Virus record (IMG/VR): IMGVR_UViG_3300029362_000615
Origin: a virus
Length of the DNA stretch: 64,000 bases
Reading direction: 5' to 3' (one strand)
In this document: positions 1-64,000 of the stretch, one piece after another
Layout of the letters: every line of letters starts with the position of its first letter
Position numbering within the stretch: the first letter of the stretch is position 1
Position numbers and translations under genes: made by a program
The notes under the pieces: generated by a model
The model's input: the letters and a program-made list of their open reading frames with translations, nothing else
Databases searched by the model: none
What the model was told of the DNA's origin: nothing

Positions 1-225
1 AAAGATAAGCGTGTTTTGAAGTACGCAATCGATAATCTTGTTCTTAGAGAAATCGAATTATGCAAAGGAAGTTGTAAAAGTAACCTTGAAAACAAAGCGA
101 ACCGTGAACGAGATCGTGATTTGATTATTTATGGCATTCAAAGCGTTTTATATGAGGTTGAACGTCTTGAAGAACAAGAGAAAGAGATGCTGGAGAAAGT
201 CAAACATGAAGTGGTTCAGTTTTGA
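1..225 (+). CDS. hypothetical protein, probably 5'-truncated by window edge
   Basis: ORF track 16..225. The frame stays open back to nt 1. The stop TGA sits inside the conserved TTGAGGTGATAAAAATG coupling motif. Confidence 0.4.
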   Translation, partial: KDKRVLKYAIDNLVLREIELCKGSCKSNLENKANRERDRDLIIYGIQSVLYEVERLEEQEKEMLEKVKHEVVQF

Positions 226-239
226 TTGAGGTGATAAAA

Positions 240-548
240 ATGGATAATAGCGAAACTGTAAAACAAGTTAACGATTGGATGATTAACAGTATTTCCGACT
301 GGATGGTCGAAAGTGGAACAAGAAGCTCCACAGAAGGTAATTGGATTATTCATGTTTATGAAATTACAAGAAAATTCAACGTAACAAAAAACTGGGTCAC
401 GGCATTCCGTGACGAGATTGTAGATGCTCTTTATAAACACGAAGCGGTTGCAGATGTGACCTACGGGTGGTTCCCTGATGGTGATGTGGAATGTTTCGAT
501 ATTGATTTCTATTTGAGTTTTTGTCAGAACCTGAGCGATGAAGATTGA
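240..548 (+). CDS. hypothetical small protein; paralog of the 5263..5757 gene
   Basis: ATG at 240 follows a GAGGTG RBS. Shares the core KF-VTK-WV...LY...EV-DV with the 5263 ORF. Confidence 0.5.
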   Translation: MDNSETVKQVNDWMINSISDWMVESGTRSSTEGNWIIHVYEITRKFNVTKNWVTAFRDEIVDALYKHEAVADVTYGWFPDGDVECFDIDFYLSFCQNLSDED

Positions 549-558
549 GGTGATAAAA

Positions 559-705
559 ATGGATACTAACATAAACCATCTTAACAGTAGAAAAGAATAC
601 ATGGAGCTTGTTTATCACAATTCTAGTCCGTTTGATTTTTGGGAAGAAGTGCGAAAATTTCACAAGGAACGTGAGCAGGAGGAAAAAGAACATGACCAAC
701 ACTGA
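559..705 (+). CDS. hypothetical small protein (48 aa)
   Basis: ATG follows an exact second copy of the ATTGAGGTGATAAAAATGGATA motif. Not in the >=60 aa track; translated by hand. Confidence 0.35.
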   Translation: MDTNINHLNSRKEYMELVYHNSSPFDFWEEVRKFHKEREQEEKEHDQH

Positions 706-877
706 AAAGAATATCGTTCTCGCAGCTCTTTCTTCTTATCGGCGCAAGCTGATGGATCAGAGCATTTCGTTCCTCAAAGCTGGTAATCACGAGGATGCAA
801 AGCAGTCAACAATGGAAGCGGCCAACGTGAATGCGTTGGTGATTAAGTTTACAAGAGAAAAGGAGTTTGCAATATGA
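692..877 (+). CDS. hypothetical protein (61 aa)
   Basis: Internal ATG of track ORF 608..877, preceded by GGAGG. Overlaps the upstream stop (ATGA). Confidence 0.45.
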   Translation: MTNTEKNIVLAALSSYRRKLMDQSISFLKAGNHEDAKQSTMEAANVNALVIKFTREKEFAI

Positions 878-1161
878 GAAACCTGTCTAAGCAGAACCGT
901 AAGAAAATTTTTGATTTGATTCGTCGGGATTGTGATTTCGTTGGTTCTTACGATCTTGAACATTCTGAAGAAAGTGTTTTGACCTATCTTCCGAAGCGTG
1001 GAACACAGATCTACAAAGATGTTGAAGAAGTTCGTGTTATAAAGAATCGTAAAACAGGGAACTGGGTCGAATCCGTTGTTGATATTCGGTGGAAGCACGG
1101 TATGACATTGGTGGAAGCCGAAATGATTGAACGTAAGTATCAATGCAAGTCTAATAAGTAA
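874..1161 (+). CDS. hypothetical protein
   Basis: ORF track; start overlaps upstream stop (ATGA); no recognisable domain. Confidence 0.45.
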   Translation: MRNLSKQNRKKIFDLIRRDCDFVGSYDLEHSEESVLTYLPKRGTQIYKDVEEVRVIKNRKTGNWVESVVDIRWKHGMTLVEAEMIERKYQCKSNK

Positions 1162-1173
1162 GGAGCTCGCAAT

Positions 1174-1344
1174 ATGAAATACAAAAGAATGAAGATTGTT
1201 TATATTGATGGCTGGTATCATGTTGAACAAACATGGATGAGTGGCAAGGTTATTATTACTCCGTATAGATGGAAGGATAAAAGAATAGCTCAATCTTACA
1301 TTGTTGCTTTTTATGAAGCTGGGGAGGTGGAAGAAATTGACTGA
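1174..1344 (+). CDS. hypothetical small protein (56 aa)
   Basis: Hand-translated MKYKRMKIVYIDGWYHVEQ..., with an AGGAG RBS 8 nt upstream. Confidence 0.35.
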   Translation: MKYKRMKIVYIDGWYHVEQTWMSGKVIITPYRWKDKRIAQSYIVAFYEAGEVEEID

Positions 1345-1573
1345 TCCTTGCCGTTATTGTGTAGCACCGGAGCGTTATCCTGGTTGCCACGACCATTGCG
1401 AAAAGCTGAAAGCTCATCGTGAAAGCGATGAGTATAAGAAGCTGTGCGAATATAAGAATACATATCTAAAAAGTCATTCGACAGCAAGCTCTTCTCAGAT
1501 TAACAAAGCGATGAGGTATTTCAAATATAAAGGTTATAGCCTTTATGGATTCAAGAATGTTGGGAGTGTGTAA
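1337..1573 (+). CDS. hypothetical Cys-rich protein (CxxC...CxxHC zinc-finger-like)
   Basis: Track ORF 1301..1573. The best start is TTG at 1337, 6 nt after GGGGAGGTGG. Motif CRYCVAPERYPGCHDHC. Confidence 0.4.
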   Translation: MTDPCRYCVAPERYPGCHDHCEKLKAHRESDEYKKLCEYKNTYLKSHSTASSSQINKAMRYFKYKGYSLYGFKNVGSV

Positions 1574-1574
1574 A

Positions 1575-1862
1575 ATGTATGTGATTGTAGAAGATTTAAC
1601 AAACCAAAGAGTCTATTGTGAAAACGCAATCTTTATTCACGGAACTGTTGAAACTCTTGTGGATGCTATTGCGGCAGCGAATAAAGCATATGAAAAATGT
1701 GAGAAGCAATATTACGGAGAATGTAATGTGGACACCGACAAATATAAAATGCTCCCCGGAGCAAGAATTTCTCCTTACCCAGAGTACGTTATCGGTGAAG
1801 AAAGTGAAGGTGGTTGGGACTACCATCATTATTTTATGGTCATTAAAACAAATGATATGTGA
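1575..1862 (+). CDS. hypothetical protein
   Basis: Internal ATG of track ORF 1545..1862. Confidence 0.45.
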   Translation: MYVIVEDLTNQRVYCENAIFIHGTVETLVDAIAAANKAYEKCEKQYYGECNVDTDKYKMLPGARISPYPEYVIGEESEGGWDYHHYFMVIKTNDM

Positions 1863-1874
1863 GGAAGAAATAAA

Positions 1875-2054
1875 ATGAACGGCTATTACGTTACTATTGA
1901 AACAAGCGTTACTTACACAACGTTTGTTGAAGCAGACAACAAAGATGATGCTTATAAAATTGCGAAAGATAGATTTGTTGCCGGTGAAATCGAACCAGAT
2001 AATCCAAACCCAATTGATATTGATTATGCTACGGTAAAAGACGCAGAGGAGTGA
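1875..2054 (+). CDS. hypothetical small protein; paralog of 5773..5931
   Basis: Hand-translated 59 aa. Shares the pattern Y-VT-...-EADN...A.DI with the 5773 ORF. Confidence 0.4.
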   Translation: MNGYYVTIETSVTYTTFVEADNKDDAYKIAKDRFVAGEIEPDNPNPIDIDYATVKDAEE

Positions 2055-2059
2055 TAAAA

Positions 2060-2572
2060 ATGAGAGAATTTGAAGGTTTTGTTTTTCCTAACGGAAGAAT
2101 TGTAGCAATTCCTGAAGAGGAATATATGGCAGCTATCGAAGCAGGAAAAGAAATTCTTGTGTTTTGTGGTGGATGGGCTGGTGGATACGCTAGAGCGTTT
2201 GGTGCAGACAAGGAACAGGATATTTACGAGCCTGATAAAACTTGTTACATGGTCTATTCGTATGATGTCATGGATAAGACCTTTACGCCAGAAGATATGA
2301 AGCGGTTCGCTAAAGTGATTGTCACAGATGGTATCCGTGTGTACATGAAAACAGGTGAGTCGGCCAGTGATTATTATTCTGGAACCTTCTGTGACTGTGG
2401 TACGAAAGACAGGCTCGAAGAACATTACCCTGACACTTGTAGCAACGATATTGAACAATACGATTTCAGTGATTGTCAGACAGTTGATTTTGATATGACG
2501 GTTCGTATGCTTGGTGCAGATGATAAAGATTACGAAGGTATGGTAAAGATGCTCAAGGGGATTTTGAGGTGA
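2060..2572 (+). CDS. hypothetical protein
   Basis: Track ORF 2051..2572; ATG at 2060 follows GAGGAG. Confidence 0.5.
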   Translation: MREFEGFVFPNGRIVAIPEEEYMAAIEAGKEILVFCGGWAGGYARAFGADKEQDIYEPDKTCYMVYSYDVMDKTFTPEDMKRFAKVIVTDGIRVYMKTGESASDYYSGTFCDCGTKDRLEEHYPDTCSNDIEQYDFSDCQTVDFDMTVRMLGADDKDYEGMVKMLKGILR

Positions 2573-2576
2573 TAAA

Positions 2577-2783
2577 ATGATAAAACGTGACTTTGAAAAG
2601 TATGGAGCCAAGTTTCATTTAAATGATTTCCGTCGTAATGAATTCGATGCTCGTTACACACTACTTTATTTTAATGATGCTATAGGATGCTGGGATGAGT
2701 GTTGTCATGTGTCCACTAAAAAAGAAGCCATTGACGCAGTTGACTATATGAAAAGATGGAAGATAAACGCATTCAGAGAATAA
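2577..2783 (+). CDS. hypothetical protein
   Basis: ORF track; stop/start coupling TGATAAAATG. Confidence 0.45.
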   Translation: MIKRDFEKYGAKFHLNDFRRNEFDARYTLLYFNDAIGCWDECCHVSTKKEAIDAVDYMKRWKINAFRE

Positions 2784-2798
2784 CAAGAGGAGTATAAA

Positions 2799-3020
2799 AT
2801 GTGGGATTTAGTTGAAAATGAATATTCTAAAAAATATGGAATTGGGTGCGCAACCTTTTTTCGTGACAAACAATTAAAAACAGCAATGGTTATGTATAAA
2901 TATAATGGCCGTAGCGTTATGTTTTGCTATTCCGAGTACGATAATAAGATTCTATCTGACGGTGATAAAAACGAAATTGAGATGACAATCAAAAAGAAAC
3001 TCAACTTTTGGGAGGATTAA
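2799..3020 (+). CDS. MWDL-family small protein, copy 1 of 3 tandem paralogs
   Basis: Starts MWDLVENEYSKKYGIG; similar to the next two ORFs. Confidence 0.5.
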   Translation: MWDLVENEYSKKYGIGCATFFRDKQLKTAMVMYKYNGRSVMFCYSEYDNKILSDGDKNEIEMTIKKKLNFWED

Positions 3021-3022
3021 CT

Positions 3023-3259
3023 ATGTGGGATTTAATGGGTAACAATTATTCAGAAGTATACGGTATTGGATATGCTTTACTGAATGGAATTTCAGCTGGG
3101 TTTTATGTGAGTGTCATGTACAAGGATCTTGGAGATGAAATTTACTTCTATTATCTTGATAATGCTCCTTACGGAGAACTTGATGATAATACCAAAAATA
3201 AAATTGAGGATATTATCCGTGATGACCTTAACAAGCGTCATATTTTTGGGGAGGACTGA
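3023..3259 (+). CDS. MWDL-family small protein, copy 2
   Basis: Internal ATG of track ORF 3008..3259. Starts MWDLMGNNYSEVYGIG. Confidence 0.5.
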   Translation: MWDLMGNNYSEVYGIGYALLNGISAGFYVSVMYKDLGDEIYFYYLDNAPYGELDDNTKNKIEDIIRDDLNKRHIFGED

Positions 3260-3261
3260 TT

Positions 3262-3510
3262 ATGTGGGATCTGAGGGAAGTTCACGCTTGTTTTGATGGT
3301 GAAGGCTGGGTTTGGAATGAATCTTTCCATCACAAGAATGTGTTCGTAGACGCGAATGAAGATCCGAAAGAAATCTTTTGGCAGGAATGTCAGATGTTCT
3401 TTCTTCAGGATTATCTAAGCAAGTGTGAAATCGTGGATGATGGCGATATTCTGGAGCTTCAGTTGAAAGATTCCGGTGAACCGGTTCTTGCTATGATGAT
3501 TGCAGAGTAA
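3262..3510 (+). CDS. MWDL-family small protein, copy 3 (diverged)
   Basis: Starts MWDLREV...; ORF track. Confidence 0.45.
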   Translation: MWDLREVHACFDGEGWVWNESFHHKNVFVDANEDPKEIFWQECQMFFLQDYLSKCEIVDDGDILELQLKDSGEPVLAMMIAE

Positions 3511-3523
3511 AGGAGAATAAATT

Positions 3524-3844
3524 ATGAAAATTCACCCTAAATATATTGATGTTTTGGAATCGCTGGATTGGCGCGTATGTGACTATACAGGTGATGGCAG
3601 AGTTGAAATTGAAAATTATTCTCCAGCAGGAGAGGACTTAATCGTTTGTGTGGAGGTTGAAAATTTTCCTGAATCAGTTTATGAGTATGCCTGTGATTTT
3701 GATGCTGATGAGCACGCAGAGATGTGGGTGGGGCATCGTGGGGAAAGAGGTTGTCCTTCTAGCGTCAGAGAACTTATTGACGATGCTGATGCTATTAAAG
3801 AAATGTTGGAAGAATTAGCTAATAGACTTATGGAGGTGGAATAA
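3524..3844 (+). CDS. hypothetical acidic protein
   Basis: ORF track; D/E-rich. Confidence 0.45.
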   Translation: MKIHPKYIDVLESLDWRVCDYTGDGRVEIENYSPAGEDLIVCVEVENFPESVYEYACDFDADEHAEMWVGHRGERGCPSSVRELIDDADAIKEMLEELANRLMEVE

Positions 3845-3847
3845 ATT

Positions 3848-4120
3848 ATGACTCGTTTTTATCTTAATGCGGGTGCTCTTGGCCGTTGGATGCACCAGAA
3901 TAAAGCACAACACACTGGTGCTTATGTTGAAGGTGTTTTGGTCGATAGCTTTGTTGTCGAAACAAAGCGTGGTGTTGCAGCTATCTATGAACACTACCTG
4001 AATGAGTGGACAAGCAACTATTATGTTGAGTTCACCGATTACAAGAACGGTTTTAAGAATGGAGAGGTCGATAAGATTTGGTCTGATTGGTACGCTTTTG
4101 AAGAAAAGGCAAGCGCATAA
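3848..4120 (+). CDS. hypothetical protein
   Basis: ORF track. Confidence 0.45.
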   Translation: MTRFYLNAGALGRWMHQNKAQHTGAYVEGVLVDSFVVETKRGVAAIYEHYLNEWTSNYYVEFTDYKNGFKNGEVDKIWSDWYAFEEKASA

Positions 4121-4132
4121 GAGGTGAGTAAA

Positions 4133-4360
4133 ATGTATGTGCTTCTCGCTTACGAAAAGGATGGCGGCTATTATGACGAACTCTTTAGAAATAAAGATCT
4201 GAAATATGTTGAGGCAACAGGTATGGGATTGATACCCGTTCTAAAAAACAACACACTACGAGCTTGTAATGGAGAACCTTACGATTGGCTCGAAATTTGG
4301 AATTATGAAATGGATGATATTGAACCGCTGTTGATTATTACGGCAAATGGATGCTTATAA
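4133..4360 (+). CDS. hypothetical protein
   Basis: ATG within track ORF 4124..4360, after GAGGTG. Confidence 0.45.
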   Translation: MYVLLAYEKDGGYYDELFRNKDLKYVEATGMGLIPVLKNNTLRACNGEPYDWLEIWNYEMDDIEPLLIITANGCL

Positions 4361-4377
4361 AAGGGAGATTTTAGATA

Positions 4378-5243
4378 TGACTAGTCTGTATTGCTATGAT
4401 AATGAAATCATAAAGTGGACTTACGGCGACAATCTGTACTGCTTACATATTCAGCACGATGACGTTGCAGATAATAATCCTCGTTGGTGGGATGACCATG
4501 ATTCTGTAATGGCTTGTTTTCATCCTCGTTATCATCTTGGTGATAAGATTGATGCGAGTACGGCAGAAGATTTTTGGAATAATCTTGTTTACGAGTATTG
4601 CTCCGATGAAGAAGTTTTAGATGCACTTTTTAACATGAAGTTGGAAGATACCTGTGCCATTATTGATGAAAATTATAGTGACGAAAAACGATACGCTATC
4701 TGTGGTATCGGAACTCTTTTTGATGAAAAAGTTTCTGTAAATCCAATGTATGTTGGTCTGAAGTATAACGAAATTGTTATTTATGTCCATGGTGAATTGT
4801 CTATTCGTGATTGTCAGATTCTTCTTAATAAGCATATTGCATGGCTTCCTATTTGGTTATATGACCATTCTGGCTTGTCTATGGATTGTGATACCCGGTT
4901 CAGAGGTTCGTTGGACGATAGCAATGTTGGTTGGATTGTGACCGCTATTACGGATGGTTCGGATAATACCAAAAATAAAGCAGAGCGAATCATGCGTGAT
5001 GAGGTAAAAACTTATAGCGATTATATTTCCGGTGAGAACTATGGCTATACGTTTTATCGAGAAGAACATGGAGAATGGAAGGAGATTGACAGAGCATTTG
5101 GATTTATCGGTTCCGACGTGTTTGAAAACGGTATCATATATAGCGCTGGTTGTGGTCTTGAAAAAGCATTAAAGGAAGATCGGTGCCGTATTGGTGATGC
5201 AGAGAAGGTTGTGACGGTTACTTATAACTTTGATAAATGTTGA
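4378..5243 (+). CDS. hypothetical protein (~288 aa)
   Basis: Track ORF 4347..5243. ATG at 4378 follows AAGGGAG. No recognisable motif. Confidence 0.5.
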
Positions 5244-5262
5244 ATTTTAGGAGGAAGATATC

Positions 5263-5757
5263 ATGGATGACAATATGATGGAACGTCAGATTGCTGATTA
5301 TATGGTGAAATACGGCACTGAGAATACAAACTATGGAATGTGGTCATTTGAAGTAGATGAGTTGACAGAGAAGTTTGGCGTAACAAAACAATGGGTACAA
5401 GAACACAGTGATGGAATTCTTAGCGAGTTATATCTTCGACAAGAAGTAGAAGATGTTGAACGGCAGTTTGGCGGAAGTGATTTTCATCTCGAAAATATTT
5501 TTATTTGGTATTTTACCGATTTTTGCCCTAACTACATTGAAGACGAACAGGAAAAAGATGATGGTGTAGATCAATATTGGTTTGCACCAACGTGTTGGTG
5601 TACTGATGATGTTATCGAAGCAGCAAAACGGAACGGGATTGTGTTGACTCCGCAACAGGCTGAACAGTGGTGGCAGAAGAACGAAAAGTGGTTCAAGGAT
5701 ACTCTTACTGAATACGGTAATGAGATTCTTTTCAATGCGAATTTTAGTGAGGTGTAA
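5263..5757 (+). CDS. hypothetical protein; N-terminal half paralogous to 240..548
   Basis: Shared motif KFGVTKQWV...LY..EV.DV. Confidence 0.5.
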   Translation: MDDNMMERQIADYMVKYGTENTNYGMWSFEVDELTEKFGVTKQWVQEHSDGILSELYLRQEVEDVERQFGGSDFHLENIFIWYFTDFCPNYIEDEQEKDDGVDQYWFAPTCWCTDDVIEAAKRNGIVLTPQQAEQWWQKNEKWFKDTLTEYGNEILFNANFSEV

Positions 5758-5772
5758 AAGGAGAGTTTTATT

Positions 5773-5931
5773 ATGAAGTATCAGGTAACTGTAGCTCGTA
5801 CTGGCTATGTTGAAATTGAAGCCGATAATGAACAAGAAGCGACGGATATTGTTGCAAACGATATGAACTCAAAAGATATTGAATGGACGTGTGATTTTAC
5901 AGTAACGGATTGTGAAGAAAGTGAGGAATAA
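5773..5931 (+). CDS. hypothetical small protein; paralog of 1875..2054
   Basis: Hand-translated MKYQVTVARTGYVEIEADNEQEATDIV... Confidence 0.4.
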   Translation: MKYQVTVARTGYVEIEADNEQEATDIVANDMNSKDIEWTCDFTVTDCEESEE

Positions 5932-5934
5932 ATT

Positions 5935-6498
5935 ATGGCTATCGTAAATGGATTTGATACTCAGAAACTGCGGTATATCCTCTTTGGTGATAGAGGCTAT
6001 GAGATATACAAGGAAAACGATTTTTACTACCTAAGTAATGGATATGTTCTTGTAAAATGCGATTTTGATGTTATCGCTAAAACACTGTCAGATTTGCCAG
6101 AGTTGAAGATTCCTAACAATGGATATGGTTATAAGTTTGATGAGAAAGATGGTTGGTCTGATTCTGATATTACAATGCTTCACAAATATTTTGAATACGT
6201 AAATCCTAGTCGTTGTTCATATTGGGAAAAATTTCATGATGTAAAAGAGTTTAGACGAATTCAGCACAAAGAAATCAGAGGTTGTTGTGAATATAGTTAT
6301 CCGTGTATTGTTTGCGAGATGGACAATGGAAATAAGGCTTTACTAAATGAGAAGTATACAAATATTCTAGCAAAAGCGAAAAAGTGGGGCTGGTTTGCAG
6401 AGTGCAAGGATAGTTTGAGCAGCGTTCACTTTATGAATAAACAGAACACTCTTGAAGCATGGATTTGCCCAATTCGTTACAAAGAAGGTGCCATCTGA
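5935..6498 (+). CDS. hypothetical Cys-rich protein
   Basis: ORF track. Confidence 0.5.
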   Translation: MAIVNGFDTQKLRYILFGDRGYEIYKENDFYYLSNGYVLVKCDFDVIAKTLSDLPELKIPNNGYGYKFDEKDGWSDSDITMLHKYFEYVNPSRCSYWEKFHDVKEFRRIQHKEIRGCCEYSYPCIVCEMDNGNKALLNEKYTNILAKAKKWGWFAECKDSLSSVHFMNKQNTLEAWICPIRYKEGAI

Positions 6499-6692
6499 TG
6501 TATTACCATCTTGAATATTCTGTCAGACATTTTATGTACGGCGATACGTATAGAGGGCATGAAATCTATCCCACAAAAGAGCTGCGTGATGCAGAGCTTG
6601 ACTGGATGAAAACGTGTTACAGTAAGCCGACAGAGCTTGTCTATACAACGTATGAAACCGAAACACTTAATGAAGATAAGATAACAATATAA
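6498..6692 (+). CDS. hypothetical protein
   Basis: ATG overlaps upstream stop (TGATG); track ORF 6459..6692. Confidence 0.4.
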   Translation: MYYHLEYSVRHFMYGDTYRGHEIYPTKELRDAELDWMKTCYSKPTELVYTTYETETLNEDKITI

Positions 6693-6698
6693 AGGAGA

Positions 6699-6998
6699 AT
6701 GGATATGACGGCACGAGAGATTGCAAAAGATTTTATTTCTAAGATGAATCCGTCTAGGTGGGCTGGCGTAGGTCAAAAACCTGATAACTTTGACACTAGA
6801 ATTAAAACATACACCATTGATGGTTTTTATGAATATGAACTTGATATTTCATATGATGAAGATGAGCTTGGTTACGTTGTTATGCTTGAAATAAGATGGG
6901 CAGACGATGGAGAGCTAATTTACGTTCTTAATACTCAAAGGGTTAATTCTGAAGATGCAATCGAATACTCAATCGATTCTCTTATTGATAATCTTTAA
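6699..6998 (+). CDS. hypothetical protein
   Basis: ORF track; GGAGAATG RBS. Confidence 0.45.
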   Translation: MDMTAREIAKDFISKMNPSRWAGVGQKPDNFDTRIKTYTIDGFYEYELDISYDEDELGYVVMLEIRWADDGELIYVLNTQRVNSEDAIEYSIDSLIDNL

Positions 6999-7023
6999 TA
7001 GAATAATATAAAGGAGAATGAAT

Positions 7024-7197
7024 ATGACAAAATTTGAGAAACAGACGGTTATTAACGCATTGCATTTTTATAGCGAATATTGTTGCAACCACAGTGAAAA
7101 ATCTGCGAATATGATAGCACAGAAATGTACGGCTGAAGGATTGCTTTATATGTTTCAATCTATTCTGGATGAAAAGGCAGGAAGTGTAAAAATCTAA
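7024..7197 (+). CDS. hypothetical small protein (57 aa)
   Basis: Hand-translated; AAAGGAG RBS 8 nt upstream. Confidence 0.35.
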   Translation: MTKFEKQTVINALHFYSEYCCNHSEKSANMIAQKCTAEGLLYMFQSILDEKAGSVKI

Positions 7198-7218
7198 ATA
7201 GAATCGAGGTTTTAAAAA

Positions 7219-7440
7219 ATGATTACGGTTGTTTATGATGATACGATGTGTAATGGGCCTTACCGTGCAGAACACAAAACAATGGAAGCTGCGGTAGAGT
7301 CTGTTAATAATGATTTCGAGAGCCTGATGAAAGAACTGCGAGATGAAGGCTATAAACCTGAATGGATTCGTGACGGCCATCATATGCTTGAGGTTTATGT
7401 TCCGAATACGTCTATTAACGCATGGTTGGATTTTGAGTAA
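7219..7440 (+). CDS. hypothetical protein
   Basis: ORF track. Confidence 0.45.
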   Translation: MITVVYDDTMCNGPYRAEHKTMEAAVESVNNDFESLMKELRDEGYKPEWIRDGHHMLEVYVPNTSINAWLDFE

Positions 7441-7451
7441 GGAGAATTAAA

Positions 7452-7799
7452 ATGAAAATCAAACTTGAAATCGAAAACGACTATGGGCTCTTTAAAGCAA
7501 ATAACTGCAACGAAGAAGAATATTTAAAATTTTACGACAGTGATGGTGAGTTTATTGAAGCTATTGATGTGAGCAATGTTATTACAGAAGAAATGGATGA
7601 TCTTTATTTGGCTGCAACAAGTAAGGATTCGCATTATGTTGCTATTCGCTTGGCAAAACTGCTTTACAATCAAGGAATTGAAATTGTTGGAGTGTTTCGT
7701 GGAGGTGATTTGGGCTGTATGTATGAACTGTACAAGACATACGGCAGAGAGTTTGTAAACCGAATCGGTGAATACGCATTAGTGATTAAGGAGATTTAA
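7452..7799 (+). CDS. hypothetical protein
   Basis: ORF track. Confidence 0.45.
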   Translation: MKIKLEIENDYGLFKANNCNEEEYLKFYDSDGEFIEAIDVSNVITEEMDDLYLAATSKDSHYVAIRLAKLLYNQGIEIVGVFRGGDLGCMYELYKTYGREFVNRIGEYALVIKEI

Positions 7800-7801
7800 A
7801 A

Positions 7802-8008
7802 ATGGATACTAATGAAATCAAAATGTTTGAGCAGAAGATGATTGACAGTGCATTTATTGACGCTGTTGATTATGATCCGAAGATTGCCGCACGAGCTGTG
7901 GGAGTACGCAAGCTGAAAATGAATGGCGTGTGCTCCTTTGACGAATACATTGGTTTTTTGCAGACCATTACCGGCAATGCAAAGCTGTTCTGGAAGTATC
8001 AGTTTTGA
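7802..8008 (+). CDS. hypothetical protein
   Basis: ORF track. Confidence 0.45.
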   Translation: MDTNEIKMFEQKMIDSAFIDAVDYDPKIAARAVGVRKLKMNGVCSFDEYIGFLQTITGNAKLFWKYQF

Positions 8009-8017
8009 GGTGAAAAT

Positions 8018-8278
8018 ATGGTTTTAAAACTTGAGTTCACAGATGGTCACGAACCTTGGATATCATTTCCAATGAATAGAGAAGAGGCTCTAAAACTGTG
8101 GAATAAGCTGAGTAAGATGCCAACGATACGACCTGAATTCCGGTTTGGCAAATTGAAGTGTCGTTGTGATAACGTTGGAAACTGGTATGTTGCTCAGTGG
8201 TTCGATGGAATGCACAAGAGCAAGGAGTTCAGATATCTTGCTAATGCTTTGAAATACATGGAAAAAGAAATGGCTTAA
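8018..8278 (+). CDS. hypothetical protein
   Basis: ORF track. Confidence 0.45.
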   Translation: MVLKLEFTDGHEPWISFPMNREEALKLWNKLSKMPTIRPEFRFGKLKCRCDNVGNWYVAQWFDGMHKSKEFRYLANALKYMEKEMA

Positions 8279-8299
8279 CGAATAGATTGTGAGGGTAAA

Positions 8300-8560
8300 A
8301 TGTTTGTACTTATCAATACTTATATTGCAAAAGGTGAGAATTCATTTCTCCCAGAAGTCGTTTATAAAAAGGGCTTCAATACGATTCTTGAGGCGGAAAA
8401 CGTAATGAATAAACAAGTGGATGATATGCTCGTAAATCATTATTGTAGATATTACGAGGATGAAAATGGTGAACAGAAATTTAGTGTTTTGCGATTAAAA
8501 GGTGATATTCGTATTGATGCTGATGATGTATACGATTGGTGGAAAATTGTAGAGATTTGA
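8300..8560 (+). CDS. hypothetical protein
   Basis: ORF track. Confidence 0.45.
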   Translation: MFVLINTYIAKGENSFLPEVVYKKGFNTILEAENVMNKQVDDMLVNHYCRYYEDENGEQKFSVLRLKGDIRIDADDVYDWWKIVEI

Positions 8561-8590
8561 TAAAACAGTTCTTCTAGGAGAGAAAATAAA

Positions 8591-8836
8591 ATGAATGAAA
8601 AGCAATTTGCAATTGATACACCTATCGGAAAGATTATCGCAGAAGGCATTACAGAGCCATATCCTGAGATTGTGATTTACCTTAAAAGAAATGATGGCGA
8701 AACAATTAACCTGTCCAGTATCAATTACGAAAGTTGTGGTGATATTGAAAGTTATCTTTGGATGGATGTATTCAGTGATGAGTACACGAATCATAAGAGC
8801 TGGTCGTTTGAAGATTTGACCGCAGATTTTTCTTAA
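8591..8836 (+). CDS. hypothetical protein
   Basis: ORF track. Confidence 0.45.
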   Translation: MNEKQFAIDTPIGKIIAEGITEPYPEIVIYLKRNDGETINLSSINYESCGDIESYLWMDVFSDEYTNHKSWSFEDLTADFS

Positions 8837-8858
8837 CAAATACAAAGGAGTAAACAAA

Positions 8859-10175
8859 ATGACTACCAACAATCCTATGACCGTAATAACCTCTAAGCCC
8901 TTCGGCGCACTGAATGTGGATGTGTACCAGAATGACAAGCACCAGTATTACATGACCCGTGAACAAATTGGTGCGGCGCTAGAGTACAATAATCCTAATA
9001 AGGCAATTCAAAACATCCATGTTAAGAATACGGATCGTCTTGACCCTCTTTCAACATTCCTCAAACTGAGGAAAGTTGAGGGCGGAATCACGAAGGAACG
9101 TGAATATATTGCTTACAGTTTGCGTGGTGTTATGGAAATCTGCCGTCTGTCACGTCAGCCGAAAGCAGATGCGTTCATGGATTTCTGCTGGGACATTATG
9201 GAATCTTTGATGCGTGGTGATTCCGTTCTGGCTACTCCTAAGATGGATGCTGCGTTGAGCAAGGAGTTTATTGACGTAAGACTTCACGCTCTGTTTGATA
9301 GCATGAAGAATCTTCAGAGCGAACTCAATTCTACTCGCAAAGATCTCAGTGAACAGATTGAGGAAGCCCGTGCTACCAGCAATGAAGCACTGAATGTGAT
9401 TAGTAGCGTATCTCAGTGTGTCCATCAGATTAAGGACAAGCAGATGGATGATGCGATTCGTTCTACCAGAAACTTCACTCCTCGTAAGGATGTGATGAGT
9501 GACTGGCGTAAGAAGATGTATGAACGTATCAATGTGATTGCGGAAATCAATGAGATGAAGGTTCAGGATGTGTTTCGTGATGTTTACGAATACATGAATC
9601 GTGTCTATACCTTTGTTATTGAGGAAGAACGTAGAAAGTATTGCGCAAGAACTGGTCGTACTGGTCATATTCCTACGATTGATGTGGTCGAGGCAAGCAA
9701 AATGTATAAGTCTATCTTTGGCGCTCTGGTTGAGGATCTGTATACTGAGGCAATCAATAAGAAGAAGGAAGAAGCTGTTGAACAGAAGGCTCTGCCTGAA
9801 GCTAAAGTTGTTGATGCAGCTCCTGAAGTAGATGTCTGTGTTGCTCCTGTGATTGATGTTGAAGCTAAGGAAGTTGAGTCTGAGCCGGTTGTGGAGGAAA
9901 AGCCCAAGAAGCAGAGCGAAACGGCAAAAATTCTTTTCCCCATTATGCTTCCTCTGGCAGAAAAACTTGGCGATAAGCCACAGTATAAGCACACTTATAC
10001 TCTGATTTACGAGTGTATTGGCTATAAGAAAATGAATAATTTGTTTGTGGCTTACGAAAAGGCACACGGTAAAGCACCGAATCCGAAGACTAAGGTGTTT
10101 ATTGAAAACGAAAAGAACCTCGCGCTGTTTAAGAAGACTGTGAAGCAGCTGATGAAGGAGCAGGAGAATAAGTAA
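8859..10175 (+). CDS. phage antirepressor-like protein with Bro-N/ORF6N-type N-terminal domain, a long coiled coil and an ORF6C-like C-terminal domain
   Basis: N-terminus FGALNVDVYQNDKHQYYMTREQIGAALEYNNPNKAIQNIH matches the Bro-N/ORF6N pattern. The central region is rich in heptads. Confidence 0.5.
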   Translation: MTTNNPMTVITSKPFGALNVDVYQNDKHQYYMTREQIGAALEYNNPNKAIQNIHVKNTDRLDPLSTFLKLRKVEGGITKEREYIAYSLRGVMEICRLSRQPKADAFMDFCWDIMESLMRGDSVLATPKMDAALSKEFIDVRLHALFDSMKNLQSELNSTRKDLSEQIEEARATSNEALNVISSVSQCVHQIKDKQMDDAIRSTRNFTPRKDVMSDWRKKMYERINVIAEINEMKVQDVFRDVYEYMNRVYTFVIEEERRKYCARTGRTGHIPTIDVVEASKMYKSIFGALVEDLYTEAINKKKEEAVEQKALPEAKVVDAAPEVDVCVAPVIDVEAKEVESEPVVEEKPKKQSETAKILFPIMLPLAEKLGDKPQYKHTYTLIYECIGYKKMNNLFVAYEKAHGKAPNPKTKVFIENEKNLALFKKTVKQLMKEQENK

Positions 10176-10796
10176 ATGTACGTAATATCGAATGGTCACA
10201 ACTATATTATGAAACGGAAGGGCGGTCGAATCTGCGCCACCTGTGATATCAATCTGGCTTTACAGTTTGAATCCAAGGGACTGGCGATTTGTGAGATCAA
10301 CAAGCTTCCCGCCGGGTATAAAAACGGGCACTACGCACCGAAGTCTATGGATGAAGCTACCATTGCAGGCAAGAGTCCGAATATAACGGCTCCGGCTGTA
10401 AAGTCAAATACATACGCATTTCACATGGAAGATTCTGAATGGCTGGCGGAACTTAAAAAGAATTTGGTTATCACAGATAAAACCATGTGTAATCTGAAAG
10501 AGATGTATTCAAAAGTGTACGGTGATTTGACTTCCGCAAGTGATGAGATTGATGATCTAGAACATGCTATTGAGTTTAAGACCGTGAATGCAGCGCAAGG
10601 TTATCAGCTTATGGCAGAGCTTAAAAAGGCTCGCCGGAAGCGTAGAGAAGCTAAGGACGCAAAGCTTTTGCTTGAGATCGTTATGAATACAGAAACCAGA
10701 GAATGGGGAGATGGCAAGCTAGAGACTGCTATTGAGCAGCTTGGTACTCGTCAATTTACTCCGAAGGTTCGTAATGATCTATTTGAAAAGAATTGA
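10176..10796 (+). CDS. hypothetical protein
   Basis: ORF track. Confidence 0.45.
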   Translation: MYVISNGHNYIMKRKGGRICATCDINLALQFESKGLAICEINKLPAGYKNGHYAPKSMDEATIAGKSPNITAPAVKSNTYAFHMEDSEWLAELKKNLVITDKTMCNLKEMYSKVYGDLTSASDEIDDLEHAIEFKTVNAAQGYQLMAELKKARRKRREAKDAKLLLEIVMNTETREWGDGKLETAIEQLGTRQFTPKVRNDLFEKN

Positions 10797-10808
10797 GGTA
10801 CATAAAAA

Positions 10809-11057
10809 ATGAAAGTCTATGTTTTACACGAATGCATTGATTCCAGTGACTTTTACGCAGAAGATAATGTGATTATGGTCACAAAGGATAGAGTCAAAGC
10901 AATTGATAAAATGGTATTCCTGTTTAATGAAAGCAAGAATGACCTACAGCCTGTAAGTAATGACGAGACATGGTGCGAAGCTGCGGAAGCATCTGTTGTT
11001 TGTAGTGGTGAAAGTTATTATCGTCACCACTGGAAGATTGATGAATTCGAGGTGTAA
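10809..11057 (+). CDS. hypothetical protein
   Basis: ORF track. Confidence 0.45.
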   Translation: MKVYVLHECIDSSDFYAEDNVIMVTKDRVKAIDKMVFLFNESKNDLQPVSNDETWCEAAEASVVCSGESYYRHHWKIDEFEV

Positions 11058-11060
11058 GGT

Positions 11061-11300
11061 ATGCCTACTATCAGAGGAAACGGACACTGTAAGGTTTGTG
11101 GTGCGCCGGCTGCTATAAATCATGAGTATTGTGATCATTGCCGCAGGATAGTAAGAATCGAAGCGCGACAGGCTTATGAAAGAAAGAGACGAGAACAGGA
11201 ACGAAGCAAAAAGCCAATCTTGACATTCAGCGATGTTATTAAACTTGCGGATGCCGAGGGATTGTCTTACGGAAAATACTGTTTAAAGTATGGGATTTGA
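11061..11300 (+). CDS. zinc-ribbon protein (CxxC...CxxC), possible DNA-binding accessory factor
   Basis: CKVCGAPAAINHEYCDHC. Immediately upstream of the recombinase gene. Confidence 0.4.
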   Translation: MPTIRGNGHCKVCGAPAAINHEYCDHCRRIVRIEARQAYERKRREQERSKKPILTFSDVIKLADAEGLSYGKYCLKYGI

Positions 11301-11310
11301 GGTGAATGTG

Positions 11311-12129
11311 ATGAGTGCAGTTGTTGAAAGAAAAGAAGAACAGATATCTAAATTGGTCTATTTTAATCCTAAACCTTCCGTTCCGGCGAAAAAGCGTGGT
11401 GTTACAAAAAGTAAGCAGAAGCGTAAGCGTAATATTTCTCCAATTAGAAGCTTGGATGATGTTCAAATGATTTCGGAATACTTCTGGGATAAAAAGCAAT
11501 ATCGCAATTGGTGTCTATTTAATGTCGGCATTGCAACTGGGTTGCGTGCTAGTGACTTGCTTAAATTGAAAGTTTCTGATATGTCTTACTGTCTTTATAA
11601 TGGAAAAATTGAGGTGGTTGAGGACGCAGGAACTTGCATCGTCGAAGAAAAGACTTCCAAATATCGTGAAATCATTCTTACTCCAGAAGCGAGAGACATC
11701 GTTGAAACGTACATTAAGATTGCAAATCTTGGATATGACGATTGGATGTTTCCGTCTCGGCAGGGGAGTTGGAAAAAGTCGTTGAGGACAAATGGTGGAG
11801 ATGGGAAAACTGGTATTCCTCATATTGCAGAACCCAAAAAAGCCGGTGATCCTATTGATGTTGATTCTTTTGCTCGTATCCTTCGTAATGCTGGTAGAGA
11901 TTTGAATCTTAATTATAAGATTGCGTCTCATTCTTGCCGTAAGACATTTGGTTATCGTGAGATGTGTCTTAATAAGGATGATAACCAGGCATTGTCTTGG
12001 ATTCAGGGTCAGTTGAATCATAGTAGTCAGGATATTACATTACGGTACGTTGGTTTTGATGAGGATAAGGCAAAAGAATATTATAAGAAGACTTTTTATG
12101 GTGTGAATACACACAGCTTGGAAGACTGA
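11311..12129 (+). CDS. tyrosine site-specific recombinase (small XerC/D-like phage integrase family)
   Basis: Catalytic signature GLRASDL (Arg), ...K..., HSCRKTF (His-x-x-Arg) and LNHSSQDITLRYV (Tyr). Confidence 0.7.
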   Translation: MSAVVERKEEQISKLVYFNPKPSVPAKKRGVTKSKQKRKRNISPIRSLDDVQMISEYFWDKKQYRNWCLFNVGIATGLRASDLLKLKVSDMSYCLYNGKIEVVEDAGTCIVEEKTSKYREIILTPEARDIVETYIKIANLGYDDWMFPSRQGSWKKSLRTNGGDGKTGIPHIAEPKKAGDPIDVDSFARILRNAGRDLNLNYKIASHSCRKTFGYREMCLNKDDNQALSWIQGQLNHSSQDITLRYVGFDEDKAKEYYKKTFYGVNTHSLED

Positions 12130-12134
12130 GGTGT

Positions 12135-12814
12135 ATGATGGCTGATACTTATATTAAGATCTGGGATACCTACGAGAGCTACTTTGAACCCCTTAGTGCT
12201 GCTGAGGTGGGGCGTCTGGTACTGGCGATGATGAAATACAAATCGTCTGGAACAGAGCCTGAACTCAACGGAAATGAGCGGTATGTGTGGCCCGCCGTGA
12301 AGAGAGATTTAGATAAAGATGCCGAATACATCGAAGGCAAGAGAATTTCTGGCAAAGCTGGTGGCTCATCAAGCAAGCGTAAGCAAAATGAAGCAAACGC
12401 AAGCAAAACCAAGCTAGAAAAAGAGAAAGAAAAGATAAGATATCGTCTTCGTCTTGTGATGAGACGACAACGACGAAACCTATCGAGGATGTTTTTCGAG
12501 AGAATATCGGGAAGCTTGGTGCTACTGGTCGAAAGGCTTTAGCAGAATATGTTGAGCGCATGGGTGATGAACTTGTACTTGCTGTGATTGGTAAGTGTTC
12601 TGATCTCGGCGGTAGCACATGGGCTTATGTGCGAAAAGCTCTGGATGAAGCAGAATCTCTTGGTTGCAAGACTGCTGATGACTATCGCCGGGCTTGTCCG
12701 ATAGGGAGTGGTCGTAATCTTAGAGTTGACAGAAAAGAATTCAGTGGCAACGATATCCTGAAAAACGCAACGAAACGTCGTCCACTAGTAAAAAGAGAGC
12801 TGGAAACAGCATAA
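12135..12814 (+). pseudogene. replisome organizer / DnaD-like replication initiation protein (DUF4373-like N-terminus plus DnaD C-terminal domain) interrupted by a frameshift
   Basis: Frame 0 through ~12417 ends GKAGGSSSKRKQNEANASK. Frame -1 from ~12419 reads PIEDVFRENIGKLGATGRKALAEYV...GGSTWAYVRKALDEAESLGCKT (DnaD domain). The shift sits at an A5 run at 12418-12422. Confidence 0.65.
12371..12420 (+). repeat. five tandem 10-bp iteron-like direct repeats AAGCAARNNN inside the replisome-organizer gene; candidate replication origin
   Basis: AAGCAAGCGT AAGCAAAATG AAGCAAACGC AAGCAAAACC AAGCTAGAAA, followed by an A-rich tract and the inverted repeat TCGTCTtgtgatgAGACGA. Confidence 0.5.
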
Positions 12815-12829
12815 ATGGAGGCTTGAATT

Positions 12830-13231
12830 ATGGGACTGTTACTTGGTTTGGGTTTACTTGGCGCAGCATTTGCGATTGATGGAGCAAAGCAAGCACCGTT
12901 TGATAAGGCGTATCGCCGTCTGGAAAACGAATGGGGGACTTGTACATCGGAAGAGAGTAAGCGGTGTGATGCTCTGAAGTATGCCGTGCAGAACGGTTTA
13001 TGTTTCGAGGATGAAAAGAAGCCTGTGATTGAGTGGCAGAAGCTGAGAGACCTTCAGTGGAAGTATCAGCTGGCTGGTATTTCTTGGCCGAGAGAATCTG
13101 CGATTCGAGATGTATGCCGGTTGGCAGCTCGTGACCGTGGATTTGAGTATAAAGGGTATCTGCGAAATACATTGACATTTGGTTATATCACTGATCCGAA
13201 AAACATTTGCAAGCTTGGCATTGTAGATTGA
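12830..13231 (+). CDS. hypothetical protein with hydrophobic N-terminus
   Basis: ORF track; MGLLLGLGLLGAAFA. Confidence 0.45.
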   Translation: MGLLLGLGLLGAAFAIDGAKQAPFDKAYRRLENEWGTCTSEESKRCDALKYAVQNGLCFEDEKKPVIEWQKLRDLQWKYQLAGISWPRESAIRDVCRLAARDRGFEYKGYLRNTLTFGYITDPKNICKLGIVD

Positions 13232-13245
13232 GAGGAGATTTGAAA

Positions 13246-13551
13246 ATGAATAACACTCGTAGAAAAGCTATTAAGCAGACCATTGACCGTTTTTGTTCCA
13301 TCCGTAAGAAGCTGGAAGAGCTTGTAGAAGAGGTCGAAAGTGTAAAGTCTGACGTTGAGGATATCCAGTTGGAAGAAGAAGAGTATCGTGATAATATGCC
13401 GGAGAACCTGCAGGGGAGTGAGCGGTATGATAAAGCGGATGAAGCTTGCACAAATCTGTCTGATGCTGTGGATGCTCTGGACGATATGATTAGTGATCTT
13501 GATTTGGATATTGATAGTGTGACTACTTCTTTGGAGGAAGCGATGGAATGA
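13246..13551 (+). CDS. highly acidic coiled-coil protein (DNA-mimic candidate)
   Basis: Internal ATG of track ORF 13207..13551. About one third D/E. Confidence 0.45.
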   Translation: MNNTRRKAIKQTIDRFCSIRKKLEELVEEVESVKSDVEDIQLEEEEYRDNMPENLQGSERYDKADEACTNLSDAVDALDDMISDLDLDIDSVTTSLEEAME

Positions 13552-13736
13552 TTAAGGCCACGTATCCATTGAAAAGAAATGCGTGGGCTGTGTTCTTGTA
13601 CAGAGGTAGGCAAGTTTGTTCATACCTACTGCGTAATAGCAATCTTGGGGACAAAGAACGCATGGTAGAGCTGCTGGCACGAAGGTATATGACAGAGCCT
13701 GAGAATATTGTTGTAGATATTGAATTTAGAGATTGA
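13548..13736 (+). CDS. hypothetical protein
   Basis: ORF track. Confidence 0.4.
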   Translation: MIKATYPLKRNAWAVFLYRGRQVCSYLLRNSNLGDKERMVELLARRYMTEPENIVVDIEFRD

Positions 13737-13747
13737 GGTGATAAAGA

Positions 13748-13822
13748 ATGACCGCGTTTGTAATGTTTACTTTCAATGTGGCACTGATAATAGCAGTGAA
13801 TAGTAATCCGTTTGCGTTTTAA
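13748..13822 (+). CDS. putative 24-aa hydrophobic peptide
   Basis: Hand-translated MTAFVMFTFNVALIIAVNSNPFAF. Weak RBS. Confidence 0.2.
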   Translation: MTAFVMFTFNVALIIAVNSNPFAF

Positions 13823-13836
13823 GTGGAGGCATGAAT

Positions 13837-14064
13837 ATGAAAGAACTGGAAGAAATTTACAATCGATTATATGATGAATACATTGACGCTAGACGAGAGC
13901 ATATTAAGTCTAGTCTCGATATGAAAAAGAATGGTGACAGAATATATTTACATGGAAAAATGCATGGGTTAGAAATTGCTATTAGCATCGTCGATGAAGT
14001 GCTCGAAAGGGTTAAGGCAGAATATACCAAGGAAGCTTTTGACGTAGACCCATATAAAACCTAA
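13837..14064 (+). CDS. hypothetical protein
   Basis: Second ATG of track ORF 13831..14064, 7 nt after GGAGG. Confidence 0.45.
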   Translation: MKELEEIYNRLYDEYIDARREHIKSSLDMKKNGDRIYLHGKMHGLEIAISIVDEVLERVKAEYTKEAFDVDPYKT

Positions 14065-14081
14065 ATTCTGTGGAGGTAAAT

Positions 14082-14345
14082 ATGAGATATACAAAGCGTG
14101 AAATCATTAGCGCGTATCGGATTCTCACGAAGAATATTCAGCAAAATGATCTTGGCTGGCGTGGAAAAATGATTTTAAGTGATGTACTTGATGACTATTT
14201 CAGCCGTATTGAGGGTGAAATAGTTGTTGTAGATCCAAAGTGTGGAAGTTTTCGTTGTCCAAAATGCAACACGGTAATTACAAGTAGGTATGATCACTAT
14301 TGCAGAGATTGTGGTCAGAAGTTTGATTGGAGAGAAACAAGATGA
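14082..14345 (+). CDS. zinc-ribbon protein
   Basis: CGSFRCPKCN...CRDCGQ. Confidence 0.45.
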   Translation: MRYTKREIISAYRILTKNIQQNDLGWRGKMILSDVLDDYFSRIEGEIVVVDPKCGSFRCPKCNTVITSRYDHYCRDCGQKFDWRETR

Positions 14346-14554
14346 AGATTGATTTGACTCTCAATGAAGCACGAGTTATCCAAGATGCGCTTGATGCGAC
14401 GAGCCTGTGCCGTTCTGGATGCTACATGGGTTACAAGAGTGGTGATGAGGATTTGTGTTTCAAACTTGATAAGGATGGAAATTATCGCTGTAAGCTGATG
14501 CGAGAAATTGATTCCATCAATGGCAAGATTGAGAATGCAATGGACGGAAAGTAA
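14342..14554 (+). CDS. hypothetical protein
   Basis: ATG overlapping upstream stop. Confidence 0.4.
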   Translation: MKIDLTLNEARVIQDALDATSLCRSGCYMGYKSGDEDLCFKLDKDGNYRCKLMREIDSINGKIENAMDGK

Positions 14555-14744
14555 TAAAATCCGGGTTCTTGTGGATATTTAACAAAAGGATGTGTGGACC
14601 GATGATATAACTATTGATGACGTAGGATTATTAGTAAAATTTTGGTAATTTTGATAATTGTGTTGAATAATCTCTTTGTGCGGTGTATGCTTGAGACAAC
14701 CTCAATACAAGATGGTCAAGCCAAAAGAATGTGAGGTTAATATA
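14555..14744 (+). promoter_or_regulatory. 190-nt AT-rich intergenic region with TTGAyr/TAAT repeats; probable promoter cluster for the accessory island
   Basis: Contains TTGAAT-17nt-TATGCT and several TTGATA/TTGACG boxes. Confidence 0.35.
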
Positions 14745-14879
14745 ATGTGGATTATGATAATTTTACTTATGGTATTGGATGCCGTGTACGCACTTAGTCT
14801 GTTAGGAGCGCTTTCCGATGCCGATGATCAGAGTGGGCGGCTGGAAATGAAACAGGGAAGGAATGGTCGAAATGGATAA
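14745..14879 (+). CDS. small membrane protein (44 aa; single TM)
   Basis: MWIMIILLMVLDAVYALSLLGAL. GAGG RBS 8 nt upstream. Confidence 0.4.
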   Translation: MWIMIILLMVLDAVYALSLLGALSDADDQSGRLEMKQGRNGRNG

Positions 14880-15102
14880 TTTGAAACCGTGTCCATTTTG
14901 CGGTGGAGAAGTTACCATTGCAGAGGGCGGTTATCGCCAAACACGATGGATGTATGTTACGAGAGGAAACAAAGAAAATAGGTGCAACTGCTATGTTATC
15001 ATGGAAAGCAAAACTTACGACTTTGATTCCTCTGAAATGGAAAAAGCAAAAATTAAAGCCGATCTTATCGAAGCATGGAATAAACGGATTTATAAAAGTT
15101 AA
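14872..15102 (+). CDS. lar: Lar-family restriction alleviation protein
   Basis: MDNLKPCPFCGG...CNCYV...IEAWNKR matches the Lar family signature (KPCPFCGG N-terminus, C-terminal AWNRR). Confidence 0.55.
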   Translation: MDNLKPCPFCGGEVTIAEGGYRQTRWMYVTRGNKENRCNCYVIMESKTYDFDSSEMEKAKIKADLIEAWNKRIYKS

Positions 15103-15120
15103 GATTTAGGAGAGTTTTAT

Positions 15121-15369
15121 ATGATTGCTACAGAGTTAATTAAGATTTTGGAAAAGCTACCAAGTGATGTTTTTATCGAAACGGATAGCGGCTGGGAATG
15201 TGATGCAACGGAGGTGAATGCTGCTTATTATAGCAGTCAAAAAAATGTTTTGGTTTTAACATGGAAACCGCAGGGAAACTATAAATATTACGAGGAATCT
15301 CCAAAATGGGAGTGTGTGTTCTGCGATGTAGACAGTCATTCCCCGGTAGTGCTACATTCTGATTTTTGA
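15121..15369 (+). CDS. hypothetical protein
   Basis: ORF track. Confidence 0.45.
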   Translation: MIATELIKILEKLPSDVFIETDSGWECDATEVNAAYYSSQKNVLVLTWKPQGNYKYYEESPKWECVFCDVDSHSPVVLHSDF

Positions 15370-15397
15370 TAGAAGCTGAGATTTAAAGAGAATGCCT

Positions 15398-15742
15398 ATG
15401 AGAATAAAAGTTGGAGATAGAGTTTACGATAAAGTATCTCAACGATACGGTATCGTGAAAAAATTTGTTGGCGAAGATTTTGTTGGAATGTTCTATGTAA
15501 AAGCCGACTGTTCCGAGGAAAGCGAATGGCGATTTCCAGAAGATATTGAATTGGCAGATTCTTCAGAAAAAGATAGCCGTGATTCTAATTCTGTGAAAAT
15601 AATTTGTTGCAAGGATTGTGAACTTTGGAATACATGGGGCAAGAAAGGAGAATCATGCAGCTGCGCTCATTTTACTCTTGATAATTCCAATGCTGTATAT
15701 ACCAAGCCAGAGGATTTTTGTAGTTATGCAGAAAAACGATAA
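15398..15742 (+). CDS. hypothetical Cys-rich protein
   Basis: CCKDCELWNTWGKKGESCSCAHF. Confidence 0.45.
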   Translation: MRIKVGDRVYDKVSQRYGIVKKFVGEDFVGMFYVKADCSEESEWRFPEDIELADSSEKDSRDSNSVKIICCKDCELWNTWGKKGESCSCAHFTLDNSNAVYTKPEDFCSYAEKR

Positions 15743-15769
15743 AAACTAAGTTTTAATAGAGGTGATTCT

Positions 15770-16522
15770 ATGACAAGAAATGAATTGCTTGGAGCGTTAT
15801 GCTTCCCAGAATACAATTTCATTCGAGAGAATGAACATCTTGGCAAGCATATGATGTTCGTAACGGTCGGTGGCAGCCACGCTTATGGAACAAATGTTGA
15901 GGGTTCAGATCTTGACATCCGTGGTGTGGCATTAAATTCAAGAGAAGACCTTCTTGGTCTTGGCGAGTTTGAACATTATGTGGATACTCAAACTGATACT
16001 ACAATCTACAGCTTTAATAAGGCTGTGAAGCTAATGTGTAGTGGAAATCCTAATATGCTGGAGCAGCTAGGGAACGCCGATGAACTCGTTATTAGCTATA
16101 GTCCAATGACAAAGTTACTTATGGATAATAAAAAGCTGTTCCTGTCGAGGCGTGTAATCTATTCGTTTGGCGGTTTTGCAGGTAAGCTGATTCAGAAGGC
16201 TGATACGCTGGATAAAGATCCAATTTATCATGGTTCAAAGAAAATGCACAAGACGGTGATGAATGCAATTCGTGTATACCTGATGCTCTTTGACATCTTA
16301 GAAAAAGGTGAAATTAAAACTTATCGAGATAACGATCATAACTTCCTGACGCAGCTTCGCAACGGTGAATATGATTACAAAGAGATTCGTCAGCAACTGA
16401 TTCCGGCCTATGAAAGCAGATTGTCAGTTGACAAGAGTGAGACTTACCTGCCGGACAATGTTGATTGGAAGCGGGTCAACGAGCTTGTAATAACCGTAAA
16501 TGAGGAATCGTTGAAGATTTGA
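15770..16522 (+). CDS. Pol-beta-superfamily nucleotidyltransferase (COG3541/PF10127-like)
   Basis: GSHAYGTNVEGSDLDIRGV, i.e. the hG[GS]...D.D NTase signature. Confidence 0.5.
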   Translation: MTRNELLGALCFPEYNFIRENEHLGKHMMFVTVGGSHAYGTNVEGSDLDIRGVALNSREDLLGLGEFEHYVDTQTDTTIYSFNKAVKLMCSGNPNMLEQLGNADELVISYSPMTKLLMDNKKLFLSRRVIYSFGGFAGKLIQKADTLDKDPIYHGSKKMHKTVMNAIRVYLMLFDILEKGEIKTYRDNDHNFLTQLRNGEYDYKEIRQQLIPAYESRLSVDKSETYLPDNVDWKRVNELVITVNEESLKI

Positions 16523-16546
16523 TAAAACCAATATTTTTGAAAGGAA

Positions 16547-17173
16547 GTGATTCTTATTAACTCTAATTTGTTAATAAATCGTGAGCAAAGTATTGCTATT
16601 GTGTGTATAATGTGCCTGCTGGCGGGGAATCTTGTATCGAAGATCAGTCCGGTAATTCAGAATCATGGTGATTCATACCTTTATAATAATAGCCCTCCGG
16701 CAGTGAGTGTAGTGCAGCAAGAGGAAAAGGAGCCAGAAGTCATTGTAGAAACCGTTACTGAGATGCGGATTGTAAACTTTGGTCAGGGCAAACATAAACT
16801 CACTGATGACGAACGTGCTCTTGCGGAGCAGATCGTTGCTTGTGAAGCAGGTGCTGACAGTTTGGAAGGCCAGATGGCTGTGGCCCAATGCCTTTATGAT
16901 TCCGCTGTACTTGATAGTCTAACCATCCAGCAGGTCTTTAAGAAGTATGGTTATAGTTCCTTATATAATAGGAAGGTGACGGCAGAGAACGAACTGGCTG
17001 TGTCTATGGTGTTTGATTACGGCGCTAAGATTTCAGACAAACCTATTCAATGGTTTGTAACCCCGGCGGCTGCTCCAGGCAGTTGGCACGAGCGCGGAGC
17101 AACCTTTGCTGGACAATTTGGCGCACACAGGTTTTATTATGACGCGAAGCTGGTTGTGGATGATGCTGAGTAA
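16547..17173 (+). CDS. membrane-anchored SleB-like cell-wall hydrolase (Hydrolase_2 domain)
   Basis: N-terminal TM segment. C-terminus LAEQIVACEAGADSLEGQMAVAQCLYDS...FAGQFGAHRFY resembles the SleB/CwlJ family. GTG start. Confidence 0.55.
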   Translation: MILINSNLLINREQSIAIVCIMCLLAGNLVSKISPVIQNHGDSYLYNNSPPAVSVVQQEEKEPEVIVETVTEMRIVNFGQGKHKLTDDERALAEQIVACEAGADSLEGQMAVAQCLYDSAVLDSLTIQQVFKKYGYSSLYNRKVTAENELAVSMVFDYGAKISDKPIQWFVTPAAAPGSWHERGATFAGQFGAHRFYYDAKLVVDDAE

Positions 17174-17228
17174 ATGGCATCATCTAAAATTTTGATAAAG
17201 CAGCACAACAAAATGGTGTGGTACATAT

Positions 17229-17262
17229 TGACGAAAACAAAAAGATGTGTATAATATATCTT
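17229..17262 (+). promoter_or_regulatory. sigma-70-type promoter TTGACG-16/17-TATAAT
   Basis: ttgacgaaaacaaaaagatgtgtataatat, upstream of gene 17298. Confidence 0.45.
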
Positions 17263-17297
17263 GGAAGTTGTTTATGTGATCGGAAGGCGGTATTTCG

Positions 17298-17624
17298 ATG
17301 AGTGAGAAAAAGGTTTTGGGAGTTATACAGGTTGAGAACTTTTTGAAGTACATAAGAAAAAAGCGAGTGTGGGTCTGTTTTATTTGCAATGGTGTGGATG
17401 TTCACATGATCTGCAAAAAGATGGACGACATTGGCGTAGAGACGCATGGGATTGTCAAAGGCATTGGATTTTTTGGAAACGAAAGTCATATTGAGTTGCG
17501 GCAAGAATGTCACGAAGTAAGGAGGGTTGAGTTTAGGCCGGGCGATAAAGAGAAAGCGTATGAGATGATATTCGATAACACCAGCGTGTTCGTATCAGAG
17601 AATCCAGAGTTGTACGGGCACTAA
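17298..17624 (+). CDS. hypothetical protein
   Basis: ORF track. Confidence 0.45.
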   Translation: MSEKKVLGVIQVENFLKYIRKKRVWVCFICNGVDVHMICKKMDDIGVETHGIVKGIGFFGNESHIELRQECHEVRRVEFRPGDKEKAYEMIFDNTSVFVSENPELYGH

Positions 17625-17644
17625 AAATATTTTTGAAAACCTAT

Positions 17645-17680
17645 TGACTTCTGTAAAGGTATCCTGTATAATATAGCTAT
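17645..17680 (+). promoter_or_regulatory. near-consensus promoter TTGACT-16/17-TATAAT embedded in a reverse-orientation copy of the 23-bp element GGTATCCTGTATAATATAGCTAT
   Basis: Directly upstream of mazF-like gene. Identical 23-mer at 42431-42453. Confidence 0.6.
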
Positions 17681-17715
17681 GGAACGGAGCTACACTATTA
17701 TAGAGGAGAAAGACT

Positions 17716-18135
17716 ATGGACAACAATATTGACCCAAAGGTCGGAGAGGTTTGGTTGGTTGATCTATCCAATGCGACAGGTCATCAGCAGCGCGGTATTC
17801 GACCGTTCGTTGTGACGAGCAACAATAAGCGCAACTTCTTTAGTCCAACAATTAAAGGGAATCCGTTGTCTTCCAGAATATACAAGCGCTCTCCGGTTCA
17901 TGTTCTACTCTCAAAGGAAGATTGTGATTTCCTAGAGGTTGATAGTATCGTTCTATGTGAAGAGACTGATACACTTAACAAAGGACAGTTCATTAAAAAA
18001 CTTGGTGTCTTGTCGGAGCGTCAGATGAATATGATCGCAATGGCAAGATGCAAGGATGAACCGTTTTTGCTTGCAGCATTCCTGAGCGGCGTACAACATA
18101 CCATGGAATTTCAGAATTTTGCCGCATTTGCTTGA
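17716..18135 (+). CDS. mazF: MazF/PemK-family endoribonuclease toxin (type II TA toxin fold), no adjacent antitoxin
   Basis: GEVWLVDLSNATGHQQRGIRPFVVTS...SPTIKGNP...DSIVLCEETDTLNKGQFIKKLGVLSERQMNMI matches the MazF/Kid consensus. Confidence 0.7.
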   Translation: MDNNIDPKVGEVWLVDLSNATGHQQRGIRPFVVTSNNKRNFFSPTIKGNPLSSRIYKRSPVHVLLSKEDCDFLEVDSIVLCEETDTLNKGQFIKKLGVLSERQMNMIAMARCKDEPFLLAAFLSGVQHTMEFQNFAAFA

Positions 18136-18188
18136 TTTTTTATAAGGTTTAATGGTACACTACATATAATAAGAAGGAGTGTGCCACT

Positions 18189-19115
18189 ATGCTTACTGAA
18201 GAAAAAATCAAAGCTTTTGCCGAAAAGTATTCTGATAGAAGCGGTGAGTTTGTTGCATCGACGATGCGTCACGTCATGGATTACGAGGCCGAGCGTGGGT
18301 ATGAGTTGTTTGACTTCACAAAAGATGATTTCGTAAAGATGTTTGCCAAATATAATTGGGTGAATTCGAGTCGTTCGTTTAAAAATGTGAAGTCAATAAT
18401 CACAGGCTACATCAAAAGTGAAAACGAAACAAGCATGTATGATCTGGCTGACTTTTCAGAGAGCGATGTAAGCGCAGATGATATGTACAATGACAGTTAT
18501 TTTGCGTCGGTTGACGAATTTGTTGACTTCTTAAATAAGTACGAAGAGCCATATCAGATTCGTATGAACGTAATTGCTGTTTTGTACTGGATTGGTCTTA
18601 CTTCCGATGAGATTTCTAATCTAACAATTAACGATGTGGATTTTGAATCTAATACCGTTCTTGATAAGACTGATGTTGACGCAAGGTTAATGGATATTAT
18701 CAAGCAATGTTACGAGATGAAACAGTATGATGCCCCCAATAAGAGCGGTTATAGAACATTTTATGTCATGAATGGCGATTATATCCTACGCAAAACGAAG
18801 GATAAACCCGGTGTAAACAGTGATCCAAAGACGTCTATAATTTCAATTCATGTCTATTTTTCGAGGTTGAACGATATCCTCGAAAAAAGGCATCATTCAA
18901 AAACCTTAGATCAAAGATATTTAGCCAGAAATTGTGAGTATATCAAGGTTTATAACTACTGTAAAACTCATCCAAAATTTAATCTTGCAGAACTTAGTTT
19001 CGGAAATGGTAAAGGTCCTCTTGCGGACATTATCGGAAGAAAGTGCAGTAAAGTTGCCTATCTTAGTTTCCGGCAAGGATATAAAGGTTGGGTTGAATAT
19101 TTCCATGAAAATTAA
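18189..19115 (+). CDS. tyrosine-recombinase-like protein, possibly degenerate (box I Arg replaced)
   Basis: RMNVIAVLYWIGLTSDEISNLTINDVDF resembles integrase box I but has Thr instead of Arg. No clean H-x-x-R motif. Confidence 0.3.
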   Translation: MLTEEKIKAFAEKYSDRSGEFVASTMRHVMDYEAERGYELFDFTKDDFVKMFAKYNWVNSSRSFKNVKSIITGYIKSENETSMYDLADFSESDVSADDMYNDSYFASVDEFVDFLNKYEEPYQIRMNVIAVLYWIGLTSDEISNLTINDVDFESNTVLDKTDVDARLMDIIKQCYEMKQYDAPNKSGYRTFYVMNGDYILRKTKDKPGVNSDPKTSIISIHVYFSRLNDILEKRHHSKTLDQRYLARNCEYIKVYNYCKTHPKFNLAELSFGNGKGPLADIIGRKCSKVAYLSFRQGYKGWVEYFHEN

Positions 19116-19120
19116 AAACA

Positions 19121-19144
19121 GGGGGCTTCGGCCCCTTCATTTTA
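19121..19144 (+). terminator. Rho-independent terminator (GGGGC-TTCG-GCCCC + TTCATTTT)
   Basis: GC stem with UUCG tetraloop and T-tract immediately after the 19115 stop. Confidence 0.7.
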
Positions 19145-19150
19145 ACATGC

Positions 19151-19172
19151 TAACTATATAACACAGGATACC
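19151..19172 (+). promoter_or_regulatory. 22-bp conserved promoter/operator element (forward) TAACTATATAACACAGGATACC
   Basis: One of 5 forward copies located 20-30 nt upstream of gene starts. Confidence 0.5.
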
Positions 19173-19186
19173 TATTAGAAAGGGAG

Positions 19187-21406
19187 ATGCAGATGAGAAC
19201 ACTTTTACTGTTCCGTGGAGCACCCGGTTGCGGGAAGTCCACCTATATTAAAGAGCATAATCTTGAGCAGTACGTATTGAGTGCTGATACACTTCGCCTT
19301 ATGTGCCAGAGCGCACAGGAAACACCTGATGGGCAGATGGAGATTTCTCCGCAGAATGATGATGTTGTATGGGAGATGCTTTTCAAACTGCTTGAGGTGC
19401 GGATGAGCCATGGCGAGTTTACTGTGATTGATGCAACGAATTCCAAGACGGTCGAAATGAATTGTTATAAGAATCTTGCAAAACAGTATCGTTATCGGAT
19501 GTATGTTATTGATATGACGGACCTTCCGATCGAGGAATGCAAACGAAGAAACGCTCAGAGAGAATGGCTAAAGCGAGTTCCTGAAGCGGCTATTGATAAG
19601 ATGTACGCTCGGTTTGCTACTCAAAAAGTTCCTTCTGGCGTGACAGTTCTTCCTTCTACTACGGATGTGATGTCCGATTTGAACTACTGCCCGAATGACT
19701 TTAACCAGTGGAAAAAGATACATATCATCGGTGATATTCATGGCTGCTATACCTGCTTGAGTGAATACCTTGGTGAGATGAAGGACGACGAGCTTTATAT
19801 CTTCGTTGGTGATTATCTCGATCGTGGCATCGAAAACGTTGAGGTATTCAAGTTCTTGTGTGATGTTGTAAATAACAACCGCAAGAATGTGATCCTTTTG
19901 GAAGGGAACCACGAGCATTGGCTGAACAAGTGGGGGCATGATAAACCGGTTCAAAGTGAAGAGTTTGCAAACTACACTCGTCCGCAGCTCTTTAAAGCCG
20001 GTATTGACAAGAACACTGCTCGTAAGATCTATTCCAGAGTCGGCCAGTGTGTCTACTTTGAGTATGATGGTAAGCGGTATTTCGTAAGTCACGGTGGTCT
20101 GAGCTATCTTCCTTATTTTCTTCCGTTCGTGTCTGCGGATCAGATGATTAAAGGCGTAGGCCGCTATCCTGATATACTGACCGTGGCTGAGTCTTGGGAA
20201 AAGTCGATGCCGGATAGCTATATTCAGATCTTCGGCCATCGAAATGTACAGGATGTTCCTATTGATATGGGTCATCGGTGCTACAATCTTGAAGGCAAAA
20301 TCGAGTTTGGTGGATATCTTCGTTGTGTGGAGCTTGAACACGGTCAGCCTATCAAATGCGTAGAAACCAAGAATGATGTATTCCGAAAAGAGGAGCCAAA
20401 GACTGAAACTGCCGTTGAAATGAAAACTGAGTTCGATAACGCAGAACTTGTTAGTAAGATGCGTCAAAGCAAATATGTGTTTGAGAAGCGATTCGGAGAT
20501 ATTTCTTCTTTCAACTTCTCTCGTGAAGCATTTTATAAGAAGCACTGGGATGAGGTTTCTACCAAAGCAAGAGGGTTGTTCATTAACACAAAGACGAATA
20601 AGATTGTAGCTCGAAGCTATGATAAGTTCTTTGCGGTTGATGAGCGGAATGAAACGAGAATTGGAAACCTACAGAACACTTTGAAGTTCCCGGTGACTGC
20701 ATATCTAAAAGAGAACGGATTTCTTGGTATCATTTCGTATGATGCAGAACAGGATGGTCTGTTCATTGCAAGTAAATCCACTCCTGATGGGCCTTTTGCA
20801 GATATGTTCCGAAAGATTCTCATGGATACGACTTCTGATGAAGATCGTAAGAATCTGAAAGAAGTTGCAAAAGAGAATGGCTCCATCATCTTCGAGGTGA
20901 TTGATCCTGTGAATGATGCACATATCATCGAATATAAGAAACCGCACATTGTTTTGCTGGATATTATTGCAAATGATATGAATTTCAGTGTAATGGATTA
21001 TGATGATTTGAAGCGTGTAGCCGAGAAGTGTCATCTGCAGATTAAGGAGAAGGTTAAAACCTTTGAGAACTGGAGTGAATTCTATCCTTGGTACGAAGAA
21101 GTCATGAACGAGAACTATCTGCATCATGGTTTTGAACACGTTGAAGGCTTTGTTTTGCGAGACAGCAATAATTTCATGTTTAAGCTGAAGCTTCTGTATT
21201 ATAAGCACTGGAAGTTCTTGCGTGGTGTCATGCAGAGCGTTCAAAAACGTGGCTATTATGAAAATACCGCAAAGTTGTTTACTGCCGAGGATAACCTGTT
21301 CTATGGTTGGATGCGTGAACAACGAGAGAAAGATCAAGAGTCTTTCTGCAAGAAGGGTATTATTCAGCTGCGGAATGAGTTCTACGCAAGTCAGCAGAAG
21401 AGCTAA
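19187..21406 (+). CDS. pnkp: bacterial-type polynucleotide kinase-phosphatase-ligase (Pnkp) RNA/DNA end-healing and sealing enzyme
   Basis: N-terminal P-loop GAPGCGKST, a central calcineurin-like phosphatase (GDIHG, GDYLDRG, GNHE), and a C-terminal nucleotidyltransferase with KENG lysine motif. Second ATG at 19193 has better RBS spacing. Confidence 0.7.
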   Translation: MQMRTLLLFRGAPGCGKSTYIKEHNLEQYVLSADTLRLMCQSAQETPDGQMEISPQNDDVVWEMLFKLLEVRMSHGEFTVIDATNSKTVEMNCYKNLAKQYRYRMYVIDMTDLPIEECKRRNAQREWLKRVPEAAIDKMYARFATQKVPSGVTVLPSTTDVMSDLNYCPNDFNQWKKIHIIGDIHGCYTCLSEYLGEMKDDELYIFVGDYLDRGIENVEVFKFLCDVVNNNRKNVILLEGNHEHWLNKWGHDKPVQSEEFANYTRPQLFKAGIDKNTARKIYSRVGQCVYFEYDGKRYFVSHGGLSYLPYFLPFVSADQMIKGVGRYPDILTVAESWEKSMPDSYIQIFGHRNVQDVPIDMGHRCYNLEGKIEFGGYLRCVELEHGQPIKCVETKNDVFRKEEPKTETAVEMKTEFDNAELVSKMRQSKYVFEKRFGDISSFNFSREAFYKKHWDEVSTKARGLFINTKTNKIVARSYDKFFAVDERNETRIGNLQNTLKFPVTAYLKENGFLGIISYDAEQDGLFIASKSTPDGPFADMFRKILMDTTSDEDRKNLKEVAKENGSIIFEVIDPVNDAHIIEYKKPHIVLLDIIANDMNFSVMDYDDLKRVAEKCHLQIKEKVKTFENWSEFYPWYEEVMNENYLHHGFEHVEGFVLRDSNNFMFKLKLLYYKHWKFLRGVMQSVQKRGYYENTAKLFTAEDNLFYGWMREQREKDQESFCKKGIIQLRNEFYASQQKS

Positions 21407-21523
21407 ATTAAAAAATAGACATTTTATCGTGATTTTCGTTAAAATAATTAACGAAGTATCGTGACATTTCTTCCTCCGAAAATGCTCTGCGCGGGGCTGA
21501 CAGCCGGGAAAGACCGGCAATAT

Positions 21524-21608
21524 GGGGATATGGTGAAATTGGCAGCCACGCTTGATTCAAACTCAAGTGTCGAAAGACGTATCGGTTCAAATCCGATTAT
21601 CCCTACCA
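21524..21608 (+). tRNA. tRNA-Leu (anticodon CAA), type II with long variable arm, CCA encoded
   Basis: Acceptor GGGGATA/TATCCCT, anticodon loop TTCAAAC, T-loop GGTTCAAATCC. Confidence 0.8.
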
Positions 21609-21808
21609 TGAAGATCAGTTGTTCTAGCTCGTTCGGGGATTGGCCGTACATTGGCGACCGGAAAGACGTCATACCGGTAAAGGACGTCAAGCCAGACAAG
21701 AAGAGAAATAAGGTGTAAGCCGACTAGCTATCGGATAAATACTCTTCGATTCGCCAGAAAACTAGAATGTAAAACGAATGGTTGGCTGTTTCTGATCTTC
21801 TTTTATAT

Positions 21809-21891
21809 GCGCCCGTGGTGGAATCGCAGACACAGGAGACTTAAGATCTTCTGCCAGAGATGGCGTGCGGGTTCAAGTCCCGCCGGGCGCA
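21809..21891 (+). tRNA. tRNA-Leu (anticodon TAA), type II, no encoded CCA
   Basis: Acceptor GCGCCCG/CGGGCGC, anticodon loop CTTAAGA, T-loop GGGTTCAAGTCCC. Confidence 0.8.
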
Positions 21892-21898
21892 TTTGTAT

Positions 21899-21974
21899 CT
21901 GGGCGTAGCGAAGTTGGTATCGCACCTGTTTTGGGAACAGGGGACCGCAAGTTCAAACCTTGTCGCTCAGACCA
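21899..21974 (+). tRNA. tRNA-Pro (anticodon TGG), CCA encoded
   Basis: C1-G72 acceptor pair, anticodon loop TTTGGGA, T-loop AGTTCAAAC. Confidence 0.8.
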
Positions 21975-22061
21975 GCCCGAAAGGGCAAGGAAAAATTGTC
22001 CTCACATTATTCCCGGCTCTCTGGAAACGGAGCAGTGTGACGTAGTAAGCTGGGTATATGA

Positions 22062-22132
22062 TGCGCCATCGCCAAGCGGTAAGGCAGAGGACTTTGACTC
22101 CTCCATCGCAGGTTCGACCCCTGCTGGCGCAA
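22062..22132 (+). tRNA. tRNA-Gln (anticodon TTG), U1-A72 first pair
   Basis: Acceptor TGCGCCA/TGGCGCA, D-arm GCCAAGCGGTAAGGC, anticodon loop CTTTGAC, T-loop GGTTCGACC. Confidence 0.8.
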
Positions 22133-22135
22133 TAT

Positions 22136-22217
22136 GCGGATATGGTGGAATGGCAGACACGCCAGATTTAGGATCTGGTGCTTCGGCGTGTGGGTTCGAT
22201 GCCCACTATCCGCACCA
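22136..22217 (+). tRNA. tRNA-Leu (anticodon TAG), type II, CCA encoded
   Basis: Acceptor GCGGATA/TATCCGC, anticodon loop TTTAGGA, T-loop GGGTTCGATGCCC. Confidence 0.8.
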
Positions 22218-22316
22218 CGGTCATAGAATGGTTGCGTACCGTTTGTTGATCTCCTTTACTATTATTCCCAGCTCGCTCGTAAGAGTGCAGTAGTGCTTTG
22301 TAAGCTGGGTTTACAT

Positions 22317-22391
22317 GCAGCGGTCGTATAACGGTTAGTACATCAGCCTTCCAAGCTGAGGATGAGGTTTCGACTACCTTTCGCTGCTCCA
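22317..22391 (+). tRNA. tRNA-Gly (anticodon TCC), CCA encoded
   Basis: Acceptor GCAGCGG/TCGCTGC, anticodon loop CTTCCAA, T-loop GGTTTCGACTACC. Confidence 0.8.
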
Positions 22392-22581
22392 ATTTCGTAT
22401 GGGTAGGGATTTTAAGCGGTCAGTCCCGGCCGCGCCTGTGCGAAATACCACCCTGAAAGGGGCGAGATATAGGAAATGTGCATCGCTGTTATTCCTTCCT
22501 CGTCTATATGATATAGATGCAATAGTGTTTTATAAGGAAGGTGCCCAGTTGAATAGTTGCAGCTGTTTAACTGGTTTTTAT

Positions 22582-22658
22582 GGGATAGTAGCTCAGCTGG
22601 TCAGAGCTGGCGGCTCATAACCGCTTGGTCGGGAGTTCAAATCTCTCCTGTCCCACCA
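22582..22658 (+). tRNA. tRNA-Met or tRNA-Ile2 (anticodon CAT), elongator type, CCA encoded
   Basis: Acceptor GGGATAG/CTGTCCC with G1-C72 pair, anticodon loop CTCATAA, T-loop GGGAGTTCAAATCTCTC. Confidence 0.8.
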
Positions 22659-22718
22659 GCCCAATAGGGTATACATAAAACTGCTAGAACTTTTGTTTTA
22701 TAGGCGACGAAATAACAT

Positions 22719-22732
22719 GACGTTGATACGTC
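22719..22732 (+). promoter_or_regulatory. variant copy of the palindromic operator (GACGTTGATACGTC)
   Basis: Related to TAACGTGGATACGTTA at 24834 and 53280. Confidence 0.35.
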
Positions 22733-22761
22733 TATTATTTTTTTGCTCATTTTCTGAGTTT

Positions 22762-22783
22762 TAGCTATATAATACAGGATATG
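22762..22783 (+). promoter_or_regulatory. 22-bp conserved promoter/operator element (forward) TAGCTATATAATACAGGATATG
   Basis: Upstream of the methyltransferase gene. Confidence 0.5.
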
Positions 22784-22793
22784 AAAAGGAGGA

Positions 22794-24789
22794 ATGAAAA
22801 CTGAAGCATTACGGAGATATTACACAACTTCATGGGTGGCAGATTGAACCGGTTTCCTGTATCACAGGAGGCAGTCCATGCCAAGATTTGAGTCAGGCCG
22901 GTAAACGTGAAGGTTTGGCTGGTGAACGCTCTGGATTGTTCCTTGAAATGATTCGTGTGATTACAGAAATGAGGGAGGCCACTAATGGAGAATATCCAAA
23001 ATTCGCAATCTGGGAAAATGTCAGAGGAGCTTTCAGCTCAAGCAAAGGTGAAGACTTCAGATGTGTGTTGGAAAGATTTGCACGCATTGTCGAGCCAGAC
23101 GTTTCAATTCCTCGACCTTCAGGGAAGAACGGAAAGTGGGCAAAATCTGGAGCGATTTCCGGTAATGGATGGTCTCTTGCATGGAGATTGTTCGACGCTA
23201 AATACTGGGGAGTCGCCCAGCGTCGCCAGAGAATCGCGCTTGTCATGGATTTTGGAGGACAACGTGCCTCAGAAATTCTATTTGAGCGCACGAGCATGTC
23301 AGGGGATTCTTGTGAGAGCATCCCGGCGTGGAAAACCTTTGCCCGAACTCCTGAAACAAGCGTTGCTGGATATGATCGAATGGTGGAATCCAGGAACTCT
23401 GTCACAGGTGGTGCAGAAAGTGAAGGAACAAGAAGGTCTGGAAGAGAAGGAATTGGACGAGTATTGGAGTCAGACCATCGAGAGACTTCGACTCAATGCA
23501 CAGAACCTGCAGCCTACACTCTAAAAATCCGTTCTGGATGTGAAGGTGGCGGTAAAGGCGCTCTGGTTCAAACTGAATTGAGCGCAACGATTTCTACGTT
23601 ACAAGACCAGACGCTGATTTGCTTGGCAGAAAATCCCTCCTTACATAATTTAAAACAAAAGATTTCGCCGGTGGTGTTTGAGAGCCACAGTCAGGACGCT
23701 CGATACACTCAGCAGAGTGATACAAGTCCGACTTGTACTGCTCAGTGGGGAACTGGTGGCAATAATATGCCACTGGTCATTGAGAAGAAAGCCTTTGCGA
23801 TGCAACGCATTGGTGAATACAAGGAAAGTGAACAGGCTAGTACGATGAAATCTCGTGACTACAAGGACGCTACTGACCTGATTACAGAAAAAGAATCGAA
23901 GAATCTACGATGGATTGTTCGCCGTTTGACTCCTTTGGAGGATGAACGGCTTCAGGGGTTTCCTGAAATTATGGAGGCAAATATTACAGAAATGACAAAA
24001 GATGAATATATTGCTTTCAACTTAGCTACGGGTCAGATTATCGCAGATTGTGAGAATGGAAAAGTGTATACCACAAAAGGTCCCGGCGGAAACATTCTTA
24101 AAGAACCAAAAGAACTTAGTGGGACAATTATTAAAGGTTATCGAGTTGTTAGCATCCGAAATGGTGATGTAAAAAAGCAATGTAGGGTTCATCGAGTTAT
24201 ATGGATTGCTAAAAATGGAATTATTCCAGATGGTCTGGTTGTTGACCATATCAATAACGACAAGCTAGATAATCGAATTAGTAACCTTCAGCTATTAACC
24301 GCAAAGGACAACTCTACTAAAGCTTCAAAGGATGGCCTGTATTTATCTGGAAATGAAAACCCTGTGACAGTTCTTCCAGAAGAAAAACGTATTGAAGTAG
24401 CACTTATGTATCAAACAGGAGAATTTACAATGCGCCAGCTTGCTGAAAGATACGGAATCAGTAAAAGCCGTGTCCAGCAAATTGTAAAAACATATGGATG
24501 GACCGATATTGGCGAGTGGATTGACGAGAATGGTAAAAAGCACAAGCCAGCCGATTCTCCTCGGTACAAGGCGCTCGGCAATTCGATTGCTTTGCCTCAG
24601 TGGTATTGGATTTGCCAGAAGATGAAACCGTATATTGGTGAAAATCCTACGCTTGGCAGTCTTTTCGATGGAATCGGTGGCTTTCCGCTTGTCTTTGAAA
24701 GTACGTATGGTGATGGTACTGCTATCTGGGGATCTGAAATTGAACCGTTTTGTGTTGCGGTGACAAAGAAGCATTTTCCAGAAGATTAA
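22794..24789 (+). CDS. cytosine-5 DNA methyltransferase with circularly permuted motif order (III-IV-VI-VIII-TRD-IX-[HNH+HTH insertion]-X-I-II); apparent 1-nt frameshift after the ATG
   Basis: Motifs GDITQ, GGSPCQ, ENV, QRRQRIALV, RRLTPLEDERLQGFPE, YKALGNSIA, then LFDGIGGF and SEIEP..KHFPE at the C-terminus. ATG 22794 is in frame only if one A of the A4 run at 22797-22800 is removed. The long ORF in the given sequence runs 22798-24789. Confidence 0.6.
24136..24312 (+). other. HNH (HNH_3-type) endonuclease domain inserted in-frame between methyltransferase motifs IX and X, followed by a helix-turn-helix segment to about 24558
   Basis: GYRVVSIRNGDVKKQCRVHRVIWIAKNGIIPDGLVVDHINNDKLDNRISNLQLLTAKDN, then LPEEKRIEVALMYQTGEFTMRQLAERYGISKSRVQQIV. 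Confidence 0.65.
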
Positions 24790-24833
24790 ATCTCATAAAA
24801 GGCTAATTTTAGCAAGAAAATAACGAAAAATTA

Positions 24834-24849
24834 TAACGTGGATACGTTA
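24834..24849 (+). promoter_or_regulatory. palindromic operator TAACGTGGATACGTTA (6-4-6) overlapping a TATAAC -10 box
   Basis: Perfect inverted repeat 30 nt upstream of gene 24879. Second copy at 53280. Confidence 0.5.
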
Positions 24850-24878
24850 AAATATTGCGAAAAGAAAGTGATAAATCA

Positions 24879-25259
24879 ATGAATCCGGTTGAATTTCTTA
24901 GTAACGGACAGTTTAAGGCAAAGAATGGGGAAGATAAGTATTCTGTTAGAATCGCAAGGAAAGGAATGCCATACAAGACTATTTTTGTTCATTATAAAAA
25001 TGGTTTTAATTCCGAACTGATGCTTTCTAGTGAGGTCATTTCTGATGGAACACTTTATTTTACTTACGGAGCTATTAGAGACGTTATTCTGAATACACTT
25101 TCTTTAGCCTATGATGAAAACAAGGCTGTTATATTAGGAGATGTTTTAATTAGTTCTGAAACTGGAAATTTTGGAACAAAAGAAAAGCCGTGGTTATGTG
25201 ATAAAACCGTTGTACGATTACCATACCAATTAGTTGAGGAGTGGCACGATGAACAGTAA
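24879..25259 (+). CDS. hypothetical protein (126 aa) downstream of methyltransferase and under the palindromic operator
   Basis: ATG inside track ORF 24855..25259. Confidence 0.45.
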   Translation: MNPVEFLSNGQFKAKNGEDKYSVRIARKGMPYKTIFVHYKNGFNSELMLSSEVISDGTLYFTYGAIRDVILNTLSLAYDENKAVILGDVLISSETGNFGTKEKPWLCDKTVVRLPYQLVEEWHDEQ

Positions 25260-25479
25260 AATTCCTATCAATGTAACCATTGATTCCGGTTCCTTGAGCC
25301 TTCCGGCAAGTCCTATCTTCCAGAAGGAAAAGAGCACATATCTCTGTCCGTTCTGTGTAACGAAGCTAGAGAAGCTTAAACCGAAATGTCCAGAGTGTCA
25401 TCACAAGATGGATTGGAGTGCGTGGATGGATAAGAATGCAAAGCACAATTATGCATTTGCTGAAAGTGGTGTGTTATGA
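25249..25479 (+). CDS. zinc-ribbon protein
   Basis: CPFC...CPECHH. Confidence 0.45.
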   Translation: MNSKIPINVTIDSGSLSLPASPIFQKEKSTYLCPFCVTKLEKLKPKCPECHHKMDWSAWMDKNAKHNYAFAESGVL

Positions 25480-25850
25480 AAGATTGGATGCACGCAAAGA
25501 AAAAAGAGATTGAGAACATGACTTTTGACCAAGCGAAGGAAATTGTAGAGAAACAAATTCGTCTTGGTAAAGAAGGAGGCCAGTGGTGCCCTCGTGAGCA
25601 TTTAGTAAAGGCTCTCGAAATTATTCTTTCAAAAGCTGAACTTTATGAGTTTAGAACAGATTACAAAGAGCCTCTTTTCGATGACGTTTATAAACGTTAT
25701 GAGTGCCCGGTTTGTTATTACACACTATCAAATCTTGATAACTTCTGTCCACGTTGCGGACAATTACTTGATTGGCGATTTATAAGGCATTGGGAGAGAA
25801 CGATTCGTCCCACGCTTGAAAGACTGCAGAAGGAGGAGGTGCAGAGTTGA
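25476..25850 (+). CDS. zinc-ribbon protein
   Basis: CPVCYYTLSNLDNFCPRCGQ. Confidence 0.45.
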   Translation: MKDWMHAKKKEIENMTFDQAKEIVEKQIRLGKEGGQWCPREHLVKALEIILSKAELYEFRTDYKEPLFDDVYKRYECPVCYYTLSNLDNFCPRCGQLLDWRFIRHWERTIRPTLERLQKEEVQS

Positions 25851-26125
25851 ACATAGATTTCTTCCAACGGCGAAAGACACAGCTTGAAGATACGCTTCTT
25901 TTGAAAAATCAGGCAGTCGATATGCTTGATTATCTAAAGACACATTGTATCAACAGCGACCAATATTGTGCCATTCGGGATTACATTGAAGAAGCTGCTA
26001 AGATTCTGGAGAGTGACCTCGAATATGCAAACAATAAGCTACAGTCCGCATTTAAACCTAAGTATGGCCGGAACAATAGACTGACTCGTGTTCAATCTAA
26101 GATGTTCCGTGATAGAGAATATTAA
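25847..26125 (+). CDS. hypothetical protein
   Basis: ORF track. Confidence 0.4.
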   Translation: MNIDFFQRRKTQLEDTLLLKNQAVDMLDYLKTHCINSDQYCAIRDYIEEAAKILESDLEYANNKLQSAFKPKYGRNNRLTRVQSKMFRDREY

Positions 26126-26142
26126 AAATGGGGTGATGCCGT

Positions 26143-26355
26143 ATGAACACATGTAAAAAAATATGTAACTGGTGTGGTCGTGAAATCAAGCCGATAGGTA
26201 GCGAGCAGGGAATCAGTTTTGAGCATCAATACTCTTATGGTAGCCAACTTGATGGTTCGCTTTTGAGTTTTGATTTGTGTCCTGAGTGTTCAGAACGGCT
26301 CCCAGTAGTGCTCGGCGCAATGTTTGTACATAATCCTTTAAAGGACGATTTCTAA
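26143..26355 (+). CDS. zinc-ribbon protein
   Basis: CNWCGRE...CPECSE. Confidence 0.45.
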   Translation: MNTCKKICNWCGREIKPIGSEQGISFEHQYSYGSQLDGSLLSFDLCPECSERLPVVLGAMFVHNPLKDDF

Positions 26356-26500
26356 CGGCGAGTGCCGTATGAAATACAAGCCATCAATAAGACAGACGGA
26401 GGATAATATATAAAATGAATAGTGCATGAATTGATTCAAGACAATAAAAAGAAATATAAGTGATTATCAATGAAACAAAATTACATAAAGGAGACTTGAT

Positions 26501-27601
26501 ATGGCAGATAGAATTTTTAATCTTCCTCAGACCCGTGGTTCTTTTGAGATGGCTGGTAAGGTCACCGGCACCCAGCGTAGTAACTTCTATAACGAGAAGG
26601 AGACTAAGAGTGGTGCTATGCGCCGTGTCCTGAGCTTTGGTGTTCAGACTTCCAATGAAAACACTTTCTATGTTGATCTGGCTGGTATGCCCCGTGATAA
26701 GGTTTACTTCTTCCGCCGTGCCGATAAGGACAAGGGTATCGAGAAGGATAAGAAGGAAGTCGCTTGGAAGGATCGCATGACTTATGTTGCACCGGAAGGC
26801 TATGACATGATTGGCGTTAAAGTCGGTGTTACCAAGAAGACGAATGAGTCTGGTAAGGTTATCAACGACAACAAGACTCTGACTGACTTCGATGCAGCTA
26901 AGGAAATCTCCGAGAATCTGCATGACGGTGATAATGTGTATGTCCGTGGCAACATCGAGTATAGCACCTACAACGGCAAGCACCAGATTCGTTTTGTTCC
27001 TACTCAGGTTTCTCTGAGTTCTAAGGAAATCGACTTCGATGCGGAGGGTTTCGAGGAGCTGGCTCTGTTTACTCAGACCGTTGTGTACATTGGTTGCCGC
27101 AAGAGCGATGAGGGCGATGAAGTAATTGTCGATGCAAAGATTGTGAATTACAACACCATCGAGGACGCTGAGTTCTTCATTGACTATAAGGCAAACACTC
27201 AGAATAAGGTTCTGGCTGATTCTATTCGTAAGCGTCTGAAGCCTTACACCAGCTTTGAGTGCTTTGGTCCTATCGTCAATCAGCAGAAGGTTGAGGAAGT
27301 TGAGACTGAGAATATCTGGGGTGGTCCTAACAAGATGAAGCGTCAGAGCACTCCGGCAGTTCGCAAGCTGTATATCGAGGGTGTTAATCCTGATTCCTTT
27401 GATCCGAATCCCGGCGACAAGGATGCGGAACCCACTTACACTGAGGACAATATCTCCGAGGCACAGGCAAAGATTGCTGCCAACGTTCAGGCCAAGAAGG
27501 ACTTCGACGGCAAGGCTGCTGAGAACGACACTTATTGGTGGGGTGGTTCTAATAAGTCTACTGCAACTCCTGTAGATGAGGAAGGTATCAACTGGGGCTA
27601 A
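26501..27601 (+). CDS. putative ssDNA-binding protein with two OB-fold-like repeats
   Basis: Position immediately upstream of the RecA-fold ATPase; VYVRGNIEYSTYNGKHQIRFV-type OB strand motif. Weak call. Confidence 0.35.
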   Translation: MADRIFNLPQTRGSFEMAGKVTGTQRSNFYNEKETKSGAMRRVLSFGVQTSNENTFYVDLAGMPRDKVYFFRRADKDKGIEKDKKEVAWKDRMTYVAPEGYDMIGVKVGVTKKTNESGKVINDNKTLTDFDAAKEISENLHDGDNVYVRGNIEYSTYNGKHQIRFVPTQVSLSSKEIDFDAEGFEELALFTQTVVYIGCRKSDEGDEVIVDAKIVNYNTIEDAEFFIDYKANTQNKVLADSIRKRLKPYTSFECFGPIVNQQKVEEVETENIWGGPNKMKRQSTPAVRKLYIEGVNPDSFDPNPGDKDAEPTYTEDNISEAQAKIAANVQAKKDFDGKAAENDTYWWGGSNKSTATPVDEEGINWG

Positions 27602-27614
27602 AATTTTTGCCTTT

Positions 27615-27636
27615 AACTAAGTAACACAGGATACCA
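27615..27636 (+). promoter_or_regulatory. 22-bp conserved promoter/operator element (forward) TAACTAAGTAACACAGGATACC
   Basis: Upstream of gene 27671. Confidence 0.45.
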
Positions 27637-27670
27637 ATAAAAGAAAAGATTTAGAGAGGAATTTACATAT

Positions 27671-28831
27671 ATGGCTATTGTTTGTAATGCATCTGCTATT
27701 CGTAAGAAGCTTCGTATGCTTGTGTATGGCGAGCAGGGAACTGGTAAGTCTCGATTTGCTATGCAGTTCTGCTACATGAAGACTCCTGAAGGTCGTCCGT
27801 TCCGTGTTCTGTATCTGGATACTGAGTCTGGTTCTATCGACGATTATCGTGAGGAACTGATGGAGAATGGGCTCGACCCGATGAATCTCCGTATCGTTTA
27901 CACTCAGTCTCTCGCAGAGGTACAGGATTTCATTCATACCGTTGCTGACAACGAGGACTTCGAAGATGAGGATGGTAATGTTTGGCTGGACGCTGACGGT
28001 AAGCCTTTCCGTGCTGACGCTATTGTTGTTGACTCCGCAACCATTCTTAATCTAACTACAAAACAGGGCTTAACGAATTTCTCGCAGAAGCGTGCAAAAG
28101 TTAAGGCTGCAGCACAGGGTCTGACCGGCGATGAGAAGTCGGTGAAGATTGAGGGTGCTGGTATGGAGCTGAAGGATTATCAGCAGCTGAACTTTAAGGG
28201 TCAGTCCCTGATTCTGGATCTGAATGCAACTGGTGTGAGCTACATCGTTATTTGTCGTGAAAAGGATGAGACTGAAACCAAGCTGGTGAATGGTTCTTCT
28301 GTGAGCGTTTCTACCGGTCGCAAGATTCCTGATGGCTTCAAGGGTCAGGAGTACAATGTCGGCACCGAGTTCCGTATGTATCATCCCGGCGATGATAAGT
28401 CTATCAACTTTGCTTATTTTGATAAGGATCGCACCGGTGTTCATAATGGCGGTGAGGTTGTCGAAGACCTGACTCTGCTTGAGTATCAGGAGTATCTCGA
28501 CCGTTCTGCAAAGAACCGTGAGGTCATTATTAAGAATGGTCTGAATGATGCAGTTAAGACCGAGATGAAGCTTCGTGCTCGTGAACTTGGTCTTGATGAC
28601 AATGATATCAGTGATGATGCTCCTGCAGAGAACACCTCCGAATCCAAGGAGCCTTCTCTGGATGACATTAAGGCAAAGCTGAACGATCTGATTGCTTCCG
28701 CTTCTCCTGTGAAGAAGAGTGCAGCACAGAAGGCAGTTAAGGCGGCTGGCCTGTCTACCGCGTTCCGTTCTATGACTGATATCGAGGAACTGAAGAAGGT
28801 CGCCGCAGTCATGGAGAAGGAACTGGCTTAA
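27671..28831 (+). CDS. RecA-fold ATPase of the AAA_24/Sak4-like phage recombination family
   Basis: Walker A GEQGTGKS, Walker B AIVVDSATIL, and LYLDTESG matches AAA_24. Confidence 0.5.
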   Translation: MAIVCNASAIRKKLRMLVYGEQGTGKSRFAMQFCYMKTPEGRPFRVLYLDTESGSIDDYREELMENGLDPMNLRIVYTQSLAEVQDFIHTVADNEDFEDEDGNVWLDADGKPFRADAIVVDSATILNLTTKQGLTNFSQKRAKVKAAAQGLTGDEKSVKIEGAGMELKDYQQLNFKGQSLILDLNATGVSYIVICREKDETETKLVNGSSVSVSTGRKIPDGFKGQEYNVGTEFRMYHPGDDKSINFAYFDKDRTGVHNGGEVVEDLTLLEYQEYLDRSAKNREVIIKNGLNDAVKTEMKLRARELGLDDNDISDDAPAENTSESKEPSLDDIKAKLNDLIASASPVKKSAAQKAVKAAGLSTAFRSMTDIEELKKVAAVMEKELA

Positions 28832-29523
28832 TGGAACTAACCCGTAAATGCAAGATTTGCGGGAAGAACATTTTCATCGAGCGAGACCGTAGCACGTTTT
28901 TCTACGACAAGACTGGGTTTTACCATAAGGATTGTTTTGTAGAAAAAAAGAAAAATCAAAAACGCCCTTGGACAGATGACCTGCTAAGGGCATTTTTTGA
29001 CAAAGTGAATGACACTACGGACAAAAAGGTCGATGATCTTCTTTCCAAAAAGAGAGAGCAAGACAAAAATCGTGAGCTTGCTCATATCAAACAGGAAGAG
29101 AAAAAGATTCTTTTCGACCATATTCGAGATACATACGCCCCGGCGGTTGTTCCTGGTAGCTTCTACTCGAAACTTACGCAGCTGATTTCAGGTAATTATT
29201 ACAAATATAGAGGTTCGATTCCTCCGCTAGAACTTTACGATATGTGGGTTCTAGCGAAACCCCGACTAGATAAGATAGTTGCCGAGAAAGAAGCAAAGGG
29301 TTGCGATATGAGCCAGCGATGGAATTACGATTTGGCTGTTTTGTTGGCGCAATATCCTAGTTATCTTGAACGGAAAGAAAGACTAGCTTCGATTCGCCGT
29401 GAAAGCGAAGACAAAACGAAGGAAAATCTGACTGAAACGGTACTGAAACGGATGAAAACAGCACCGAAACAGAGTAAAAACGAGAATGAAATTGATATAA
29501 ATGCAATTCTCGATGAGATATAA
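28831..29523 (+). CDS. hypothetical protein with N-terminal CxxC pair and Lys/Glu-rich middle
   Basis: ORF track. Confidence 0.45.
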   Translation: MELTRKCKICGKNIFIERDRSTFFYDKTGFYHKDCFVEKKKNQKRPWTDDLLRAFFDKVNDTTDKKVDDLLSKKREQDKNRELAHIKQEEKKILFDHIRDTYAPAVVPGSFYSKLTQLISGNYYKYRGSIPPLELYDMWVLAKPRLDKIVAEKEAKGCDMSQRWNYDLAVLLAQYPSYLERKERLASIRRESEDKTKENLTETVLKRMKTAPKQSKNENEIDINAILDEI

Positions 29524-29536
29524 AAGAGGTTGATAA

Positions 29537-30733
29537 ATGGATAATACAGTTCATGATGCTCAGAGATTGAAGGAGCTTCAGGCATTCCCTCTTGAGCGAA
29601 AGATTCAAATCACTCAAAATCGCATCCAGGAATGGTATATGCACTATGATGGCGGTGTGTACGTCAGCTTCTCCGGCGGTAAGGATTCTACTGTACTTGC
29701 TCATCTGACAAAGCAGCTGTTCCCAGATGTCCCGCTTGTGTTTAGTAATACTGGCTTGGAATACTCGTCAATCCAGAAATTTGCACGAGACGCAGATGCT
29801 GTTTTTGTTTATCCCAAGATGGGATTTAGTGATGTGGTCTCTACATATGGTTATCCTCTTATCTCTAAAGAAGTTGCGGAAGCGATTTACTACGCTAGAC
29901 GAATCAGAAATAGCGGCGCAGCCACCATGAGAGAGAGAGAGAGAGAAAGAACAACTCTCAGGAAAAGACAGGAACTTCTGGGTTTAAGGACGAACTGTCC
30001 GGGAGGTGTCTTTAGCAACCCGTGGCTTTACGATGAAACGGGAGTCTTTCAGGGAAACAGACGGACGATTCTACTTGGTAATGAACCGGGAGCTGAAATG
30101 CAGGCTGGAACAAAATCCATGTTCAATAAGGAAAAATGGTTGCCAGCAACACAAGAACTTCCGTTTGCAATTTCTCATTACTGCTGTTCAGTTATGAAAA
30201 AAGGTCCGATGAAGAAGTACGCAAGGGCAACCAAGCGTAAACCTATTATTGGAACGTTGACTGATGAAAGTCGTGTTCGCAAGCAAGCTTGGATTCGACA
30301 TGGATGTAATGCTTTTGACAGCAAAGCACCAACAAGTCAGCCTATGAGTTTTTGGACTGAGCAGGATGTGCTTACATTCATCAAACATTCTGGAATTCAA
30401 ATTGCAGATGTCTATGGCGATATTGTTCCTACGAGTGATAAGCCGGATGCGCCATTGTGCTGTACTGGATGTGATCGTACCGGATGTACGTTTTGCGGAT
30501 TTGGAGCTCACAACAAGAATGATAATAGATTCTTGACTCTTGCCGAACTTGACCCAAAGAAGTACGAGTATAGTATGAACGGTGGTCAATGGGTAGACAA
30601 TCCAAAGTATGATGGTGTATGGAAGAATTGGAACCCGAAGAAAATCTGGGTGCCAAGCAAAGAAGGTCTTGGACTGAGAAAAGTTTTTGATATGTTTAAT
30701 GAACTGTATCCAAACAACAAAATTCAATATTAA
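29537..30733 (+). CDS. PAPS-reductase-family PP-loop protein with C-terminal Cys cluster (DndC-like/DUF3440-like)
   Basis: SFSGGKDST PP-loop; CCTGCDRTGCTFCG cluster. Contains (GA)9 repeat encoding RERERER. Confidence 0.55.
   Translation: MDNTVHDAQRLKELQAFPLERKIQITQNRIQEWYMHYDGGVYVSFSGGKDSTVLAHLTKQLFPDVPLVFSNTGLEYSSIQKFARDADAVFVYPKMGFSDVVSTYGYPLISKEVAEAIYYARRIRNSGAATMRERERERTTLRKRQELLGLRTNCPGGVFSNPWLYDETGVFQGNRRTILLGNEPGAEMQAGTKSMFNKEKWLPATQELPFAISHYCCSVMKKGPMKKYARATKRKPIIGTLTDESRVRKQAWIRHGCNAFDSKAPTSQPMSFWTEQDVLTFIKHSGIQIADVYGDIVPTSDKPDAPLCCTGCDRTGCTFCGFGAHNKNDNRFLTLAELDPKKYEYSMNGGQWVDNPKYDGVWKNWNPKKIWVPSKEGLGLRKVFDMFNELYPNNKIQY
29929..29946 (+). repeat. (GA)9 dinucleotide microsatellite within coding sequence
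   Basis: gagagagagagagagaga in the PAPS-reductase-like gene. Confidence 0.8.
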
Positions 30734-30756
30734 AAAATATAGAGGGAGGTGGATGA

Positions 30757-32280
30757 GTGGAACTCATTTCAAATATCCCGAACGAAATTCTATTTGTTGG
30801 CGCAATTTACAAGCATCCTGACTATTTGGTCGAGTATGGGCATTATGTCAAGAGTAAGTACGATTTTGCTGACGAAGCAACAAAATTTTTCTACGATGCG
30901 GCGTTGATTATTTACGAAACTCGGACTCAAGAATTTAATAAAACGTCTGTTTTAACGTTTATGGCTGAAGACGAGTCCAGATTGTCCCAATACAAGCGGC
31001 TGAAGGGCTGGTCAACCATTGAATACTACATGAGCCTTGCGAATGATGATGATATCAAGGGATATTTCAATATCCTGAAGAAATATTCGCTACTTCGTGA
31101 GTATCAGCGTAATGGGTTCAATATTGAAGGAATCTTGAAGCACCGGCAGTTTGAAATGTTTGGTGCTCAGGACATTTATAAACTGATTCGTGGCAAGGCC
31201 GACAAGATCAACACGGTTATCATTACAAACGATGATGCTGAGATTTTGAATAATGGTCTGTTGCCAATGGTCAATGAACGTCTGAGTGTTCCTGATATGG
31301 GCTTGCCGTTCCAGTATCCTATCATGAATGATTTGTTCCGAGGATTGAAGCTGGGCACTGTGATGTTCAATGGTATGCCATCTAACGCTGGTAAGACTAG
31401 ATACATGATGGCGATTGTTGCCTACGTCACATTGGTTCAAAAGCAAAAAGCTCTTCTGCTGCTGAATGAGATGGATCTTGAGTCAGTTCGGTATTGCTTA
31501 TTGGTTACCGCCATAAATAATCCTGAGTTTCAAGAGTTGCATGGTCATCGTTTCCATAAGGATGAGCGAGAAATCACTCTTGGAATGTACCGGGATGCAA
31601 ACGGAAATTTCATCTTCCGAAAGCAAAATGAAGATGGAGAATACATAGAAAGCATTGATGAGTTTACCGCTCGTGTCTACGAAGAAAGCGAAGAATACCG
31701 CAATGTGCTTGATGTTTGCCAGTGGATTGAGAACGAATCACAAGGCTTGATTATCGCAAAAGATGTTTCTGCCGATTATAGTGATAAGTCCCTGCGATTT
31801 GAAATTCAGAAGGCAGCTCTCACTCAGGGAGTTAAGTATGTGTTCTATGATACTCTAAAGAACGATATTGCATCTATTGGTGAATGGGCAGCGTTCAAGG
31901 TCACGGCCACCGAGCTTGAAGAGATTGCGAAAAATCTAAAGATCTTTATCTATGGTAGTATCCAGCTGGCCGAAAACGCTCATGAGTATCTTCCTGATGA
32001 GCTGAATTCAAACAACATTGCTGAGTCAAAAATGATTAAGCATGTTGCTTGGACGATGGTTCTGTTCAAGGAGATTCCAAAAGATAAGTTCGCGAAGTAT
32101 CAATACATCTCTCATGACCCTGAGTGGGGCGGTGACTGTGCCCATCGGCTGAATCCAGATAAGCGGTATTACGTTGGAAACATCGATAAAAACCGCTTTG
32201 GTGAGAAAAAGAAAATCATGTTTGAAGTGAATTTGAACCAGAATGTCTGGAAAGAGGTCGGTGTCTGCACTAGAAAGTAA
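30757..32280 (+). CDS. dnaB: DnaB-family replicative DNA helicase
   Basis: N-terminal DnaB-like domain plus Walker A NGMPSNAGKT; similarity recognised by eye, only moderately confident. Confidence 0.6.
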   Translation: MELISNIPNEILFVGAIYKHPDYLVEYGHYVKSKYDFADEATKFFYDAALIIYETRTQEFNKTSVLTFMAEDESRLSQYKRLKGWSTIEYYMSLANDDDIKGYFNILKKYSLLREYQRNGFNIEGILKHRQFEMFGAQDIYKLIRGKADKINTVIITNDDAEILNNGLLPMVNERLSVPDMGLPFQYPIMNDLFRGLKLGTVMFNGMPSNAGKTRYMMAIVAYVTLVQKQKALLLLNEMDLESVRYCLLVTAINNPEFQELHGHRFHKDEREITLGMYRDANGNFIFRKQNEDGEYIESIDEFTARVYEESEEYRNVLDVCQWIENESQGLIIAKDVSADYSDKSLRFEIQKAALTQGVKYVFYDTLKNDIASIGEWAAFKVTATELEEIAKNLKIFIYGSIQLAENAHEYLPDELNSNNIAESKMIKHVAWTMVLFKEIPKDKFAKYQYISHDPEWGGDCAHRLNPDKRYYVGNIDKNRFGEKKKIMFEVNLNQNVWKEVGVCTRK

Positions 32281-32289
32281 GGAACTACA

Positions 32290-33312
32290 ATGGTAAATAT
32301 CGCAGATCTGAAAAATTACATTCTTGAAGAACAACAGATTGAACCGATTTTAGAGGAGCTTGGTTGCCATCATATTAGTCATAAAGCTGGCTACTACCAG
32401 TGTGCAAATCCAGATGGTGACAATAGAACGGCACTCTGCATTTACGAGAATGAAAATCTTACTGCGGTAGATTACACACGAGATATTGCCAATGGAAAGA
32501 CCAGTTATGATTTGATTTCTGTCGTCCAGTTCTTTCTGGAACTGTCTTTCCCAAAAGCCATTAAGCAAATCTGCGAATGGGTTGGTCTTGACTACTATCA
32601 CAACTTCGAGGAAGACCTTCCTAAAAGTATGCTGATTCTAAAAGAGCTCATTGCCATGCAAAATGAAGGTGAAGAACACGAGGATGACCGTCCGATAGTC
32701 CCCATATCCGAAGCCATCCTCGGTTATTATAAACCTTATGTGAACCAGATTTTTGCTGACGATGGGATATCTTATGAGACGCAGCAGGAGTTTGAGATTG
32801 GCTTTGATGAACTGACAAATAGAATCACGATTCCAATCAGAGATGAAATTGGTACTCTAGTTGGTGTAAAGGGAAGATACTTTGGCAAGCCGCCTGAAGG
32901 TGAATTAAAGTATCTATATCTTGAGCCGTGTGCCAGAAACCGTATTCTGTATGGCCTGTATAAGACAGAGCCGTACATTAAGAATGAAGGTCTGGTATAT
33001 GTTGGTGAAGCTGAAAAGTCTGTCATGCAGATGTGGAACATGGATGTCTACAACTGTGTGGCAACTGGTGGTAAGAAAGTTTCACAGAATCAAATTGAAA
33101 TTTTAACACGTCTTTGCGTTGATATTTGTTTCGTCTTTGATAAAGACGTTCAGCTTAGTGAGCTTATGGTTCTCGCCAATCGATTTGTCGATGGCGTAAG
33201 TGTGTATGCTGTAGTAGATGATAAAGGGATTCTGGATGAAAAGGAAGCCCCGACTGATAATCCTGAAAAATTTAAGGCATTGATTGAGAATTGTGTTAGG
33301 AGAATTAAATGA
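32290..33312 (+). CDS. dnaG: DnaG-type DNA primase (zinc-binding plus TOPRIM)
   Basis: CHHISHK...YQCANPDG zinc motif; TOPRIM VYVGEAEKS...VFDKD. Confidence 0.6.
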   Translation: MVNIADLKNYILEEQQIEPILEELGCHHISHKAGYYQCANPDGDNRTALCIYENENLTAVDYTRDIANGKTSYDLISVVQFFLELSFPKAIKQICEWVGLDYYHNFEEDLPKSMLILKELIAMQNEGEEHEDDRPIVPISEAILGYYKPYVNQIFADDGISYETQQEFEIGFDELTNRITIPIRDEIGTLVGVKGRYFGKPPEGELKYLYLEPCARNRILYGLYKTEPYIKNEGLVYVGEAEKSVMQMWNMDVYNCVATGGKKVSQNQIEILTRLCVDICFVFDKDVQLSELMVLANRFVDGVSVYAVVDDKGILDEKEAPTDNPEKFKALIENCVRRIK

Positions 33313-35033
33313 ATGTAAAACTCTGGAAGGGGAGTAGGAACGACCTATTAGATCCAATTGGAACGATTATGGAGAACAGAGGGGTCAAGGATTATAAGAC
33401 TTACATGAATCTGGATGATTCTTGTCTGAATTCTCCGTGGGAACTGGACAACATGGAAGATGCTGTCCGGCTGTTGAACAAACATATCTGGAATAAGTCT
33501 ATTATCTCTATCCTTGTAGACTGTGATGTGGATGGATTCACAAGTGCTTCAATGATGTTTCAGTATTTGAAGACGATTGGTTATTTTGGAAAAATCAATG
33601 TTCTGCATCATAGTGGCAAGGAGCATGGACTCTCTAAAGAAATTGAGGTTCCACCTGAAACTACCTTGCTGATTATTCCTGACGCTGGTAGTAACGATGT
33701 TGAGCAGTGTAAGGAACTCCGCGAAAAGGGCATCGATATTCTGATTCTTGACCATCACATCTGCGACAGAGAGAATCCTTACGCAGTAATCGTCAACAAC
33801 CAGAACGGTACATATCCTAATAAGGAATTGTCTGGCGCTGGCGTGGTGTATAAGTTTCTTCAGGCTGTTGATGAATATAATTGGACTGATGTTGCAGACC
33901 GGTATCTTGATCTGGTGGCAGTCGGAAACATCGGTGACGTTATGGATATGCACTCGCATGAGACAAAGCGCCTTTGCACGAAAGGTCTGGCACGAATTGT
34001 AAATCAGATGATTTGTGCTTTGATTGAGGCAAACAGTTTCAATATCAAGGGTGACCCGACCATCAATGATGTTCAGTTCTACATCGTTCCGATGATGAAC
34101 GCACTGATTCGTGTTGGTTCATCTGAACAAAAGAAGCAGATGTTCCGTGCAATGGTCGGTGAGGAACAGACGTTCCAGTACACTCCGACTCGTGGCAAGA
34201 ATGCTGGTGTTACGATTGATGAGACTCTGGCGCAACATGTGGCTCGCGAGTGCTCCTCTTGTAAGTATCAGCAAAACAAGGCCAAAGACAAGGCTGTCGC
34301 AGAGCTTCAGGAACTGATTGAGAAGCACAGTGCAGACCAGAATAAGATTCTCTTCTGCAACTCTACTGGTATTCTTGATAACACTCTGACTGGTGTTGTG
34401 GCAATCAAGCTGGCTGAAATGTATGCAAAACCGTGCGTATTGCTTCGTACCTTCGCTGATGAACCGGATTATTACGGTGGTTCAATGAGAAATCCTGACG
34501 GTTCTCCGATTGAAAGTTTAAAGGAGTTCTTGATGAGTACCGGAGATTTTGAGTCGGTTCTTGGTCATGATAACGCTGCTGGTGTGAAAATCAAGAAAGA
34601 AAATGTGCCAAAGGCGATTGCGGATTGCAATGAGCTGCTTAAAGATGTCACGATGAGCAAAGCAATCGTGGTTGACTTTGATTTTGACTATAGTAGGCTG
34701 ACTGTTGCATTGCCGAAGAGCATGTATGAAATGCATAAAATCTGGGCACAGGGAATCTCCGAGCCATATTTCTACATTAGAAATATTCCGTTAGCTCATA
34801 GTGGATGTGCTCCGATGGGCAAGAACGGTAATATGTGGAAGTATTCTGATGAAGAAAAAGGCATTGATTTTGTGTGTTTTAATGACAATGGCCGGATGAT
34901 TAGCTGGATCAACAATGACTTTTATTGTGGTCAGGAAGAAAAATACATCAATGCTGTATGCCGGTTATCTTTAAATCAGTACGGAAACAAAGTGACTCCG
35001 CAGGCGCAGATTGTTGATTTTGAGGTGATTTGA
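33309..35033 (+). CDS. recJ: RecJ-like DHH-family ssDNA exonuclease
   Basis: DHH motifs VDCDVDGFTS, IIPDAG, ILILDHH; DHHA1-like LGHDNAAG. Confidence 0.6.
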   Translation: MNVKLWKGSRNDLLDPIGTIMENRGVKDYKTYMNLDDSCLNSPWELDNMEDAVRLLNKHIWNKSIISILVDCDVDGFTSASMMFQYLKTIGYFGKINVLHHSGKEHGLSKEIEVPPETTLLIIPDAGSNDVEQCKELREKGIDILILDHHICDRENPYAVIVNNQNGTYPNKELSGAGVVYKFLQAVDEYNWTDVADRYLDLVAVGNIGDVMDMHSHETKRLCTKGLARIVNQMICALIEANSFNIKGDPTINDVQFYIVPMMNALIRVGSSEQKKQMFRAMVGEEQTFQYTPTRGKNAGVTIDETLAQHVARECSSCKYQQNKAKDKAVAELQELIEKHSADQNKILFCNSTGILDNTLTGVVAIKLAEMYAKPCVLLRTFADEPDYYGGSMRNPDGSPIESLKEFLMSTGDFESVLGHDNAAGVKIKKENVPKAIADCNELLKDVTMSKAIVVDFDFDYSRLTVALPKSMYEMHKIWAQGISEPYFYIRNIPLAHSGCAPMGKNGNMWKYSDEEKGIDFVCFNDNGRMISWINNDFYCGQEEKYINAVCRLSLNQYGNKVTPQAQIVDFEVI

Positions 35034-35034
35034 T

Positions 35035-35577
35035 ATGGGAAATTGGAAACGTGCTATCGCCATCGACTTTGATGGCACTCTCTGTGAGAATAATTATCCT
35101 GATATCGGTGAACCAAACTGGAACGTGATCTACCAGGCAATTCAAGAACAGAAGCACGGTGCTGGTCTGATTCTCTGGACTTGCCGGGAAGGAAAGCTTC
35201 TGTATGATGCAATGGAGGCTTGCTTTGATTGGGGTATTCAGTTTGATGCCATCAATGAGAGTCTTCCTGAGTGGAAAGAGCATTTTGGCACTGCTCCTAG
35301 AAAGGTTGTGGCTGATGAATATTGGGACGATAAGGCTGTGCCTGTGAAAGATGGTAGTCTCGATATTAAAAACAACGAGAAATTGACCATTGAAGAATTA
35401 AAAGAAATGGCTGGACTGCCAGTTTGGTGCTCTGATTCCGAATGCTGGACATTAGTGGAGTGCGATAAGAAAGGCCCATGGAAGGACGTTCCTTTTGTTT
35501 CTTTTCGGAAGAACGGATCTTCGTTTACATGGAACGTTGTAAATCGAGAGCTTTCTTGCTATCGAGGAAAGGTATAA
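35035..35577 (+). CDS. HAD-superfamily phosphatase (possible nucleotidase)
   Basis: Motif I AIDFDGTL. Confidence 0.45.
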   Translation: MGNWKRAIAIDFDGTLCENNYPDIGEPNWNVIYQAIQEQKHGAGLILWTCREGKLLYDAMEACFDWGIQFDAINESLPEWKEHFGTAPRKVVADEYWDDKAVPVKDGSLDIKNNEKLTIEELKEMAGLPVWCSDSECWTLVECDKKGPWKDVPFVSFRKNGSSFTWNVVNRELSCYRGKV

Positions 35578-35581
35578 GCCT

Positions 35582-36346
35582 ATGGCAGTTTACATTACAG
35601 GTGATATTCATGGTGATTACAATCGGTTTTTAGAGCTAAATAAATTTTGTATTAAACATAGGCTTGGAAAGAACGACTGGATCATCTGTCTTGGTGATGT
35701 TGGTCTAAACTATTATGGTAAGGATAACATCAACGAATGGAGAGTTAAGACCATTGCTGCGGACATCCCTGCGAATTTATTCTGTATTCATGGAAATCAC
35801 GAACGCCGCCCGTCTCATAAGGATGGCTATAAGACAAAGGAAATCAGTGGAGATATTTGCGGCAAAGTGTGGCATGACCCACATTATCCCAATCAGTATT
35901 TTGCTATTGATGGTGAAGTTTACCAAATTCTTGCCGATAGGGAAATTCTGAACTGTCTTGTTTGCGGCGGAGCCTATTCTGTAGATAAATATTATCGGTT
36001 GGGACGTGGATGGAACTGGTGGCCGGACGAACAGCCTAATGAGAAGACTAAGAAAAAGATCTGGAATATTACACATGACACTCAAATCGATAATATTGAT
36101 GTTATGCTCACGCATACCTGTCCATTCCGATTTATTCCAACTGAATTGTTTATCGGTGGTATTGATCAAAACACAGTAGACCAGTCAACTGAAATATTCT
36201 TTGATAATATATACGAATGCTATCCTAACGATTGTAAACCATTCTGGTACTTCGGCCATTTCCATGGCAACAAGTACACTGACGACTATGTGATGCTTTT
36301 TGATGACATTATTAAGTTTGGAGATAAGGTGAAGAGTGATGAGTGA
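35582..36346 (+). CDS. calcineurin-like metallophosphoesterase
   Basis: GDIHGD, LGDVG, GNHE. Confidence 0.6.
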   Translation: MAVYITGDIHGDYNRFLELNKFCIKHRLGKNDWIICLGDVGLNYYGKDNINEWRVKTIAADIPANLFCIHGNHERRPSHKDGYKTKEISGDICGKVWHDPHYPNQYFAIDGEVYQILADREILNCLVCGGAYSVDKYYRLGRGWNWWPDEQPNEKTKKKIWNITHDTQIDNIDVMLTHTCPFRFIPTELFIGGIDQNTVDQSTEIFFDNIYECYPNDCKPFWYFGHFHGNKYTDDYVMLFDDIIKFGDKVKSDE

Positions 36347-36581
36347 ATATCATGTGAGCTGTGGTATGTTTGGTATTTACGCAGGAACTGTTAAAAAGAA
36401 TGGAACCGAATGGAAGGATAAAACTCGTGTCACGGATGAAGCTATTGAAGCAGTTCGTGATTGGCTTCTTTCTGAAGCTCAGTTCAATAATAGAACTTTT
36501 GGTGGATACACATGGACAACAAAGGACGGTAAGACTGTAACTTTGAGAGTGTCCATCGAAGATAAGGAGCAGACAAAATGA
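36336..36581 (+). CDS. hypothetical protein
   Basis: ORF track. Confidence 0.4.
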   Translation: MMSEYHVSCGMFGIYAGTVKKNGTEWKDKTRVTDEAIEAVRDWLLSEAQFNNRTFGGYTWTTKDGKTVTLRVSIEDKEQTK

Positions 36582-36612
36582 ATTTAAATAGTATGAAAGG
36601 TGGTGTTGCCTG

Positions 36613-39600
36613 ATGAGTAGCAGTTTACATACGCACTCATACTTTTAGCTTACTCGACGGATTCTCTTCTCCTGAAGAAAATCTAAAAAGAGCATCAGAG
36701 CTTGGTTTAAAAGCCATTGCCATTACGGAACATGGTGAGGTAACAAGCTGGCCGTACTACTCAGAACTAAAAGACAAGTATCCTAGTGTAAAACTTCTTT
36801 ATGGTATTGAGGCATACGAGTGCGAGGACAGGGAAGTCAAGGATAAGAACAGCAAATACTGGCACTTGATCATTATTGCAAAAAACGAAGCTGGCCGTCA
36901 GGCAGTTAATCGTTTATCCACACTTGGTCATCTTCATGGATTCTATAGCCGTCCTCGTATCACAAAAGAGGATATCGCTAAGGAAGATACGAATAATTTG
37001 ATTATCCTGTCTGCTTGTTTGGCAAGTAGGCTATCCAAAACGGATGATTACAACACCTGTATTAAGTTGGTTCAGGAATATAAGAGCTTATTTCCTCACT
37101 ATTATCTTGAGGTTCAGGCTCATGCAAACAGTGAACAAGCAAAATACAACCAGAAAATCATGCGGTTGGCAAACGATACTCACACAAAAGTAGTTGTCAC
37201 AAACGATGTTCATGCTGCTACCAAAGAGGATCTTTATTATCAAGACTACTTCCTTCGTATCGCACATGATACGGAAACTGCCGCAGAAATTTACGAAGGA
37301 TGCTACTTTATGTCTCGTGAAGAGCAACATAAAGTTCTTGATAGCCAGATTGGATATGATGCAGCAGAATGGTGTATCAATAACACTGATGAGGTTGCTG
37401 ACTTGTGTGACTATGTGGATATGCCTTGGCACGAACCTGAACTTCCTAAAATCGAGATTCCTCCACAGTATTCCAACTCAGCAGCTTACTTAAAAGACCT
37501 TGTAAAAGATGGATGGAAGAAACGCAGTATTGACAAGTTTGATGTAGAAAAGCAGAAGATCTATCGTAAGCGTGTTGATGACGAGTTGTTTGTCATTGAG
37601 AAGAAAGACTTCTGTGACTACTTTTTGATTCTGGTTGATTACATTAACTGGTGCAAGCAAAATGATGTCATTGTTGGCCCTGGGCGTGGTTCTGCCGCTG
37701 GCTCACTTGTATGTTACTTGATTGGTATTACGCAGCTTGATTCCATCAAGTATGAACTTGACTTCGGACGATTCCTTACCATTGAGCGAAAAGACCTTCC
37801 TGACGTTGATGTTGATGTCAGTGACCGTGCTAAGGTTGTTGAGTATCTGACACAAAAGTACGGTGAAGATCGAGTAGTTCAGGTTATGAATATCGTGTAT
37901 ACTACTCCGGTTACTTCAATTCAGGATGTTGGTAAGGTGCTCGGTTTCCCGTATGCCGAGATAAGAAAAATCAGTGAGAAGTTCGTTCAAAAGACATGGA
38001 AAGATTGCCTTGAGGCAAATCCAGAAGTGGCTGAAAATCCAAAATACAAGGAACTACTTGATATCGCAAGTCATATCAATGGTCGCCCACGAGGGTATGG
38101 CATCCATGCTGGCGGTGTTATTGTCTGCCGACATCCTTACTATGAATACATCGGTATCCGGCATGGTACTGACGGAGAGCATGTTATTTCCGTTGACAAG
38201 GTGATGGACGAGAAGATTGGACTTGTTAAGTTTGATATTCTTGGTGTTGCGTCGCTGGTTGCCATTGATGAAGCGAAGCGTGAGGATAACATTCCAGACT
38301 GGGAAATTGATATCAACAATCCTGAGTTTGAAAATGACAAGGCATCTTATGATTTGATTTGTTCTGGCCGTACAGACAATTTGTTCCAGATTGAATCGTC
38401 TGGTATGAAAGATCTGGTTGCACAGCTTCAGCCTAGGTCGATTGAAGAGTTGTCTGCTTTGATTGCACTTTATCGTCCTGATGCAATGCCGTCGATTCCT
38501 ACATACGTTGATTGCAAGTATCATCCTGAACATATTCACTACTTCCATCCTGATATGGAACCAATTTTCCGCAGTACCTATGGCGTGAACATCTATCAGG
38601 AACAGAGTATGAAGCTCACGAAGGTCTTTGGCGGTCGAAACGATGCCGGTGCTGACAGAATGCGTAAATGCTTGGCAAAGAAAAAGCCTGAGAAAGTCAA
38701 GGAAGAAGTCGAGCTTCTTCATGATGAGATTATTGCAAATGGATACGACAAAGCGACCGCTGAGTACATTTGCAACGAGTTGTCAACGAAGGGCGGCTAC
38801 GGTTTCAACGCCAGCCATTCTCAGGCATATGCTGTCATCTGCCTTCAAACGGCATACTTAAAAGCACATCATCCACTTGCATTCTTTAAGGCTATGTTGA
38901 ACCTGAATAAAGCAAAGGTTGGCAAGGTCAACAAGATTATGGTGGACGCACGCGGTTTTGATATTCAGATTCTTCCGCCGAGTATCAATCGTTCCGGTAT
39001 GGATTTCACTGTGTCAAATGGCAAAATTCTGTTTGGCTTATCTGCTATCGGTGGTATTGGCAATACACTTGCTGAGGCTATCATTGCAGAGCGAGATATG
39101 AATGGAAAATTTAAGGGGCTTGAAGACTTCACGAGTCGTGTCCGTACAACGAAAGCGCAGATTATTGCATTAGTTAAATCCGGTGCGATTCCTACAAAGA
39201 ACAAACGAGTATTCTTGGAAAAGTACATTGCCAGCGGTTTGGAACAATCTGAGTTTAAGCCAGTCAGTACATTGCCTACCAAGGCAGTTTTGCTGAGTAA
39301 GTGGGATATTGATACAGAGCATTATAAGGTTGGTAAGAAGGTTGATAAAGAAACCGTCCTACGAATCTACAATGAAAAGCGTCGTGTCGTGCATGAAACC
39401 GAGAAGCTGAAAAAGAAAGAAGCATATATGGCCGAGCAGTCAGAGAAGTATTTGAAGGACGAGCAATTCTGGGAGTTCCAGACGTTGCAGACATTTATCA
39501 TCGATAAGAATCCATTTGAAAAGGCATACGAATACATTCAGGATTTCTCTGAAATTGAGGAAGGTGATTCTTGTGTGCTTGTTGGTATTATCGCAAAGAT

Positions 39601-39832
39601 CCAAAAGAAGAAAACAAAGACTGGTATGCAGTTTGCATTTGTAAATCTGTATTCTGGCGATGGTATCATTGAGTTGACCGTATGGCCGAGAGTCTTGTCA
39701 GATTATCAGGATTTGATTGTAAAGGGAAGTCAGGTAGCTGTGCTTGGAAAGAAGGAAGATGAATCGCACGTTATTGCAAACGACTTCAAACCTTACAAAC
39801 AGTGGCTGCATGATAGAGAGATAAAGCAATGA
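36613..39832 (+). CDS. dnaE: DNA polymerase III alpha subunit (DnaE-type, PHP domain plus pol core) with apparent +1 frameshift in a T4 run at 36643-36646
   Basis: MSSSLHTHSYF stop, then SLLDG...ITEHG in the next frame. GPGRGSAAGSLVCYLIGITQLDSIKYELDFGRFL DnaE signature. Confidence 0.85.
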
Positions 39833-40074
39833 ATGATGTTTTATATAATGGTGTTTTATATACTATTGACGGAGAGGTTCTTTGTGAATTTCCTGAATTT
39901 AAAATTGATTGTTACAAAGATAAAACTGTAATTGAGATACATTGTACGAATTGTTGCGTCGTTAGAAAAGTTCAGAAGTGGAAGTTTGACTGCGCAGAAC
40001 AATGTGAGCTTACCACAAAATGGTTTTATTGCAGAGTGTGCGGAGGACTGACAGAATTTAGATTAGGTGCATAA
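39829..40074 (+). CDS. zinc-ribbon protein
   Basis: CTNCC...CRVCGG. Confidence 0.45.
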   Translation: MNDVLYNGVLYTIDGEVLCEFPEFKIDCYKDKTVIEIHCTNCCVVRKVQKWKFDCAEQCELTTKWFYCRVCGGLTEFRLGA

Positions 40075-40089
40075 TAAGAGGGTTATAAA

Positions 40090-42420
40090 GTGGCAGATAA
40101 GAAATTTAATGAAAATATGATCCGTTGCTACATCAGGATAAAACGAGTCTTTTATCCGAAAGATGGGAGGGAGGTGGAGCCCGGCGGCTTCGCCACTTTC
40201 TCCGCCGAGGTGGTAAAAGTCAAGCAGGGAAATCCTATCATGAGCCGATACAGCGACCTCCGGCTAAAAGGCAACGTTCCTAGCCTCGATATGAATAAAA
40301 CTTATTCGTTCTGTGGTGAATATGTTCATCATGAAAAGTTTGGTGATCAGTATAAAATTATCTACATGAATGAGTTTCAAGAGATTACTGACCCGGAAGA
40401 ACAAAAAAGCTTTCTCCGTTTTATTTTGACAGACCATCAGTTTGAGATGCTTTACGAAGCATTCGACAATCCGTATGAAATTATCAAGAATGGTGACATC
40501 AAGGCTCTTTGTACTATTAGCGGTATTACGGAAGGTCGAGCACAAAAGATCATTGACTCTTTTGAACGCAACATTGATAACAGTGAAGCGTACACGAAAC
40601 TGATTGAATACGGTTTGACTCCCAGTGCTATTGAAAAGCTTGTTCGTCAGTATCACGGTGCAGACATTCTGGTAAGAAAGATTGAGGAGAATCCTTACGT
40701 CCTGATCGATGATGTGTATGGTATCGGCTGGAAAAAAGCTGACGCTCTTGCTTTGAACATGGGTCTAAAACACAATTCGCAATTCAGAATCGAAGCTTAC
40801 GTCATGCATTTTCTTGCCGCCCGTGCCGAAGAAGGCAACTCTATCATTCCGGCAAATCAGACAATCAATAGCTGTATCAAGGAACTTGATTTGAACGAGG
40901 GCGACCAAGAAGTTATCAAAAGGGCACTTTTCCATCTGCATGATGTCCGTGAAACACTTTGGTGGAGTGATGACCGTCAGGAATTTGCTTTAACTAGAGT
41001 GTGGAATCTTGAAGATAAAATCGCAAAGGAAATCAAGCGACTGGCGGATGCACCTGTTGAGCCGATTGGTCGAAACATTGATGCAGCAATCAATGAAGCC
41101 GGGAATGCGCTTGGCATCGAGTATACTGAGGAGCAAAGAGATGCTATTAAAAAGGTATGCTCTAGCAACGTCTGTATCTTAACAGGCTACGGCGGAACTG
41201 GCAAAAGTACCGTTGTAGCTGGTGTCTTAAAGGTTCTTCGTGGTAAGTCTTTCGCTCAGACTGCGCTATCTGGTCGTGCTGCAGCTCGTATGCAGGAGAT
41301 TACTGGTCAGGACGGTAAGACCATCCATCGTCTTCTTGGTTATGATATTGAGAACGGTGGGTTTATTCACGATAAGGACAATCCTCTGGATGAGGACATT
41401 ATCATTCTGGATGAGACCTCTATGGTTGGAGCTCAGTTGTTCTATGACTTGATTCAGGCAATCGAAACCGGCAAGCGATTCATTATGATTGGTGATGACG
41501 GTCAGCTTGAGAGTATCGGTATGTGCAACATCTTTAAGGATATGCTTGCATCTAAGGTTGTTCCTGTGGCTCGTTTGACTAAGATCCATCGTCAGGCAGC
41601 TAAGTCTGCAATTATCACGGAGAGTATCAAAGTTCGCAATGCTACGCAGTTGGTTCCTTATGGCTGGGCTGGTAGTGAGATTCGTGGTGAACTTCGTGAT
41701 TTGGAGCTTGATATCTATAAGGACGCAAGTGAATCGTTCAACCACATCATCAATCAGTACCGTACCTTATATAATAAGGTAGGGAATGATAGTGCGAAGA
41801 TTCAGATTGTACTTCCACAGAAGCTGCGTGGCAGTATCTGCACCTACGAGGTCAATAATGCTATTCAGGAAATTGTAAATCCGAGTCATGGTCAGGCAGA
41901 AGCAAAGGTTACAATCTACGGTGATGGCAAGGATAGAGTGTACACTCTGCGTGAAGGCGATCAGGTTATCATCAACAAGAACAACTATGAGCTTCACACA
42001 TACAATCTCAAGACAAAGAAAAAGGAAGAGAAGTGTCCGGTGTTTAACGGAAACCGTGGCATTATCCGAAAGATTGAGAGTAGTTTTATTCTGGTTGATT
42101 TTGACCAGTGGGGCACGATCTTTATTCCTCATTATTTTGGTGGGAATAACATCTGGGCAACGCTTGAACTTGCTTATGCTCTGAGTTGTCATAAACTACA
42201 GGGCAGTGAGGCTCCGTATGTGATTGTTGGTATGGACAATTCCGCATACATGATGTTGACGAGAGAATGGCTCTATACGGCCATCACTCGTGCCAAGAAG
42301 TATTGTGTGATTTGCGCCGAAACTCATGCTCTTGATCGGGCTGTAAAGACTTCGAGAGTTCCATATAAGCGGACGTTCCTGAAGGAATTTTTGCAGAAAG
42401 AATTTTCAGAAAAGCATTGA
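40090..42420 (+). CDS. recD: RecD2-like SF1 ATP-dependent DNA helicase
   Basis: Walker A GYGGTGKST, IILDETSMV, SCHKLQGSEAPYVIV, AITRAKK. Confidence 0.7.
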   Translation: MADKKFNENMIRCYIRIKRVFYPKDGREVEPGGFATFSAEVVKVKQGNPIMSRYSDLRLKGNVPSLDMNKTYSFCGEYVHHEKFGDQYKIIYMNEFQEITDPEEQKSFLRFILTDHQFEMLYEAFDNPYEIIKNGDIKALCTISGITEGRAQKIIDSFERNIDNSEAYTKLIEYGLTPSAIEKLVRQYHGADILVRKIEENPYVLIDDVYGIGWKKADALALNMGLKHNSQFRIEAYVMHFLAARAEEGNSIIPANQTINSCIKELDLNEGDQEVIKRALFHLHDVRETLWWSDDRQEFALTRVWNLEDKIAKEIKRLADAPVEPIGRNIDAAINEAGNALGIEYTEEQRDAIKKVCSSNVCILTGYGGTGKSTVVAGVLKVLRGKSFAQTALSGRAAARMQEITGQDGKTIHRLLGYDIENGGFIHDKDNPLDEDIIILDETSMVGAQLFYDLIQAIETGKRFIMIGDDGQLESIGMCNIFKDMLASKVVPVARLTKIHRQAAKSAIITESIKVRNATQLVPYGWAGSEIRGELRDLELDIYKDASESFNHIINQYRTLYNKVGNDSAKIQIVLPQKLRGSICTYEVNNAIQEIVNPSHGQAEAKVTIYGDGKDRVYTLREGDQVIINKNNYELHTYNLKTKKKEEKCPVFNGNRGIIRKIESSFILVDFDQWGTIFIPHYFGGNNIWATLELAYALSCHKLQGSEAPYVIVGMDNSAYMMLTREWLYTAITRAKKYCVICAETHALDRAVKTSRVPYKRTFLKEFLQKEFSEKH

Positions 42421-42445
42421 CAATTATATTGGTATCCTGTATAAT
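42417..42445 (+). promoter_or_regulatory. perfect consensus sigma-70 promoter TTGACA-17-TATAAT, overlapping the reverse-orientation 23-bp element
   Basis: The helicase stop TGA lies inside the -35 box. Confidence 0.65.
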
Positions 42446-42490
42446 ATAGCTATAAAAAGTCTCCACCTCGGAGGCTTAAAGTTCTCTCTT

Positions 42491-42512
42491 TAGCTATATA
42501 ATGCAGGATACG
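42491..42512 (+). promoter_or_regulatory. 22-bp conserved element (forward) TAGCTATATAATGCAGGATACG, forming a large inverted repeat with the copy at 42431-42453
   Basis: The two arms differ at 2-3 positions. Confidence 0.5.
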
Positions 42513-42523
42513 GGAAAGAAATG

Positions 42524-42555
42524 GCTTGCTCGTAACGACAAGCCTTTCTTTATTA
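42524..42555 (+). terminator. intrinsic terminator/attenuator hairpin GGCTTGcTCG-TAA-CGACAAGCC plus TTTCTTTATT, overlapping the 4-codon mini-ORF MACS (42521-42535)
   Basis: 9-bp stem with T-tract. The stop codon of the mini-ORF forms the hairpin loop. Confidence 0.5.
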
Positions 42556-42581
42556 GCTATAACTATATAACACAGGATACG
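42555..42581 (+). promoter_or_regulatory. conserved element (forward) TAGCTATAACTATATAACACAGGATACG upstream of ligase
   Basis: Fifth forward copy. Confidence 0.45.
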
Positions 42582-42593
42582 CAAGGAGGCTTT

Positions 42594-43922
42594 ATGACAG
42601 ATAAAGAGCTCATAGGTAAGCTTGATGCGATGGTTAAGGCATTGCAGAAAGCAAAGAAGAAGACGGACAAGACCCGCATTTTGCTGGATGCACGTAAGGA
42701 TTTTGGAGATGAAGCTGACGAGCTGATGGCATTTTTCCGATTCCTGCTTGACCCGGCAATTGTTACTGGTTTGTCTGATGCAAAGATCAATAAGAAGGTG
42801 ACTGCAAGACCAGATATCGACGTTCAGTATCTCAGCTGCGGATACCTTTATATTATGGGTGCTGGTCACAATACCGGCTCTGACGCATCTATCGCAACAA
42901 TCCAGAATTATTTACATAAAAATCCTGAGTACGAAGAGTTTCTAAAGCGACTGTTCACTAAGAACCTGCCGATTGGAGTCGAGGCGGCTACTGTCAATAA
43001 GGTGTACGGCGAAGAGATTATTCCTGTTTGGGAGGTTCAGCAGGGATACCCGATTGATAAATACAAATTCAAAAATGGTGAACTTATTTTTGCCTCGCGC
43101 AAATTGAATGGAGTGCGCGGAACTTACTTCCGAGGGAACATTATTTCTCGTCAGGCACAGAAGTTCGATGGGCTTGACCATATTGTTAAGGATATCGAGG
43201 AAATCATCGGTACGGATTACGCAGTTGATGGTGAGTTGATTCGCAAAAATGTAGACGGTTTAACCGATGGTCAAAATTTCCGCGAAACTATTTCTATCCT
43301 CAATAGTGATGGTAACGATAAAAGCCTGATTAAGTTTGTGGTTTTTGATATTGTGCCAGTTAATGAATTCGAGAAAGACGCTTGTACTGAAAAGTATTCT
43401 GTAAGAAAAGCTCGGTTACTTGAATTGGCTGATAATCTTGAACAATGGGAAGATTTTGAACTTAGACCGGCAAATATCGAAGTTGTTCCTATGGTTTATG
43501 AAGGTACGGACGTGAATGAAATCCCGAAGTGGCTGGATTATGCAGTTGAACACGATTGGGAAGGCTTGGTCGTAAATCGTCAGGTTCCGTATCGTCGGAC
43601 TCGTCATAACGGCTGTTTGAAAGTCAAGCGTTTTTATACTGTTGATCTGCGAATCACCGCGATTGAGGAGGGTCAGAACCGTCTGGCTGGTACGATGGGA
43701 GCTCTTGTTGTGGATTATAAGGGTAACGAACTTCGTGTTGGTTCCGGTTTTGATGATGCTACGAGAGCTACCGTTTGGGCGAATCCTGATAATTACATCG
43801 GTAAGATTGTGGAATGTAAGTACAAAGAGGTCACGATGGACAAAAAGACTGGCCTTGAGTCTCTGCAATTCCCGACGTTTGTACGATTCCGAGATGATAA
43901 GAACGAAGTAAGCTACGGCTAA
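42594..43922 (+). CDS. lig: ATP-dependent DNA ligase (phage type; motif I KLNGVR)
   Basis: KLNGVRG (motif I), DGELI (III), EGLVV (IV), LKVKRF (V). Confidence 0.7.
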   Translation: MTDKELIGKLDAMVKALQKAKKKTDKTRILLDARKDFGDEADELMAFFRFLLDPAIVTGLSDAKINKKVTARPDIDVQYLSCGYLYIMGAGHNTGSDASIATIQNYLHKNPEYEEFLKRLFTKNLPIGVEAATVNKVYGEEIIPVWEVQQGYPIDKYKFKNGELIFASRKLNGVRGTYFRGNIISRQAQKFDGLDHIVKDIEEIIGTDYAVDGELIRKNVDGLTDGQNFRETISILNSDGNDKSLIKFVVFDIVPVNEFEKDACTEKYSVRKARLLELADNLEQWEDFELRPANIEVVPMVYEGTDVNEIPKWLDYAVEHDWEGLVVNRQVPYRRTRHNGCLKVKRFYTVDLRITAIEEGQNRLAGTMGALVVDYKGNELRVGSGFDDATRATVWANPDNYIGKIVECKYKEVTMDKKTGLESLQFPTFVRFRDDKNEVSYG

Positions 43923-43932
43923 GGAGAAAGTT

Positions 43933-44262
43933 ATGAATCTTTCTAAGAATACTCGAAAGAGGATTTATAGAACTGTTCTTGCTAATTGTCATATGAAAAA
44001 TGGCGTAATGGTTCCGTTTGAAAGTAGTAGGCTGTCAACTATTTGGAGTTTCTTTGCTGTATCTGATAAGCGATATCCTGGTCAGCTGTATGGTGTGCTT
44101 CGAGACGATAGAATTTGGAAAGACAAGTCGATTCATGCAATTGAGCAAGACATCTTGTCGCCGAAACAATTATTCAACCCGCATTGTCCTATCGAAATCG
44201 GCAAACAGATTGCTGAACGATGGGCTAAATTAGGATATTCGTGGAAGGAGTTTACACTATGA
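43933..44262 (+). CDS. MNLSK-family hypothetical protein, copy 1
   Basis: MNLSKNTRKRIYRTVL. Confidence 0.45.
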   Translation: MNLSKNTRKRIYRTVLANCHMKNGVMVPFESSRLSTIWSFFAVSDKRYPGQLYGVLRDDRIWKDKSIHAIEQDILSPKQLFNPHCPIEIGKQIAERWAKLGYSWKEFTL

Positions 44263-44537
44263 ATCTTTCTAAGAAGTCCATTAAACACATTCTTCGGATT
44301 CTTGATAACAAATGTGTTGAGAATCCATCCAAAACCACAACAATTAGCTTTGGCGGTAATCGAATTCCAACTCGTGAATTCACGCCTAAGAATAAAGAAG
44401 CGTATGGATGGTGGACTATTGTCTATGTTCCATCCGAAGGTTACTTTTGGGGAATCAAGAATGAAATGTCTGAGGAGTTTGGGATGGATTTGGATAGTCC
44501 AGATATCAATTCTCCTGCGCAGCTTTCTGATTTGTGA
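44259..44537 (+). CDS. MNLSK-family hypothetical protein, copy 2
   Basis: MNLSKKSIKHILRIL. Confidence 0.45.
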   Translation: MNLSKKSIKHILRILDNKCVENPSKTTTISFGGNRIPTREFTPKNKEAYGWWTIVYVPSEGYFWGIKNEMSEEFGMDLDSPDINSPAQLSDL

Positions 44538-44545
44538 GGTGTAAA

Positions 44546-44758
44546 ATGCTACTTTTAACGCAAGACGGAGAAATTATAAATCTTGACCGTGTGGCAATCA
44601 TTGATACCACAAGCCTTAATGTTTATGCAAGGCAGGGCATGGGTGAGCGTGGAATTATCCTTGGTAGTTATAACTCTGAGAGTAGATGCTACGATGTTGT
44701 TGCACGTATTTTTGATTGCTATCGGAAAAATGAGAAAGCATACATAATGCCAAAATGA
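44546..44758 (+). CDS. hypothetical protein
   Basis: ATG in track ORF 44534..44758. Confidence 0.4.
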   Translation: MLLLTQDGEIINLDRVAIIDTTSLNVYARQGMGERGIILGSYNSESRCYDVVARIFDCYRKNEKAYIMPK

Positions 44759-44994
44759 ATGATTTAAAAAAACTAGCCATTCCAAAGAAAGAACGACTCG
44801 AAGTTCAACTTACGGATGGCACAGAAGAACACAATATATTGTACATAATTACATCTCTAGCCACTATTAAAGGTGCTGAGATTTTTAAAAATTTTCGTTT
44901 GTATTCTGTAGGCTCCGCCGGGGAGCTCAACTTATTAGAGAAGCGAGACGGCGATCCCTACTTTGATAAGCTGAAAGGAACAGAATATGAGTAA
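44755..44994 (+). CDS. hypothetical protein
   Basis: ORF track. Confidence 0.4.
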   Translation: MNDLKKLAIPKKERLEVQLTDGTEEHNILYIITSLATIKGAEIFKNFRLYSVGSAGELNLLEKRDGDPYFDKLKGTEYE

Positions 44995-45334
44995 TTCGAT
45001 GAATCGAGAAGACCGGCGCAGAGAGCAGCGTAAGGCACGAATTCTTGCCCGGCGAATTAAGAAGGCTGGTGGCCCCGACTTTTTGGCTGGAATGCCCGCA
45101 GAGGAATGGGAGCCAAAGATTGGTGATGAAGTCACTATCAAGGTAAAGAGAATTCAAGGAAAGAAGGATTTCTTTAAGATGAGTCCTCAGTATCAGGACT
45201 TTATCAATAGCCTTGAAGACGGAAAGCCTTATAAGATTACCAGTACCGGCATGAAGGGTCAGGTTTACGGCATTGACGCACATCCTTATTTCCAGATTTG
45301 GAAGGGTGATATGGAACCCTACAAGGAGCCCTAA
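44987..45334 (+). CDS. hypothetical basic protein
   Basis: ORF track; Arg/Lys-rich N-terminus. Confidence 0.45.
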   Translation: MSNSMNREDRRREQRKARILARRIKKAGGPDFLAGMPAEEWEPKIGDEVTIKVKRIQGKKDFFKMSPQYQDFINSLEDGKPYKITSTGMKGQVYGIDAHPYFQIWKGDMEPYKEP

Positions 45335-45591
45335 TGAGGATGTACTTCAGGACGGACTATTATGCTTGTTACTGCGTGGAGTGCTTGAATCAAGTCATTT
45401 TAATGCGAAAAGGTTATTTTTATGATGTGATAGGTGAGGCGGATACTTTTTATCTTGTATGTACAGATAAAGGTGACCCATTTCCACAACCATTTAATAT
45501 CGTAAAAATTCTCAAAGAAGATCTCGAAGATGATGTATATGTCGTGACTAGTAAGAGCGAAAAACTTGAGGAAGGAGGTGGGGCGATATGA
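45334..45591 (+). CDS. hypothetical protein
   Basis: ORF track. Confidence 0.4.
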   Translation: MRMYFRTDYYACYCVECLNQVILMRKGYFYDVIGEADTFYLVCTDKGDPFPQPFNIVKILKEDLEDDVYVVTSKSEKLEEGGGAI

Positions 45592-45791
45592 TTGGTATTG
45601 ACCATCGTGAACAGGGACGTAAAGAACGAGCCCTTGCAGAATATTATAGAACCTTGGCTCGATATCCTACTGAGTGTGGAGATCCGATTACATATCAGTT
45701 GTCAGAAGAGCAGCTTAAACAAGTTCTCTGTGGAGAGGTTACTGTGGATGAGTTGATTGAAAGAAGTGAGGTAGATGAGAGACAGGATTAA
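45588..45791 (+). CDS. hypothetical protein
   Basis: ORF track. Confidence 0.4.
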   Translation: MIGIDHREQGRKERALAEYYRTLARYPTECGDPITYQLSEEQLKQVLCGEVTVDELIERSEVDERQD

Positions 45792-45792
45792 G

Positions 45793-45939
45793 ATGTGGAT
45801 CGCTTTCATTAAGATTTTTAAGGATTATCTTATTGCGGTCGGAATCATGATTGCGTTGTGGCTGCTGTCTTGCCTTATCAAGTATGGGATTTCAGTATCC
45901 AACTTCCCAGATTGGTTTAAGTTTGCACTTCTAAAATAA
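45793..45939 (+). CDS. small membrane protein (48 aa)
   Basis: Hand-translated MWIAFIKIFKDYLIAVGIMIALWLLSCLIKYG. Confidence 0.35.
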   Translation: MWIAFIKIFKDYLIAVGIMIALWLLSCLIKYGISVSNFPDWFKFALLK

Positions 45940-45950
45940 AGGAGGATTAA

Positions 45951-46175
45951 ATGGTAACCGATATTCTTAATAGAGAGATTCATGTTGGCGACACAGTTCT
46001 TAGAGCTAGAACTCGAAATGGTCGTGGAGTTCTTTGGAGTATTCATAAAGTTGTCTCCATTATGAACGTAATGATTAAGATTCAAAACGGAAAGTACACT
46101 TTAAATGTCGCACCTAGAAATTGTATCGTAATTGGTGAGAACGACATTCCTGAAAACTGGCAGGACGAATATTAA
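45951..46175 (+). CDS. hypothetical protein
   Basis: ORF track; AAGGAGG RBS. Confidence 0.45.
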   Translation: MVTDILNREIHVGDTVLRARTRNGRGVLWSIHKVVSIMNVMIKIQNGKYTLNVAPRNCIVIGENDIPENWQDEY

Positions 46176-46185
46176 GGAGAGTTGA

Positions 46186-46902
46186 ATGACTGTTGATTTG
46201 ATCGCGTACACACAGCGAGTTGTTCCTACAAGTGATAAGAATCCTTTAGGTGTTGTGGAGGAAGCTGCGAGTATTTGTTACGATTCTTCAATGACTGACG
46301 ATTATAAGATTGCCAAGGGATGTAAGGCGAGCGGTCACTATTCTGTGCTTGAGCACATCAACTTTACGTTCTACGTCAAAGATGTAAGCCGAGCACTTCT
46401 GGCACAGATTAGTCGCCATCGACATATTAGCATGAGCTGCCGCAGTCAGCGTTATTGTAGCGAGGATGGGTTCAAGTATGTGAACCCGTTTACTGGTGAG
46501 GATGCTGATGTTTTCGATAATATGATGTCTGACATTGATACCGATTATCAGATTCTCAAGAAGTATCACAACGCAAAAAACGAAGATGCTCGTGCAGTTC
46601 TTCCGAATGCTTGCTGCACAGAGTTTTATATTACGATGAACGCTCGTGCTTTGATTGAGATGAGTCATCTGCGGCTTTGCTCCAGGGCTCAAAAAGAAAT
46701 CCGCGAGATGTTTACAAAAATGAAGAAGGAAGTTGTACAGGTTTGTCCTGAAGTAGCAAACTGGATGGTTCCTTCTTGCGAGGCCAATCCGAAGTATCCG
46801 TTCTGCCCAGAAGGTCGTGGCTGCTGTGGCCGTCATCCTCGGTTGGCAGATGTTTATAAACCTATTGAAAAGAACAAGGAGGTCGTTGATGGAAACACTT
46901 GA
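46186..46902 (+). CDS. thyX: flavin-dependent thymidylate synthase ThyX
   Basis: ThyX motif RHRHISMSCRSQRY (RHRxxSxxxxSxRY). Confidence 0.85.
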   Translation: MTVDLIAYTQRVVPTSDKNPLGVVEEAASICYDSSMTDDYKIAKGCKASGHYSVLEHINFTFYVKDVSRALLAQISRHRHISMSCRSQRYCSEDGFKYVNPFTGEDADVFDNMMSDIDTDYQILKKYHNAKNEDARAVLPNACCTEFYITMNARALIEMSHLRLCSRAQKEIREMFTKMKKEVVQVCPEVANWMVPSCEANPKYPFCPEGRGCCGRHPRLADVYKPIEKNKEVVDGNT

Positions 46903-47419
46903 CGAAATTAAGAAGAATGTCGAGCACCCGGCTCATTACGGCGGTGCAGACAATCCCTATGAAGCAATTAAAGTGCTGCGAGAGTGGCAATTAGAAGAGG
47001 ATGCTTATCTCTGGAATGTTGGTAAGTATCTGAGCCGGGCAGGACACAAAGATGGTAATTCCCCGCTTCAAGATTTAATGAAGGCACGTTATTATTTGGA
47101 CTATAAAATCCGGCTTTTAGAGGAACAGCAGAAGATTGCCGAAAGTGTCGTAGATACGCTCAAGAAGATTCCTGATGAGGCTAATGATAAGCTGGCTACG
47201 ATGCCGAAAAAAGACAGCCAAGGAAATTTTTACGATCCTAGACTTAATTGTTGGGTAAACGATTGTGTTTATCGTCCAAACGCATACGAGCAGAACATCG
47301 AAACTGCCGTGGTTCCGAGTGTTCATAATGATGCTATGTCTCCGAATAACAAAGGAGTTAATAAGGTTGACCATTCGATGCTGAACTCTAAAGTCCATGT
47401 CGATGAAGTCAAGTTTTAA
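46889..47419 (+). CDS. DUF3310-family phage protein
   Basis: PAHYGGADNPYEAIKV...NVGKYLSRAGHKDG...DLMKARYYLDY matches the DUF3310 pattern. Confidence 0.55.
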   Translation: METLDEIKKNVEHPAHYGGADNPYEAIKVLREWQLEEDAYLWNVGKYLSRAGHKDGNSPLQDLMKARYYLDYKIRLLEEQQKIAESVVDTLKKIPDEANDKLATMPKKDSQGNFYDPRLNCWVNDCVYRPNAYEQNIETAVVPSVHNDAMSPNNKGVNKVDHSMLNSKVHVDEVKF

Positions 47420-47432
47420 GAGGTTTACATAA

Positions 47433-47990
47433 ATGAGATACAACTGGAAGTTACCTATTATCGTTATTTGTGTCGTGTTAATTTCCATTCTTGGCATGAC
47501 CTTTATTGTGCAGGTACCTAAGAACACGGCCATCTCTTATGAAGAGCAGATTCAGGAAGCTAAGTCTGGCATTGGGAATCAGGAGAAGCGCAGAGCTGAT
47601 CTGATTCCAAATCTGGTTGAAACCGTCAAGGCTTATGACCAACATGAGTATCAGACTTTGATGGATGTTGTGAATGCTCGTGGCACTTCCGGCCAGACCG
47701 CTCAAGAGATTACGACTCAGATTGCAGCTATTGCGGAAGCATATCCTGAACTGAAGTCTAGCGACAACTACAAGGAGCTTATGAATGAGCTATCCGTCAC
47801 TGAAAATTTGATTGCAAACTATCGTGGCGATTACAATCGTGTCGTGAAGGAATATAAGCAGAGCGTTCGTAAGTTTCCGAACTCCTTTCTGCTTGGTCTG
47901 ACTGGATATGAGGTTCAGAATTATGAGTATCTGTCCTATGAGGGGAATGAGGCGGCACCGGCAGTCGGTAACCTTTTTGGAAATCGGTAA
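47433..47990 (+). CDS. lemA: LemA-family membrane protein
   Basis: RRADLIPNLVETVKAYDQHE...AEAYPELKSSDNYKELMNEL is LemA-like. Confidence 0.75.
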   Translation: MRYNWKLPIIVICVVLISILGMTFIVQVPKNTAISYEEQIQEAKSGIGNQEKRRADLIPNLVETVKAYDQHEYQTLMDVVNARGTSGQTAQEITTQIAAIAEAYPELKSSDNYKELMNELSVTENLIANYRGDYNRVVKEYKQSVRKFPNSFLLGLTGYEVQNYEYLSYEGNEAAPAVGNLFGNR

Positions 47991-48714
47991 TGCCGAAATT
48001 ACTTATCGTGAATTGATCGTCAGTGTTGGTATTGTGTTCATTATGCTGATACTTGGTAGCGTTATCGCTGGAAATATCACCAGAGATTCACTTGAGCAGA
48101 AAAAAGAATATAATACAGCAATTTCGATTGAGTCCGAAAATATGTTCGATTATGGAATGAGAACCAACGTAGGTAATGCGTTTTGCCAAGGCGCACTAGA
48201 AGCAGTAGATACCGTAAGCGATCCACGTATCGACGGCCAGTGGATGTACATCTATTGCGAAGAAAAGCACTATACGATGCATACACGAACTGTCACTACT
48301 ACGGATGGTAAAGGCCATACAAGAACAAGAGTCGAAACGTACTGGACTTGGGACTATTACAGCTCAGAAGAGCACAGTTCCAAAAATGTAACGTTTCTGG
48401 GAAAAGAATTTAAGTATGGTGACATCAAAATGCCATCCAGCAAGTACCTGACCACTGTACAAGTCAGTTCTCATGTAAAGTTCGAGTTTTATGTCAAAGA
48501 TGTTCGTTATGGTGGTACATTATACGCGAATTTGAGCGATAAAAGTATACATAATGCACAATTCATTAAGGATAAAAACATCGAAGAAGCACGAGATTAT
48601 ATGATTTCTGCAGCTGGTACACGAGTGATTTGGTTTTGGGTATTCTGGGTCGTATTGATGGTAGTTGCGGTTGGAGCTTTCTATGTGGCAGAAAATCGTT
48701 GGTTGGAAGATTAA
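47947..48714 (+). CDS. membrane protein with N- and C-terminal TM helices (LemA-associated); start uncertain
   Basis: Track ORF 47908..48714 overlaps lemA. Possible starts are ATG 47947 or TTG 48013. Confidence 0.4.
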   Translation: MRRHRQSVTFLEIGNAEITYRELIVSVGIVFIMLILGSVIAGNITRDSLEQKKEYNTAISIESENMFDYGMRTNVGNAFCQGALEAVDTVSDPRIDGQWMYIYCEEKHYTMHTRTVTTTDGKGHTRTRVETYWTWDYYSSEEHSSKNVTFLGKEFKYGDIKMPSSKYLTTVQVSSHVKFEFYVKDVRYGGTLYANLSDKSIHNAQFIKDKNIEEARDYMISAAGTRVIWFWVFWVVLMVVAVGAFYVAENRWLED

Positions 48715-48725
48715 GGAGTGATTGC

Positions 48726-50921
48726 ATGGAATATGTGATTAAACGCGATGGAACGAAAGTTCCTTTTGATAAAAGTAAGATTGTAAATGCGATTGAGAAG
48801 GCAATGACGAATACGACTGGTGGAGTTGATTCTCGCGTGTCTAACGCTATTGCAGACTACATCGCAGACATCCCTGATACGATGTCTGTAGAGCAGATTC
48901 AGGACGTGGTTATTGACCAGCTGAAGAACAGTCCTCTTTCGGATGTGGCTGACGCTTATAGTCACTGGCGTATTCTTCGGCAGGAGATTCGTGAGAAACA
49001 GCGAGCATATGGCGAAATTCTTTCCATCTGTGATGTAGATAATGAGAAGGTCAAGCAGGAGAACAGCAACAAAAATCCTGTTGTGAATAGCGTACAGCGT
49101 GACTATATGGCTGGCGAGGTCTCCAAAGATCTGAGCTTCAATCTGCTTCTCCCGAAAGATATTGTGGACGCTCACTATGATGGCCGAATTCATTTTCACG
49201 ATTCCGACTATTTTGCCCAGCACATGTTTAACTGCTCGCTAGTCAATCTGGAAGACATGCTTCAAAACGGCACTGTGATTTCTGGCACTGGAATCGACAA
49301 ACCACATAGTTTCTCTACAGCGTGCAATATTGCAACCCAGATTATTGCACAGGTTGCTTCCAACCAATATGGTGGTCAGAGTATTACTCTGTCTCATTTG
49401 GCTCCCTTCGTGGACGTCTCTCGAAAGAAGATTACGGGTGAAGTCCATGAGGAGTTTTACGACATGATTCAAAACAATGAGATTGACAAGATGCCAAATC
49501 AGGAGACTATCAATCGAATTGTAGAGAAGCGTTTACATAAAGAAATCGTTGCAGGCGTTCAGACTATTCAGTATCAGGTTATTACTTTGATGACCACTAA
49601 CGGGCAAGCTCCTTTTATTACTGTTTTTATGTATCTGGATGAAGTTCCTGAAGGCCAGACCCGTGATGACCTTGCAATTATCATTGAAGAAGTCCTTCGT
49701 CAGCGTATTAAAGGCGTGAAGAATGAGACTGGTGCATGGATTACTCCGGCTTTCCCAAAGCTGATTTATGTGCTGGAAGAAGATAACATTCGAGATAATT
49801 CTAAGTATTACTATCTGACTGAACTGGCAGCTAAATGTACTGCCAAGAGGTTTGTGCCCGACTACATTTCTGAGAAGAAGATGTTGGAATACAAGGGTGC
49901 TTGCTACCCCTGTATGGGATGTCGCAGCTTCCTGACTCCTGATCGAACCACCGAGAATATTTCTGGTGCCATGAATTGGGAGAAGGGCCACAAGTATTAT
50001 GGCCGCTTTAATGCTGGTGTTGTCACCATCAATCTGGTGGACGTTGCTTGTAGCTCTAAGAAGGATGTTTCTGAGTTTTGGAGAATTTTTGATGAGCGTC
50101 TTGAGCTGTGCCATCGAGCACTTCAGATTCGGTATAAGCGATTGATGGGTACGCCTTCTGATGTGAGTCCAATTCATTTTCAGCATGGTGCAATCGCACG
50201 TTTGAAGAAGGGCGAGAAGATTGATAAATTGCTGTTTGACGGATATGCAACCATCAGTTTAGGTTACGCAGGTCTGTATGAATGTGTAAAGTATATGACC
50301 GGTAAGAGCCATACTGATGATAAGGCAAAACCTTTTGCTCTTGAGATTATGCAACACATGAACGACAAGTGCAGTGAGTGGAAGGCAGCAGAAAATATTG
50401 ATTACAGTCTCTACGGCACCCCGCTGGAATCCACCACCTACAAGTTTGCCAAGTGCCTGCAAAAGCGCTTTGGCATTATTCCAGATGTAACCGACCATGA
50501 TTACATCACCAATAGCTATCATGTCGTGGTTCGTGAGCATATTGATGCATTCAAGAAGCTGAAGTTTGAGTCTGAGTTTCAGCAGCTGTCTCCCGGCGGA
50601 GCCATCTCGTATATCGAGTGCCCTAATATGACCAACAACATTCCTGCTGTGATGAGTGTCATCAAATACATCTACGACACTATTATCTACGCAGAGCTGA
50701 ACATCAAGTCTGATTATTGTCAGGTTTGTGGTTATGACGGCGAGATTAAGATTGTCGAGGACAATGGTAAGCTTGTTTGGGAATGCCCAAATTGTGGTAA
50801 TCGAGACCAGAATAAACTGAATGTTGCACGACGTACCTGCGGATTTATTGGGACTCAGTTTTGGAATCAGGGGCGGACGCAAGAGATTCGAGATCGAGTA
50901 GTTCATCTGAGCGATAACTAA
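48726..50921 (+). CDS. nrdD: anaerobic ribonucleoside-triphosphate reductase NrdD (class III)
   Basis: N-terminal ATP-cone, C-terminal zinc ribbon CQVCGY...CPNCGN, and glycyl-radical motif RRTCGFIG. Confidence 0.9.
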   Translation: MEYVIKRDGTKVPFDKSKIVNAIEKAMTNTTGGVDSRVSNAIADYIADIPDTMSVEQIQDVVIDQLKNSPLSDVADAYSHWRILRQEIREKQRAYGEILSICDVDNEKVKQENSNKNPVVNSVQRDYMAGEVSKDLSFNLLLPKDIVDAHYDGRIHFHDSDYFAQHMFNCSLVNLEDMLQNGTVISGTGIDKPHSFSTACNIATQIIAQVASNQYGGQSITLSHLAPFVDVSRKKITGEVHEEFYDMIQNNEIDKMPNQETINRIVEKRLHKEIVAGVQTIQYQVITLMTTNGQAPFITVFMYLDEVPEGQTRDDLAIIIEEVLRQRIKGVKNETGAWITPAFPKLIYVLEEDNIRDNSKYYYLTELAAKCTAKRFVPDYISEKKMLEYKGACYPCMGCRSFLTPDRTTENISGAMNWEKGHKYYGRFNAGVVTINLVDVACSSKKDVSEFWRIFDERLELCHRALQIRYKRLMGTPSDVSPIHFQHGAIARLKKGEKIDKLLFDGYATISLGYAGLYECVKYMTGKSHTDDKAKPFALEIMQHMNDKCSEWKAAENIDYSLYGTPLESTTYKFAKCLQKRFGIIPDVTDHDYITNSYHVVVREHIDAFKKLKFESEFQQLSPGGAISYIECPNMTNNIPAVMSVIKYIYDTIIYAELNIKSDYCQVCGYDGEIKIVEDNGKLVWECPNCGNRDQNKLNVARRTCGFIGTQFWNQGRTQEIRDRVVHLSDN

Positions 50922-50935
50922 ACAAAGGATGAAAT

Positions 50936-51268
50936 ATGGATACTACACAACAGATTTTAGAGCGAGATTGGGATAATGATTTTGTTAAAAAGATGCAGAA
51001 TCGTATTTTGGTATCTCATTATAAATATGGTTGGATGAATCAGACATATCCAGATTTGGCTCAAGCTGTAAAGGAAATTTATCCAAGAGTCAAAAAGTAT
51101 TTAGAGACAGGAAATACAGAATGGCTCATTGATGTTGCTAATTTTGCAATGATTGAATATTTGCATCCTAGCGTTGTTGGAGCGCATTTCAAAGGAACAG
51201 ATAGTGAAGAGTCTCCGGGACTGACAAGTGGAATCAGCTACAAAGAACTCGAAGAGAGTATGAAGTAA
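50936..51268 (+). CDS. hypothetical protein
   Basis: ORF track. Confidence 0.45.
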   Translation: MDTTQQILERDWDNDFVKKMQNRILVSHYKYGWMNQTYPDLAQAVKEIYPRVKKYLETGNTEWLIDVANFAMIEYLHPSVVGAHFKGTDSEESPGLTSGISYKELEESMK

Positions 51269-51304
51269 AATTTGAATATAAGTGGTGGGTTGGTGGGATT
51301 ACTT

Positions 51305-51382
51305 ATGAAAGAAATTATTGTTTTCTTTGTGATTGTGTGGGTTATCGCCTATTACATTCTAAAAGATGACTACAAAGACTAA
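51305..51382 (+). CDS. putative 25-aa membrane peptide
   Basis: MKEIIVFFVIVWVIAYYILKDDYKD. Confidence 0.25.
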   Translation: MKEIIVFFVIVWVIAYYILKDDYKD

Positions 51383-51392
51383 GGAGATACTT

Positions 51393-52244
51393 ATGAAGAA
51401 ATTTATGGCAATTTTTGTTGCATTCCTCGTTGCAGTTGGCGCAGTGCTTTGTACCGAGCGGGTACATACTGGTTATGTTGGTGTTGTTTATTCCGCGAAG
51501 GGGGTCGAGCAGCAGACTATTTCTCAGGGCTGGCACTTTATGAGTCCTCTGAAGCATGTATCTGAGTTCCCGATTACTCAGCAGCGAGTGGTATTTTCTA
51601 ACGCTCCGTCTGATTATGGCGCAAAGGAACACGCAGATTGGCACATTGATGCTCCTGCTAATGGTGGTACGATTGCAATCAACTTGACTGTCAATTATAA
51701 CTTCCTGCCGGAGCATGTTGTTGAACTGTATACCAAGTTTGGCGGAATGGACGGAGAGAGCCTGATGGAGAGTAAGATCCAGAATGATATTATCGCTTAC
51801 GTCAAGGAAGTTACTCCTCAGTTCAGTGTCATGCAGATCTATTCTGATGACCGTGCAGGTGTTAATACTGCAATCACCAACTATCTGAATGAGAAGCTGA
51901 CCGCAGAATATGGTATCAATGTTTCTTCCGCACTGATTGTTGACGCACAGCCTGACGATACTCTGATGCAGAAGATTCGCGCAAAGGAGCAGGCAAAGCA
52001 GGACGCAGAGATTGCAGAGCTGAATAAGCAGACCGCTCTGGCTCAGGCAGAGACTGATAAGGTTAAGGCACAGACGGAAGCTGATGTTAAGATGATTGAA
52101 GCACAGGCTGAGGCTGATGCGAATAAGGTGCTTTCCGAGTCTATCACTCCTGAGTTGATTCAGATGAAGGAAGCAGAAGCTCGTCTGAAGCATGGTTGGA
52201 TCACCGTTCAGGGCGCAGATACAGTCGTTACCAAGGGTGAGTAA
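51393..52244 (+). CDS. SPFH/band-7 (stomatin/prohibitin-like) membrane protein
   Basis: N-terminal TM MKKFMAIFVAFLVAVGAV, an SPFH core, and a C-terminal AQAE coiled coil. Confidence 0.65.
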   Translation: MKKFMAIFVAFLVAVGAVLCTERVHTGYVGVVYSAKGVEQQTISQGWHFMSPLKHVSEFPITQQRVVFSNAPSDYGAKEHADWHIDAPANGGTIAINLTVNYNFLPEHVVELYTKFGGMDGESLMESKIQNDIIAYVKEVTPQFSVMQIYSDDRAGVNTAITNYLNEKLTAEYGINVSSALIVDAQPDDTLMQKIRAKEQAKQDAEIAELNKQTALAQAETDKVKAQTEADVKMIEAQAEADANKVLSESITPELIQMKEAEARLKHGWITVQGADTVVTKGE

Positions 52245-52290
52245 ATAACATCTATTGGATTACATTCGTGTTCAAAAAGGAGGCTTAATT

Positions 52291-52560
52291 ATGATTATTA
52301 CAGGTATGGTACATTACGAGAGCGTTTGTAAGAACGCACTGGTTAAGTGGTATAACGATCATATGTCCAATAAAATTACGCTGGAGAACGTCTTTGTGGT
52401 TTGGAGTTGCAAGACGCTCCAGAACTACAAGGCGCTGCTTTCTACCACCGTCAGCGGTGACGGTATCTATGCTGAGTACACCTACAACGGTGATAAACAG
52501 GAACTGTATGAGGATGTGTACAAGAAACTGACCAACCAGTGCATTAAAAAGGAACTATAA
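52291..52560 (+). CDS. hypothetical protein
   Basis: ATG in track ORF 52255..52560. Confidence 0.4.
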   Translation: MIITGMVHYESVCKNALVKWYNDHMSNKITLENVFVVWSCKTLQNYKALLSTTVSGDGIYAEYTYNGDKQELYEDVYKKLTNQCIKKEL

Positions 52561-52581
52561 AATGAAAATTTTTGAAAGAAG

Positions 52582-52809
52582 GTGATTAACATAAACGCAT
52601 GGAAGAAATTCTTTAAGGCACTTGGTTCTTTTCTTGGAATCATTCTGATTTTTGTGGCTACATATTTTATCTCGTGGATTACCACGATCGGTATTATCTG
52701 GCTGATTTTTAAGCTGCTGAATATTATGTTTACCATCAAAGTAGCAACCGGTATCTGGCTGATACTGATTTTGCTTGAATGTTTTATCAAAGGTAGCCGA
52801 GGTAAATAA
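52582..52809 (+). CDS. small polytopic membrane protein
   Basis: GTG start; two or three TM segments. Confidence 0.4.
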   Translation: MININAWKKFFKALGSFLGIILIFVATYFISWITTIGIIWLIFKLLNIMFTIKVATGIWLILILLECFIKGSRGK

Positions 52810-52850
52810 ATAAACTAGTAGGGTGGGTGTGGTGGCATGAAAGGAGCTAT

Positions 52851-53027
52851 ATGGATTATTGGTCTGTTGAAGTAATGTATTACGATGATGGGAATCAGGC
52901 ATTCAATACATATATGGTAAAGGCGCAGGATCAGAATGACGCTATGAATAAGGCACATCATCGCTTTGAGAAGGCGCATCCTAACATGAACTGCATGATT
53001 CACAACGCAGAAAAGGCAGGTGGCTGA
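52851..53027 (+). CDS. hypothetical protein
   Basis: ATG in track ORF 52827..53027. Confidence 0.4.
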   Translation: MDYWSVEVMYYDDGNQAFNTYMVKAQDQNDAMNKAHHRFEKAHPNMNCMIHNAEKAGG

Positions 53028-53241
53028 GGTGGAAGACGATAGCGTTATCTATGAAAACATCAATTCCAAAGACGATGATGAAAAATTTGTTCTAGCGCCT
53101 TGGGGTTGCCTTAATTGTGCATTCAAGGATTTCGGTTTAAAACTTCCTAAAATCTCCAGAAAGATGGCAGAAGCTTTAATGGATGATTTCTTTGAAATTA
53201 TGGAAATGTCCGGCATTATAGAGAGGGAAAATGAACCTTGA
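53020..53241 (+). CDS. hypothetical protein
   Basis: GTG start overlapping upstream stop. Confidence 0.35.
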   Translation: MAEVEDDSVIYENINSKDDDEKFVLAPWGCLNCAFKDFGLKLPKISRKMAEALMDDFFEIMEMSGIIERENEP

Positions 53242-53279
53242 TAAAAGTGCCGTTTTATCGTAAAATTTCATCAAATTTA

Positions 53280-53295
53280 TAACGTAGATACGTTA
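53280..53295 (+). promoter_or_regulatory. palindromic operator TAACGTAGATACGTTA (second copy) downstream of an AAATTTATAAC -10-like box
   Basis: About 17 nt upstream of gene 53312. Confidence 0.5.
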
Positions 53296-53311
53296 AATAA
53301 CAGGAGACAAA

Positions 53312-53746
53312 ATGAAGAAGTGGACAGAAAAGCTGCTTGAAGCCGAAGGATACGAAATCCGAAATGCGCAAATCAAGAATGTTAGCCTTGGTATGGCCGA
53401 TCATGGAGTTTTGACCTCTGATTTGACGTTAGATGGTCATGGATGGGGCGTTTGCTATGGAGGATATGTTCTTGGTAAAGGATATGTAGGAGCAAAAACT
53501 TTCAAAGGATATGCTTCTGGTATGGAAGCCATCATGCGAATCATGGACACTGTTGGCTGCGATAAGTACGAGAACATGAAAGACAAGTATATCCGTGTGG
53601 CAACTAAAGGCTGGGGTAGTACAGTAAAAATTATCGGCAATATTCTTGAGGATAAGTGGTTTGATTATGAATCTTTCTTTGATGATATGAAAAACGACAC
53701 TGCCGATGATAAGGGTACTGAGGTAATATGGAGAAGAAATACGTAA
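53312..53746 (+). CDS. hypothetical protein under the palindromic operator
   Basis: ORF track. Confidence 0.45.
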   Translation: MKKWTEKLLEAEGYEIRNAQIKNVSLGMADHGVLTSDLTLDGHGWGVCYGGYVLGKGYVGAKTFKGYASGMEAIMRIMDTVGCDKYENMKDKYIRVATKGWGSTVKIIGNILEDKWFDYESFFDDMKNDTADDKGTEVIWRRNT

Positions 53747-53982
53747 AAATCTTTAAATGCCGTGGATGCAATCGCGATATCATTAAAAATGATGTTGATT
53801 TATCTATTGCTGAGAAATGGACTCTTTCAGGAATGTTTCAAGATGGGTGTAAACCCGTTGAAGTGTCTGGCGGGTCTAGGCTTTCTGGACAGAACAAATT
53901 CCTGCTTCATCGGTGTGATCCAGAGAAGCTTTGTATTTGTGATTTCATTGGATGGAAAGAAATCGAGGCTAAAAATGATTAA
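53728..53982 (+). CDS. hypothetical Cys-rich protein
   Basis: ORF track. Confidence 0.4.
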   Translation: MEKKYVKIFKCRGCNRDIIKNDVDLSIAEKWTLSGMFQDGCKPVEVSGGSRLSGQNKFLLHRCDPEKLCICDFIGWKEIEAKND

Positions 53983-54313
53983 CAATCCTTTTGCAGAAAA
54001 AGGTATTATTGCCTGCCAGTGCTGTGGCAGCGGTGAATATCTCTTTAATGAAGATGGTAACCGTAATGGTTACTGTGGTAACTGCGGAGCTAGAATCGAC
54101 TGGCCGGAAGTAGAGTTAGATGACTGGAATATCCCAGCGGTGAATCTCCCAAAACTTTGTAGCACCGTTATGGCAAAATACGGCGAGAGAGAAGTTAAAG
54201 TGTGGTACTCAAAATATGGCAATTGGATGCCTGACGGCGTGATGACGTACTTGAAGTCACCTGATTATTGGCGTTATTTAACGGAGAACGAGCATGAAGA
54301 AAGTAACACTTGA
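53975..54313 (+). CDS. zinc-ribbon protein
   Basis: CQCCGSG...CGNCGA. Confidence 0.45.
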   Translation: MINNPFAEKGIIACQCCGSGEYLFNEDGNRNGYCGNCGARIDWPEVELDDWNIPAVNLPKLCSTVMAKYGEREVKVWYSKYGNWMPDGVMTYLKSPDYWRYLTENEHEESNT

Positions 54314-54671
54314 ACTTCTGGTTGATGAAAACGGAGACGAGGACATCAACCCCATTAAAGGCGACATCTGCGATAGACTCGAGCGTTGTTATCATAATAT
54401 AAAGTTGGTTTCATACGAAGAAGAAAGCATCGATGCACGATGGTTTTGCGCGAAAGACGTAACTCCTCCAGTCCCAGAGCACGGAATGTGTTCAGAGGAT
54501 GTCATCATAAAATACAAGGACGGAACAGAAAGCGTTGCGTGCATCACATTTAATGGTGAGTGGTATGATACTGATTATTATGAGGTTGCTGATACGGTAG
54601 TATATTGGCGCTACATGACGGAGAGAGAAACAAAGCTTGACAAAAAGCTAAGAAATTCCAAATTTCAGTAA
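54294..54671 (+). CDS. hypothetical protein
   Basis: ORF track. Confidence 0.45.
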   Translation: MKKVTLELLVDENGDEDINPIKGDICDRLERCYHNIKLVSYEEESIDARWFCAKDVTPPVPEHGMCSEDVIIKYKDGTESVACITFNGEWYDTDYYEVADTVVYWRYMTERETKLDKKLRNSKFQ

Positions 54672-54677
54672 AATTAT

Positions 54678-54706
54678 TTGACGCATTATCGCAATAAATT
54701 TATAAC
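54678..54706 (+). promoter_or_regulatory. promoter TTGACG-17-TATAAC
   Basis: Upstream of the lipoprotein gene. Shares AAATTTATAAC with the operator-linked promoters. Confidence 0.5.
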
Positions 54707-54746
54707 AAATTTTGATAGAATTCCGCTTTTATTAGAAAGGAAAAGT

Positions 54747-55040
54747 ATGTTTAAGATTTTCAAAAATACTGCCGTATGCGTACTTCTAGTAGCAATTATA
54801 CTGATTGGATGCAGCACAAGTGTGAAAGACTCAGTAGGGGATGTAACTATAGAGGATGGCTGGTTCTATCGTATCGGTGGCACTCCTATGGTGTACGACA
54901 AGGATACACACATTATGTATTATTTGTTTAGAAAAGGTGCAGGCTATATGTCTCCTTATTATAATAAGTACGGTCAGATGTGCTACTACGTTGATGGTCA
55001 GATTATTCCTGTTGAGGAGGTGTTAATCGATGTTAACTGA
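54747..55040 (+). CDS. lipoprotein (signal peptide with lipobox LIGC)
   Basis: MFKIFKNTAVCVLLVAIILIGCSTS. Confidence 0.55.
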   Translation: MFKIFKNTAVCVLLVAIILIGCSTSVKDSVGDVTIEDGWFYRIGGTPMVYDKDTHIMYYLFRKGAGYMSPYYNKYGQMCYYVDGQIIPVEEVLIDVN

Positions 55041-55230
55041 GATTGCTTGGCTCATGACCAAAGCTTATATTATTTTGATTTTCGTCGCAGCGGTGATTCG
55101 CTCTGAACAGATTTTGTATGATACCTCTACATACATTTTTCGAGGCGACAAGAAGAACGGAATGTATGGCTGCATTGCTTTGAATATTTTTATTATCATA
55201 TGTGCAAGCCTATGGATGAAGGTGATTTGA
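55030..55230 (+). CDS. small membrane protein
   Basis: Two TM segments. Confidence 0.4.
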   Translation: MLTEIAWLMTKAYIILIFVAAVIRSEQILYDTSTYIFRGDKKNGMYGCIALNIFIIICASLWMKVI

Positions 55231-55231
55231 G

Positions 55232-55669
55232 ATGGATACCAGCTTTAATTTAAAACACGTTCCCGGAAGCTTTGCATGGGTTATTGAGCGAGAGAATGCT
55301 GACAAAAACTGTAATAAATGTGATACCGACGGGAATGTGAATGTAACATTCTTTGACGGTACTCAGAAAAAGTGGCGTTGCCCAATTTGTCTTGGATACA
55401 AAAAGGTCGTGAAAGACGTATATCGAATCAAAAAATGTAAAATCAAGAGAGTAAACATCGGAGCAATGATTAACGAAGATGGCAATTTAACGGTAGAAGA
55501 AGAATCTATTCAACTAGAAGGAATTAACGTAAGGGACAATATCGATCCTGATTTTGAGTATTACATTCGTAATATTTATGACACAGAAAGTGATGCGAAA
55601 ATTGCGGCAAACGAAATCAATAAAGCACGAGGGAACACTGATGAATTATATGAAGATTGTCCCATGTGA
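55232..55669 (+). CDS. hypothetical protein
   Basis: ORF track. Confidence 0.45.
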   Translation: MDTSFNLKHVPGSFAWVIERENADKNCNKCDTDGNVNVTFFDGTQKKWRCPICLGYKKVVKDVYRIKKCKIKRVNIGAMINEDGNLTVEEESIQLEGINVRDNIDPDFEYYIRNIYDTESDAKIAANEINKARGNTDELYEDCPM

Positions 55670-56195
55670 TATAGCGAATGGTCCGGGCGTAAGAGCCACG
55701 TTATTCTGCGCAGGTTGCAATCACCATTGCCCAGGTTGCCAGAATCCTACCACATGGGACCCGAATGGTGGTCAGCCATTCACAGATGAAACGCTTGATA
55801 AAATTGTAGATTTACTTCGACCTGATTATATTCAGGGACTTACGCTTACTGGTGGAGACCCACTGTATCCAGAGAACAGGGAGATGATTTGCAAAATTCT
55901 AATAAGAGTCAGACACGAGTTTAAAGGAAGCAAAGACATTTGGATGTGGACTGGATATACATGGGAAGAATTGATTCAACAGGCGGCAGAAGAATTGAAA
56001 TATCAAACTATTCCGACAACGGTAACAATTATTCGAAACATAAACGTGTTAGTCGATGGCCCATATATCGAATCTAAACGAGATATCTCTTTGCCGTACA
56101 TGGGGAGTTCCAATCAACGTGTAATCGGCTGTAATAAGAGTTTTGCTTTGCGAAGACCAGTCCTTTGGTGGACTCCAGAAGAGAAAGGAAAATAA
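55641..56195 (+). CDS. nrdG: anaerobic ribonucleotide reductase activating protein NrdG (radical SAM)
   Basis: MKIVPCDIANGPGVRATLFCAGCNHHCPGCQNPTTW. Confidence 0.85.
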   Translation: MNYMKIVPCDIANGPGVRATLFCAGCNHHCPGCQNPTTWDPNGGQPFTDETLDKIVDLLRPDYIQGLTLTGGDPLYPENREMICKILIRVRHEFKGSKDIWMWTGYTWEELIQQAAEELKYQTIPTTVTIIRNINVLVDGPYIESKRDISLPYMGSSNQRVIGCNKSFALRRPVLWWTPEEKGK

Positions 56196-56196
56196 C

Positions 56197-56730
56197 ATGG
56201 ATTTAGGAAACACAACTATTAATCTTGGCTATGGCATGAGTCAGATGCTGTATCGCCCCAACATTAAAATCAACAAATTGCACGATGACGCTCATCTGCC
56301 GACTTATGGTTCTGCAAATGCTGCTTGTGCAGACCTGTATGCCTATATCGGTTTTGATGATGCAACGATGGTAAACAAGAATGGTGATCGCTGCATTATG
56401 ATTCAGCCGCATGAGACCGTTAAGGTACATACTGGCTTGCGGATGGCTCCGCCTGAAGGTTGGTATGTCGCCATTTATGCTCGCAGCGGTTTAGCAACCA
56501 AACAGGGTTTGGCTCCTGCGAACAAAACAGGGATTTGTGATCAAGATTATCGTGGAGAATATATTGTGGCACTACATAATCATTCTAACATCCCGCAGAT
56601 GATTACTCATGGTGACCGCATTGCTCAGATGGCAGTTGTTCCGTTCTGGCAGGCTGATTTTGAAGAAGTTTCCGAATTGGACGAAACTGAGCGTGGAGCC
56701 GGTGGGTTTGGATCTACTGGTAAACAGTAA
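56197..56730 (+). CDS. dut: dUTP diphosphatase (trimeric dUTPase)
   Basis: Motifs YARSGLATK, GICDQDYRGE, C-terminal RGAGGFGSTG. Confidence 0.9.
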   Translation: MDLGNTTINLGYGMSQMLYRPNIKINKLHDDAHLPTYGSANAACADLYAYIGFDDATMVNKNGDRCIMIQPHETVKVHTGLRMAPPEGWYVAIYARSGLATKQGLAPANKTGICDQDYRGEYIVALHNHSNIPQMITHGDRIAQMAVVPFWQADFEEVSELDETERGAGGFGSTGKQ

Positions 56731-56741
56731 TCGAGGTGTTT

Positions 56742-57203
56742 ATGGGAAAGACGATTGATACGTCCGAGCTTCTGTATCGGATGGGCAAGTACGCAGAAAT
56801 CGATGTTGAAGAAGAAAAACATGATGCGTTTATGCATTTCATGCTTCTTTTGACACGCACAATTGAAAAGATGCCGAATGCTGCATTGATTCATAAAAAT
56901 CCGATTGATGATGAGATTATGGAAAATCAGTACAAGTTGACGAACGCAATCTCACTGGTAACTGGCCGTACTCGAAACGACGGCTGGTATTCTACTTGGA
57001 TTGGCATGACTATGAAGATTGTGCGTCTGAAGAGTGGAGAATCAGCTGGTTTCCGGTACATTAAAGATAATGAGGGACATGATTATCCGGGCACAATGCA
57101 TACATCTTGTGTTGTTGATTATTACATCTCAAGTGACAAGAAAAATGTTATTGTCCAGACTGAGAACACAATTTATAAGTTTGAAAAGGTTAAGGAGGAC
57201 TAA
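56742..57203 (+). CDS. hypothetical protein
   Basis: ATG in track ORF 56736..57203. Confidence 0.45.
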   Translation: MGKTIDTSELLYRMGKYAEIDVEEEKHDAFMHFMLLLTRTIEKMPNAALIHKNPIDDEIMENQYKLTNAISLVTGRTRNDGWYSTWIGMTMKIVRLKSGESAGFRYIKDNEGHDYPGTMHTSCVVDYYISSDKKNVIVQTENTIYKFEKVKED

Positions 57204-57206
57204 ATT

Positions 57207-57512
57207 ATGGCTAAGTATTTTTATGTTTACAATATCGCCGGTGTCGAGGATTCTATTGTAAAGATGTTCAACACTGATACTGGTGCAATGGGCGAGAAAA
57301 GCGTCAAGAAGGATCGCATGGATGGCTTTATTGATGGTATTAAGACGAGCGGATTTGTTTTGAATAAAGAACTGGCGGAGGCTGACGTTGCAGAGGCCGA
57401 AGCAAAGCGTGTTCTTGCAGAGAAGATGACCGCTTATCAGGCAGCTCGCGATGACTATCACAGCAAAAGTGAAACTCTGAAGAAGGTCAAGGCCAAGTAC
57501 GGTATCAAGTAA
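57207..57512 (+). CDS. hypothetical protein
   Basis: ORF track. Confidence 0.45.
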   Translation: MAKYFYVYNIAGVEDSIVKMFNTDTGAMGEKSVKKDRMDGFIDGIKTSGFVLNKELAEADVAEAEAKRVLAEKMTAYQAARDDYHSKSETLKKVKAKYGIK

Positions 57513-57524
57513 GGAGAATACATA

Positions 57525-57848
57525 ATGAAGTATTACGCTATCGAATCTCATTACGAGAAAGAGGCTCCGTTTGGGATTGCATGGCAAGTAAAGCTATTTG
57601 ACGAGCACACGCTTTTAGAAGAGTACGACCACATCTTCTATAACGAGATTGCTGGTTACTGTAAATGTCTTGAAGATATGGGTTTTATCGAGAATGTCGA
57701 AGTGAAACTGGACATCGAAAGCGAATTGAAGAAGCTACAGGATTTCCAAAAAAGTATCGATGAGATCACGGTGAAGGCCGCGATGTTGGAAAATCCTGCA
57801 AAAAGTGTAGAAACACCTTTAATTAAAACAAAATATTCATTCTGGTAA
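57525..57848 (+). CDS. hypothetical protein
   Basis: ORF track. Confidence 0.45.
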   Translation: MKYYAIESHYEKEAPFGIAWQVKLFDEHTLLEEYDHIFYNEIAGYCKCLEDMGFIENVEVKLDIESELKKLQDFQKSIDEITVKAAMLENPAKSVETPLIKTKYSFW

Positions 57849-57872
57849 AAGGTAAATTTTACGGAGGATAGT

Positions 57873-58346
57873 ATGATTATTGTTGGATATCCGTGTATTG
57901 GTAAAAGTACATACGCAGCTGGTCATCCGTATCGCGCAATCGACCTTGAAAGCAGTAATTTTGTAAAGGATGATAATTGGGTCAAATCGTATTGCAACGT
58001 CGCTATTGATTTATCGAGACAAGGACATGTTGTGTTCGTATCTTCACATGATGCAGTTCGTAAACAGCTTTTGAAGAGTGATTACGAATATGTTTTTGTG
58101 ATCTATCCAGCTCTTGATATTAAAGAAGCGTGGTTTGAACGGCTTCACGAAAGATATTTAGAAACAAAACTCGCAAAAGATTATCTTGCATGGCAGCGTG
58201 CTCTGAATCATTACGATGAAGACATTGCAAAGCTCAAAGAAGACGCAAAGGGCTTTAGTGGTTTTTATGAAATTGGTCGTGGTCGATATGACCTTACGGT
58301 AATTCTGGATGAATTTGACTATGGTTCGACTTGGGACCATTCGTAA
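57873..58346 (+). CDS. P-loop nucleotide/nucleoside kinase-like protein
   Basis: MIIVGYPCIGKST Walker A at the N-terminus; 157 aa. Confidence 0.45.
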   Translation: MIIVGYPCIGKSTYAAGHPYRAIDLESSNFVKDDNWVKSYCNVAIDLSRQGHVVFVSSHDAVRKQLLKSDYEYVFVIYPALDIKEAWFERLHERYLETKLAKDYLAWQRALNHYDEDIAKLKEDAKGFSGFYEIGRGRYDLTVILDEFDYGSTWDHS

Positions 58347-58387
58347 TTGTTAATTGAGTTTAACGGGTGGGTGGGAGGAATAAATAT

Positions 58388-58660
58388 ATGAATGTCATAA
58401 AGCATGGAACGCATCGGGCAAAAGATTCTGAAAAATTATATAAAGTGACTTGTGACTCTTGCGGATGTGTATTTGAAGCTAAAAGATCTGAATTTCATGT
58501 ATGGCCTTTACCAGCACGACCTGTTAGCGAAACGGTAAAAAATTATGATAATACAGGGCGTCCTGCAGAAATACAATGTCCTGAGTGCAAATGCACTTGT
58601 GGAATTAGAATGAGATTGCTTGCAAGAGAATCTGCCTTTTTACACGCATATTGTAGGTGA
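58388..58660 (+). CDS. zinc-ribbon protein, member of a tandem CxxCGC...CPEC family (copy 1 of 4)
   Basis: CDSCGCVFEA...CPECKCTCG. Confidence 0.45.
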   Translation: MNVIKHGTHRAKDSEKLYKVTCDSCGCVFEAKRSEFHVWPLPARPVSETVKNYDNTGRPAEIQCPECKCTCGIRMRLLARESAFLHAYCR

Positions 58661-58664
58661 TAGT

Positions 58665-58883
58665 ATGAAAGCACATATTCGAGAAGAAAAGAAAACAACT
58701 CCATTAAAACTTGGTAATGGAACATTACTTCAAGAGAAAGACGGCAAAATTTACAAGGTTTGCGACACAGTAGAATATGACGAGACACATACCGACGATG
58801 AAGTTATCAAGGTTGCTTTATCTGAAGAAAATATGATTATTGGGTCGAACTTTTTTAATACATCGTTTGTGTTTGCAGATTGA
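58665..58883 (+). CDS. hypothetical protein
   Basis: ATG in track ORF 58620..58883. Confidence 0.4.
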   Translation: MKAHIREEKKTTPLKLGNGTLLQEKDGKIYKVCDTVEYDETHTDDEVIKVALSEENMIIGSNFFNTSFVFAD

Positions 58884-58892
58884 GGTGTTAGT

Positions 58893-59123
58893 ATGCATAA
58901 GACTGATAGTTTGAAAAATCCAGTAATCGTATTCCATTGCAAGAACTGCGGTTGTACAACTAAGATTCGAGTGGCTTCTTTTGAAAATCCTGATTTGGAC
59001 ATTCCTGAGAATAATGTGATTGCGTGCTATAGATGTAGAGCGGAAGTTGCTGGGGCTGAGTTTATTTCTTGGAAAGAAGCAACTAAAACTATTTTTACCG
59101 TGGAGGTGCTAGATGGCGATTAA
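58893..59123 (+). CDS. zinc-ribbon family copy 2
   Basis: CKNCGC...CYRC. Confidence 0.45.
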   Translation: MHKTDSLKNPVIVFHCKNCGCTTKIRVASFENPDLDIPENNVIACYRCRAEVAGAEFISWKEATKTIFTVEVLDGD

Positions 59124-59331
59124 AATTATTCAACATAAGCAGACTCCAAAAGAACTTGCATATCATTTTAAATGTAGTTGTGGCTGTGAATTTTGGTCTG
59201 ATTCAGAAGGTGTTCTTGTTGCGAGGTCATTTGATATGCTTTTATTTTATCAAACACAATGTCCAGAATGTGGTAGTCGTGTAGAGAGCCACGATGAACC
59301 GGTTCTTCGAGAAGAAATCTTTGGAGAATAA
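59113..59331 (+). CDS. zinc-ribbon family copy 3
   Basis: CSCGCEFW...CPECGS. Confidence 0.45.
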   Translation: MAIKIIQHKQTPKELAYHFKCSCGCEFWSDSEGVLVARSFDMLLFYQTQCPECGSRVESHDEPVLREEIFGE

Positions 59332-59334
59332 AGA

Positions 59335-59634
59335 ATGGCTGTACGAATTGAAGTCCATGGTAAAGAAAGAGAAAAAACAAAATACTCAGTAGAGTTTAGG
59401 TGTTCTAGCTGCGGTTGCGAGTTTTGGGTGGATGCGGATTCTCTTGGAGAGTTCAAGCCAGCCAATTATTGTGATTTGAAATACAACTGCCCTGAATGTG
59501 GTTCTAGTTCTTACCCGGTTGATATTATGGAGAACAGCCGTATCTTTAATGAGCACAAGTGGAAACCTATATTTTGGCAAATTATCGAATCTCCGTTTCA
59601 TCGATATTGTAGAATTTGCAATAAAGAAAAATAA
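59335..59634 (+). CDS. zinc-ribbon family copy 4
   Basis: CSSCGCEFW...CPECGSSS. Confidence 0.45.
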   Translation: MAVRIEVHGKEREKTKYSVEFRCSSCGCEFWVDADSLGEFKPANYCDLKYNCPECGSSSYPVDIMENSRIFNEHKWKPIFWQIIESPFHRYCRICNKEK

Positions 59635-59689
59635 TATGCTAGAGCAAGCTTGTTTTTAAGAATGTATGTTTTAAAGTGTGGTGAACATA

Positions 59690-60088
59690 ATGGAAGTTTG
59701 GGAACTAAATCTTCTGCATGATGGGGATATAGAACGAATATGTATGTGCTCTGACGAGCAACCACTATTTGAAATGGCCGTCGATAGGGCATTTAATTTA
59801 TTTGCAAAAATAAATGAGTGGCCTCTCAAACAAGAAAATTGTCATGCTTCCGTAAGTGTAAACGACAAACTTCATTCTATTTTAGTAAAGATTAGCACAC
59901 AAGACGATAATACAGTTGAACTCTGGGAATATAAATGGGAATGTGTTTATAAAGAACCTTGTGAGGACGAGCCTAATAATACCTTGCTTCAAGAAGTTGT
60001 TTCTTGTGTACGAGACATTCCAAAACTATTTTATGATTGGGCAGAGAATTTCTGCTGGAAAGCGAGAAAAAATGGCTATTTGCAGTAA
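59690..60088 (+). CDS. hypothetical protein
   Basis: ATG in track ORF 59678..60088. Confidence 0.4.
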   Translation: MEVWELNLLHDGDIERICMCSDEQPLFEMAVDRAFNLFAKINEWPLKQENCHASVSVNDKLHSILVKISTQDDNTVELWEYKWECVYKEPCEDEPNNTLLQEVVSCVRDIPKLFYDWAENFCWKARKNGYLQ

Positions 60089-60455
60089 ATGTCTACATAA
60101 AGAAGTATGCGCTTTTAGGAAGCAAACAAGAGATAGTTGCGCCGAATCTTGCGAAGACTTCCTAGGTTGGGTCAAGGTCTGTGATGAACGTCCGATTCCT
60201 TTAAAAGACAACGTTGTAATAAGCGATTATGGTTTGTCATTTATTGGATATTATGATTACAATAAGAGAGATCGAGAATACTTTTGCGATGCAAACACAT
60301 TTGAAAAAATTTATGAATGTCCATCTTATTGGCTGAAAGGACTTGAATTGCATGAGCAAGAACGAATCGCGAACAAAGAATATAAACAACGATTGGTGGC
60401 TCGCAAAGAAGCGGAGAACGTACTTCAAACTGTTTCTGATGCAGACGAGAGTTGA
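60072..60455 (+). CDS. hypothetical Cys-rich protein
   Basis: ATG in track ORF 59916..60455; CSKCLHKEVC...CAESCEDF. Confidence 0.4.
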   Translation: MAICSKCLHKEVCAFRKQTRDSCAESCEDFLGWVKVCDERPIPLKDNVVISDYGLSFIGYYDYNKRDREYFCDANTFEKIYECPSYWLKGLELHEQERIANKEYKQRLVARKEAENVLQTVSDADES

Positions 60456-60509
60456 CTTTTTTGACGCAATTTGCAGAGCGTGTGAGAGAATCGAAGGATG
60501 GTGTAAGAG

Positions 60510-60806
60510 ATGAAAGTTGTAGAGCTTATCAACAAACTAAACGAAATCGGATACAATGAGAATACTGAACTGACATTTGGATTCGCAGACGGTAATACTG
60601 GAGAATGGTACGAAGCTCCATTTGATGAGATCACCTATGGTATTGATTTGACCGGAGAACCATACCATAATGATGTAATCAATATTGACATGGATGTTGA
60701 TTCTGTAAAAGAATATCAAAAAGATAAAGCAGAGTGCGCTGTTATTGATATTGTAGAAGAAATGCAATATGTTTTAAATAAATATCAGCGTAAGCTTATT
60801 TTTTAA
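60510..60806 (+). CDS. hypothetical protein
   Basis: ORF track. Confidence 0.45.
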   Translation: MKVVELINKLNEIGYNENTELTFGFADGNTGEWYEAPFDEITYGIDLTGEPYHNDVINIDMDVDSVKEYQKDKAECAVIDIVEEMQYVLNKYQRKLIF

Positions 60807-60831
60807 GAACTAGATTTTTATGAGGTGACTT

Positions 60832-61056
60832 ATGGGTGACTTTGCATTTTGTAGTACATTCACAGAAGACTATAAACTATTTTTAGAGAAAATTAAGAAT
60901 GGCACTCTTACGGAAGAAGAACTAATAGAGTTTGATAAAAAATATGGCTGCAAATTAGAATACACTTATTATGCAGATCAAACGCCTGAATATCTCAGAC
61001 ATCTTTTTAAACAAAAGAAAAGTATCTATAACAATCCAATCATTAAAAGTCGGTAA
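60832..61056 (+). CDS. hypothetical protein
   Basis: ORF track. Confidence 0.4.
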   Translation: MGDFAFCSTFTEDYKLFLEKIKNGTLTEEELIEFDKKYGCKLEYTYYADQTPEYLRHLFKQKKSIYNNPIIKSR

Positions 61057-61061
61057 CGTAA

Positions 61062-61526
61062 ATGGTAAATAAAGATTTTTCAATCGAAAAGAATCACTGG
61101 GAAATACAAAATCCAGAATGGGAAAACTATTCTCATTTCATCTGCACTAAAGACCATTATTGGACTGGTGTACACGGTATCAGCAACTATTTTCTTCAAT
61201 ATAAGAATTTTGGCAGAAGTAAACCAGTCGAACGATTTTCTGTAGAATGGCCGAACTTCGTAAAGCACATGTGGTTTATCCATTGGCGTGGCCCATGGGA
61301 TTATATTTTTGCTTCATATAAATTATCCGAAATCAAACGATTTTTAGAACTTGATATTGACGCTATTAAAAAGAACCATTGGCCGGATGGCCGCTGCACT
61401 TGCTACAGTATTTATGACTACGTGACGAAGAAATGGTACTATTTTAAAATCGAAAATTTGGGAACATTTTATGGATGCACGTGGCCGTTGGGTGATGATA
61501 CGGGGGATGTGATTAGTTGTGACTAA
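61062..61526 (+). CDS. hypothetical protein (Trp/Tyr-rich)
   Basis: ORF track. Confidence 0.45.
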   Translation: MVNKDFSIEKNHWEIQNPEWENYSHFICTKDHYWTGVHGISNYFLQYKNFGRSKPVERFSVEWPNFVKHMWFIHWRGPWDYIFASYKLSEIKRFLELDIDAIKKNHWPDGRCTCYSIYDYVTKKWYYFKIENLGTFYGCTWPLGDDTGDVISCD

Positions 61527-62007
61527 ACAAATAGGCTATTATAAATCCGACTGGTACATTATGGGCATTGATGGAAAATATAACAATGCCTGTATCTCGC
61601 ATACAGAATCGCAGCTTCGATATACAGTCCCAAGGTCGCCAGAATGGACCATCAATGGATTGGGTTTTGCTTATCTTAGAGAACATGGATTTAAAGATTA
61701 TCCTGAATTCTATGGTATTGTATTCTATGATATGGAGTGGTGGCGACGAAAACGCTATCCGGGTGACTTTTATGTGGAGATACCAATTTGCGATTCGTGT
61801 GCGGATGCCTTTCACTTAAAATGGCGTTGCAAGGAATTTCGTGTACATCAATGGTCTTGCTTGCGTAAAGAAACAAAGTGGGTAAAAGCCAGAAGTAATT
61901 ACACTATTTGTGAGCTTGCACATAAGTTGCCACACGAAGAATTTATAGAATATCTTAAAGACAACGGTATCTATATTGTAAACGAAGGTGGTGTTGAACT
62001 TGGATGA
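61519..62007 (+). CDS. hypothetical protein
   Basis: ORF track. Confidence 0.45.
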   Translation: MTKQIGYYKSDWYIMGIDGKYNNACISHTESQLRYTVPRSPEWTINGLGFAYLREHGFKDYPEFYGIVFYDMEWWRRKRYPGDFYVEIPICDSCADAFHLKWRCKEFRVHQWSCLRKETKWVKARSNYTICELAHKLPHEEFIEYLKDNGIYIVNEGGVELG

Positions 62008-62407
62008 TAATAACGAAAAACTCACTCTTGGAGAAAAGATCTTGCTTTTGACAGTCGGTGTGCTCATTACTCTTATTGTTGGATATTTTGTATGGGCGAT
62101 TGGCGACGGTATCTATCGTCATTATAATCCGATTAAGTGGACTGCCACTATTGAAGAACTGGAACCGGGTATCTACGGATATACATCTACTATGGTATCT
62201 AATGTCCCAGCAGAAAATTATGAGATGCTTACAGTTCTTTGTAATGGCACATACATGAATATCAAAGGCCATGTACAGATTGTGTACGATAGCAATACTC
62301 CGTATATCGAATATAAGTCAACCAATACTGTTAATGCTGACTCTGTAATAATTCATGTTCAAAAAGGACAGATTAAAAATAATGGAGTTAGTACAGTAAC
62401 GAGGTAA
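61988..62407 (+). CDS. membrane-anchored hypothetical protein
   Basis: GTG/TTG start after GAAGGTGG; TM segment LLLTVGVLITLIVGYFVWAIG. Confidence 0.4.
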   Translation: MVLNLDDNNEKLTLGEKILLLTVGVLITLIVGYFVWAIGDGIYRHYNPIKWTATIEELEPGIYGYTSTMVSNVPAENYEMLTVLCNGTYMNIKGHVQIVYDSNTPYIEYKSTNTVNADSVIIHVQKGQIKNNGVSTVTR

Positions 62408-62447
62408 TTTTTATGGAAGAATTAGGGTTTTATGAAGGGAAATATCA

Positions 62448-62618
62448 ATGAAAGATTTTGACTTTTATAGAGCTAAATATATTCGTGATGGGAAATGGCG
62501 AATTGAGTTTTTTGATAAAGACAAAAAGTATGTTGGCTCTATTTATAAAGTAGGGTCGGACGGCGTCCGTGGGTATTGCCAGTGTTTAAATGATCTTGGC
62601 TACAAAGCAATTTTATAA
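62448..62618 (+). CDS. hypothetical small protein (56 aa)
   Basis: Hand-translated MKDFDFYRAKYIRDGKWRIEFFDKDKKYVG... Confidence 0.35.
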   Translation: MKDFDFYRAKYIRDGKWRIEFFDKDKKYVGSIYKVGSDGVRGYCQCLNDLGYKAIL

Positions 62619-62647
62619 AACTTGGATTCTTATAAAGGAGGTTCACA

Positions 62648-63475
62648 ATGATTATTGACTGCAAATCTATTGCACAAGATATCAAAAATAAAATCAAGAA
62701 TGTCATCACAGAAGATGGCTACGCTCCTGTTTTATATATTTATCAAGTAGGGGACAACCCTGCGTCTAACGCCTATATTCGTGGTAAGCTGCGTGACTGT
62801 GAAGAGGTGGGAATCGAAGCAAAACTTATCAAACTTCCGGAAAATATTACGGAGGATGAATTAAATAACAAGATACTGGAATATTATAACTGGGAAGATG
62901 TGGACGGTATCATTGTTCAGCTTCCATTGCCAAAACATATCAATCCCAAAAATATCTGCATTCCAGACGCAGTTGATGTTGATGGCTTTAATTCTACATC
63001 ACCATTTCAGCCTTGCACTCCGCTTGGCGTTATGAAGATTTTTGATTCCATCGGTTACAATCTGGATGGCAAGAATGTGCTTGTGTGCGGTCAGTCTGAT
63101 ATCGTGGGTCGTCCGCTGGTTGATATACTGATTAAACGGCACTGTAATGTAATCTCTGTGAATAGCACTGGTTCCGCTATGAAGGCCACTGCTCTTGAAT
63201 TTGAAATGGTCGATGTGATTATTTCTGCTGTGGGCAAGCGCAACTTTATCACACCGTTTGATATTGATCGGGTTAAAGTGTGTATCGATGTTGGTATCAA
63301 TTATGACGAGAATGGAAAGCAGCACGGAGACTGCTCCGATAATGTCTATGAAATGGAAGATGTCAGGGTGACTCCTCGTATCGGTGGGGTTGGCCTTATG
63401 ACCCGTGCCATGCTCTTATATAACGTATGCGTGGCTAAATATGGTGAACATAAGATGGAGAAGGTGATTGAATGA
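62648..63475 (+). CDS. folD: bifunctional 5,10-methylene-tetrahydrofolate dehydrogenase / 5,10-methenyl-THF cyclohydrolase FolD
   Basis: YIRGKLRDCEEVGI, QLPLP, DVDGF, PCTPLG, GQSDIVGRPL, TPRIGGVGLMT match the FolD family. Confidence 0.9.
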   Translation: MIIDCKSIAQDIKNKIKNVITEDGYAPVLYIYQVGDNPASNAYIRGKLRDCEEVGIEAKLIKLPENITEDELNNKILEYYNWEDVDGIIVQLPLPKHINPKNICIPDAVDVDGFNSTSPFQPCTPLGVMKIFDSIGYNLDGKNVLVCGQSDIVGRPLVDILIKRHCNVISVNSTGSAMKATALEFEMVDVIISAVGKRNFITPFDIDRVKVCIDVGINYDENGKQHGDCSDNVYEMEDVRVTPRIGGVGLMTRAMLLYNVCVAKYGEHKMEKVIE

Positions 63476-63666
63476 AAGAAGTCCCAATCTGGGAAAAAAC
63501 GACGCTTACTGTGGAAGAAGCTGCTGCGTACTCTAATATCGGCACACATAAATTAAGAGAAATTACAGACAAGGACGACAAGCAGCTTGTGCTGTGGGTT
63601 GGATCAAAACGCTTGATTAAACGCAAAGCACTTGAAAAATACATAGACCAGTCTTATTCGATTTGA
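63472..63666 (+). CDS. xis: excisionase (Tn916 Xis-like HTH protein)
   Basis: MKEVPIWEKTTLTVEEAAAYSNIG...KRLIKRKALEKYID parallels Tn916 Xis. ATG overlaps folD stop (ATGA). Confidence 0.7.
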   Translation: MKEVPIWEKTTLTVEEAAAYSNIGTHKLREITDKDDKQLVLWVGSKRLIKRKALEKYIDQSYSI

Positions 63667-63739
63667 AATCAGAGCTTTGGTGTGGTATACTTATAGTGTC
63701 ACATCAAGGCTCTTTATAGTAAATGTAAGGAGTCTATTT

Positions 63740-64000
63740 ATGGAAAGACGTAAAGATAGTAAAGGCAGAGTTTTAAAAAATGGAGAAAGCCAAAGAAAGG
63801 ATGGCATGTATCAATATCGATGGACTGATAAAACTGGAAAACGTCACACAATTTATGCGAAAGATTTAAAAGTTCTTCGAGAAAAAGAAAATAATGCTAG
63901 TAAAATAATTTCTCAAGGGATAGATTTTGAAGGCGGTAAAATAACAACATATCAGTTTCTTATAAGATATTATGAATTTAAGAAAACATCAATAAAGAAA
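63740..64000 (+). CDS. int: tyrosine integrase of the Tn916 Int family, N-terminal AP2-like arm-binding domain only (3'-truncated by window end)
   Basis: MERRKDSKGRVLKNGESQRKDGMYQYRW parallels the Int-Tn N-terminus MSEKRRDNRGRILKTGESQRKDGRYLYKY. Confidence 0.7.
   Translation, partial: MERRKDSKGRVLKNGESQRKDGMYQYRWTDKTGKRHTIYAKDLKVLREKENNASKIISQGIDFEGGKITTYQFLIRYYEFKKTSIKK

Follow-up and report, generated by a model that had tools for sequence, protein, structure and literature searches.

Replication origins that lie inside the gene for their own initiator are a known class. In lambda the origin sits in the middle of gene O and combines iterons with an AT-rich tract (PMC7466680), oriL of SPP1, to which G38P binds, lies inside gene 38 and comprises direct repeats as well as an AT-rich unwinding element (PMC6316719), and ORF13 of TP901-1 as well as Rep2009 of Tuc2009 bind direct repeats within their own genes (PMC8965321). 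Here we analyse a 64,000-nucleotide stretch of phage DNA (IMG/VR record IMGVR_UViG_3300029362_000615; 'the window' in what follows), in which a gene on the + strand at 12135-12814 probably has the same layout. That this gene is a functional member of the known class is the best reading of our data. What is new is the assignment to this class of the DUF6291 family with its helically phased linker repeats, along with the finding that the gene repeatedly breaks in nature within this embedded DNA.

With the lambda origin, and with those of Stx phages, the locus shares a position in the middle of an initiator gene and several iterons beside an AT-rich tract. In lambda, these elements separate the coding DNA of the origin-binding N-terminal half from that of the recruiting C-terminal half, and those of the window would occupy a similar place if the N-terminal part of its protein binds DNA. 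In lambda, there is also a palindrome beyond the AT-rich tract. The lambda iterons, however, measure approximately 19 bp, have internal symmetry and follow each other at a distance of about two helical turns, whereas the cores in the window comprise 5-6 bp and recur once per turn. Moreover, the window protein is not related to lambda O in sequence or fold, and it has a DnaD-like C-terminal domain in place of a P-binding one. The replication organizers of Firmicute phages, i.e. SPP1 G38P with oriL and, from lactococcal phages of the P335 group, TP901-1 ORF13, Tuc2009 Rep2009 and r1t ORF11, likewise have repeats in their own genes together with an AT-rich element, and a C-terminal domain of the DnaD/DnaB_2 type is common in this class. 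In contrast to these SPP1/P335 organizers, the window protein carries an N-terminal DUF6291 domain without detected similarity to theirs, and its phage is large (approximately 130 kb) and encodes its own PolIII-alpha, RecD2, RecJ and ligase; also, the SPP1/P335 organizers have been studied experimentally, whereas the DUF6291 family is known from sequence alone. Finally, DnaD of Bacillus subtilis matches the C-terminal domain by profile and fold, but its N-terminal winged helix is absent from the window protein, where the helical DUF6291 domain is found instead, and the DnaD gene contains no embedded origin.

A two-domain replication organizer encoded in two frames

The ORF list and its translations show a single gene spread over two frames, as an earlier note on this DNA had claimed. 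Frame A runs from an ATG at 12135 or 12138 to a stop codon at 12540-12542 and reads MADTYIKIWDTYESYFEPLSAAEVGRL...GKAGGSSSKRKQNEANASKTKLEKEKEK before it continues into an Arg-rich tail. Frame B, shifted by -1 relative to frame A, opens at 12392 behind a TGA at 12389-12391, contains the peptide ...DKISSSSCDETTTTKPIEDVFRENIGKLGATGRKALAEYVERMGDELVLAVIGKCSDLGGSTWAYVRKALDEAESLGCKTADDYRR... and ends with the stop codon at 12812-12814. The first half of the gene (12138-12542, + strand), defined by the ORF list, Pfam PF19808 and the AF2 model, encodes the DUF6291 domain (residues 1-75, nucleotides 12138-12362), a linker and a 36-codon, Arg-rich tail, which is out of frame and begins with IRYRL at 12435. 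The second half (12434-12814, + strand, in the -1 frame open from 12392) encodes DKISSSS..., the DnaD-like C-terminal domain (approximately 12476-12700) and finally a tail that ends at the stop codon. No start codon is present in frame B before the ATG at 12560, and an intact C-terminal domain is not translatable by itself from the window allele. Adding back a single A yields a 226-amino acid protein in one frame, which includes the ...LEKEKEKDKISSSS... of the relatives. With this fused sequence as query, a protein search returned hundreds of single-frame homologues of 220-231 amino acids with 84-97% identity, and among the relatives in IMG/VR, all 80 of 80 loci match in one frame, with 79 of them reading through as intact ORFs.

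The gene is a two-domain replication ('replisome') organizer of a large gut phage. Its N-terminal domain belongs to Pfam DUF6291 (PF19808; E=9.2e-10, 39.0 bits against a gathering cut-off of 27.2, residues 13-81) and not, as had been proposed, to DUF4373, for which three constructs gave no match at E<=1. In the AF2 model, residues 1-75 and 118-190 are confidently folded (both with pLDDT >90), with the N-terminal domain being small and helical, whereas residues 76-117 (pLDDT approximately 50) form a disordered, compositionally biased linker of about 40 residues. This linker corresponds to nucleotides 12363-12480 (approximate borders), so that the repeat array, the A-rich tract and the inverted repeat described below all fall within linker-coding DNA. 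The N-terminal domain has no significant neighbour among PDB structures and no recognisable DNA-binding fold, and DNA binding by this domain is therefore something we infer. The DnaD-like nature of the C-terminal domain, by contrast, is borne out by both profile (Pfam DnaB_2, PF07261) and fold (8ojj, 2zc2 and 2i5u), and a profile search also gave matches to PHROG 186 and 2562.

The DUF6291 family is large, with at least 1,497 cluster representatives (50% identity) at E<=0.001, and our literature search found no paper mentioning it. Against GenBank phages, BLASTN produced no match and TBLASTN no cultured-phage homologue but metagenomic fragments only, and a scan of GTDB genomes for a host gave a single distant match in a rumen Clostridiales MAG.

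Repeats, A-rich tract and hairpin in the linker-coding DNA

Five 10-bp-phased units at 12371-12416 (+ strand), delimited by Tandem Repeats Finder, motif count and conservation, constitute the candidate iterons. The AAGCAA-type repeats that the earlier note had listed from 12371 onward were recovered, i.e. exact AAGCAA at 12371, 12381, 12391 and 12401, followed by AAGCTA at 12411, and Tandem Repeats Finder reports this array with a period of 10 (4.5 copies) and a period of 20 (score 62). The pattern AAGCAAN4AAGCAA with at most one mismatch occurs four times in the 64 kb window, exclusively in the array, where 0.77 matches would be expected; none of 100 shuffled sequences reaches four. As the 10-bp period crosses all three reading frames, a repeat in the peptide cannot be its source.

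This array is also maintained in related phages. In DNA alignments of 14-15 relatives, no AAGCA core shows any variation, in contrast to the spacers. Across 58 unique close relatives, synonymous pairwise diversity drops to 0.058 over 12369-12480 compared with 0.17 for the entire gene, a value as low as this being found in none of 10000 random codon sets and representing the second lowest of 185 contiguous windows. Amino acid diversity in the same relatives is higher in this stretch than in the folded domains, and hardly any change is seen in the four- or sixfold degenerate codons for Ala, Ser and Thr that lie within the motifs. Homologues with only 44-46% identity, which were found by protein similarity and belong to phages of approximately 40 kb, feature, in the corresponding position, five to seven AAGCA motifs exactly 10 bp apart. 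In a relative whose N-terminal domain is a different one, CAACC recurs at 10 bp instead, a single contrast (L083/L090) of anecdotal value.

On a wider scale, an unbiased scan of IMG/VR for AAGCAAN4AAGCAAN4AAGCAA yielded 80 loci. The motif is spanned by an ORF with the N-terminal domain in 39 of 81 cases, and in these 39 ORFs the array starts 245-420 nucleotides past the ORF start, i.e. just beyond the domain; about 22 of them represent divergent lineages with various C-terminal domains. Of 80 AAGCA spacings that the search pattern did not force, 49 are exactly 10 bp and 56 are multiples of 10 bp. When lineages were collected by homology of the N-terminal domain only and the 170 nucleotides following this domain were inspected, 18 of 37 lineages had at least three identical 5-mers at exactly 10-bp distances, these 5-mers being AACCC, AACCA, AACCT, AACCG, ATCAG, CCAGT, CGATA and AAGCA. 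None of 787 control windows contained such 10-bp chains of 5-mers, and no such chains were seen at periods of 9 or 11. Taken together, these comparisons show that the 10-bp repeats behave as a conserved DNA element and not as a by-product of coding. Co-variation between initiator and iteron type, with N-terminal similarity assessed by peptide signatures, was not significant (six nearest-neighbour pairs against 3.6 expected, p=0.17).

The array runs into an A-rich purine tract at 12414-12443 (+ strand), which by its duplex stability is a candidate DNA unwinding element. It consists of the hexamer-like units GAAAAA, GAGAAA, GAAAA and GATAAG, encodes EK repeats, and has an A+T content of 77% with a 20-nucleotide all-purine run at 12416-12435. 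At -31.1 kcal/mol, compared with a window mean of -38.0 +/- 3.0, it belongs to the least stable 0.66% of 30-mers. The tract is short, i.e. approximately 30 bp. Most other lineages of the family likewise have a microsatellite of A-rich hexamers behind the array, for instance (AAAGAC)n, (GAACAA)n or (GATAAT)n.

Next to this tract, repeat search, folding and synonymous diversity define an inverted repeat or hairpin at 12443-12473, which has no strand assigned. Its existence had been noted before with coordinates (12446-12465) that turned out to be off by approximately 3 nucleotides: the core stem is formed by TCGTCT (12449-12454) and AGACGA (12462-12467) around a 7-nucleotide loop (tgtgatg), and it extends to 12-nucleotide arms (12443-12454 and 12462-12473) with 83% complementarity. 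This DNA, which encodes SSSSCDETTTT, has moderate folding stability (-7.5 kcal/mol, z=-1.98, as DNA; -12.6 kcal/mol, z=-1.7, as RNA). The minimum of synonymous diversity of the gene, 0.025 in the 58 relatives, is at 12429-12464, and among relatives the stem is constant while the loop varies. Downstream of the array, stems of at least 6 bp occur in 13 of 24 lineages versus 17% of control windows, and in other lineages a GC-rich hairpin, e.g. TATCCCCTAACGGGGATA or TCCCACCTGACGGTGGGA, often follows the hexamer tract.

Signals that may accompany origins were also sought on a larger scale. Of the two that the earlier note had proposed to look for, a candidate low-stability unwinding element is found in the A-rich tract, but there is no switch in skew, with both GC and AT skew being positive throughout the window and all genes located on the + strand, so that skew is uninformative as to an origin. 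The window contains 18 DnaA boxes compared with 20.9 expected and none in the element itself, which argues that DnaA boxes are not involved in the proposed origin. A promoter and terminator scan of the 11-14 kb region stayed at chance level, and an Rfam scan produced seven tRNAs and nothing else.

Position, authenticity and recurrence of the frameshift

By itself, the window sequence places the frameshift only somewhere within the stretch that is open in both frames. DNA alignment with 14-15 related loci locates it to 12430-12433 (+ strand), where the window has a run of four A residues (GAAAAGAT) and intact relatives have five (GAAAAAGAT); in a longer context, GAAAAGATAAG in the window corresponds to GAAAAAGATAAG in the relatives. 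This is 8-12 nucleotides beyond the A5 run at 12418-12422 to which the frameshift had previously been assigned. That assignment is ruled out by the alignment, since this run is identical in the intact relatives, which also have A5 there and not the six A residues that the earlier note had named as the sign of a sequencing error; and rather than marking the boundary between iterons and A-tract, the real site is inside the A-rich tract. In a run-length census of all fetched loci, 149 have A5, ten have an in-frame A3 variant (GAGAAAGAT), and A4 is found only in L081, which represents the lineage of the window itself, and in L290. With one A lost from the A5 run, the product consists of the N-terminal domain, the linker and a junk tail (134 amino acids in total), and the C-terminal domain can no longer be translated intact.

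The split allele is genuine and inherited. The exact 134-amino acid N-terminal product together with the exact 84-amino acid downstream ORF occurs on 16 public contigs from JGI, Logan and ENA, 11 of which span 0.2-1 Mb, and one Logan contig (L081, SRR5056929) agrees with the window at 100% identity along 6405 nucleotides (9138-15542). Nor is this the only break of its kind. In L290 (DRR162288), the change from A5 to A4 has occurred independently, in a tract that has one GAGAAA unit more. A third allele, present on 24 contigs from several samples, lacks exactly 20 bp, i.e. two iteron units, which splits the gene into a 94-amino acid N-terminal part and a 159-amino acid ORF with the whole C-terminal domain; this allele is a product of slippage between iterons. 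The A lost in the window resides within the hexamer/A-run microsatellite of the presumed unwinding element, and the A-rich tract of the relatives varies by 6-nucleotide units.

Discussion

We consider it rather probable, mainly by analogy to the lambda, SPP1 and TP901-1 systems, that 12371-12473 constitutes the origin of this phage, either entirely or for a major part, with the linker-coding DNA serving as a cis module within the initiator gene. Direct repeats inside an initiator gene, of which three to four or more characterize embedded origins, are represented here by five AAGCA(A) units, the adjacent AT-rich, low-stability element by 12414-12443, and according to the AF2 model these elements sit between an N-terminal part, which has no support for a DNA-binding fold, and the DnaD-like C-terminal part. 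The claim that the repeats follow the layout of lambda gene O, SPP1 gene 38 and TP901-1 ORF13 thus holds as far as iterons inside an initiator gene are concerned. At such an origin, initiator molecules would occupy the iterons, spaced by one per helical turn, and so come to stand side by side on one face of the DNA, most plausibly binding via their N-terminal domains. The bound initiators may then distort the DNA such that the adjacent A-rich tract opens, and the DnaD-like domain could recruit the helicase-loading and priming machinery. Binding of the repeats by the protein, melting of the A-rich tract and firing of the origin are steps that we infer. If correct, this model provides the uncharacterized DUF6291 domain with a testable function, i.e. 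that of a phage replication initiator with its origin in the linker-coding DNA, and 10-bp-phased short repeats followed by an A-rich hexamer tract and a hairpin could become a rule for finding candidate origins in uncultured gut phages.

An important question is whether the same DNA could serve other purposes, or none at all. The disordered and compositionally biased linker, and the ability of slippage to change the copy number of the array, would fit repeats without any cis function that arose as a by-product of a low-complexity K/Q/S/A/N/E linker plus slippage. This reading is largely refuted, and hardly plausible to us, in view of an exact 10-bp phase that extends over three reading frames, of invariant synonymous sites and of phasing that is family-wide with different motifs yet absent from all 787 controls and at periods 9 and 11. 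Conservation at the DNA level and helical phasing, however, point to protein binding along one face rather than to initiation itself. The repeats might therefore be cis-acting protein-binding sites without an origin, such as autoregulatory operators or the handcuffing, incompatibility or partition-like sites of a phage-plasmid; in line with this, split alleles persist, and a phage with two tyrosine recombinases could be plasmid-like. Yet the combination of iterons, A-rich tract and hairpin in a gene with a DnaD domain matches experimentally proven phage origins, and no partition genes were seen adjoining the organizer gene, which makes binding sites of this kind an unlikely explanation. The inverted repeat taken alone (12+7+12 bp) has a geometry like that of tyrosine recombinase core sites, is highly conserved and lies close to a tyrosine recombinase gene, which is located immediately upstream of the organizer gene (11290-12129) and syntenic in every relative of the large-phage group. 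It could thus be a recombinase core site, e.g. for multimer resolution, but we regard this as highly improbable: the stem TCGTCT/AGACGA is unchanged beside recombinases that are 97% or approximately 48% identical, AAGCA arrays and hairpins exist in lineages without an adjacent recombinase, and the gene is contiguous here, so that this is not a used attP. Occurrence of the arrays without an adjacent recombinase also rules out that the array represents recombinase arm sites.

Where the break itself is concerned, homopolymer runs are typical sites of error and not one of the 80 IMG/VR relatives is split (79 could be read through as ORFs), and a simple sequencing error had indeed been envisaged. 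A sequencing or assembly artefact in a gene that is really intact is nevertheless extremely improbable, given that the same exact products of 134 and 84 amino acids recur on 16 contigs from three sources, that an independent Logan assembly matches the window perfectly over 6405 nucleotides and that runs of four or five A residues are short for a systematic error. Alternatively, the A-run and the downstream hairpin might form a cassette for programmed -1 ribosomal frameshifting, in which A5 alleles would produce the full-length protein and, in addition, an N-terminal form cut short by a stop codon two codons past the slip. From A4 alleles such as that of the window, this short form would be the main product, accompanied by some of the full-length protein. 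If the Lys tRNA slipped by -1 from AAG (12432-12434) to AAA, exactly the wild-type ...EKEKEK-DKISSSS would be restored, the RNA hairpin (-12.6 kcal/mol) starts 8 nucleotides downstream of this AAG, the strongest synonymous constraint of the gene is in this stretch, and the A4 allele arose twice. However, no slippery heptamer of the canonical X XXY YYZ type is read in the zero frame at the A-run. With AAA GAA AAG as zero-frame codons in the window and GAA AAA GAT in the relatives, only the Lys codon can re-pair, and P-site re-pairing of GAA onto AGA is poor. In addition, ten related loci have the A3 run, the hairpin is weak (z=-1.7) without compensatory changes in its stem, and the 20-bp deletion allele requires +1 rather than -1 frameshifting. 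Overall, programmed frameshifting seems very unlikely to us.

All of these breaks fall into slippage-prone repeats, which indicates that the cis element itself makes the gene fragile. Where a repeat-rich cis element and a reading frame share the same DNA, recurrent breakage by slippage in natural populations is part of the price. For annotation, this means that such genes are easily mis-called as two ORFs and that the break is readily mistaken for a sequencing error.

Whether this fragility could be put to use is a more speculative matter. Slippery origin repeats might be a natural means of turning the initiator on and off or of setting the ratio of its forms, a scenario that we rate as quite unlikely. 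Here, the A4/A5 and iteron-deletion alleles would shift the balance between the full-length organizer and a form comprising the N-terminal domain only, with low-level -1 slippage at GAA-AAG, assisted by the hairpin 8 nucleotides downstream, regaining some wild-type protein. Along with the iterons that are retained, the form with only the N-terminal domain could keep the prophage silent for replication or, alternatively, titration could exclude related superinfecting phages, in analogy to phage-encoded resistance (Per), an effect that stems from cloned lactococcal phage origins.

For the phage itself, the consequence of the break would be either an initiator that is null or strongly reduced in a passive prophage, or low-level -1 slippage at GAA-AAG that restores the wild-type protein. 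The persistence of split alleles in many contigs suggests that the intact protein is not always needed. The genes flanking the split allele are intact, and the allele is found on contigs of up to 545 kb, as would be expected for a prophage that is inherited passively and whose initiator is null or leaky.

End of the N-terminal domain and organizer alleles in relatives

Throughout the family of the replication organizer (homologous proteins P0121-P0270; loci of relatives L294-L373), most N-terminal domains terminate in the sequence G-K/R-K-G-G-R-P-K-K, i.e. an AT-hook-like GRP motif with basic residues on its flanks, which directly precedes the iteron-coding DNA. The version of this motif found in the window is degenerate (GKAGGSSSKRK).

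A split organizer also occurs in a relative (locus L291) that carries a 20-bp deletion in the iterons. An ORF of 159 amino acids (L291 1682-2161), which starts at an out-of-frame ATG within the 3' end of the region coding for the N-terminal domain, holds the complete linker and C-terminal domain, and the two halves of this organizer could therefore be made as two separate proteins. In the cluster (P0272-P0285) of the 134-aa product, i.e. the N-terminal half of the split organizer as encoded in the window, many public gene calls end within the iteron or A-tract region, with shortened calls of 76-104 amino acids being found on dozens of contigs. Some of these are probably contig ends due to strain variation at the repeats, and others (P0272 and P0286) look like additional frameshifts that arose by iteron slippage.

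Genomic surroundings of the organizer

Directly 5' of the organizer lies a tyrosine-recombinase-like gene (11290-12129), whose synteny is maintained in all relatives belonging to the large-phage group and which exists in two variants among these relatives (approximately 97% and 48% identity). A second tyrosine-recombinase-like gene is located at 18189-19115.

The + strand of the window also carries seven clustered tRNA genes (21524-22658; Leu-CAA, Leu-TAA, Pro-TGG, Gln-TTG, Leu-TAG, Gly-TCC and Met-CAT). Directly 5' of this cluster, a group of RNA-repair and toxin genes (15770-21406) encodes an RlaP-like nucleotidyltransferase (15770-16522) and a MazF/PemK-type toxin (17716-18135), together with a Pnkp-like protein in which kinase, phosphatase and T4 Rnl1-type RNA ligase are fused (19187-21406). 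This group may act against host tRNA cleavage.

An ORF at 22888-24789 combines HNH_3 endonuclease and HTH domains with only part of a C5 cytosine DNA methylase (amino acids 1-65, profile positions 74-131), and may represent a methylase gene broken or remodelled by a homing endonuclease.

Finally, the phage has its own module for replication and nucleotide metabolism (27671-50921), which consists of an AAA_24 ATPase, a primase-like protein (with a weak DNAG_N match), RecJ, a DnaE-like PolIII-alpha protein of 988 amino acids, RecD2, an ATP-dependent DNA ligase, ThyX and NrdD; FolD is encoded at 62648-63475.

Follow-up and report, generated by a model that had tools for sequence, protein, structure and literature searches.

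The open reading frame under study, mazF, was located in a 64-kb window (the whole stretch of DNA that was analysed) of a phage genome of roughly 135 kb. It was found between a fast-evolving, lineage-restricted gene, up108, and a gene for a protein of the integrase-fold family which began 53 nt after mazF (Table 1). This order of up-gene, mazF and SroF-like gene was kept in all ten lineages compared, between which MazF identity was 60–78% and the outer flanks differed. The sequence-only reading had described mazF as solitary, which holds insofar as no canonical antitoxin accompanies it, but the gene has two constant neighbours. No terminator was found in the 53-nt spacer between mazF and the repressor gene; terminator-like hairpins were present at both ends of the unit, one of them (17157–17186) lying 5′ of the up108 promoter. 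We infer from the sequence that mazF and the repressor gene are co-transcribed with mazF promoter-proximal, and the up108 gene may belong to the same unit. The zone upstream of mazF was variable and moron-like.

Table 1. Positions of genes and of observed or predicted elements in and around the mazF-repressor unit (position 1 is the first nucleotide of the window).
Feature	Position	Strand	Remarks
Promoter-like site of up108	17228..17255	+	TTGACG-16-TATAAT; 11/12 matches; no 21-bp box
up108 gene	17298..17624	+	108 aa; lineage-restricted, fast-evolving
mazF promoter	17644..17672	+	TTGACT 17644-17649, 17-nt spacer, TATAAT 17667-17672
Box copy 1	17659..17679	+	GTATCCTGTRTWATATAGYTA; 21 bp; overlaps -10 of mazF promoter
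mazF	17716..18135	+	ATG start; 139 aa; MazF/PemK endoribonuclease by family
RNA hairpin, predicted	18153..18186	+	5′ arm UGGUACACU (18153-18161) pairs with AGUGUGCCA (18178-18186)
TACATA (UACAUA in RNA)	18161..18166	+	mazF-sroF spacer; predicted MazF self-cleavage site
MrpR/SroF-like gene	18189..19115	+	308 aa; integrase-fold family; without box-I catalytic Arg; predicted master repressor
Terminator-like hairpin	19120..19136	+	AGGGGGCTTCGGCCCCT; GC-rich; end of unit
Box copy 2	19151..19171	-	inverted; between repressor gene and Pnkp-Rnl1 gene
Box copy 3	22762..22782	-	upstream of methylase/HNH ORF
Box copy 4	27614..27634	-	upstream of AAA_24 replication-module gene
Second strong promoter	42417..42580 region	+	TTGACA-17-TATAAT; upstream of DNA ligase gene
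Box copy 5	42432-42452	+	within second strong promoter
Box copies 6 and 7	42491-42511, 42560-42580	both -	3′ of second strong promoter

Analysis of the mazF product with PF02452 (PemK_toxin), the check proposed with the sequence-only reading, gave a match with an E value of 2.1e-19 and a score of 70.1 bits, well over the threshold of 23.1. PHROG 1936 (‘MazF-like growth inhibitor’) matched with an E value of 7.5e-22. The MazF of Staphylococcus aureus and that of Bacillus subtilis (NdoA/EndoA) were the best PDB sequence matches (E 5e-14; 30–35% identity) and also the top Foldseek matches of an AF2 model of the phage protein (pLDDT 82.8; E 1e-10, TMt 0.82–0.85), which points to an SH3-like barrel. 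The loop motifs G.QQ.G.RP, N..FSPT, P.HV and DS....E are common to the phage and Bacillota proteins. The earlier claim of a match along the whole length was correct as to family and fold but not as to extent, as the profile spanned residues 8–109 only. Residues 110–139 formed a family-specific conserved C-terminal extension of 30 aa, modelled as two helices, which the chromosomal MazFs do not have.

Both members of the catalytic Arg/Thr pair that the sequence-only reading had singled out were present on alignment. R29 aligned with R25 of B. subtilis MazF and was invariant in 16 family members, and position 52, a serine in the phage protein, was Ser or Thr in 11 of 11 aligned members and matched B. 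subtilis T48; we take R25/T48 to be the catalytic pair in the B. subtilis numbering. The mazF ORF was unbroken in 78 of 78 relatives, over which its dN/dS was 0.016 compared to 0.10–0.12 for the adjoining genes. The retention of the catalytic residues together with this very low dN/dS argues that the RNase activity itself is selected. By family membership, therefore, the 139-aa ORF encodes a genuine MazF/PemK endoribonuclease with intact catalytic residues.

The gap between up108 and mazF measured 91 nt (17625–17715), not 90, and a ribosome-binding site, GAGGAG (17703–17708), was present 7 nt before the mazF ATG. The near-consensus promoter reported for this gap was confirmed, its hexamers matching the consensus at 11 of 12 positions, and the spacer, previously given as 16/17, is exactly 17 nt. 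Sites of the form TTGAC-N17-19-TATAAT occurred three times in the 64 kb against 0.25 expected. Both hexamers of the mazF promoter were invariant across 34 haplotypes, in which the spacer was variable, and distant relatives had a TTGAC(A/T) -35 at the corresponding place before mazF. Judged by this footprint, the site is a real, strong, sigma-A-type promoter. The promoter-like site of up108 was also conserved, with an invariant -10 and a nearly invariant -35 in 40 haplotypes.

The -10 of the mazF promoter lay inside a 21-bp box, of which the window contained seven copies where none were expected. Copies 1 and 2 bracket the mazF-repressor unit, and at both sites the core of the box was invariant in 78 relatives while the flanks were variable. 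Analogous box pairs of other sequence were found in lineages L082, L085, L088 and L106, such that lineage-specific pairs occupied the same two positions in five of the ten lineages, whose repressors were 22–27% identical; the pairs were significant in those five only. From its placement and recurrence, the box is probably the operator of the SroF-like repressor. As this probable operator overlaps the promoter of the unit, autoregulated transcription is expected, and the constitutive transcription assumed in the sequence-only reading is not supported, the gene for the repressor lying directly 3′ of mazF.

Control of the promoter by a DNA-binding protein of the same unit, which is probable here, is a feature shared with the type II systems mazEF, pemIK and kis-kid, as is the toxin family. 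Those systems, however, have an AbrB- or RHH-type antitoxin gene (MazE/PemI/Kis) immediately upstream of the toxin gene and usually overlapping it; in the window no such gene adjoined mazF. The tight coupling of antitoxin to toxin was also absent, with the 91-nt gap and a separate consensus promoter preceding mazF. Neither Pfam nor PHROG revealed a MazE/AbrB-like neighbour. A search of six-frame ORFs across the 64 kb, by BLASTP with B. subtilis, S. aureus and Escherichia coli MazE, Kis and YosL, gave E values that were all 0.12 or above, and HMMs including a MazE-C profile gave E values of 1.5 or above; AbrB-, RHH- or AimX-like ORFs were likewise not found in this window, which covers 64 kb of the roughly 135 kb of the phage. 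The earlier statement that no MazE/AbrB antitoxin flanks mazF was thus borne out. Two small ORFs did lie in or near the gap that had been described as free of them, a uORF of 14–17 aa (17679–17732) and an antisense ORF of 58 aa (17595–17771). Both varied in length or were truncated among close relatives and were not conserved as coding sequences, and therefore neither is a credible antitoxin. An unconventional or distantly encoded antitoxin, which the sequence-only reading had entertained, may exist, but an RNA antitoxin of the type III kind was unsupported, as no tandem repeats were found between 14 and 23 kb (two trivial ones were found elsewhere) and the only Rfam families detected in the window were tRNAs.

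With no canonical antitoxin at hand, the up-gene was considered as an unrecognised one, whose product would bind and neutralise MazF in a type II pair for prophage stabilisation or lysogen defence. An up-gene lay 5′ of mazF in all ten lineages, with no terminator between up108 and mazF in the window, and it evolved much faster than the toxin (18–29% identity between lineages compared to 60–78%), as antitoxins often do. The up-gene mRNAs also tended to hold UACAUA, with eight sites against 4.5 expected (P 0.015). Nevertheless, synteny within one phage group is no evidence of interaction, and the gap and the separate mazF promoter take the place that translational coupling would have. Pfam, PHROG and PADLOC gave no match for up108, and its model, of moderate confidence, predicted a PH-like/YojF-like beta fold, not AbrB, RHH, Phd or HTH, so that up108 was rejected as an antitoxin on grounds of fold. 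Such a pair is improbable to us, and up108 is at most a putative MazF partner of a non-canonical kind.

The 308-aa protein encoded after mazF was assigned remotely, through its orthologues. Its own match to PF22822 (MrpR_N_CB; E 6e-4) fell short of the cut-off of 27 bits with a score of 20.8, but the orthologues from L082 and L088 exceeded it with 32.2 and 34.2 bits, and close relatives had a precomputed match to MrpR_C_cat. When a profile of the orthologues was compared with the PDB, the top match was 9RD5, SroF of phage phi3T (E 1.2e-3), over residues 8–246 (~240 residues). The box-I arginine was replaced. Where Tn1549 Int has GLR, the window protein and those of L082 and L085 have GLT, and that of L088 has G; MrpR has V137/S138 at the compared catalytic position (PMC10516654). 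The protein is thus a predicted master repressor of the MrpR/SroF family, a repressor type that likely extends from Bacillus to anaerobic gut bacteria.

An arrangement with the toxin gene first, then the gene of a DNA-binding autoregulator, and a box at the promoter resembles a type II toxin-antitoxin operon in its logic, and the SroF-like repressor might then double as the antitoxin. The phage MazF might alternatively act as a sponge for host MazE, freeing the host MazF; it is nearest to the chromosomal MazFs of Bacillota, and SroA and SroB of phi3T/SPbeta, the products of the first repressor-operon genes, bind MazE so that MazF is active. However, the 308-aa protein lacks a tail of the MazE kind. 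The RQGY at its C-terminus was tried as one and rejected, since the conserved Y..W..Y/F there aligned with the tyrosine region of recombinases. Two scans of genome contigs found no relatives. The kept catalytic residues and the very low dN/dS speak for a selected RNase activity and against a mere sponge. In either form, a toxin-first module of this kind is, in our judgement, highly unlikely.

The spacer between mazF and the repressor gene contained TACATA in all ten lineages, and this was the only hexamer common to all ten spacers. It formed their conservation peak (10/10 compared to at most 7/10 in the flanks), and its presence by chance had a P of about 0.01–0.04 per shuffled spacer. As a MAFFT alignment of the ten spacers misplaced TACATA in three rows, a site-anchored comparison and per-sequence folding were used instead. 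UACAUA is the cleavage site of the MazF of B. subtilis, Listeria and S. aureus (bioRxiv 10.64898/2026.08.06.743204), and the conserved hexamer of the spacer is identical to it. By extrapolation from these homologues, which are 30–35% identical, the phage MazF would cleave RNA specifically at UACAUA. That none of the mazF and sroF ORFs of the ten lineages contains TACATA was not significant (1.7–2.8 sites expected; P(0) 0.3–0.5 per gene class).

In the window lineage, UACAUA was placed by folding in the loop of a predicted RNA hairpin, together with most of the Shine-Dalgarno sequence AAGGAG (18174–18179) of the repressor gene, and the 3′ arm covered the end of this sequence and the spacer between it and the AUG. 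The predicted hairpin had a dG of -11.2 and a z of -2.6, and the duplex of the arm with the ribosome-binding site a value of -13.4 kcal/mol (P 0.0005). L101 and L106 have a similar predicted hairpin, and that of L101 differs from the one in the window by two compensatory pair changes. Masking of the ribosome-binding site was significant only in these three of the ten lineages and absent or weak in five others, and the hairpin extends to three to five lineages only; in L082 and L088, UACAUA was predicted to be paired. The sequence beside TACATA (TGGTATTCT) is compatible with an extended -10 (TGnTACACT) as well, and the conserved block may for this reason be partly an internal promoter; the TGGTACACT element is a possible candidate for it in the mazF-repressor spacer.

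Across the window, the predicted MazF site was not avoided by phage mRNAs. UACAU was over-represented (111 observed against 80 expected), and TACATA occurred 36 times on the sense strand compared to 13 times on the antisense strand. UACAU(A) was not depleted and no strand-specific depleted motif was found; the strongly depleted k-mers were palindromes, which points to restriction avoidance. Per-gene densities of UACAU were uninformative.

Similarity searches placed the phage far from known ones. Its polymerase was ~31% identical to those of the nearest isolated phages, and a megablast search of the GenBank phages was without a match. PADLOC defence-system models gave no meaningful match either. 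An NrdD gene and the occurrence of the phage in human gut metagenomes indicate anaerobic gut bacteria as hosts. The phage is apparently temperate, as it is found on contigs of up to 349 kb and encodes both a repressor and a protein of the integrase family. It is best read as a temperate gut phage with lysogeny hardware of the SPbeta type.

These results bear on the suggestion that mazF is a free-standing phage toxin, expressed early from a strong promoter for host shut-off, abortive infection of competitors or addiction, with an antitoxin needless because the host is doomed. Solitary MazF-like genes without an annotated antitoxin are present in 76 phage records of GenBank, some of them from apparently virulent phages, and PHROG classes MazF-like genes as ‘host takeover’. 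Like the window gene, the PHROG 1936 genes of Psychrobacillus phage Perkons, Lactobacillus phage Satyr and Enterocloster phage PMBT24 are phage MazFs without annotated antitoxin. A strong promoter and a variable, moron-like zone upstream agree with this suggestion too. The PHROG 1936 genes of other Bacillota phages are, however, at most 39% identical to the window MazF and sit by tail or lysis genes, early genes or Spx, with no MrpR/SroF-like repressor adjoining; no published function was found for them in the literature searched. The window mazF, by contrast, has a promoter with a repeated 21-bp box and is fixed beside the repressor gene in all ten lineages, and the phage is apparently temperate. 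As UACAU(A) is enriched in the phage mRNAs, an indiscriminate MazF would hit the phage itself. No result specifically favoured host shut-off, abortive infection or addiction, and we consider a free-standing toxin unlikely.

The closest likeness of the whole unit was to the sro (yopM-R) operon of SPbeta and phi3T. In both, a repressor of the MrpR/SroF family is encoded at the operon end, a MazF-related function lies just 5′ of it, a long repeat is dispersed over the genome and is present at the operon's own promoter (with a predicted operator role in the window), and the phage transcripts are rich in UACAU. The operon that encodes MrpR begins with yopM, near which MrpR itself binds (PMC10516654). 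Host MazF promotes lysogeny in phi3T, and AimX and YosL are MazE mimics (PMC10769878); the sro operon mRNAs are spared by MazF (10.1101/2025.11.27.690993). How host MazF tips phi3T and SPbeta to lysogeny is still unexplained in published work. The two arrangements differ in that SPbeta and phi3T act through the host's MazF by means of the MazE binders SroA and SroB, whereas the window encodes MazF itself. Unlike its chromosomal counterparts in B. subtilis and S. aureus, this mazF is not preceded by mazE or set among alr/rsb genes, and it has its own promoter with a phage box. No AimR-like match or other arbitrium genes were found among the ORFs scanned, nor an AimX/YosL-type MazE mimic in the window. 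Furthermore, similarity between the repressors is no more than remote, the boxes are unrelated in sequence and the hosts are anaerobic gut bacteria. SPbeta is only a distant relative of the phage, as the polymerase shows, and the analogy may not carry over.

Our preferred reading is that the phage carries its own MazF in a lysogeny operon, that this MazF cuts its own bicistronic mRNA, and that the operon is autoregulated and favours lysogeny; belief and doubt in it are about equally balanced. Lying nearest to the promoter in a conserved mazF-sroF unit under a probable SroF operator, mazF would supply from the phage what the host MazF supplies in phi3T and SPbeta. The enzyme would cleave those phage and host transcripts that contain UACAUA, whereby lysogeny would be favoured or maintained, and it might perhaps restrict related superinfecting phages. 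Cleavage of the bicistronic mRNA at the UACAUA of the spacer would uncouple mazF from the repressor cistron, and in the window lineage it would detach the 5′ arm of the hairpin that covers the ribosome-binding region of the repressor gene. A canonical antitoxin may be unnecessary because a specificity of 6 nt, operator control and self-cleavage of the mRNA would limit MazF activity.

A more specific form of the preferred reading, which we offer tentatively and hold to be possible but doubtful, makes the antitoxin-less MazF an RNA-processing enzyme of the lysis-lysogeny switch. The cut in the spacer would free the ribosome-binding site of the repressor and limit MazF synthesis, and UACAUA-rich lytic transcripts would be degraded. 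The arrangement would thereby offer a simple mechanism that combines processing of the repressor mRNA with selective decay of lytic mRNAs. If the reading is true, the phage has internalised the dependence on MazF that SPbeta-family phages have on their host, and a toxin of a toxin-antitoxin family acts without antitoxin as a regulatory RNase. That role would fit recent evidence for precise, non-lethal regulation by the MazF of Bacillota. The place of mazF directly before the predicted repressor gene and its apparent regulation suggest that MazF helps to decide between dormancy and killing instead of being a free-running poison. The 21-bp box is, in addition, likely to be the operator in a phage group that is uncultured and widespread in the human gut.

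RNA-repair genes were found on both sides of the unit. A Pnkp-Rnl1 fusion gene lay directly 3′ of it and RlaP 1.2 kb 5′ of it, and seven tRNA genes followed. MazF might therefore be imagined to work together with these genes, in programmed RNA processing or in self-protection during the lytic cycle. The ends left by MazF, a 2′,3′-cyclic phosphate and a 5′-OH, match the substrates of Pnkp and Rnl1, and this chemistry would suit such a cut-and-repair scheme. The usual explanation of phage RNA-repair sets, however, is that they counter anticodon nucleases with which the host defends itself (PMC7824862). The presence or absence of RlaP varied even among close relatives, and cooperation of MazF with the repair genes seems to us very improbable. 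Pnkp-Rnl1 was also the neighbour of the unit in L082 and L085, and Pnkp without the ligase in L104, but the adjacency was lost in L088, L102, L103 and L105.

The protein encoded by mazF matched the Pfam PemK_toxin profile over residues 8-109 (E 2.1e-19, 70 bits against a cut-off of 23) and PHROG 1936, 'MazF-like growth inhibitor' (E 7.5e-22), which bears out the family assignment made in the sequence-only reading of this locus. Its closest solved structures by sequence were the MazF toxins of Staphylococcus aureus and Bacillus subtilis (E 5e-14), to which an AlphaFold model (pLDDT 83; input alignment of 16 family members) showed TM scores of 0.82-0.85. The match was said to span the whole protein; this holds for residues 8-109 but not for residues 110-139, which lie outside the canonical domain and form a conserved extension with an invariant D114-E115-P116-F117-L118 and two additional helices predicted by the model. 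In family alignments Arg29 was invariant and position 52 was Ser or Thr in all members; the B. subtilis MazF counterparts are the catalytic Arg25 and Thr48. As these residues are conserved, the MazF identity cannot be refuted on the ground that they are missing, and the toxin is competent-looking.

More than 80 near-identical copies of mazF were present in IMG/VR on phage contigs of approximately 110-140 kb, and farther homologues (60-78% identity) were carried by related phage contigs of approximately 125 kb. The ORF was intact in all 78 near-identical copies compared, with a dN/dS of 0.016 against 0.10-0.12 for three neighbouring genes, and the flanks of the copies fell to 80-90% nucleotide identity; strong selection acts on mazF. 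Source samples of the phage relatives included human gut metagenomes, and their largest contigs, of up to 349 kb, suggest integrated prophages.

The near-consensus promoter reported ahead of mazF was recovered as TTGACT-17-TATAAT. Both hexamers were invariant in 34 haplotypes, with free variation in the 5′ half of the spacer. Only 3 sites of this type occurred within the whole window (0.25 expected), and a TTGAC(A/T) -35 was found at the equivalent place in distant relatives; by these sequence criteria the promoter is therefore real.

The description of the toxin as solitary holds only in the sense that a canonical antitoxin is lacking; it overlooked an MrpR/SroF-like gene 53 nt downstream. 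The 308-aa product matched Pfam MrpR_N_CB at E 6e-4, two of its orthologues scored above the cut-off (32-34 bits), and an MrpR_C_cat match was precomputed for its close relatives. A four-orthologue profile had as its best PDB match 9RD5 (E 1.2e-3, approximately 240 residues), the operator complex of SroF from phage phi3T (bioRxiv 10.1101/2025.11.27.690993). SPbeta-family phages have as their master repressor MrpR/SroF (formerly YopR), a catalytically inactive protein with the tyrosine-recombinase fold (PMC10516654); the window protein likewise carries GLT in place of the catalytic GLR of recombinases. The window also shares with SPbeta its type of replication genes (PolIII-alpha-type polymerase, RecJ, RecD2 and AAA_24), and YorF is present in relatives, although no isolate is more than a distant relative of the phage. 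A comparison of ten lineages (the window, L082, L085, L088 and L101-L106) revealed a constant gene order of up-gene (101-127 aa), mazF and SroF-like gene (308-348 aa) in all ten. The outer genes differed among them, and close relatives also varied upstream of the up-gene. The spacer from mazF to the repressor gene had no predicted terminator, and hairpins resembling terminators flank the unit (Table).

Table. Positions of the mazF-repressor unit, the 21-bp box copies and other features in the window
Feature	Position	Strand	Remark
Integrase-family gene, then DUF6291 gene	11290-12542		279 aa, PF00589 E 2e-15 (integrase)
RNA-repair and tRNA island	15770-16522, 19187-21406, 21524-22658		around the unit
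Terminator-like hairpin	17157-17186		before up-gene promoter
Up-gene (up108)	17298-17624	+	108 aa
mazF promoter	TTGACT 17644-17649, TATAAT 17667-17672	+	17-nt spacer; near-consensus
21-bp box	17659	+	mazF promoter
uORF MERSYTIIEEKDYG...	17679-17732		14-17 aa; begins 7 nt after mazF -10, near expected transcription start
mazF	17716-18135	+	139 aa; ATG start, GAGGAG 7 nt upstream
Predicted repressor gene	18189-19115	+	308 aa
Terminator-like hairpin	19120-19136		after repressor gene
21-bp box	19151	-	directly after repressor gene
Direct repeat	22006-22058, 22261-22313		53 nt, 74% identity; between tRNA genes
21-bp box	22762	-	upstream of methylase/HNH ORF
Methylase/HNH ORF	22888-24789		633 aa
21-bp box	27614	-	upstream of replication module
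Dense control region	42397-42594		precedes ATP-dependent DNA ligase gene
21-bp box	42432	+	second consensus promoter
21-bp box	42491	-	ahead of DNA ligase gene
21-bp box	42560	-	ahead of DNA ligase gene
Nucleotide-metabolism block	46186-50921		ThyX, DUF3310, LemA, NrdD with ATP-cone

The mazF -10 falls within an operator-like 21-bp sequence, GTATCCTGTRTWATATAGYTA, present in seven copies in the window and in none of 100 shuffles. The box core was invariant at both unit sites in 78 close relatives, and neighbouring bases varied. In L082, L085, L088 and L106 a different sequence was repeated at the mazF promoter and directly downstream of the repressor gene, a change that parallels the 22-27% identity of the repressors; no significant box pair was detected in the other five of the ten lineages. 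MrpR/SroF bind SPBRE/phi3TRE boxes, one of them close to yopM, with which the repressor's own operon begins (PMC10516654), and the 21-bp boxes, at which binding is predicted, mirror this pattern, including the site at the promoter of their own unit. With such a box over its -10, the mazF promoter is probably regulated, not constitutive as the sequence-only reading had proposed.

The control region ahead of the ligase gene, the true start of which is probably ATG 42594 and not 42501, held three box copies, two hairpins and a promoter (TTGACA-17-TATAAT) with 75% identity to that of mazF over 57 nt; it is a possible source of a short transcript or, alternatively, a candidate for the main lytic switch. 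The 633-aa ORF encoded a C5 cytosine DNA methylase fragment (profile positions 74-131 only), an HNH_3 endonuclease and an HTH domain; either a homing endonuclease may have inserted into a methylase gene, or the start may be mis-called.

No match to MazE (B. subtilis, S. aureus, E. coli), Kis or SPbeta YosL was found in any of the six frames across the window, nor did a small MazE-C profile match its six-frame ORFs. Tandem repeats and Rfam families, which could have indicated an RNA antitoxin, were absent near mazF. Together with the family databases, these searches uphold the claim that a canonical antitoxin is lacking: the 64 kb contain no recognisable one. The gap between up108 and mazF, described as free of small ORFs, does contain a uORF and an antisense ORF; both were rejected as antitoxins, neither being conserved as coding sequence. 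The uORF extends over the start codon of mazF; close relatives keep its ATG but differ in its length, and it is missing from L082. A free-running phage toxin, compatible with the absence of an antitoxin, has to be set against the box over the -10 and the fixed pairing with a repressor gene, and is fairly unlikely. A cryptic toxin-antitoxin pair of mazF with up108 would fit their constant adjacency; up108 matched no family of Pfam, PHROG, PADLOC or NCBIfam and its homologues were restricted to the same phage group, and we judge such a pair unlikely. In SPbeta the MazE-mimic gene yosL directly precedes the nrd genes, whereas no YosL-like ORF was found ahead of the nrd block in the window. The NrdD of this block, an anaerobic ribonucleotide reductase, points to a strictly anaerobic host.

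The mazF-sroF spacers were 50-76 nt long and mostly unalignable, and TACATA was the sole hexamer common to all ten. Anchoring the spacers on TACATA showed each of its six positions to be identical in 10/10 lineages, against at most 7/10 for flanking positions; the chance of TACATA per shuffled spacer was 0.01-0.04 per lineage. A 2-bp deletion haplotype among close relatives recreates the hexamer, as read from the sequence. Conservation of TACATA follows the conserved MazF and not the fast-evolving repressor, which favours a MazF site over an operator. A hairpin predicted in the window, L101 and L106 has UACAUA at the 5′ edge of its loop; the bases just 5′ of UACAUA pair with the repressor gene from the end of its SD to the start codon (-13 to -14 kcal/mol, P <= 0.0015 against shuffled arms), and two of the pairs show compensatory changes when L101 is compared with the window. 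This masking hairpin was marginal in two other lineages and five had none; in L082 and L088 the prediction placed UACAUA in paired sequence. Additionally, TGGTATTCT, adjoining UACAUA, is equally readable as an extended -10 promoter. The hairpin is therefore treated as a lineage-specific elaboration, with an internal promoter as a compatible alternative.

The absence of TACATA from all mazF and sroF ORFs was discarded as not significant, since only 1.7-2.8 sites were expected; the up-genes held 8 (4.5 expected, P 0.015). On the sense strand of the window TACAT occurred 111 times against 80 expected, and TACATA 36 times against 13 on the antisense strand; no motif was strand-specifically depleted.

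Host MazF activity is required for phi3T lysogeny, and two proteins of the phage, AimX and YosL, block MazF by mimicking MazE (PMC10769878). MazF spares the sro operon mRNAs (bioRxiv 10.1101/2025.11.27.690993). The repressor operon opens with the genes for SroA and SroB, which activate MazF by binding MazE, and MazF of B. subtilis, Listeria and S. aureus cuts U^ACAUA (bioRxiv 10.64898/2026.08.06.743204). In the window, mazF occupies the exact place of these activators, and the sense strand is enriched in UACAU as SPbeta and phi3T transcripts are. Our overall reading, which we regard as an even call, is of a mazF-repressor unit in which a self-limited MazF favours lysogeny. The two genes would be co-transcribed from an autoregulated promoter, and MazF would cleave lytic transcripts, host transcripts and its own mRNA at UACAUA; in its own mRNA the cut would detach the masking arm of the hairpin. 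Cleavage would favour repressor expression and lysogeny while limiting MazF activity, and narrow specificity could make a dedicated antitoxin dispensable; alternatively, host MazE, up108 or a gene outside the window may act as inhibitor. That the repressor or host MazE neutralises the toxin, or that MazF is a sponge for host MazE, we consider very improbable. MazF toxins, antitoxin-less MazF-like phage genes (76 GenBank records) and the MazF-SPbeta connection are already known. The literature searched yielded no phage MazF within an SroF-type repressor unit with a conserved intercistronic cleavage motif; such a unit offers a testable mechanism.

The island around the unit encoded an RlaP nucleotidyltransferase, a 739-aa kinase-phosphatase-Rnl1 ligase fusion (Pnkp-like) and seven tRNA genes (three Leu, Pro, Gln, Gly and Met), with a direct repeat in the tRNA cluster. 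Coupling of MazF to these RNA-repair genes would suit their proximity; the island adjoins mazF in some lineages only, and the idea is most improbable. Among the otherwise near-identical close relatives L089-L096, GmrSD_N, Lar_restr_allev and RlaP were present or absent in a variable cargo zone approximately 3 kb upstream of the up-gene. The integrase-family and DUF6291 genes directly adjoin the unit in L101 (1-1125), and L088 likewise has an integrase-family gene upstream of it; these genes may be further lysogeny-module components, comparable to the integrase-like YopP/SroD of SPbeta. A divergent XRE-type HTH_3 gene just upstream of the up-gene in three distant lineages (L102 1543-1806, L103 1612-1833, L105 1568-1816), and absent from the window, may be a second, Cro/CI-like regulator. 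Palindromic restriction-type sites were strongly under-represented throughout the window, with GATC observed 130 times against 307 expected (z -13), CCTGG 4/42, CCAGG 7/27, TGGCCA 0/12, ATTAAT 1/20, TTCGAA 2/19 and AGTACT 0/10 (observed/expected), and GGTCC and GGACC likewise depleted, which looks like restriction-site avoidance.

Follow-up and report, generated by a model that had tools for sequence, protein, structure and literature searches.

A 21-bp element repeated across the 64,000-nucleotide stretch of viral DNA analysed here (the window) is probably the operator set of the phage's own master repressor, a protein of the MrpR/YopR/SroF type, and would then be the counterpart of the SPBRE operators of SPbeta. 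This predicted binding draws on the arrangement of the sites, on the modelled fold of a candidate repressor encoded beside one of them, and on analogy with SPbeta. The element system is most likely a fresh example of the known SPbeta switch, with no new mechanism. On this reading the MrpR/SroF repressor system would extend from the SPbeta phages of Bacillus to a large, abundant and uncultured family of ~135-kb phages, and the operator consensus and site map supplied here are precise and directly testable. The sites would also show asymmetric operators of a monomer type being usable in either orientation, even within consensus host promoters in a fixed register. Transcription of the operons that have the element as their sole upstream signal bears on the promoter question for YonO-type RNA polymerases.

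The 21-bp element and its sites

The consensus is TA(G/A)CTA-(T/C)A(T/C)(A/T)A(T/C)-ACAGGATAC, an asymmetric, non-palindromic sequence without dyad symmetry that carries about 38 bits of information across 11 site classes. The preliminary description of an element repeated in both orientations is borne out: a pattern search allowing up to three mismatches found exactly seven copies in the window, against 0.00 expected from 100 shuffles. These seven score 35-39 bits in a weight-matrix scan, in which the rest of the window reaches 10 bits at most and intermediates are absent. Close relatives carry about 12 orthologous element sites per ~135-kb genome, all of them intergenic. The intergenic flanks are wholly dissimilar from one site to the next.

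Five copies run forward (plus strand), and these gene-oriented copies end 11-36 nt 5' of a start codon. The copy at 19151..19171, 14 nt beyond a terminator-like GC hairpin (19120..19136, plus strand) located 3' of the repressor gene discussed below, ends 15 nt before the ATG (19187) of the Pnkp/RNA-ligase gene. The copy at 22762..22782 follows a cluster of seven tRNAs and a hairpin and ends 11 nt before ATG 22794 in the DNA methyltransferase region, and that at 27614..27634, with three mismatches and the degenerate centre AAGTAAC, ends 36 nt before the ATG (27671) of the Sak4-like ATPase gene heading the replication module. Two forward copies precede the ligase gene: 42491..42511 runs directly into a terminator, and 42560..42580, which ends 13 nt short of the ligase ATG (42594), is contiguous with the Shine-Dalgarno sequence AAGGAGG. 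Most of the positions first given for the copies held, with the second pre-ligase copy now starting at 42560 instead of 42555 (a partial TAGCTAT at 42554 adjoins it) and the copy at the Sak4 site at 27614.

The two reverse copies in the window (minus strand), 17659..17679 and 42432..42452, lie within the 23-mer GGTATCCTGTATAATATAGCTAT, which has the same letters at 17658 and 42431, as the preliminary description had it. A third inverted copy lies ~850 bp upstream of the window. All three occupy an identical register within promoters of the form TTGAC(A/T)-N9-GTATCCTG-TAT(A/T)(A/C)T, and sigma-70 architecture (a -35 hexamer, a 17-nt spacer and a -10 hexamer) is found at the reverse copies only. 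In the window these plus-strand promoters are TTGACT-17-TATAAT at 17644..17672 (an 11/12 match) and the perfect consensus TTGACA-17-TATAAT at 42417..42445 (12/12), whose two hexamers do not vary among 78 relatives; the third is TTGACA-17-TATTAT (14127-14155 of L011). The consensus sigma-70 promoters claimed earlier are therefore present, with one correction of spacing: counted from the -35 hexamer, the 23-mer begins after 8 nt and not 10-11, and the 21-bp core after 9 nt. Both window copies span about -20 to +1 of their promoters, and the one at 17659 has orthologues in 22 related loci. None of the forward copies passes a 9/12 sigma-70 promoter scan, and those at 19151 and 42560, which follow terminators, have no recognisable sigma-70 promoter.

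Across the genome, nine of the 12 sites are oriented with the genes, including those on both arms of a divergent junction, and three are inverted. At the strand-switch junction that heads the RNA polymerase arm, the element occurs as a back-to-back pair, and one copy stands directly before the polymerase gene. Three inverted pairs occur, with exactly 38 bp from core to core in each. The pair at 42432-42452 and 42491-42511 agrees at 19 of 21 positions; this is the near-perfect 23-bp inverted repeat reported earlier, with 38 bp between the cores in place of the 37-nt gap. Its spacer holds a small hairpin (42457..42473, plus strand) with compensatory C-G to T-A changes in relatives. Reverse and forward copies differ by a single central base (TATATTAT versus TATATAAT), and the change restores TATAAT on the plus strand.

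More than 150 related contigs were found, and the helicase-ligase spacer was compared across 78 relatives. These are too close for footprinting by contrast with the flanks, and the comparison informs only on the mini-ORF, the hairpins and variation within the element. That variation falls in the central 6 bp, while the outer TARCTA and ACAGGATAC are unchanged. The -10-like hexamer is lost in some forward copies (CGTGAC, AAGTAAC, CACAAC) and TATAAC is frequent. Reverse copies are conserved as strongly as forward ones. At the DNA level, megablast of 40000-45000 against the phage database gave no match, the phage being known from metagenomic contigs only, and a search for a host among genome contigs returned unrelated helicases only.

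The candidate repressor and its genomic setting

The promoter at 17644 drives an operon whose first gene encodes a MazF/PemK-like toxin (17716..18135, plus strand; PHROG 1936, E 7.5e-22; Pfam PemK_toxin, E 2e-19). The next gene (18189..19115, plus strand) encodes a 308-aa protein that, by profile search, hhalign and modelled fold, is a homolog of MrpR, YopR and SroF, with a tyrosine-recombinase fold serving a putative DNA-binding repressor. A profile built from 40 homologs matched YopR (8bj6) in the PDB over its full length at E 6.4e-14, the next match being XerA at E 1.6e-4. Aligned to SPbeta YopR with hhalign, the protein gave 97.5% probability and E 5.5e-12. Its AF2 model has a pLDDT of 91.6, and in Foldseek the best matches to that model are the phi3T SroF-DNA complex, SroF-Sar, YopR and MrpR; the top seven are all SroF, YopR or MrpR, and true recombinases score more than 1000-fold worse.

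The relationship is a distant one, at ~14% identity to the SPbeta repressor. Single-sequence comparison with YopR and YopP was insignificant in both BLASTP (YopR E 0.87) and tblastn; a precomputed Pfam match to MrpR_C_cat is weak, and the match to MrpR_N_CB (20.8 bits) falls below cut-off. Active recombinases have GLR at the box-I arginine position. In the hhalign alignment, where this one catalytic position was mapped, the 308-aa protein has GLT and YopR has GLA. Tyr298 is near-invariant across the family of the 308-aa protein.

About 55 of the ~120 window ORFs, the larger unannotated ones included, were scanned with Pfam or PHROG; they yielded no sigma factor, and the MrpR-like protein was the only DNA-binding regulator among them. 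The suggestion that the element might be a sigma-factor recognition site finds no candidate protein among those ORFs, and forward copies occur in which the -10-like hexamer is lost. The companion suggestion, a phage-specific regulatory site superimposed on host promoters, fared well: the reverse copies lie on near-consensus promoters and the MrpR/SroF-like gene adjoins one of them.

By gene content the phage is SPbeta-like. A YonO homolog of 930 aa with the DFDGD catalytic motif is encoded just outside the window (L011:1343-4132, minus strand; Pfam RdRP E 9e-15; tblastn to yonO E 5e-19), PolIII-alpha is present, and YorF and YorH families occur in a related phage. An RNA-repair module (RlaP and Pnkp/RNA ligase) and the MazF-like toxin gene flank the 17658 and 19151 copies, and the copies located so far precede early-type genes and the polymerase gene. 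In the 6 kb beyond the polymerase gene are ClpP-like, PhoH-like and phosphoesterase genes and more tRNA-like sequence, while structural genes and further copies of the element are absent. An ORF-free stretch beside the junction site showed no homology to the SPbeta non-coding RNA region (blastn, nhmmer) and no Rfam match. A gene for the anaerobic ribonucleotide reductase NrdD points to an anaerobic host, probably an uncultured gut anaerobe and not Bacillus.

An operator model and its alternatives

In a lysogen, single repressor molecules would clamp each site. At the three inverted operators (17659, 42432 and the one upstream of the window), which extend across -20 to +1, bound repressor would exclude host RNA polymerase. 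Their fixed register within consensus promoters is ideal for occlusion, and a monomeric binder could be used in either orientation. The copy in the 17644 promoter, which drives the operon of the MazF-like and repressor genes, would be an autoregulatory operator. The remaining operators would be gene-oriented, directly ahead of the ribosome-binding site of the leading gene in early operons for RNA repair, the methylase, replication, ligase and nucleotide metabolism, and the YonO-like RNA polymerase. There the repressor may cover a weak promoter that has a -10 without a -35, or it may stand as a roadblock in the path of read-through transcription. Once induction removed the repressor, all early operons would be freed jointly, among them the one for the phage RNA polymerase on which late genes depend. 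Constancy of the outer blocks together with variation at the centre fits a protein that reads the outer segments.

Some observations sit less easily with an operator. The nine copies outside host promoters are strictly co-oriented with genes, which a simple repressor site does not require. Because the forward copies that follow terminators (19151, 42560) have no recognisable sigma-70 promoter and often read TATAAC or even CGTGAC, a pure operator model leaves the promoter of pnkp and the ligase gene unexplained. That the element is dissimilar in sequence to SPBRE does not disqualify it, since the phi3T and SPbeta repressors already differ in the motifs they recognise. The operator is unchanged in a phage with a 71% identical repressor, so co-variation does not back the pairing of repressor and operator. 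In another phage, with an MrpR-like repressor 34% identical, no clear repeated operator was present in 21 kb. The phage with a 37% identical repressor is represented by a contig of 1.3 kb only.

We consider it unlikely that the element is instead the promoter of a YonO-like single-subunit (two-barrel) RNA polymerase, with forward copies initiating a few bases before the ribosome-binding site and reverse copies firing antisense, blocking the overlapping host promoter, or both. The phage does encode a 930-aa YonO homolog, a near-invariant asymmetric motif of ~21 bp is typical of single-subunit polymerases, and a promoter would suit the gene orientation of nine of 12 sites on both arms of the junction. 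Forward copies that follow terminators, 0-20 nt 5' of a Shine-Dalgarno sequence and with no sigma-70 promoter, would gain a function, as would those that survive loss of the -10 hexamer, and no YonO promoter sequence has been published (PMC5467207). However, YonO of SPbeta serves a late operon only, from one start site (PMC5467207), whereas the element here precedes early-type genes and the polymerase gene itself. The three copies facing against the genes lie exactly on consensus host promoters, which an operator explains simply and a promoter does not. Enterocloster phage PMBT24, whose YonO-like polymerase is 38-40% identical, lacks the motif, and a cognate repressor from a family that uses such sites is encoded beside one copy here.

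A combined reading, which we also regard as improbable, makes the element dual-purpose, both repressor operator and promoter of the YonO-like polymerase, with the two proteins competing for the same 21 bp. Inverted copies would then shut off the consensus host promoters once the phage polymerase appears. If true, this would account for the layout of terminator followed by element with no host promoter, for the gene orientation of nine copies and for the tolerance of -10 loss, and it would give the YonO polymerase family its first promoter consensus.

There is a small chance that another phage or host regulator binds the element, or that it acts in mRNA as a site of cleavage or translational control, for a MazF-like endoribonuclease or RNA-repair enzymes. 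Forward copies would sit in 5' leaders beside the Shine-Dalgarno sequence, and genes for the MazF-like toxin, RlaP and Pnkp/RNA ligase flank two of the copies. However, the reverse copies are equally conserved and would for the most part be antisense or not transcribed at all. MazF sites measure 3-7 nt and not 21, and the scans of ~55 window ORFs turned up no further DNA-binding regulator.

A slightly smaller chance falls to the view that all copies are plain host sigma-70 promoters, strong with a -35 and weak without, whose flanks reflect common descent or cassette duplication, with no phage factor involved. TATAAT or TATAAC does occur on the coding strand in both orientations, the base change between TATATTAT and TATATAAT restores TATAAT on the plus strand, and the reverse copies are near-consensus promoters. 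But the best-kept parts, ACAGGATAC and TARCTA, lie outside the -10, and the hexamer itself varies in forward copies, all of which fail the 9/12 scan. The ~38 bits of the element are far above what a sigma-70 promoter needs. The flanks of the sites are entirely different, and therefore there is no duplicated cassette.

The leader of the ligase gene (42491-42580) is very improbable as a leader-peptide transcription attenuator, the role proposed for it in the preliminary description: the mini-ORF ATG GCT TGC TCG TAA (MACS, 42521-42535) is indeed there, overlapping a strong terminator hairpin 5' of the ligase gene (42523..42554 with the A tract and T tract that give it a bidirectional look, the hairpin proper being 42523-42544), but it lacks a Shine-Dalgarno sequence. 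In 10 of 78 relatives AAG or ACG replaces the ATG while the hairpin is retained, and the alternative ATG of AATGAAAGAACGG variants is out of frame with the TAA. Folding gives the terminator only and no competing antiterminator. Upstream of the window, promoter, hairpin and element are arranged in the same way with no mini-ORF, and four codons hold no sensing logic.

Comparison with known phage control systems

The closest parallel to the proposed operator set is the SPbeta repressor system. In SPbeta, ChAP-seq, EMSA and reporters place MrpR on SPBRE at some 10 promoter regions, among them yopM, which heads the operon of MrpR itself, and yonP, which heads that of the RNA polymerase (PMC10516654). 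SroF of phi3T contacts DNA as a monomer, reading 24 of 26 bp; the sites it binds are scattered through the genome, and the motif varies from phage to phage (bioRxiv 10.1101/2025.11.27.690993). As in those phages, a homologous repressor with a tyrosine-recombinase fold as putative DNA binder goes with a long, asymmetric, non-palindromic candidate operator, present in about 10-12 copies over the control regions of early operons, here in an SPbeta-like genome of ~135 kb. The likeness to MrpR extends to copies at the operons of the RNA polymerase and of the repressor itself, and to a repressor gene tied to toxin-antitoxin biology (YopM/MazE in SPbeta, the MazF-like gene here). We located five SPBRE copies in SPbeta, all gene-oriented; those at yopM, yopV and yonP abut the Shine-Dalgarno sequence or lie just 5' of it, much as gene-oriented copies abut or just precede the ribosome-binding site in the present phage.

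The differences are also clear. The sequences themselves are unrelated, TARCTA-N6-ACAGGATAC here and cAAATAcAAAwAATATGTATATAr in SPBRE. Three copies here run inverted within consensus sigma-70 promoters, in a fixed register, whereas the five SPbeta sites examined show no inversion. The three inverted pairs with 38 bp between cores set this phage apart from the SPBRE/MrpR arrangement, as do the several gene-oriented copies with no recognisable host promoter.

Promoters of single-subunit RNA polymerases, such as the 23-bp T7 type and that of SPbeta YonO, share with the element a near-invariant directional motif of ~21 bp immediately 5' of genes, in a phage with an RNA polymerase of its own. Unlike them, the copies here precede early-type genes and the polymerase gene, and some lie antisense on host promoters. 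In SPbeta, YonO transcribes only the late structural and lysis operon, from one start site, the other induced genes being independent of it (PMC5467207); that single late start site contrasts with the dispersed element sites of this phage. Operators of the lambda type resemble the proposed ones in overlapping the -10 and spacer of strong early promoters and in coordinated lysogenic repression. Lambda, however, uses short palindromes bound by cooperative dimers at one or two loci, and the present phage would use a dozen long, asymmetric, putative monomer sites.

Copies of the element in the window and its relatives

The repeated element forms a discrete class, since its copies score 35-39 bits on a weight matrix built from them and no other sequence in the 64 kb exceeds 10 bits. 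The degenerate 21-mer TAGCTATATAAYRCAGGATAC matched seven places in the 64-kb window at up to three mismatches, and none across 100 dinucleotide-preserving shuffles. Pattern search placed five copies on the + strand, which carries every gene of the window (19151, 22762, 27614, 42491 and 42560), and two in reverse (17659 and 42432). The preliminary description had claimed an element in both orientations, which these counts bear out, and the 23-mer GGTATCCTGTATAATATAGCTAT is indeed the same at 17658 and 42431. The Sak4-site copy is present, with its start corrected to 27614, and two forward copies do precede the ligase, the second beginning at 42560 and not at 42555. The forward copies stop short of the ATGs at 19187, 22794, 27671 and 42594 by 15, 11, 36 and 13 nt, respectively.

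Both reverse copies lie within consensus sigma-70-type promoters, as had been proposed: TTGACT-17-TATAAT at 17644-17672 and TTGACA-17-TATAAT at 42417-42445, each matching at least 11 of 12 positions. Only three + strand sites in the window match at 11/12 or 12/12, and the one without a reverse copy is at 17228. The -35 box is present, with the 23-mer starting 8 nt past the hexamer rather than 10-11. All three reverse classes share a single register, TTGAC(A/T)-N9-GTATCCTG-TAT(A/T)(A/C)T, and cover about -20 to +1. At 42432, none of 78 relatives departs from TTGACA or TATAAT, and the 9 nt from the -35 box to the element vary freely. One central base separates reverse from forward copies (TATATTAT versus TATATAAT), a difference that gives TATAAT on the coding strand in both orientations. 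The inverted pair between helicase and ligase stands, matching at 19 of 21 positions; its cores are 38 bp apart, and exactly this distance separates the cores in all three reverse/forward pairs.

Scanning IMG/VR for the exact pattern and searching with the helicase yielded more than 150 related contigs, many of about 130-139 kb, with helicase identities of 94-99%. No close cultured phage was found, PolIII-alpha being at most 34% identical to Alicyclobacillus and Brevibacillus phages; this phage family is uncultured and comes partly from human-gut samples. The motif is present in these genomes, with 526 instances over all fetched loci in about 12 orthologous site classes, seven of which are the window sites. 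Outside the window, the related contig L011 has a reverse/forward pair (site A, L011 14142-14221) that precedes the first base of the window by about 850 bp, and two back-to-back copies at the strand-switch junction (site B, L011 7045-7124); a further copy lies in the other arm, directly upstream of a 930-aa gene. The consensus of 11 classes is TA(G/A)CTA (T/C)A(T/C)(A/T)A(T/C) ACAGGATAC (about 38 bits). Variation within and between sites falls mostly in the central six bases (CATAAT, TACAAT, AAGTAAC, CACAAC, CGTGAC), and the outer blocks TARCTA and ACAGGATAC hardly change across sites and relatives. Nine classes run with the genes, both divergent-junction copies included, and three against them.

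The proposed repressor, the phage polymerase and their neighbours

The ORF at 18189-19115 (+ strand, 308 aa) encodes a member of the MrpR/YopR/SroF repressor family, as identified by profile and fold comparison. Direct matches are weak: BLASTP to YopR gave E 0.87, Pfam MrpR_N_CB scored 20.8 bits, under its cut-off, and the precomputed MrpR_C_cat match was flagged weak. A profile built from 40 diverse homologs matched YopR in the PDB (8bj6) over its full length at E 6.4e-14, the next match being XerA at 1.6e-4, and hhalign against SPbeta YopR gave 97.5% probability (E 5.5e-12, 258 columns). The AF2 model (pLDDT 91.6) best matched phi3T SroF-DNA, SroF-Sar, YopR and MrpR structures (E 3e-8 to 4e-6), and true recombinases ranked after these at E >1e-3. 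At the position of the box-I arginine the protein reads GLT, and YopR reads GLA. A MazF/PemK-like toxin gene directly precedes the repressor gene, forming with it an operon driven by the 17644 promoter and the reverse copy within; the pairing is preserved in distant relatives.

From repressor homology, site statistics and placement, we infer that the element is probably the operator set of this MrpR/SroF-like protein, which would bind and repress there. The bound repressor would occlude the consensus host promoters at reverse copies, and at gene-oriented copies would cover weak, -10-only promoters or block read-through beside the ribosome-binding site. Derepression would then free all early operons and the phage polymerase together. 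It is tempting to speculate that a polar-roadblock property of a monomeric clamp could account for the orientation bias.

In related contigs the polymerase gene precedes the window by about 10-13 kb (L011:1343-4132, - strand) and lies behind an element copy. Its 930-aa product matches Pfam RdRP (PF05183) at E 9e-15, has the DFDGD motif, is homologous to SPbeta YonO (E 5e-19, 25% identity) and is 38-40% identical to Clostridium phage c-st and Enterocloster phage proteins; judged by sequence, it is a YonO-like single-subunit two-barrel RNA polymerase. YonO is such a DNA-dependent polymerase for SPbeta late genes, with an unpublished promoter sequence (PMC5467207). The window also carries SPbeta-like genes for PolIII-alpha, DnaB-like, RecJ-like, helicase, ligase, ThyX and NrdD proteins, and a more distant relative with conserved synteny has the Pfam families YorF and Phage_SPbeta_YorH. 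Immediately after the right-hand junction copy comes a stretch of about 1.9 kb (L011:7125-8970), shortly before the window in relatives, that holds no + strand ORF of at least 70 aa and only two short - strand ORFs. This is reminiscent of the unannotated non-coding RNA beside yonK in SPbeta; the stretch matched no Rfam family and showed no sequence similarity to the SPbeta region.

Several neighbouring features deserve mention. The third strong promoter (TTGACG-16-TATAAT, 17228-17255), which has no element copy, drives a 108-aa ORF of unassigned function (17298-17624) directly upstream of the repressor operon, a position that would suit an antirepressor; no LexA-box-like sequence was seen by eye. 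A second tyrosine-recombinase gene (273 aa; 11308-12129; L011:12344-13246), in which an HxxR motif and a C-terminal Tyr can be made out by eye, may encode the true integrase, and a ParB-like gene is close by. Some of the contigs carrying homologs measure 0.4-0.8 Mb, a size consistent with a temperate or plasmid-prophage lifestyle.

The region 15770-21406 holds genes for an RlaP-like nucleotidyltransferase (15770), the MazF-like endoribonuclease (17716), the repressor and a 739-aa Pnkp kinase-phosphatase-RNA ligase fusion (19187). Between the last of these and the 22762 element copy sit seven tRNAs (Leu-CAA, Leu-TAA, Pro-TGG, Gln-TTG, Leu-TAG, Gly-TCC, Met-CAT; 21524-22658). This RNA damage/repair neighbourhood suggests a module that repairs tRNA/RNA to counter host anticodon nucleases. 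Further tRNA-like sequence is found past the polymerase arm (12430-13100 of L040, another related contig). The C5 DNA methyltransferase frame (22794-24789; KLKHYGDITQL..GGSPCQDLS) has no in-frame ATG: the one at 22794 is off by a single base and runs into a stop after 17 codons. The frame opens close to motif IV and thus is without motif I; in one relative an in-frame GTG stands at this point. Residues ~389-545 form an inserted HNH endonuclease domain.

Close to the beginning of the PolIII-alpha gene (36613-36650) a +1 frameshift seems to be required, as frame 1 (ATG..LHTHSYF) reaches TAG and the canonical SLLDGFSSPEEN..AIAITEHG resumes one base later, at TAC TTT TAG CTT. TTTTAG occurs in all nine relatives where the search pattern located this start (71 of 80 loci were unmatched), and a programmed, prfB-like shift may be involved. 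A second, palindromic motif (AACGT..ACGTT), TTATAACGT(G/A)GATACGTTAAA, occurs twice against none expected (24831-24851 and 53277-53297), just upstream of gene starts at 24855 and 53312. This motif has TATAAC..GATAC in common with the main element and may represent a further operator.

Other readings of the element

The operator model does not provide a promoter for pnkp and the ligase, because terminators precede the copies at 19151 and 42560, which are the sole signal ahead of these genes and carry TATAAC (CGTGAC in the pnkp copy of one relative). Such sites would follow naturally if the element served, in addition or instead, as a promoter for the YonO-like polymerase, as would the strict co-orientation of the nine non-promoter copies with their genes. 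However, SPbeta YonO serves the late operon only, the antisense copies fall exactly on host promoters, PMBT24, whose polymerase is about 39% identical, lacks the motif, and the cognate repressor is present. We regard a polymerase promoter as unlikely. A dual operator and polymerase promoter, which is rather unlikely too, would if true be considerably more interesting than an operator alone.

The ligase leader runs from the consensus promoter and reverse copy through a small hairpin (42457-42473), the first forward copy, a strong hairpin with A and T tracts (42523-42554) and the second forward copy to AAGGAGG and the ATG at 42594. Relatives have compensatory C-G to T-A changes in the small hairpin, and the large one is kept among them. 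Another regulator, or a role at the RNA level, is an improbable account of the element. A plain host-promoter cassette is similarly improbable, and no forward copy reaches 9/12 in a sigma-70 promoter scan of the window. The leader-peptide attenuator first proposed for the ligase is barely credible and was rejected: its mini-ORF (MACS) lacks a Shine-Dalgarno sequence, AAG or ACG replaces the ATG in 10 of 78 relatives, the alternative ATG of AATGAAAGAACGG variants is out of frame with TAA, the terminator is the sole predicted fold, and at site A promoter, hairpin and forward copy recur with no mini-ORF.

Likeness to the SPbeta repeated element

The operator reading has a close precedent in SPBRE, the SPbeta repeated element. 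SPBRE is bound by the master repressor MrpR (YopR), a protein with a tyrosine-recombinase fold and no recombinase activity, according to ChAP-seq, EMSA and reporters (PMC10516654). SroF, the phi3T/SPbeta repressor, binds as a monomer that clamps DNA, and it reads 24 of the 26 bp in its long operator; its sites are several and dispersed in the genome, and its motifs differ from phage to phage (bioRxiv 10.1101/2025.11.27.690993).

Five SPBRE copies were located in 26 kb of SPbeta (consensus cAAATAcAAAwAATATGTATATAr), all five in gene orientation. Those at yopM and yopV abut the Shine-Dalgarno sequence, the yonP copy ends 11 nt before it, and those at aimR and yonT abut or overlap the -35 region. 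Since SPBRE is gene-oriented and lies at or before the Shine-Dalgarno sequence at yopM, yopV and yonP, its placement rules match those of the forward copies here. The yonP site, in the polymerase operon, corresponds in position to the junction pair and the copy before the polymerase gene, and the yopM site, in the repressor operon, to the 17659 copy. In sequence, by contrast, the element is unlike SPBRE. The system would thus be a known kind of master-repressor regulon, that of MrpR/SroF and SPBRE, met anew in an uncultured phage family, and what is new is the unrelated operator sequence, the inverted copies inside consensus promoters and the fixed 38-bp inverted pairs.
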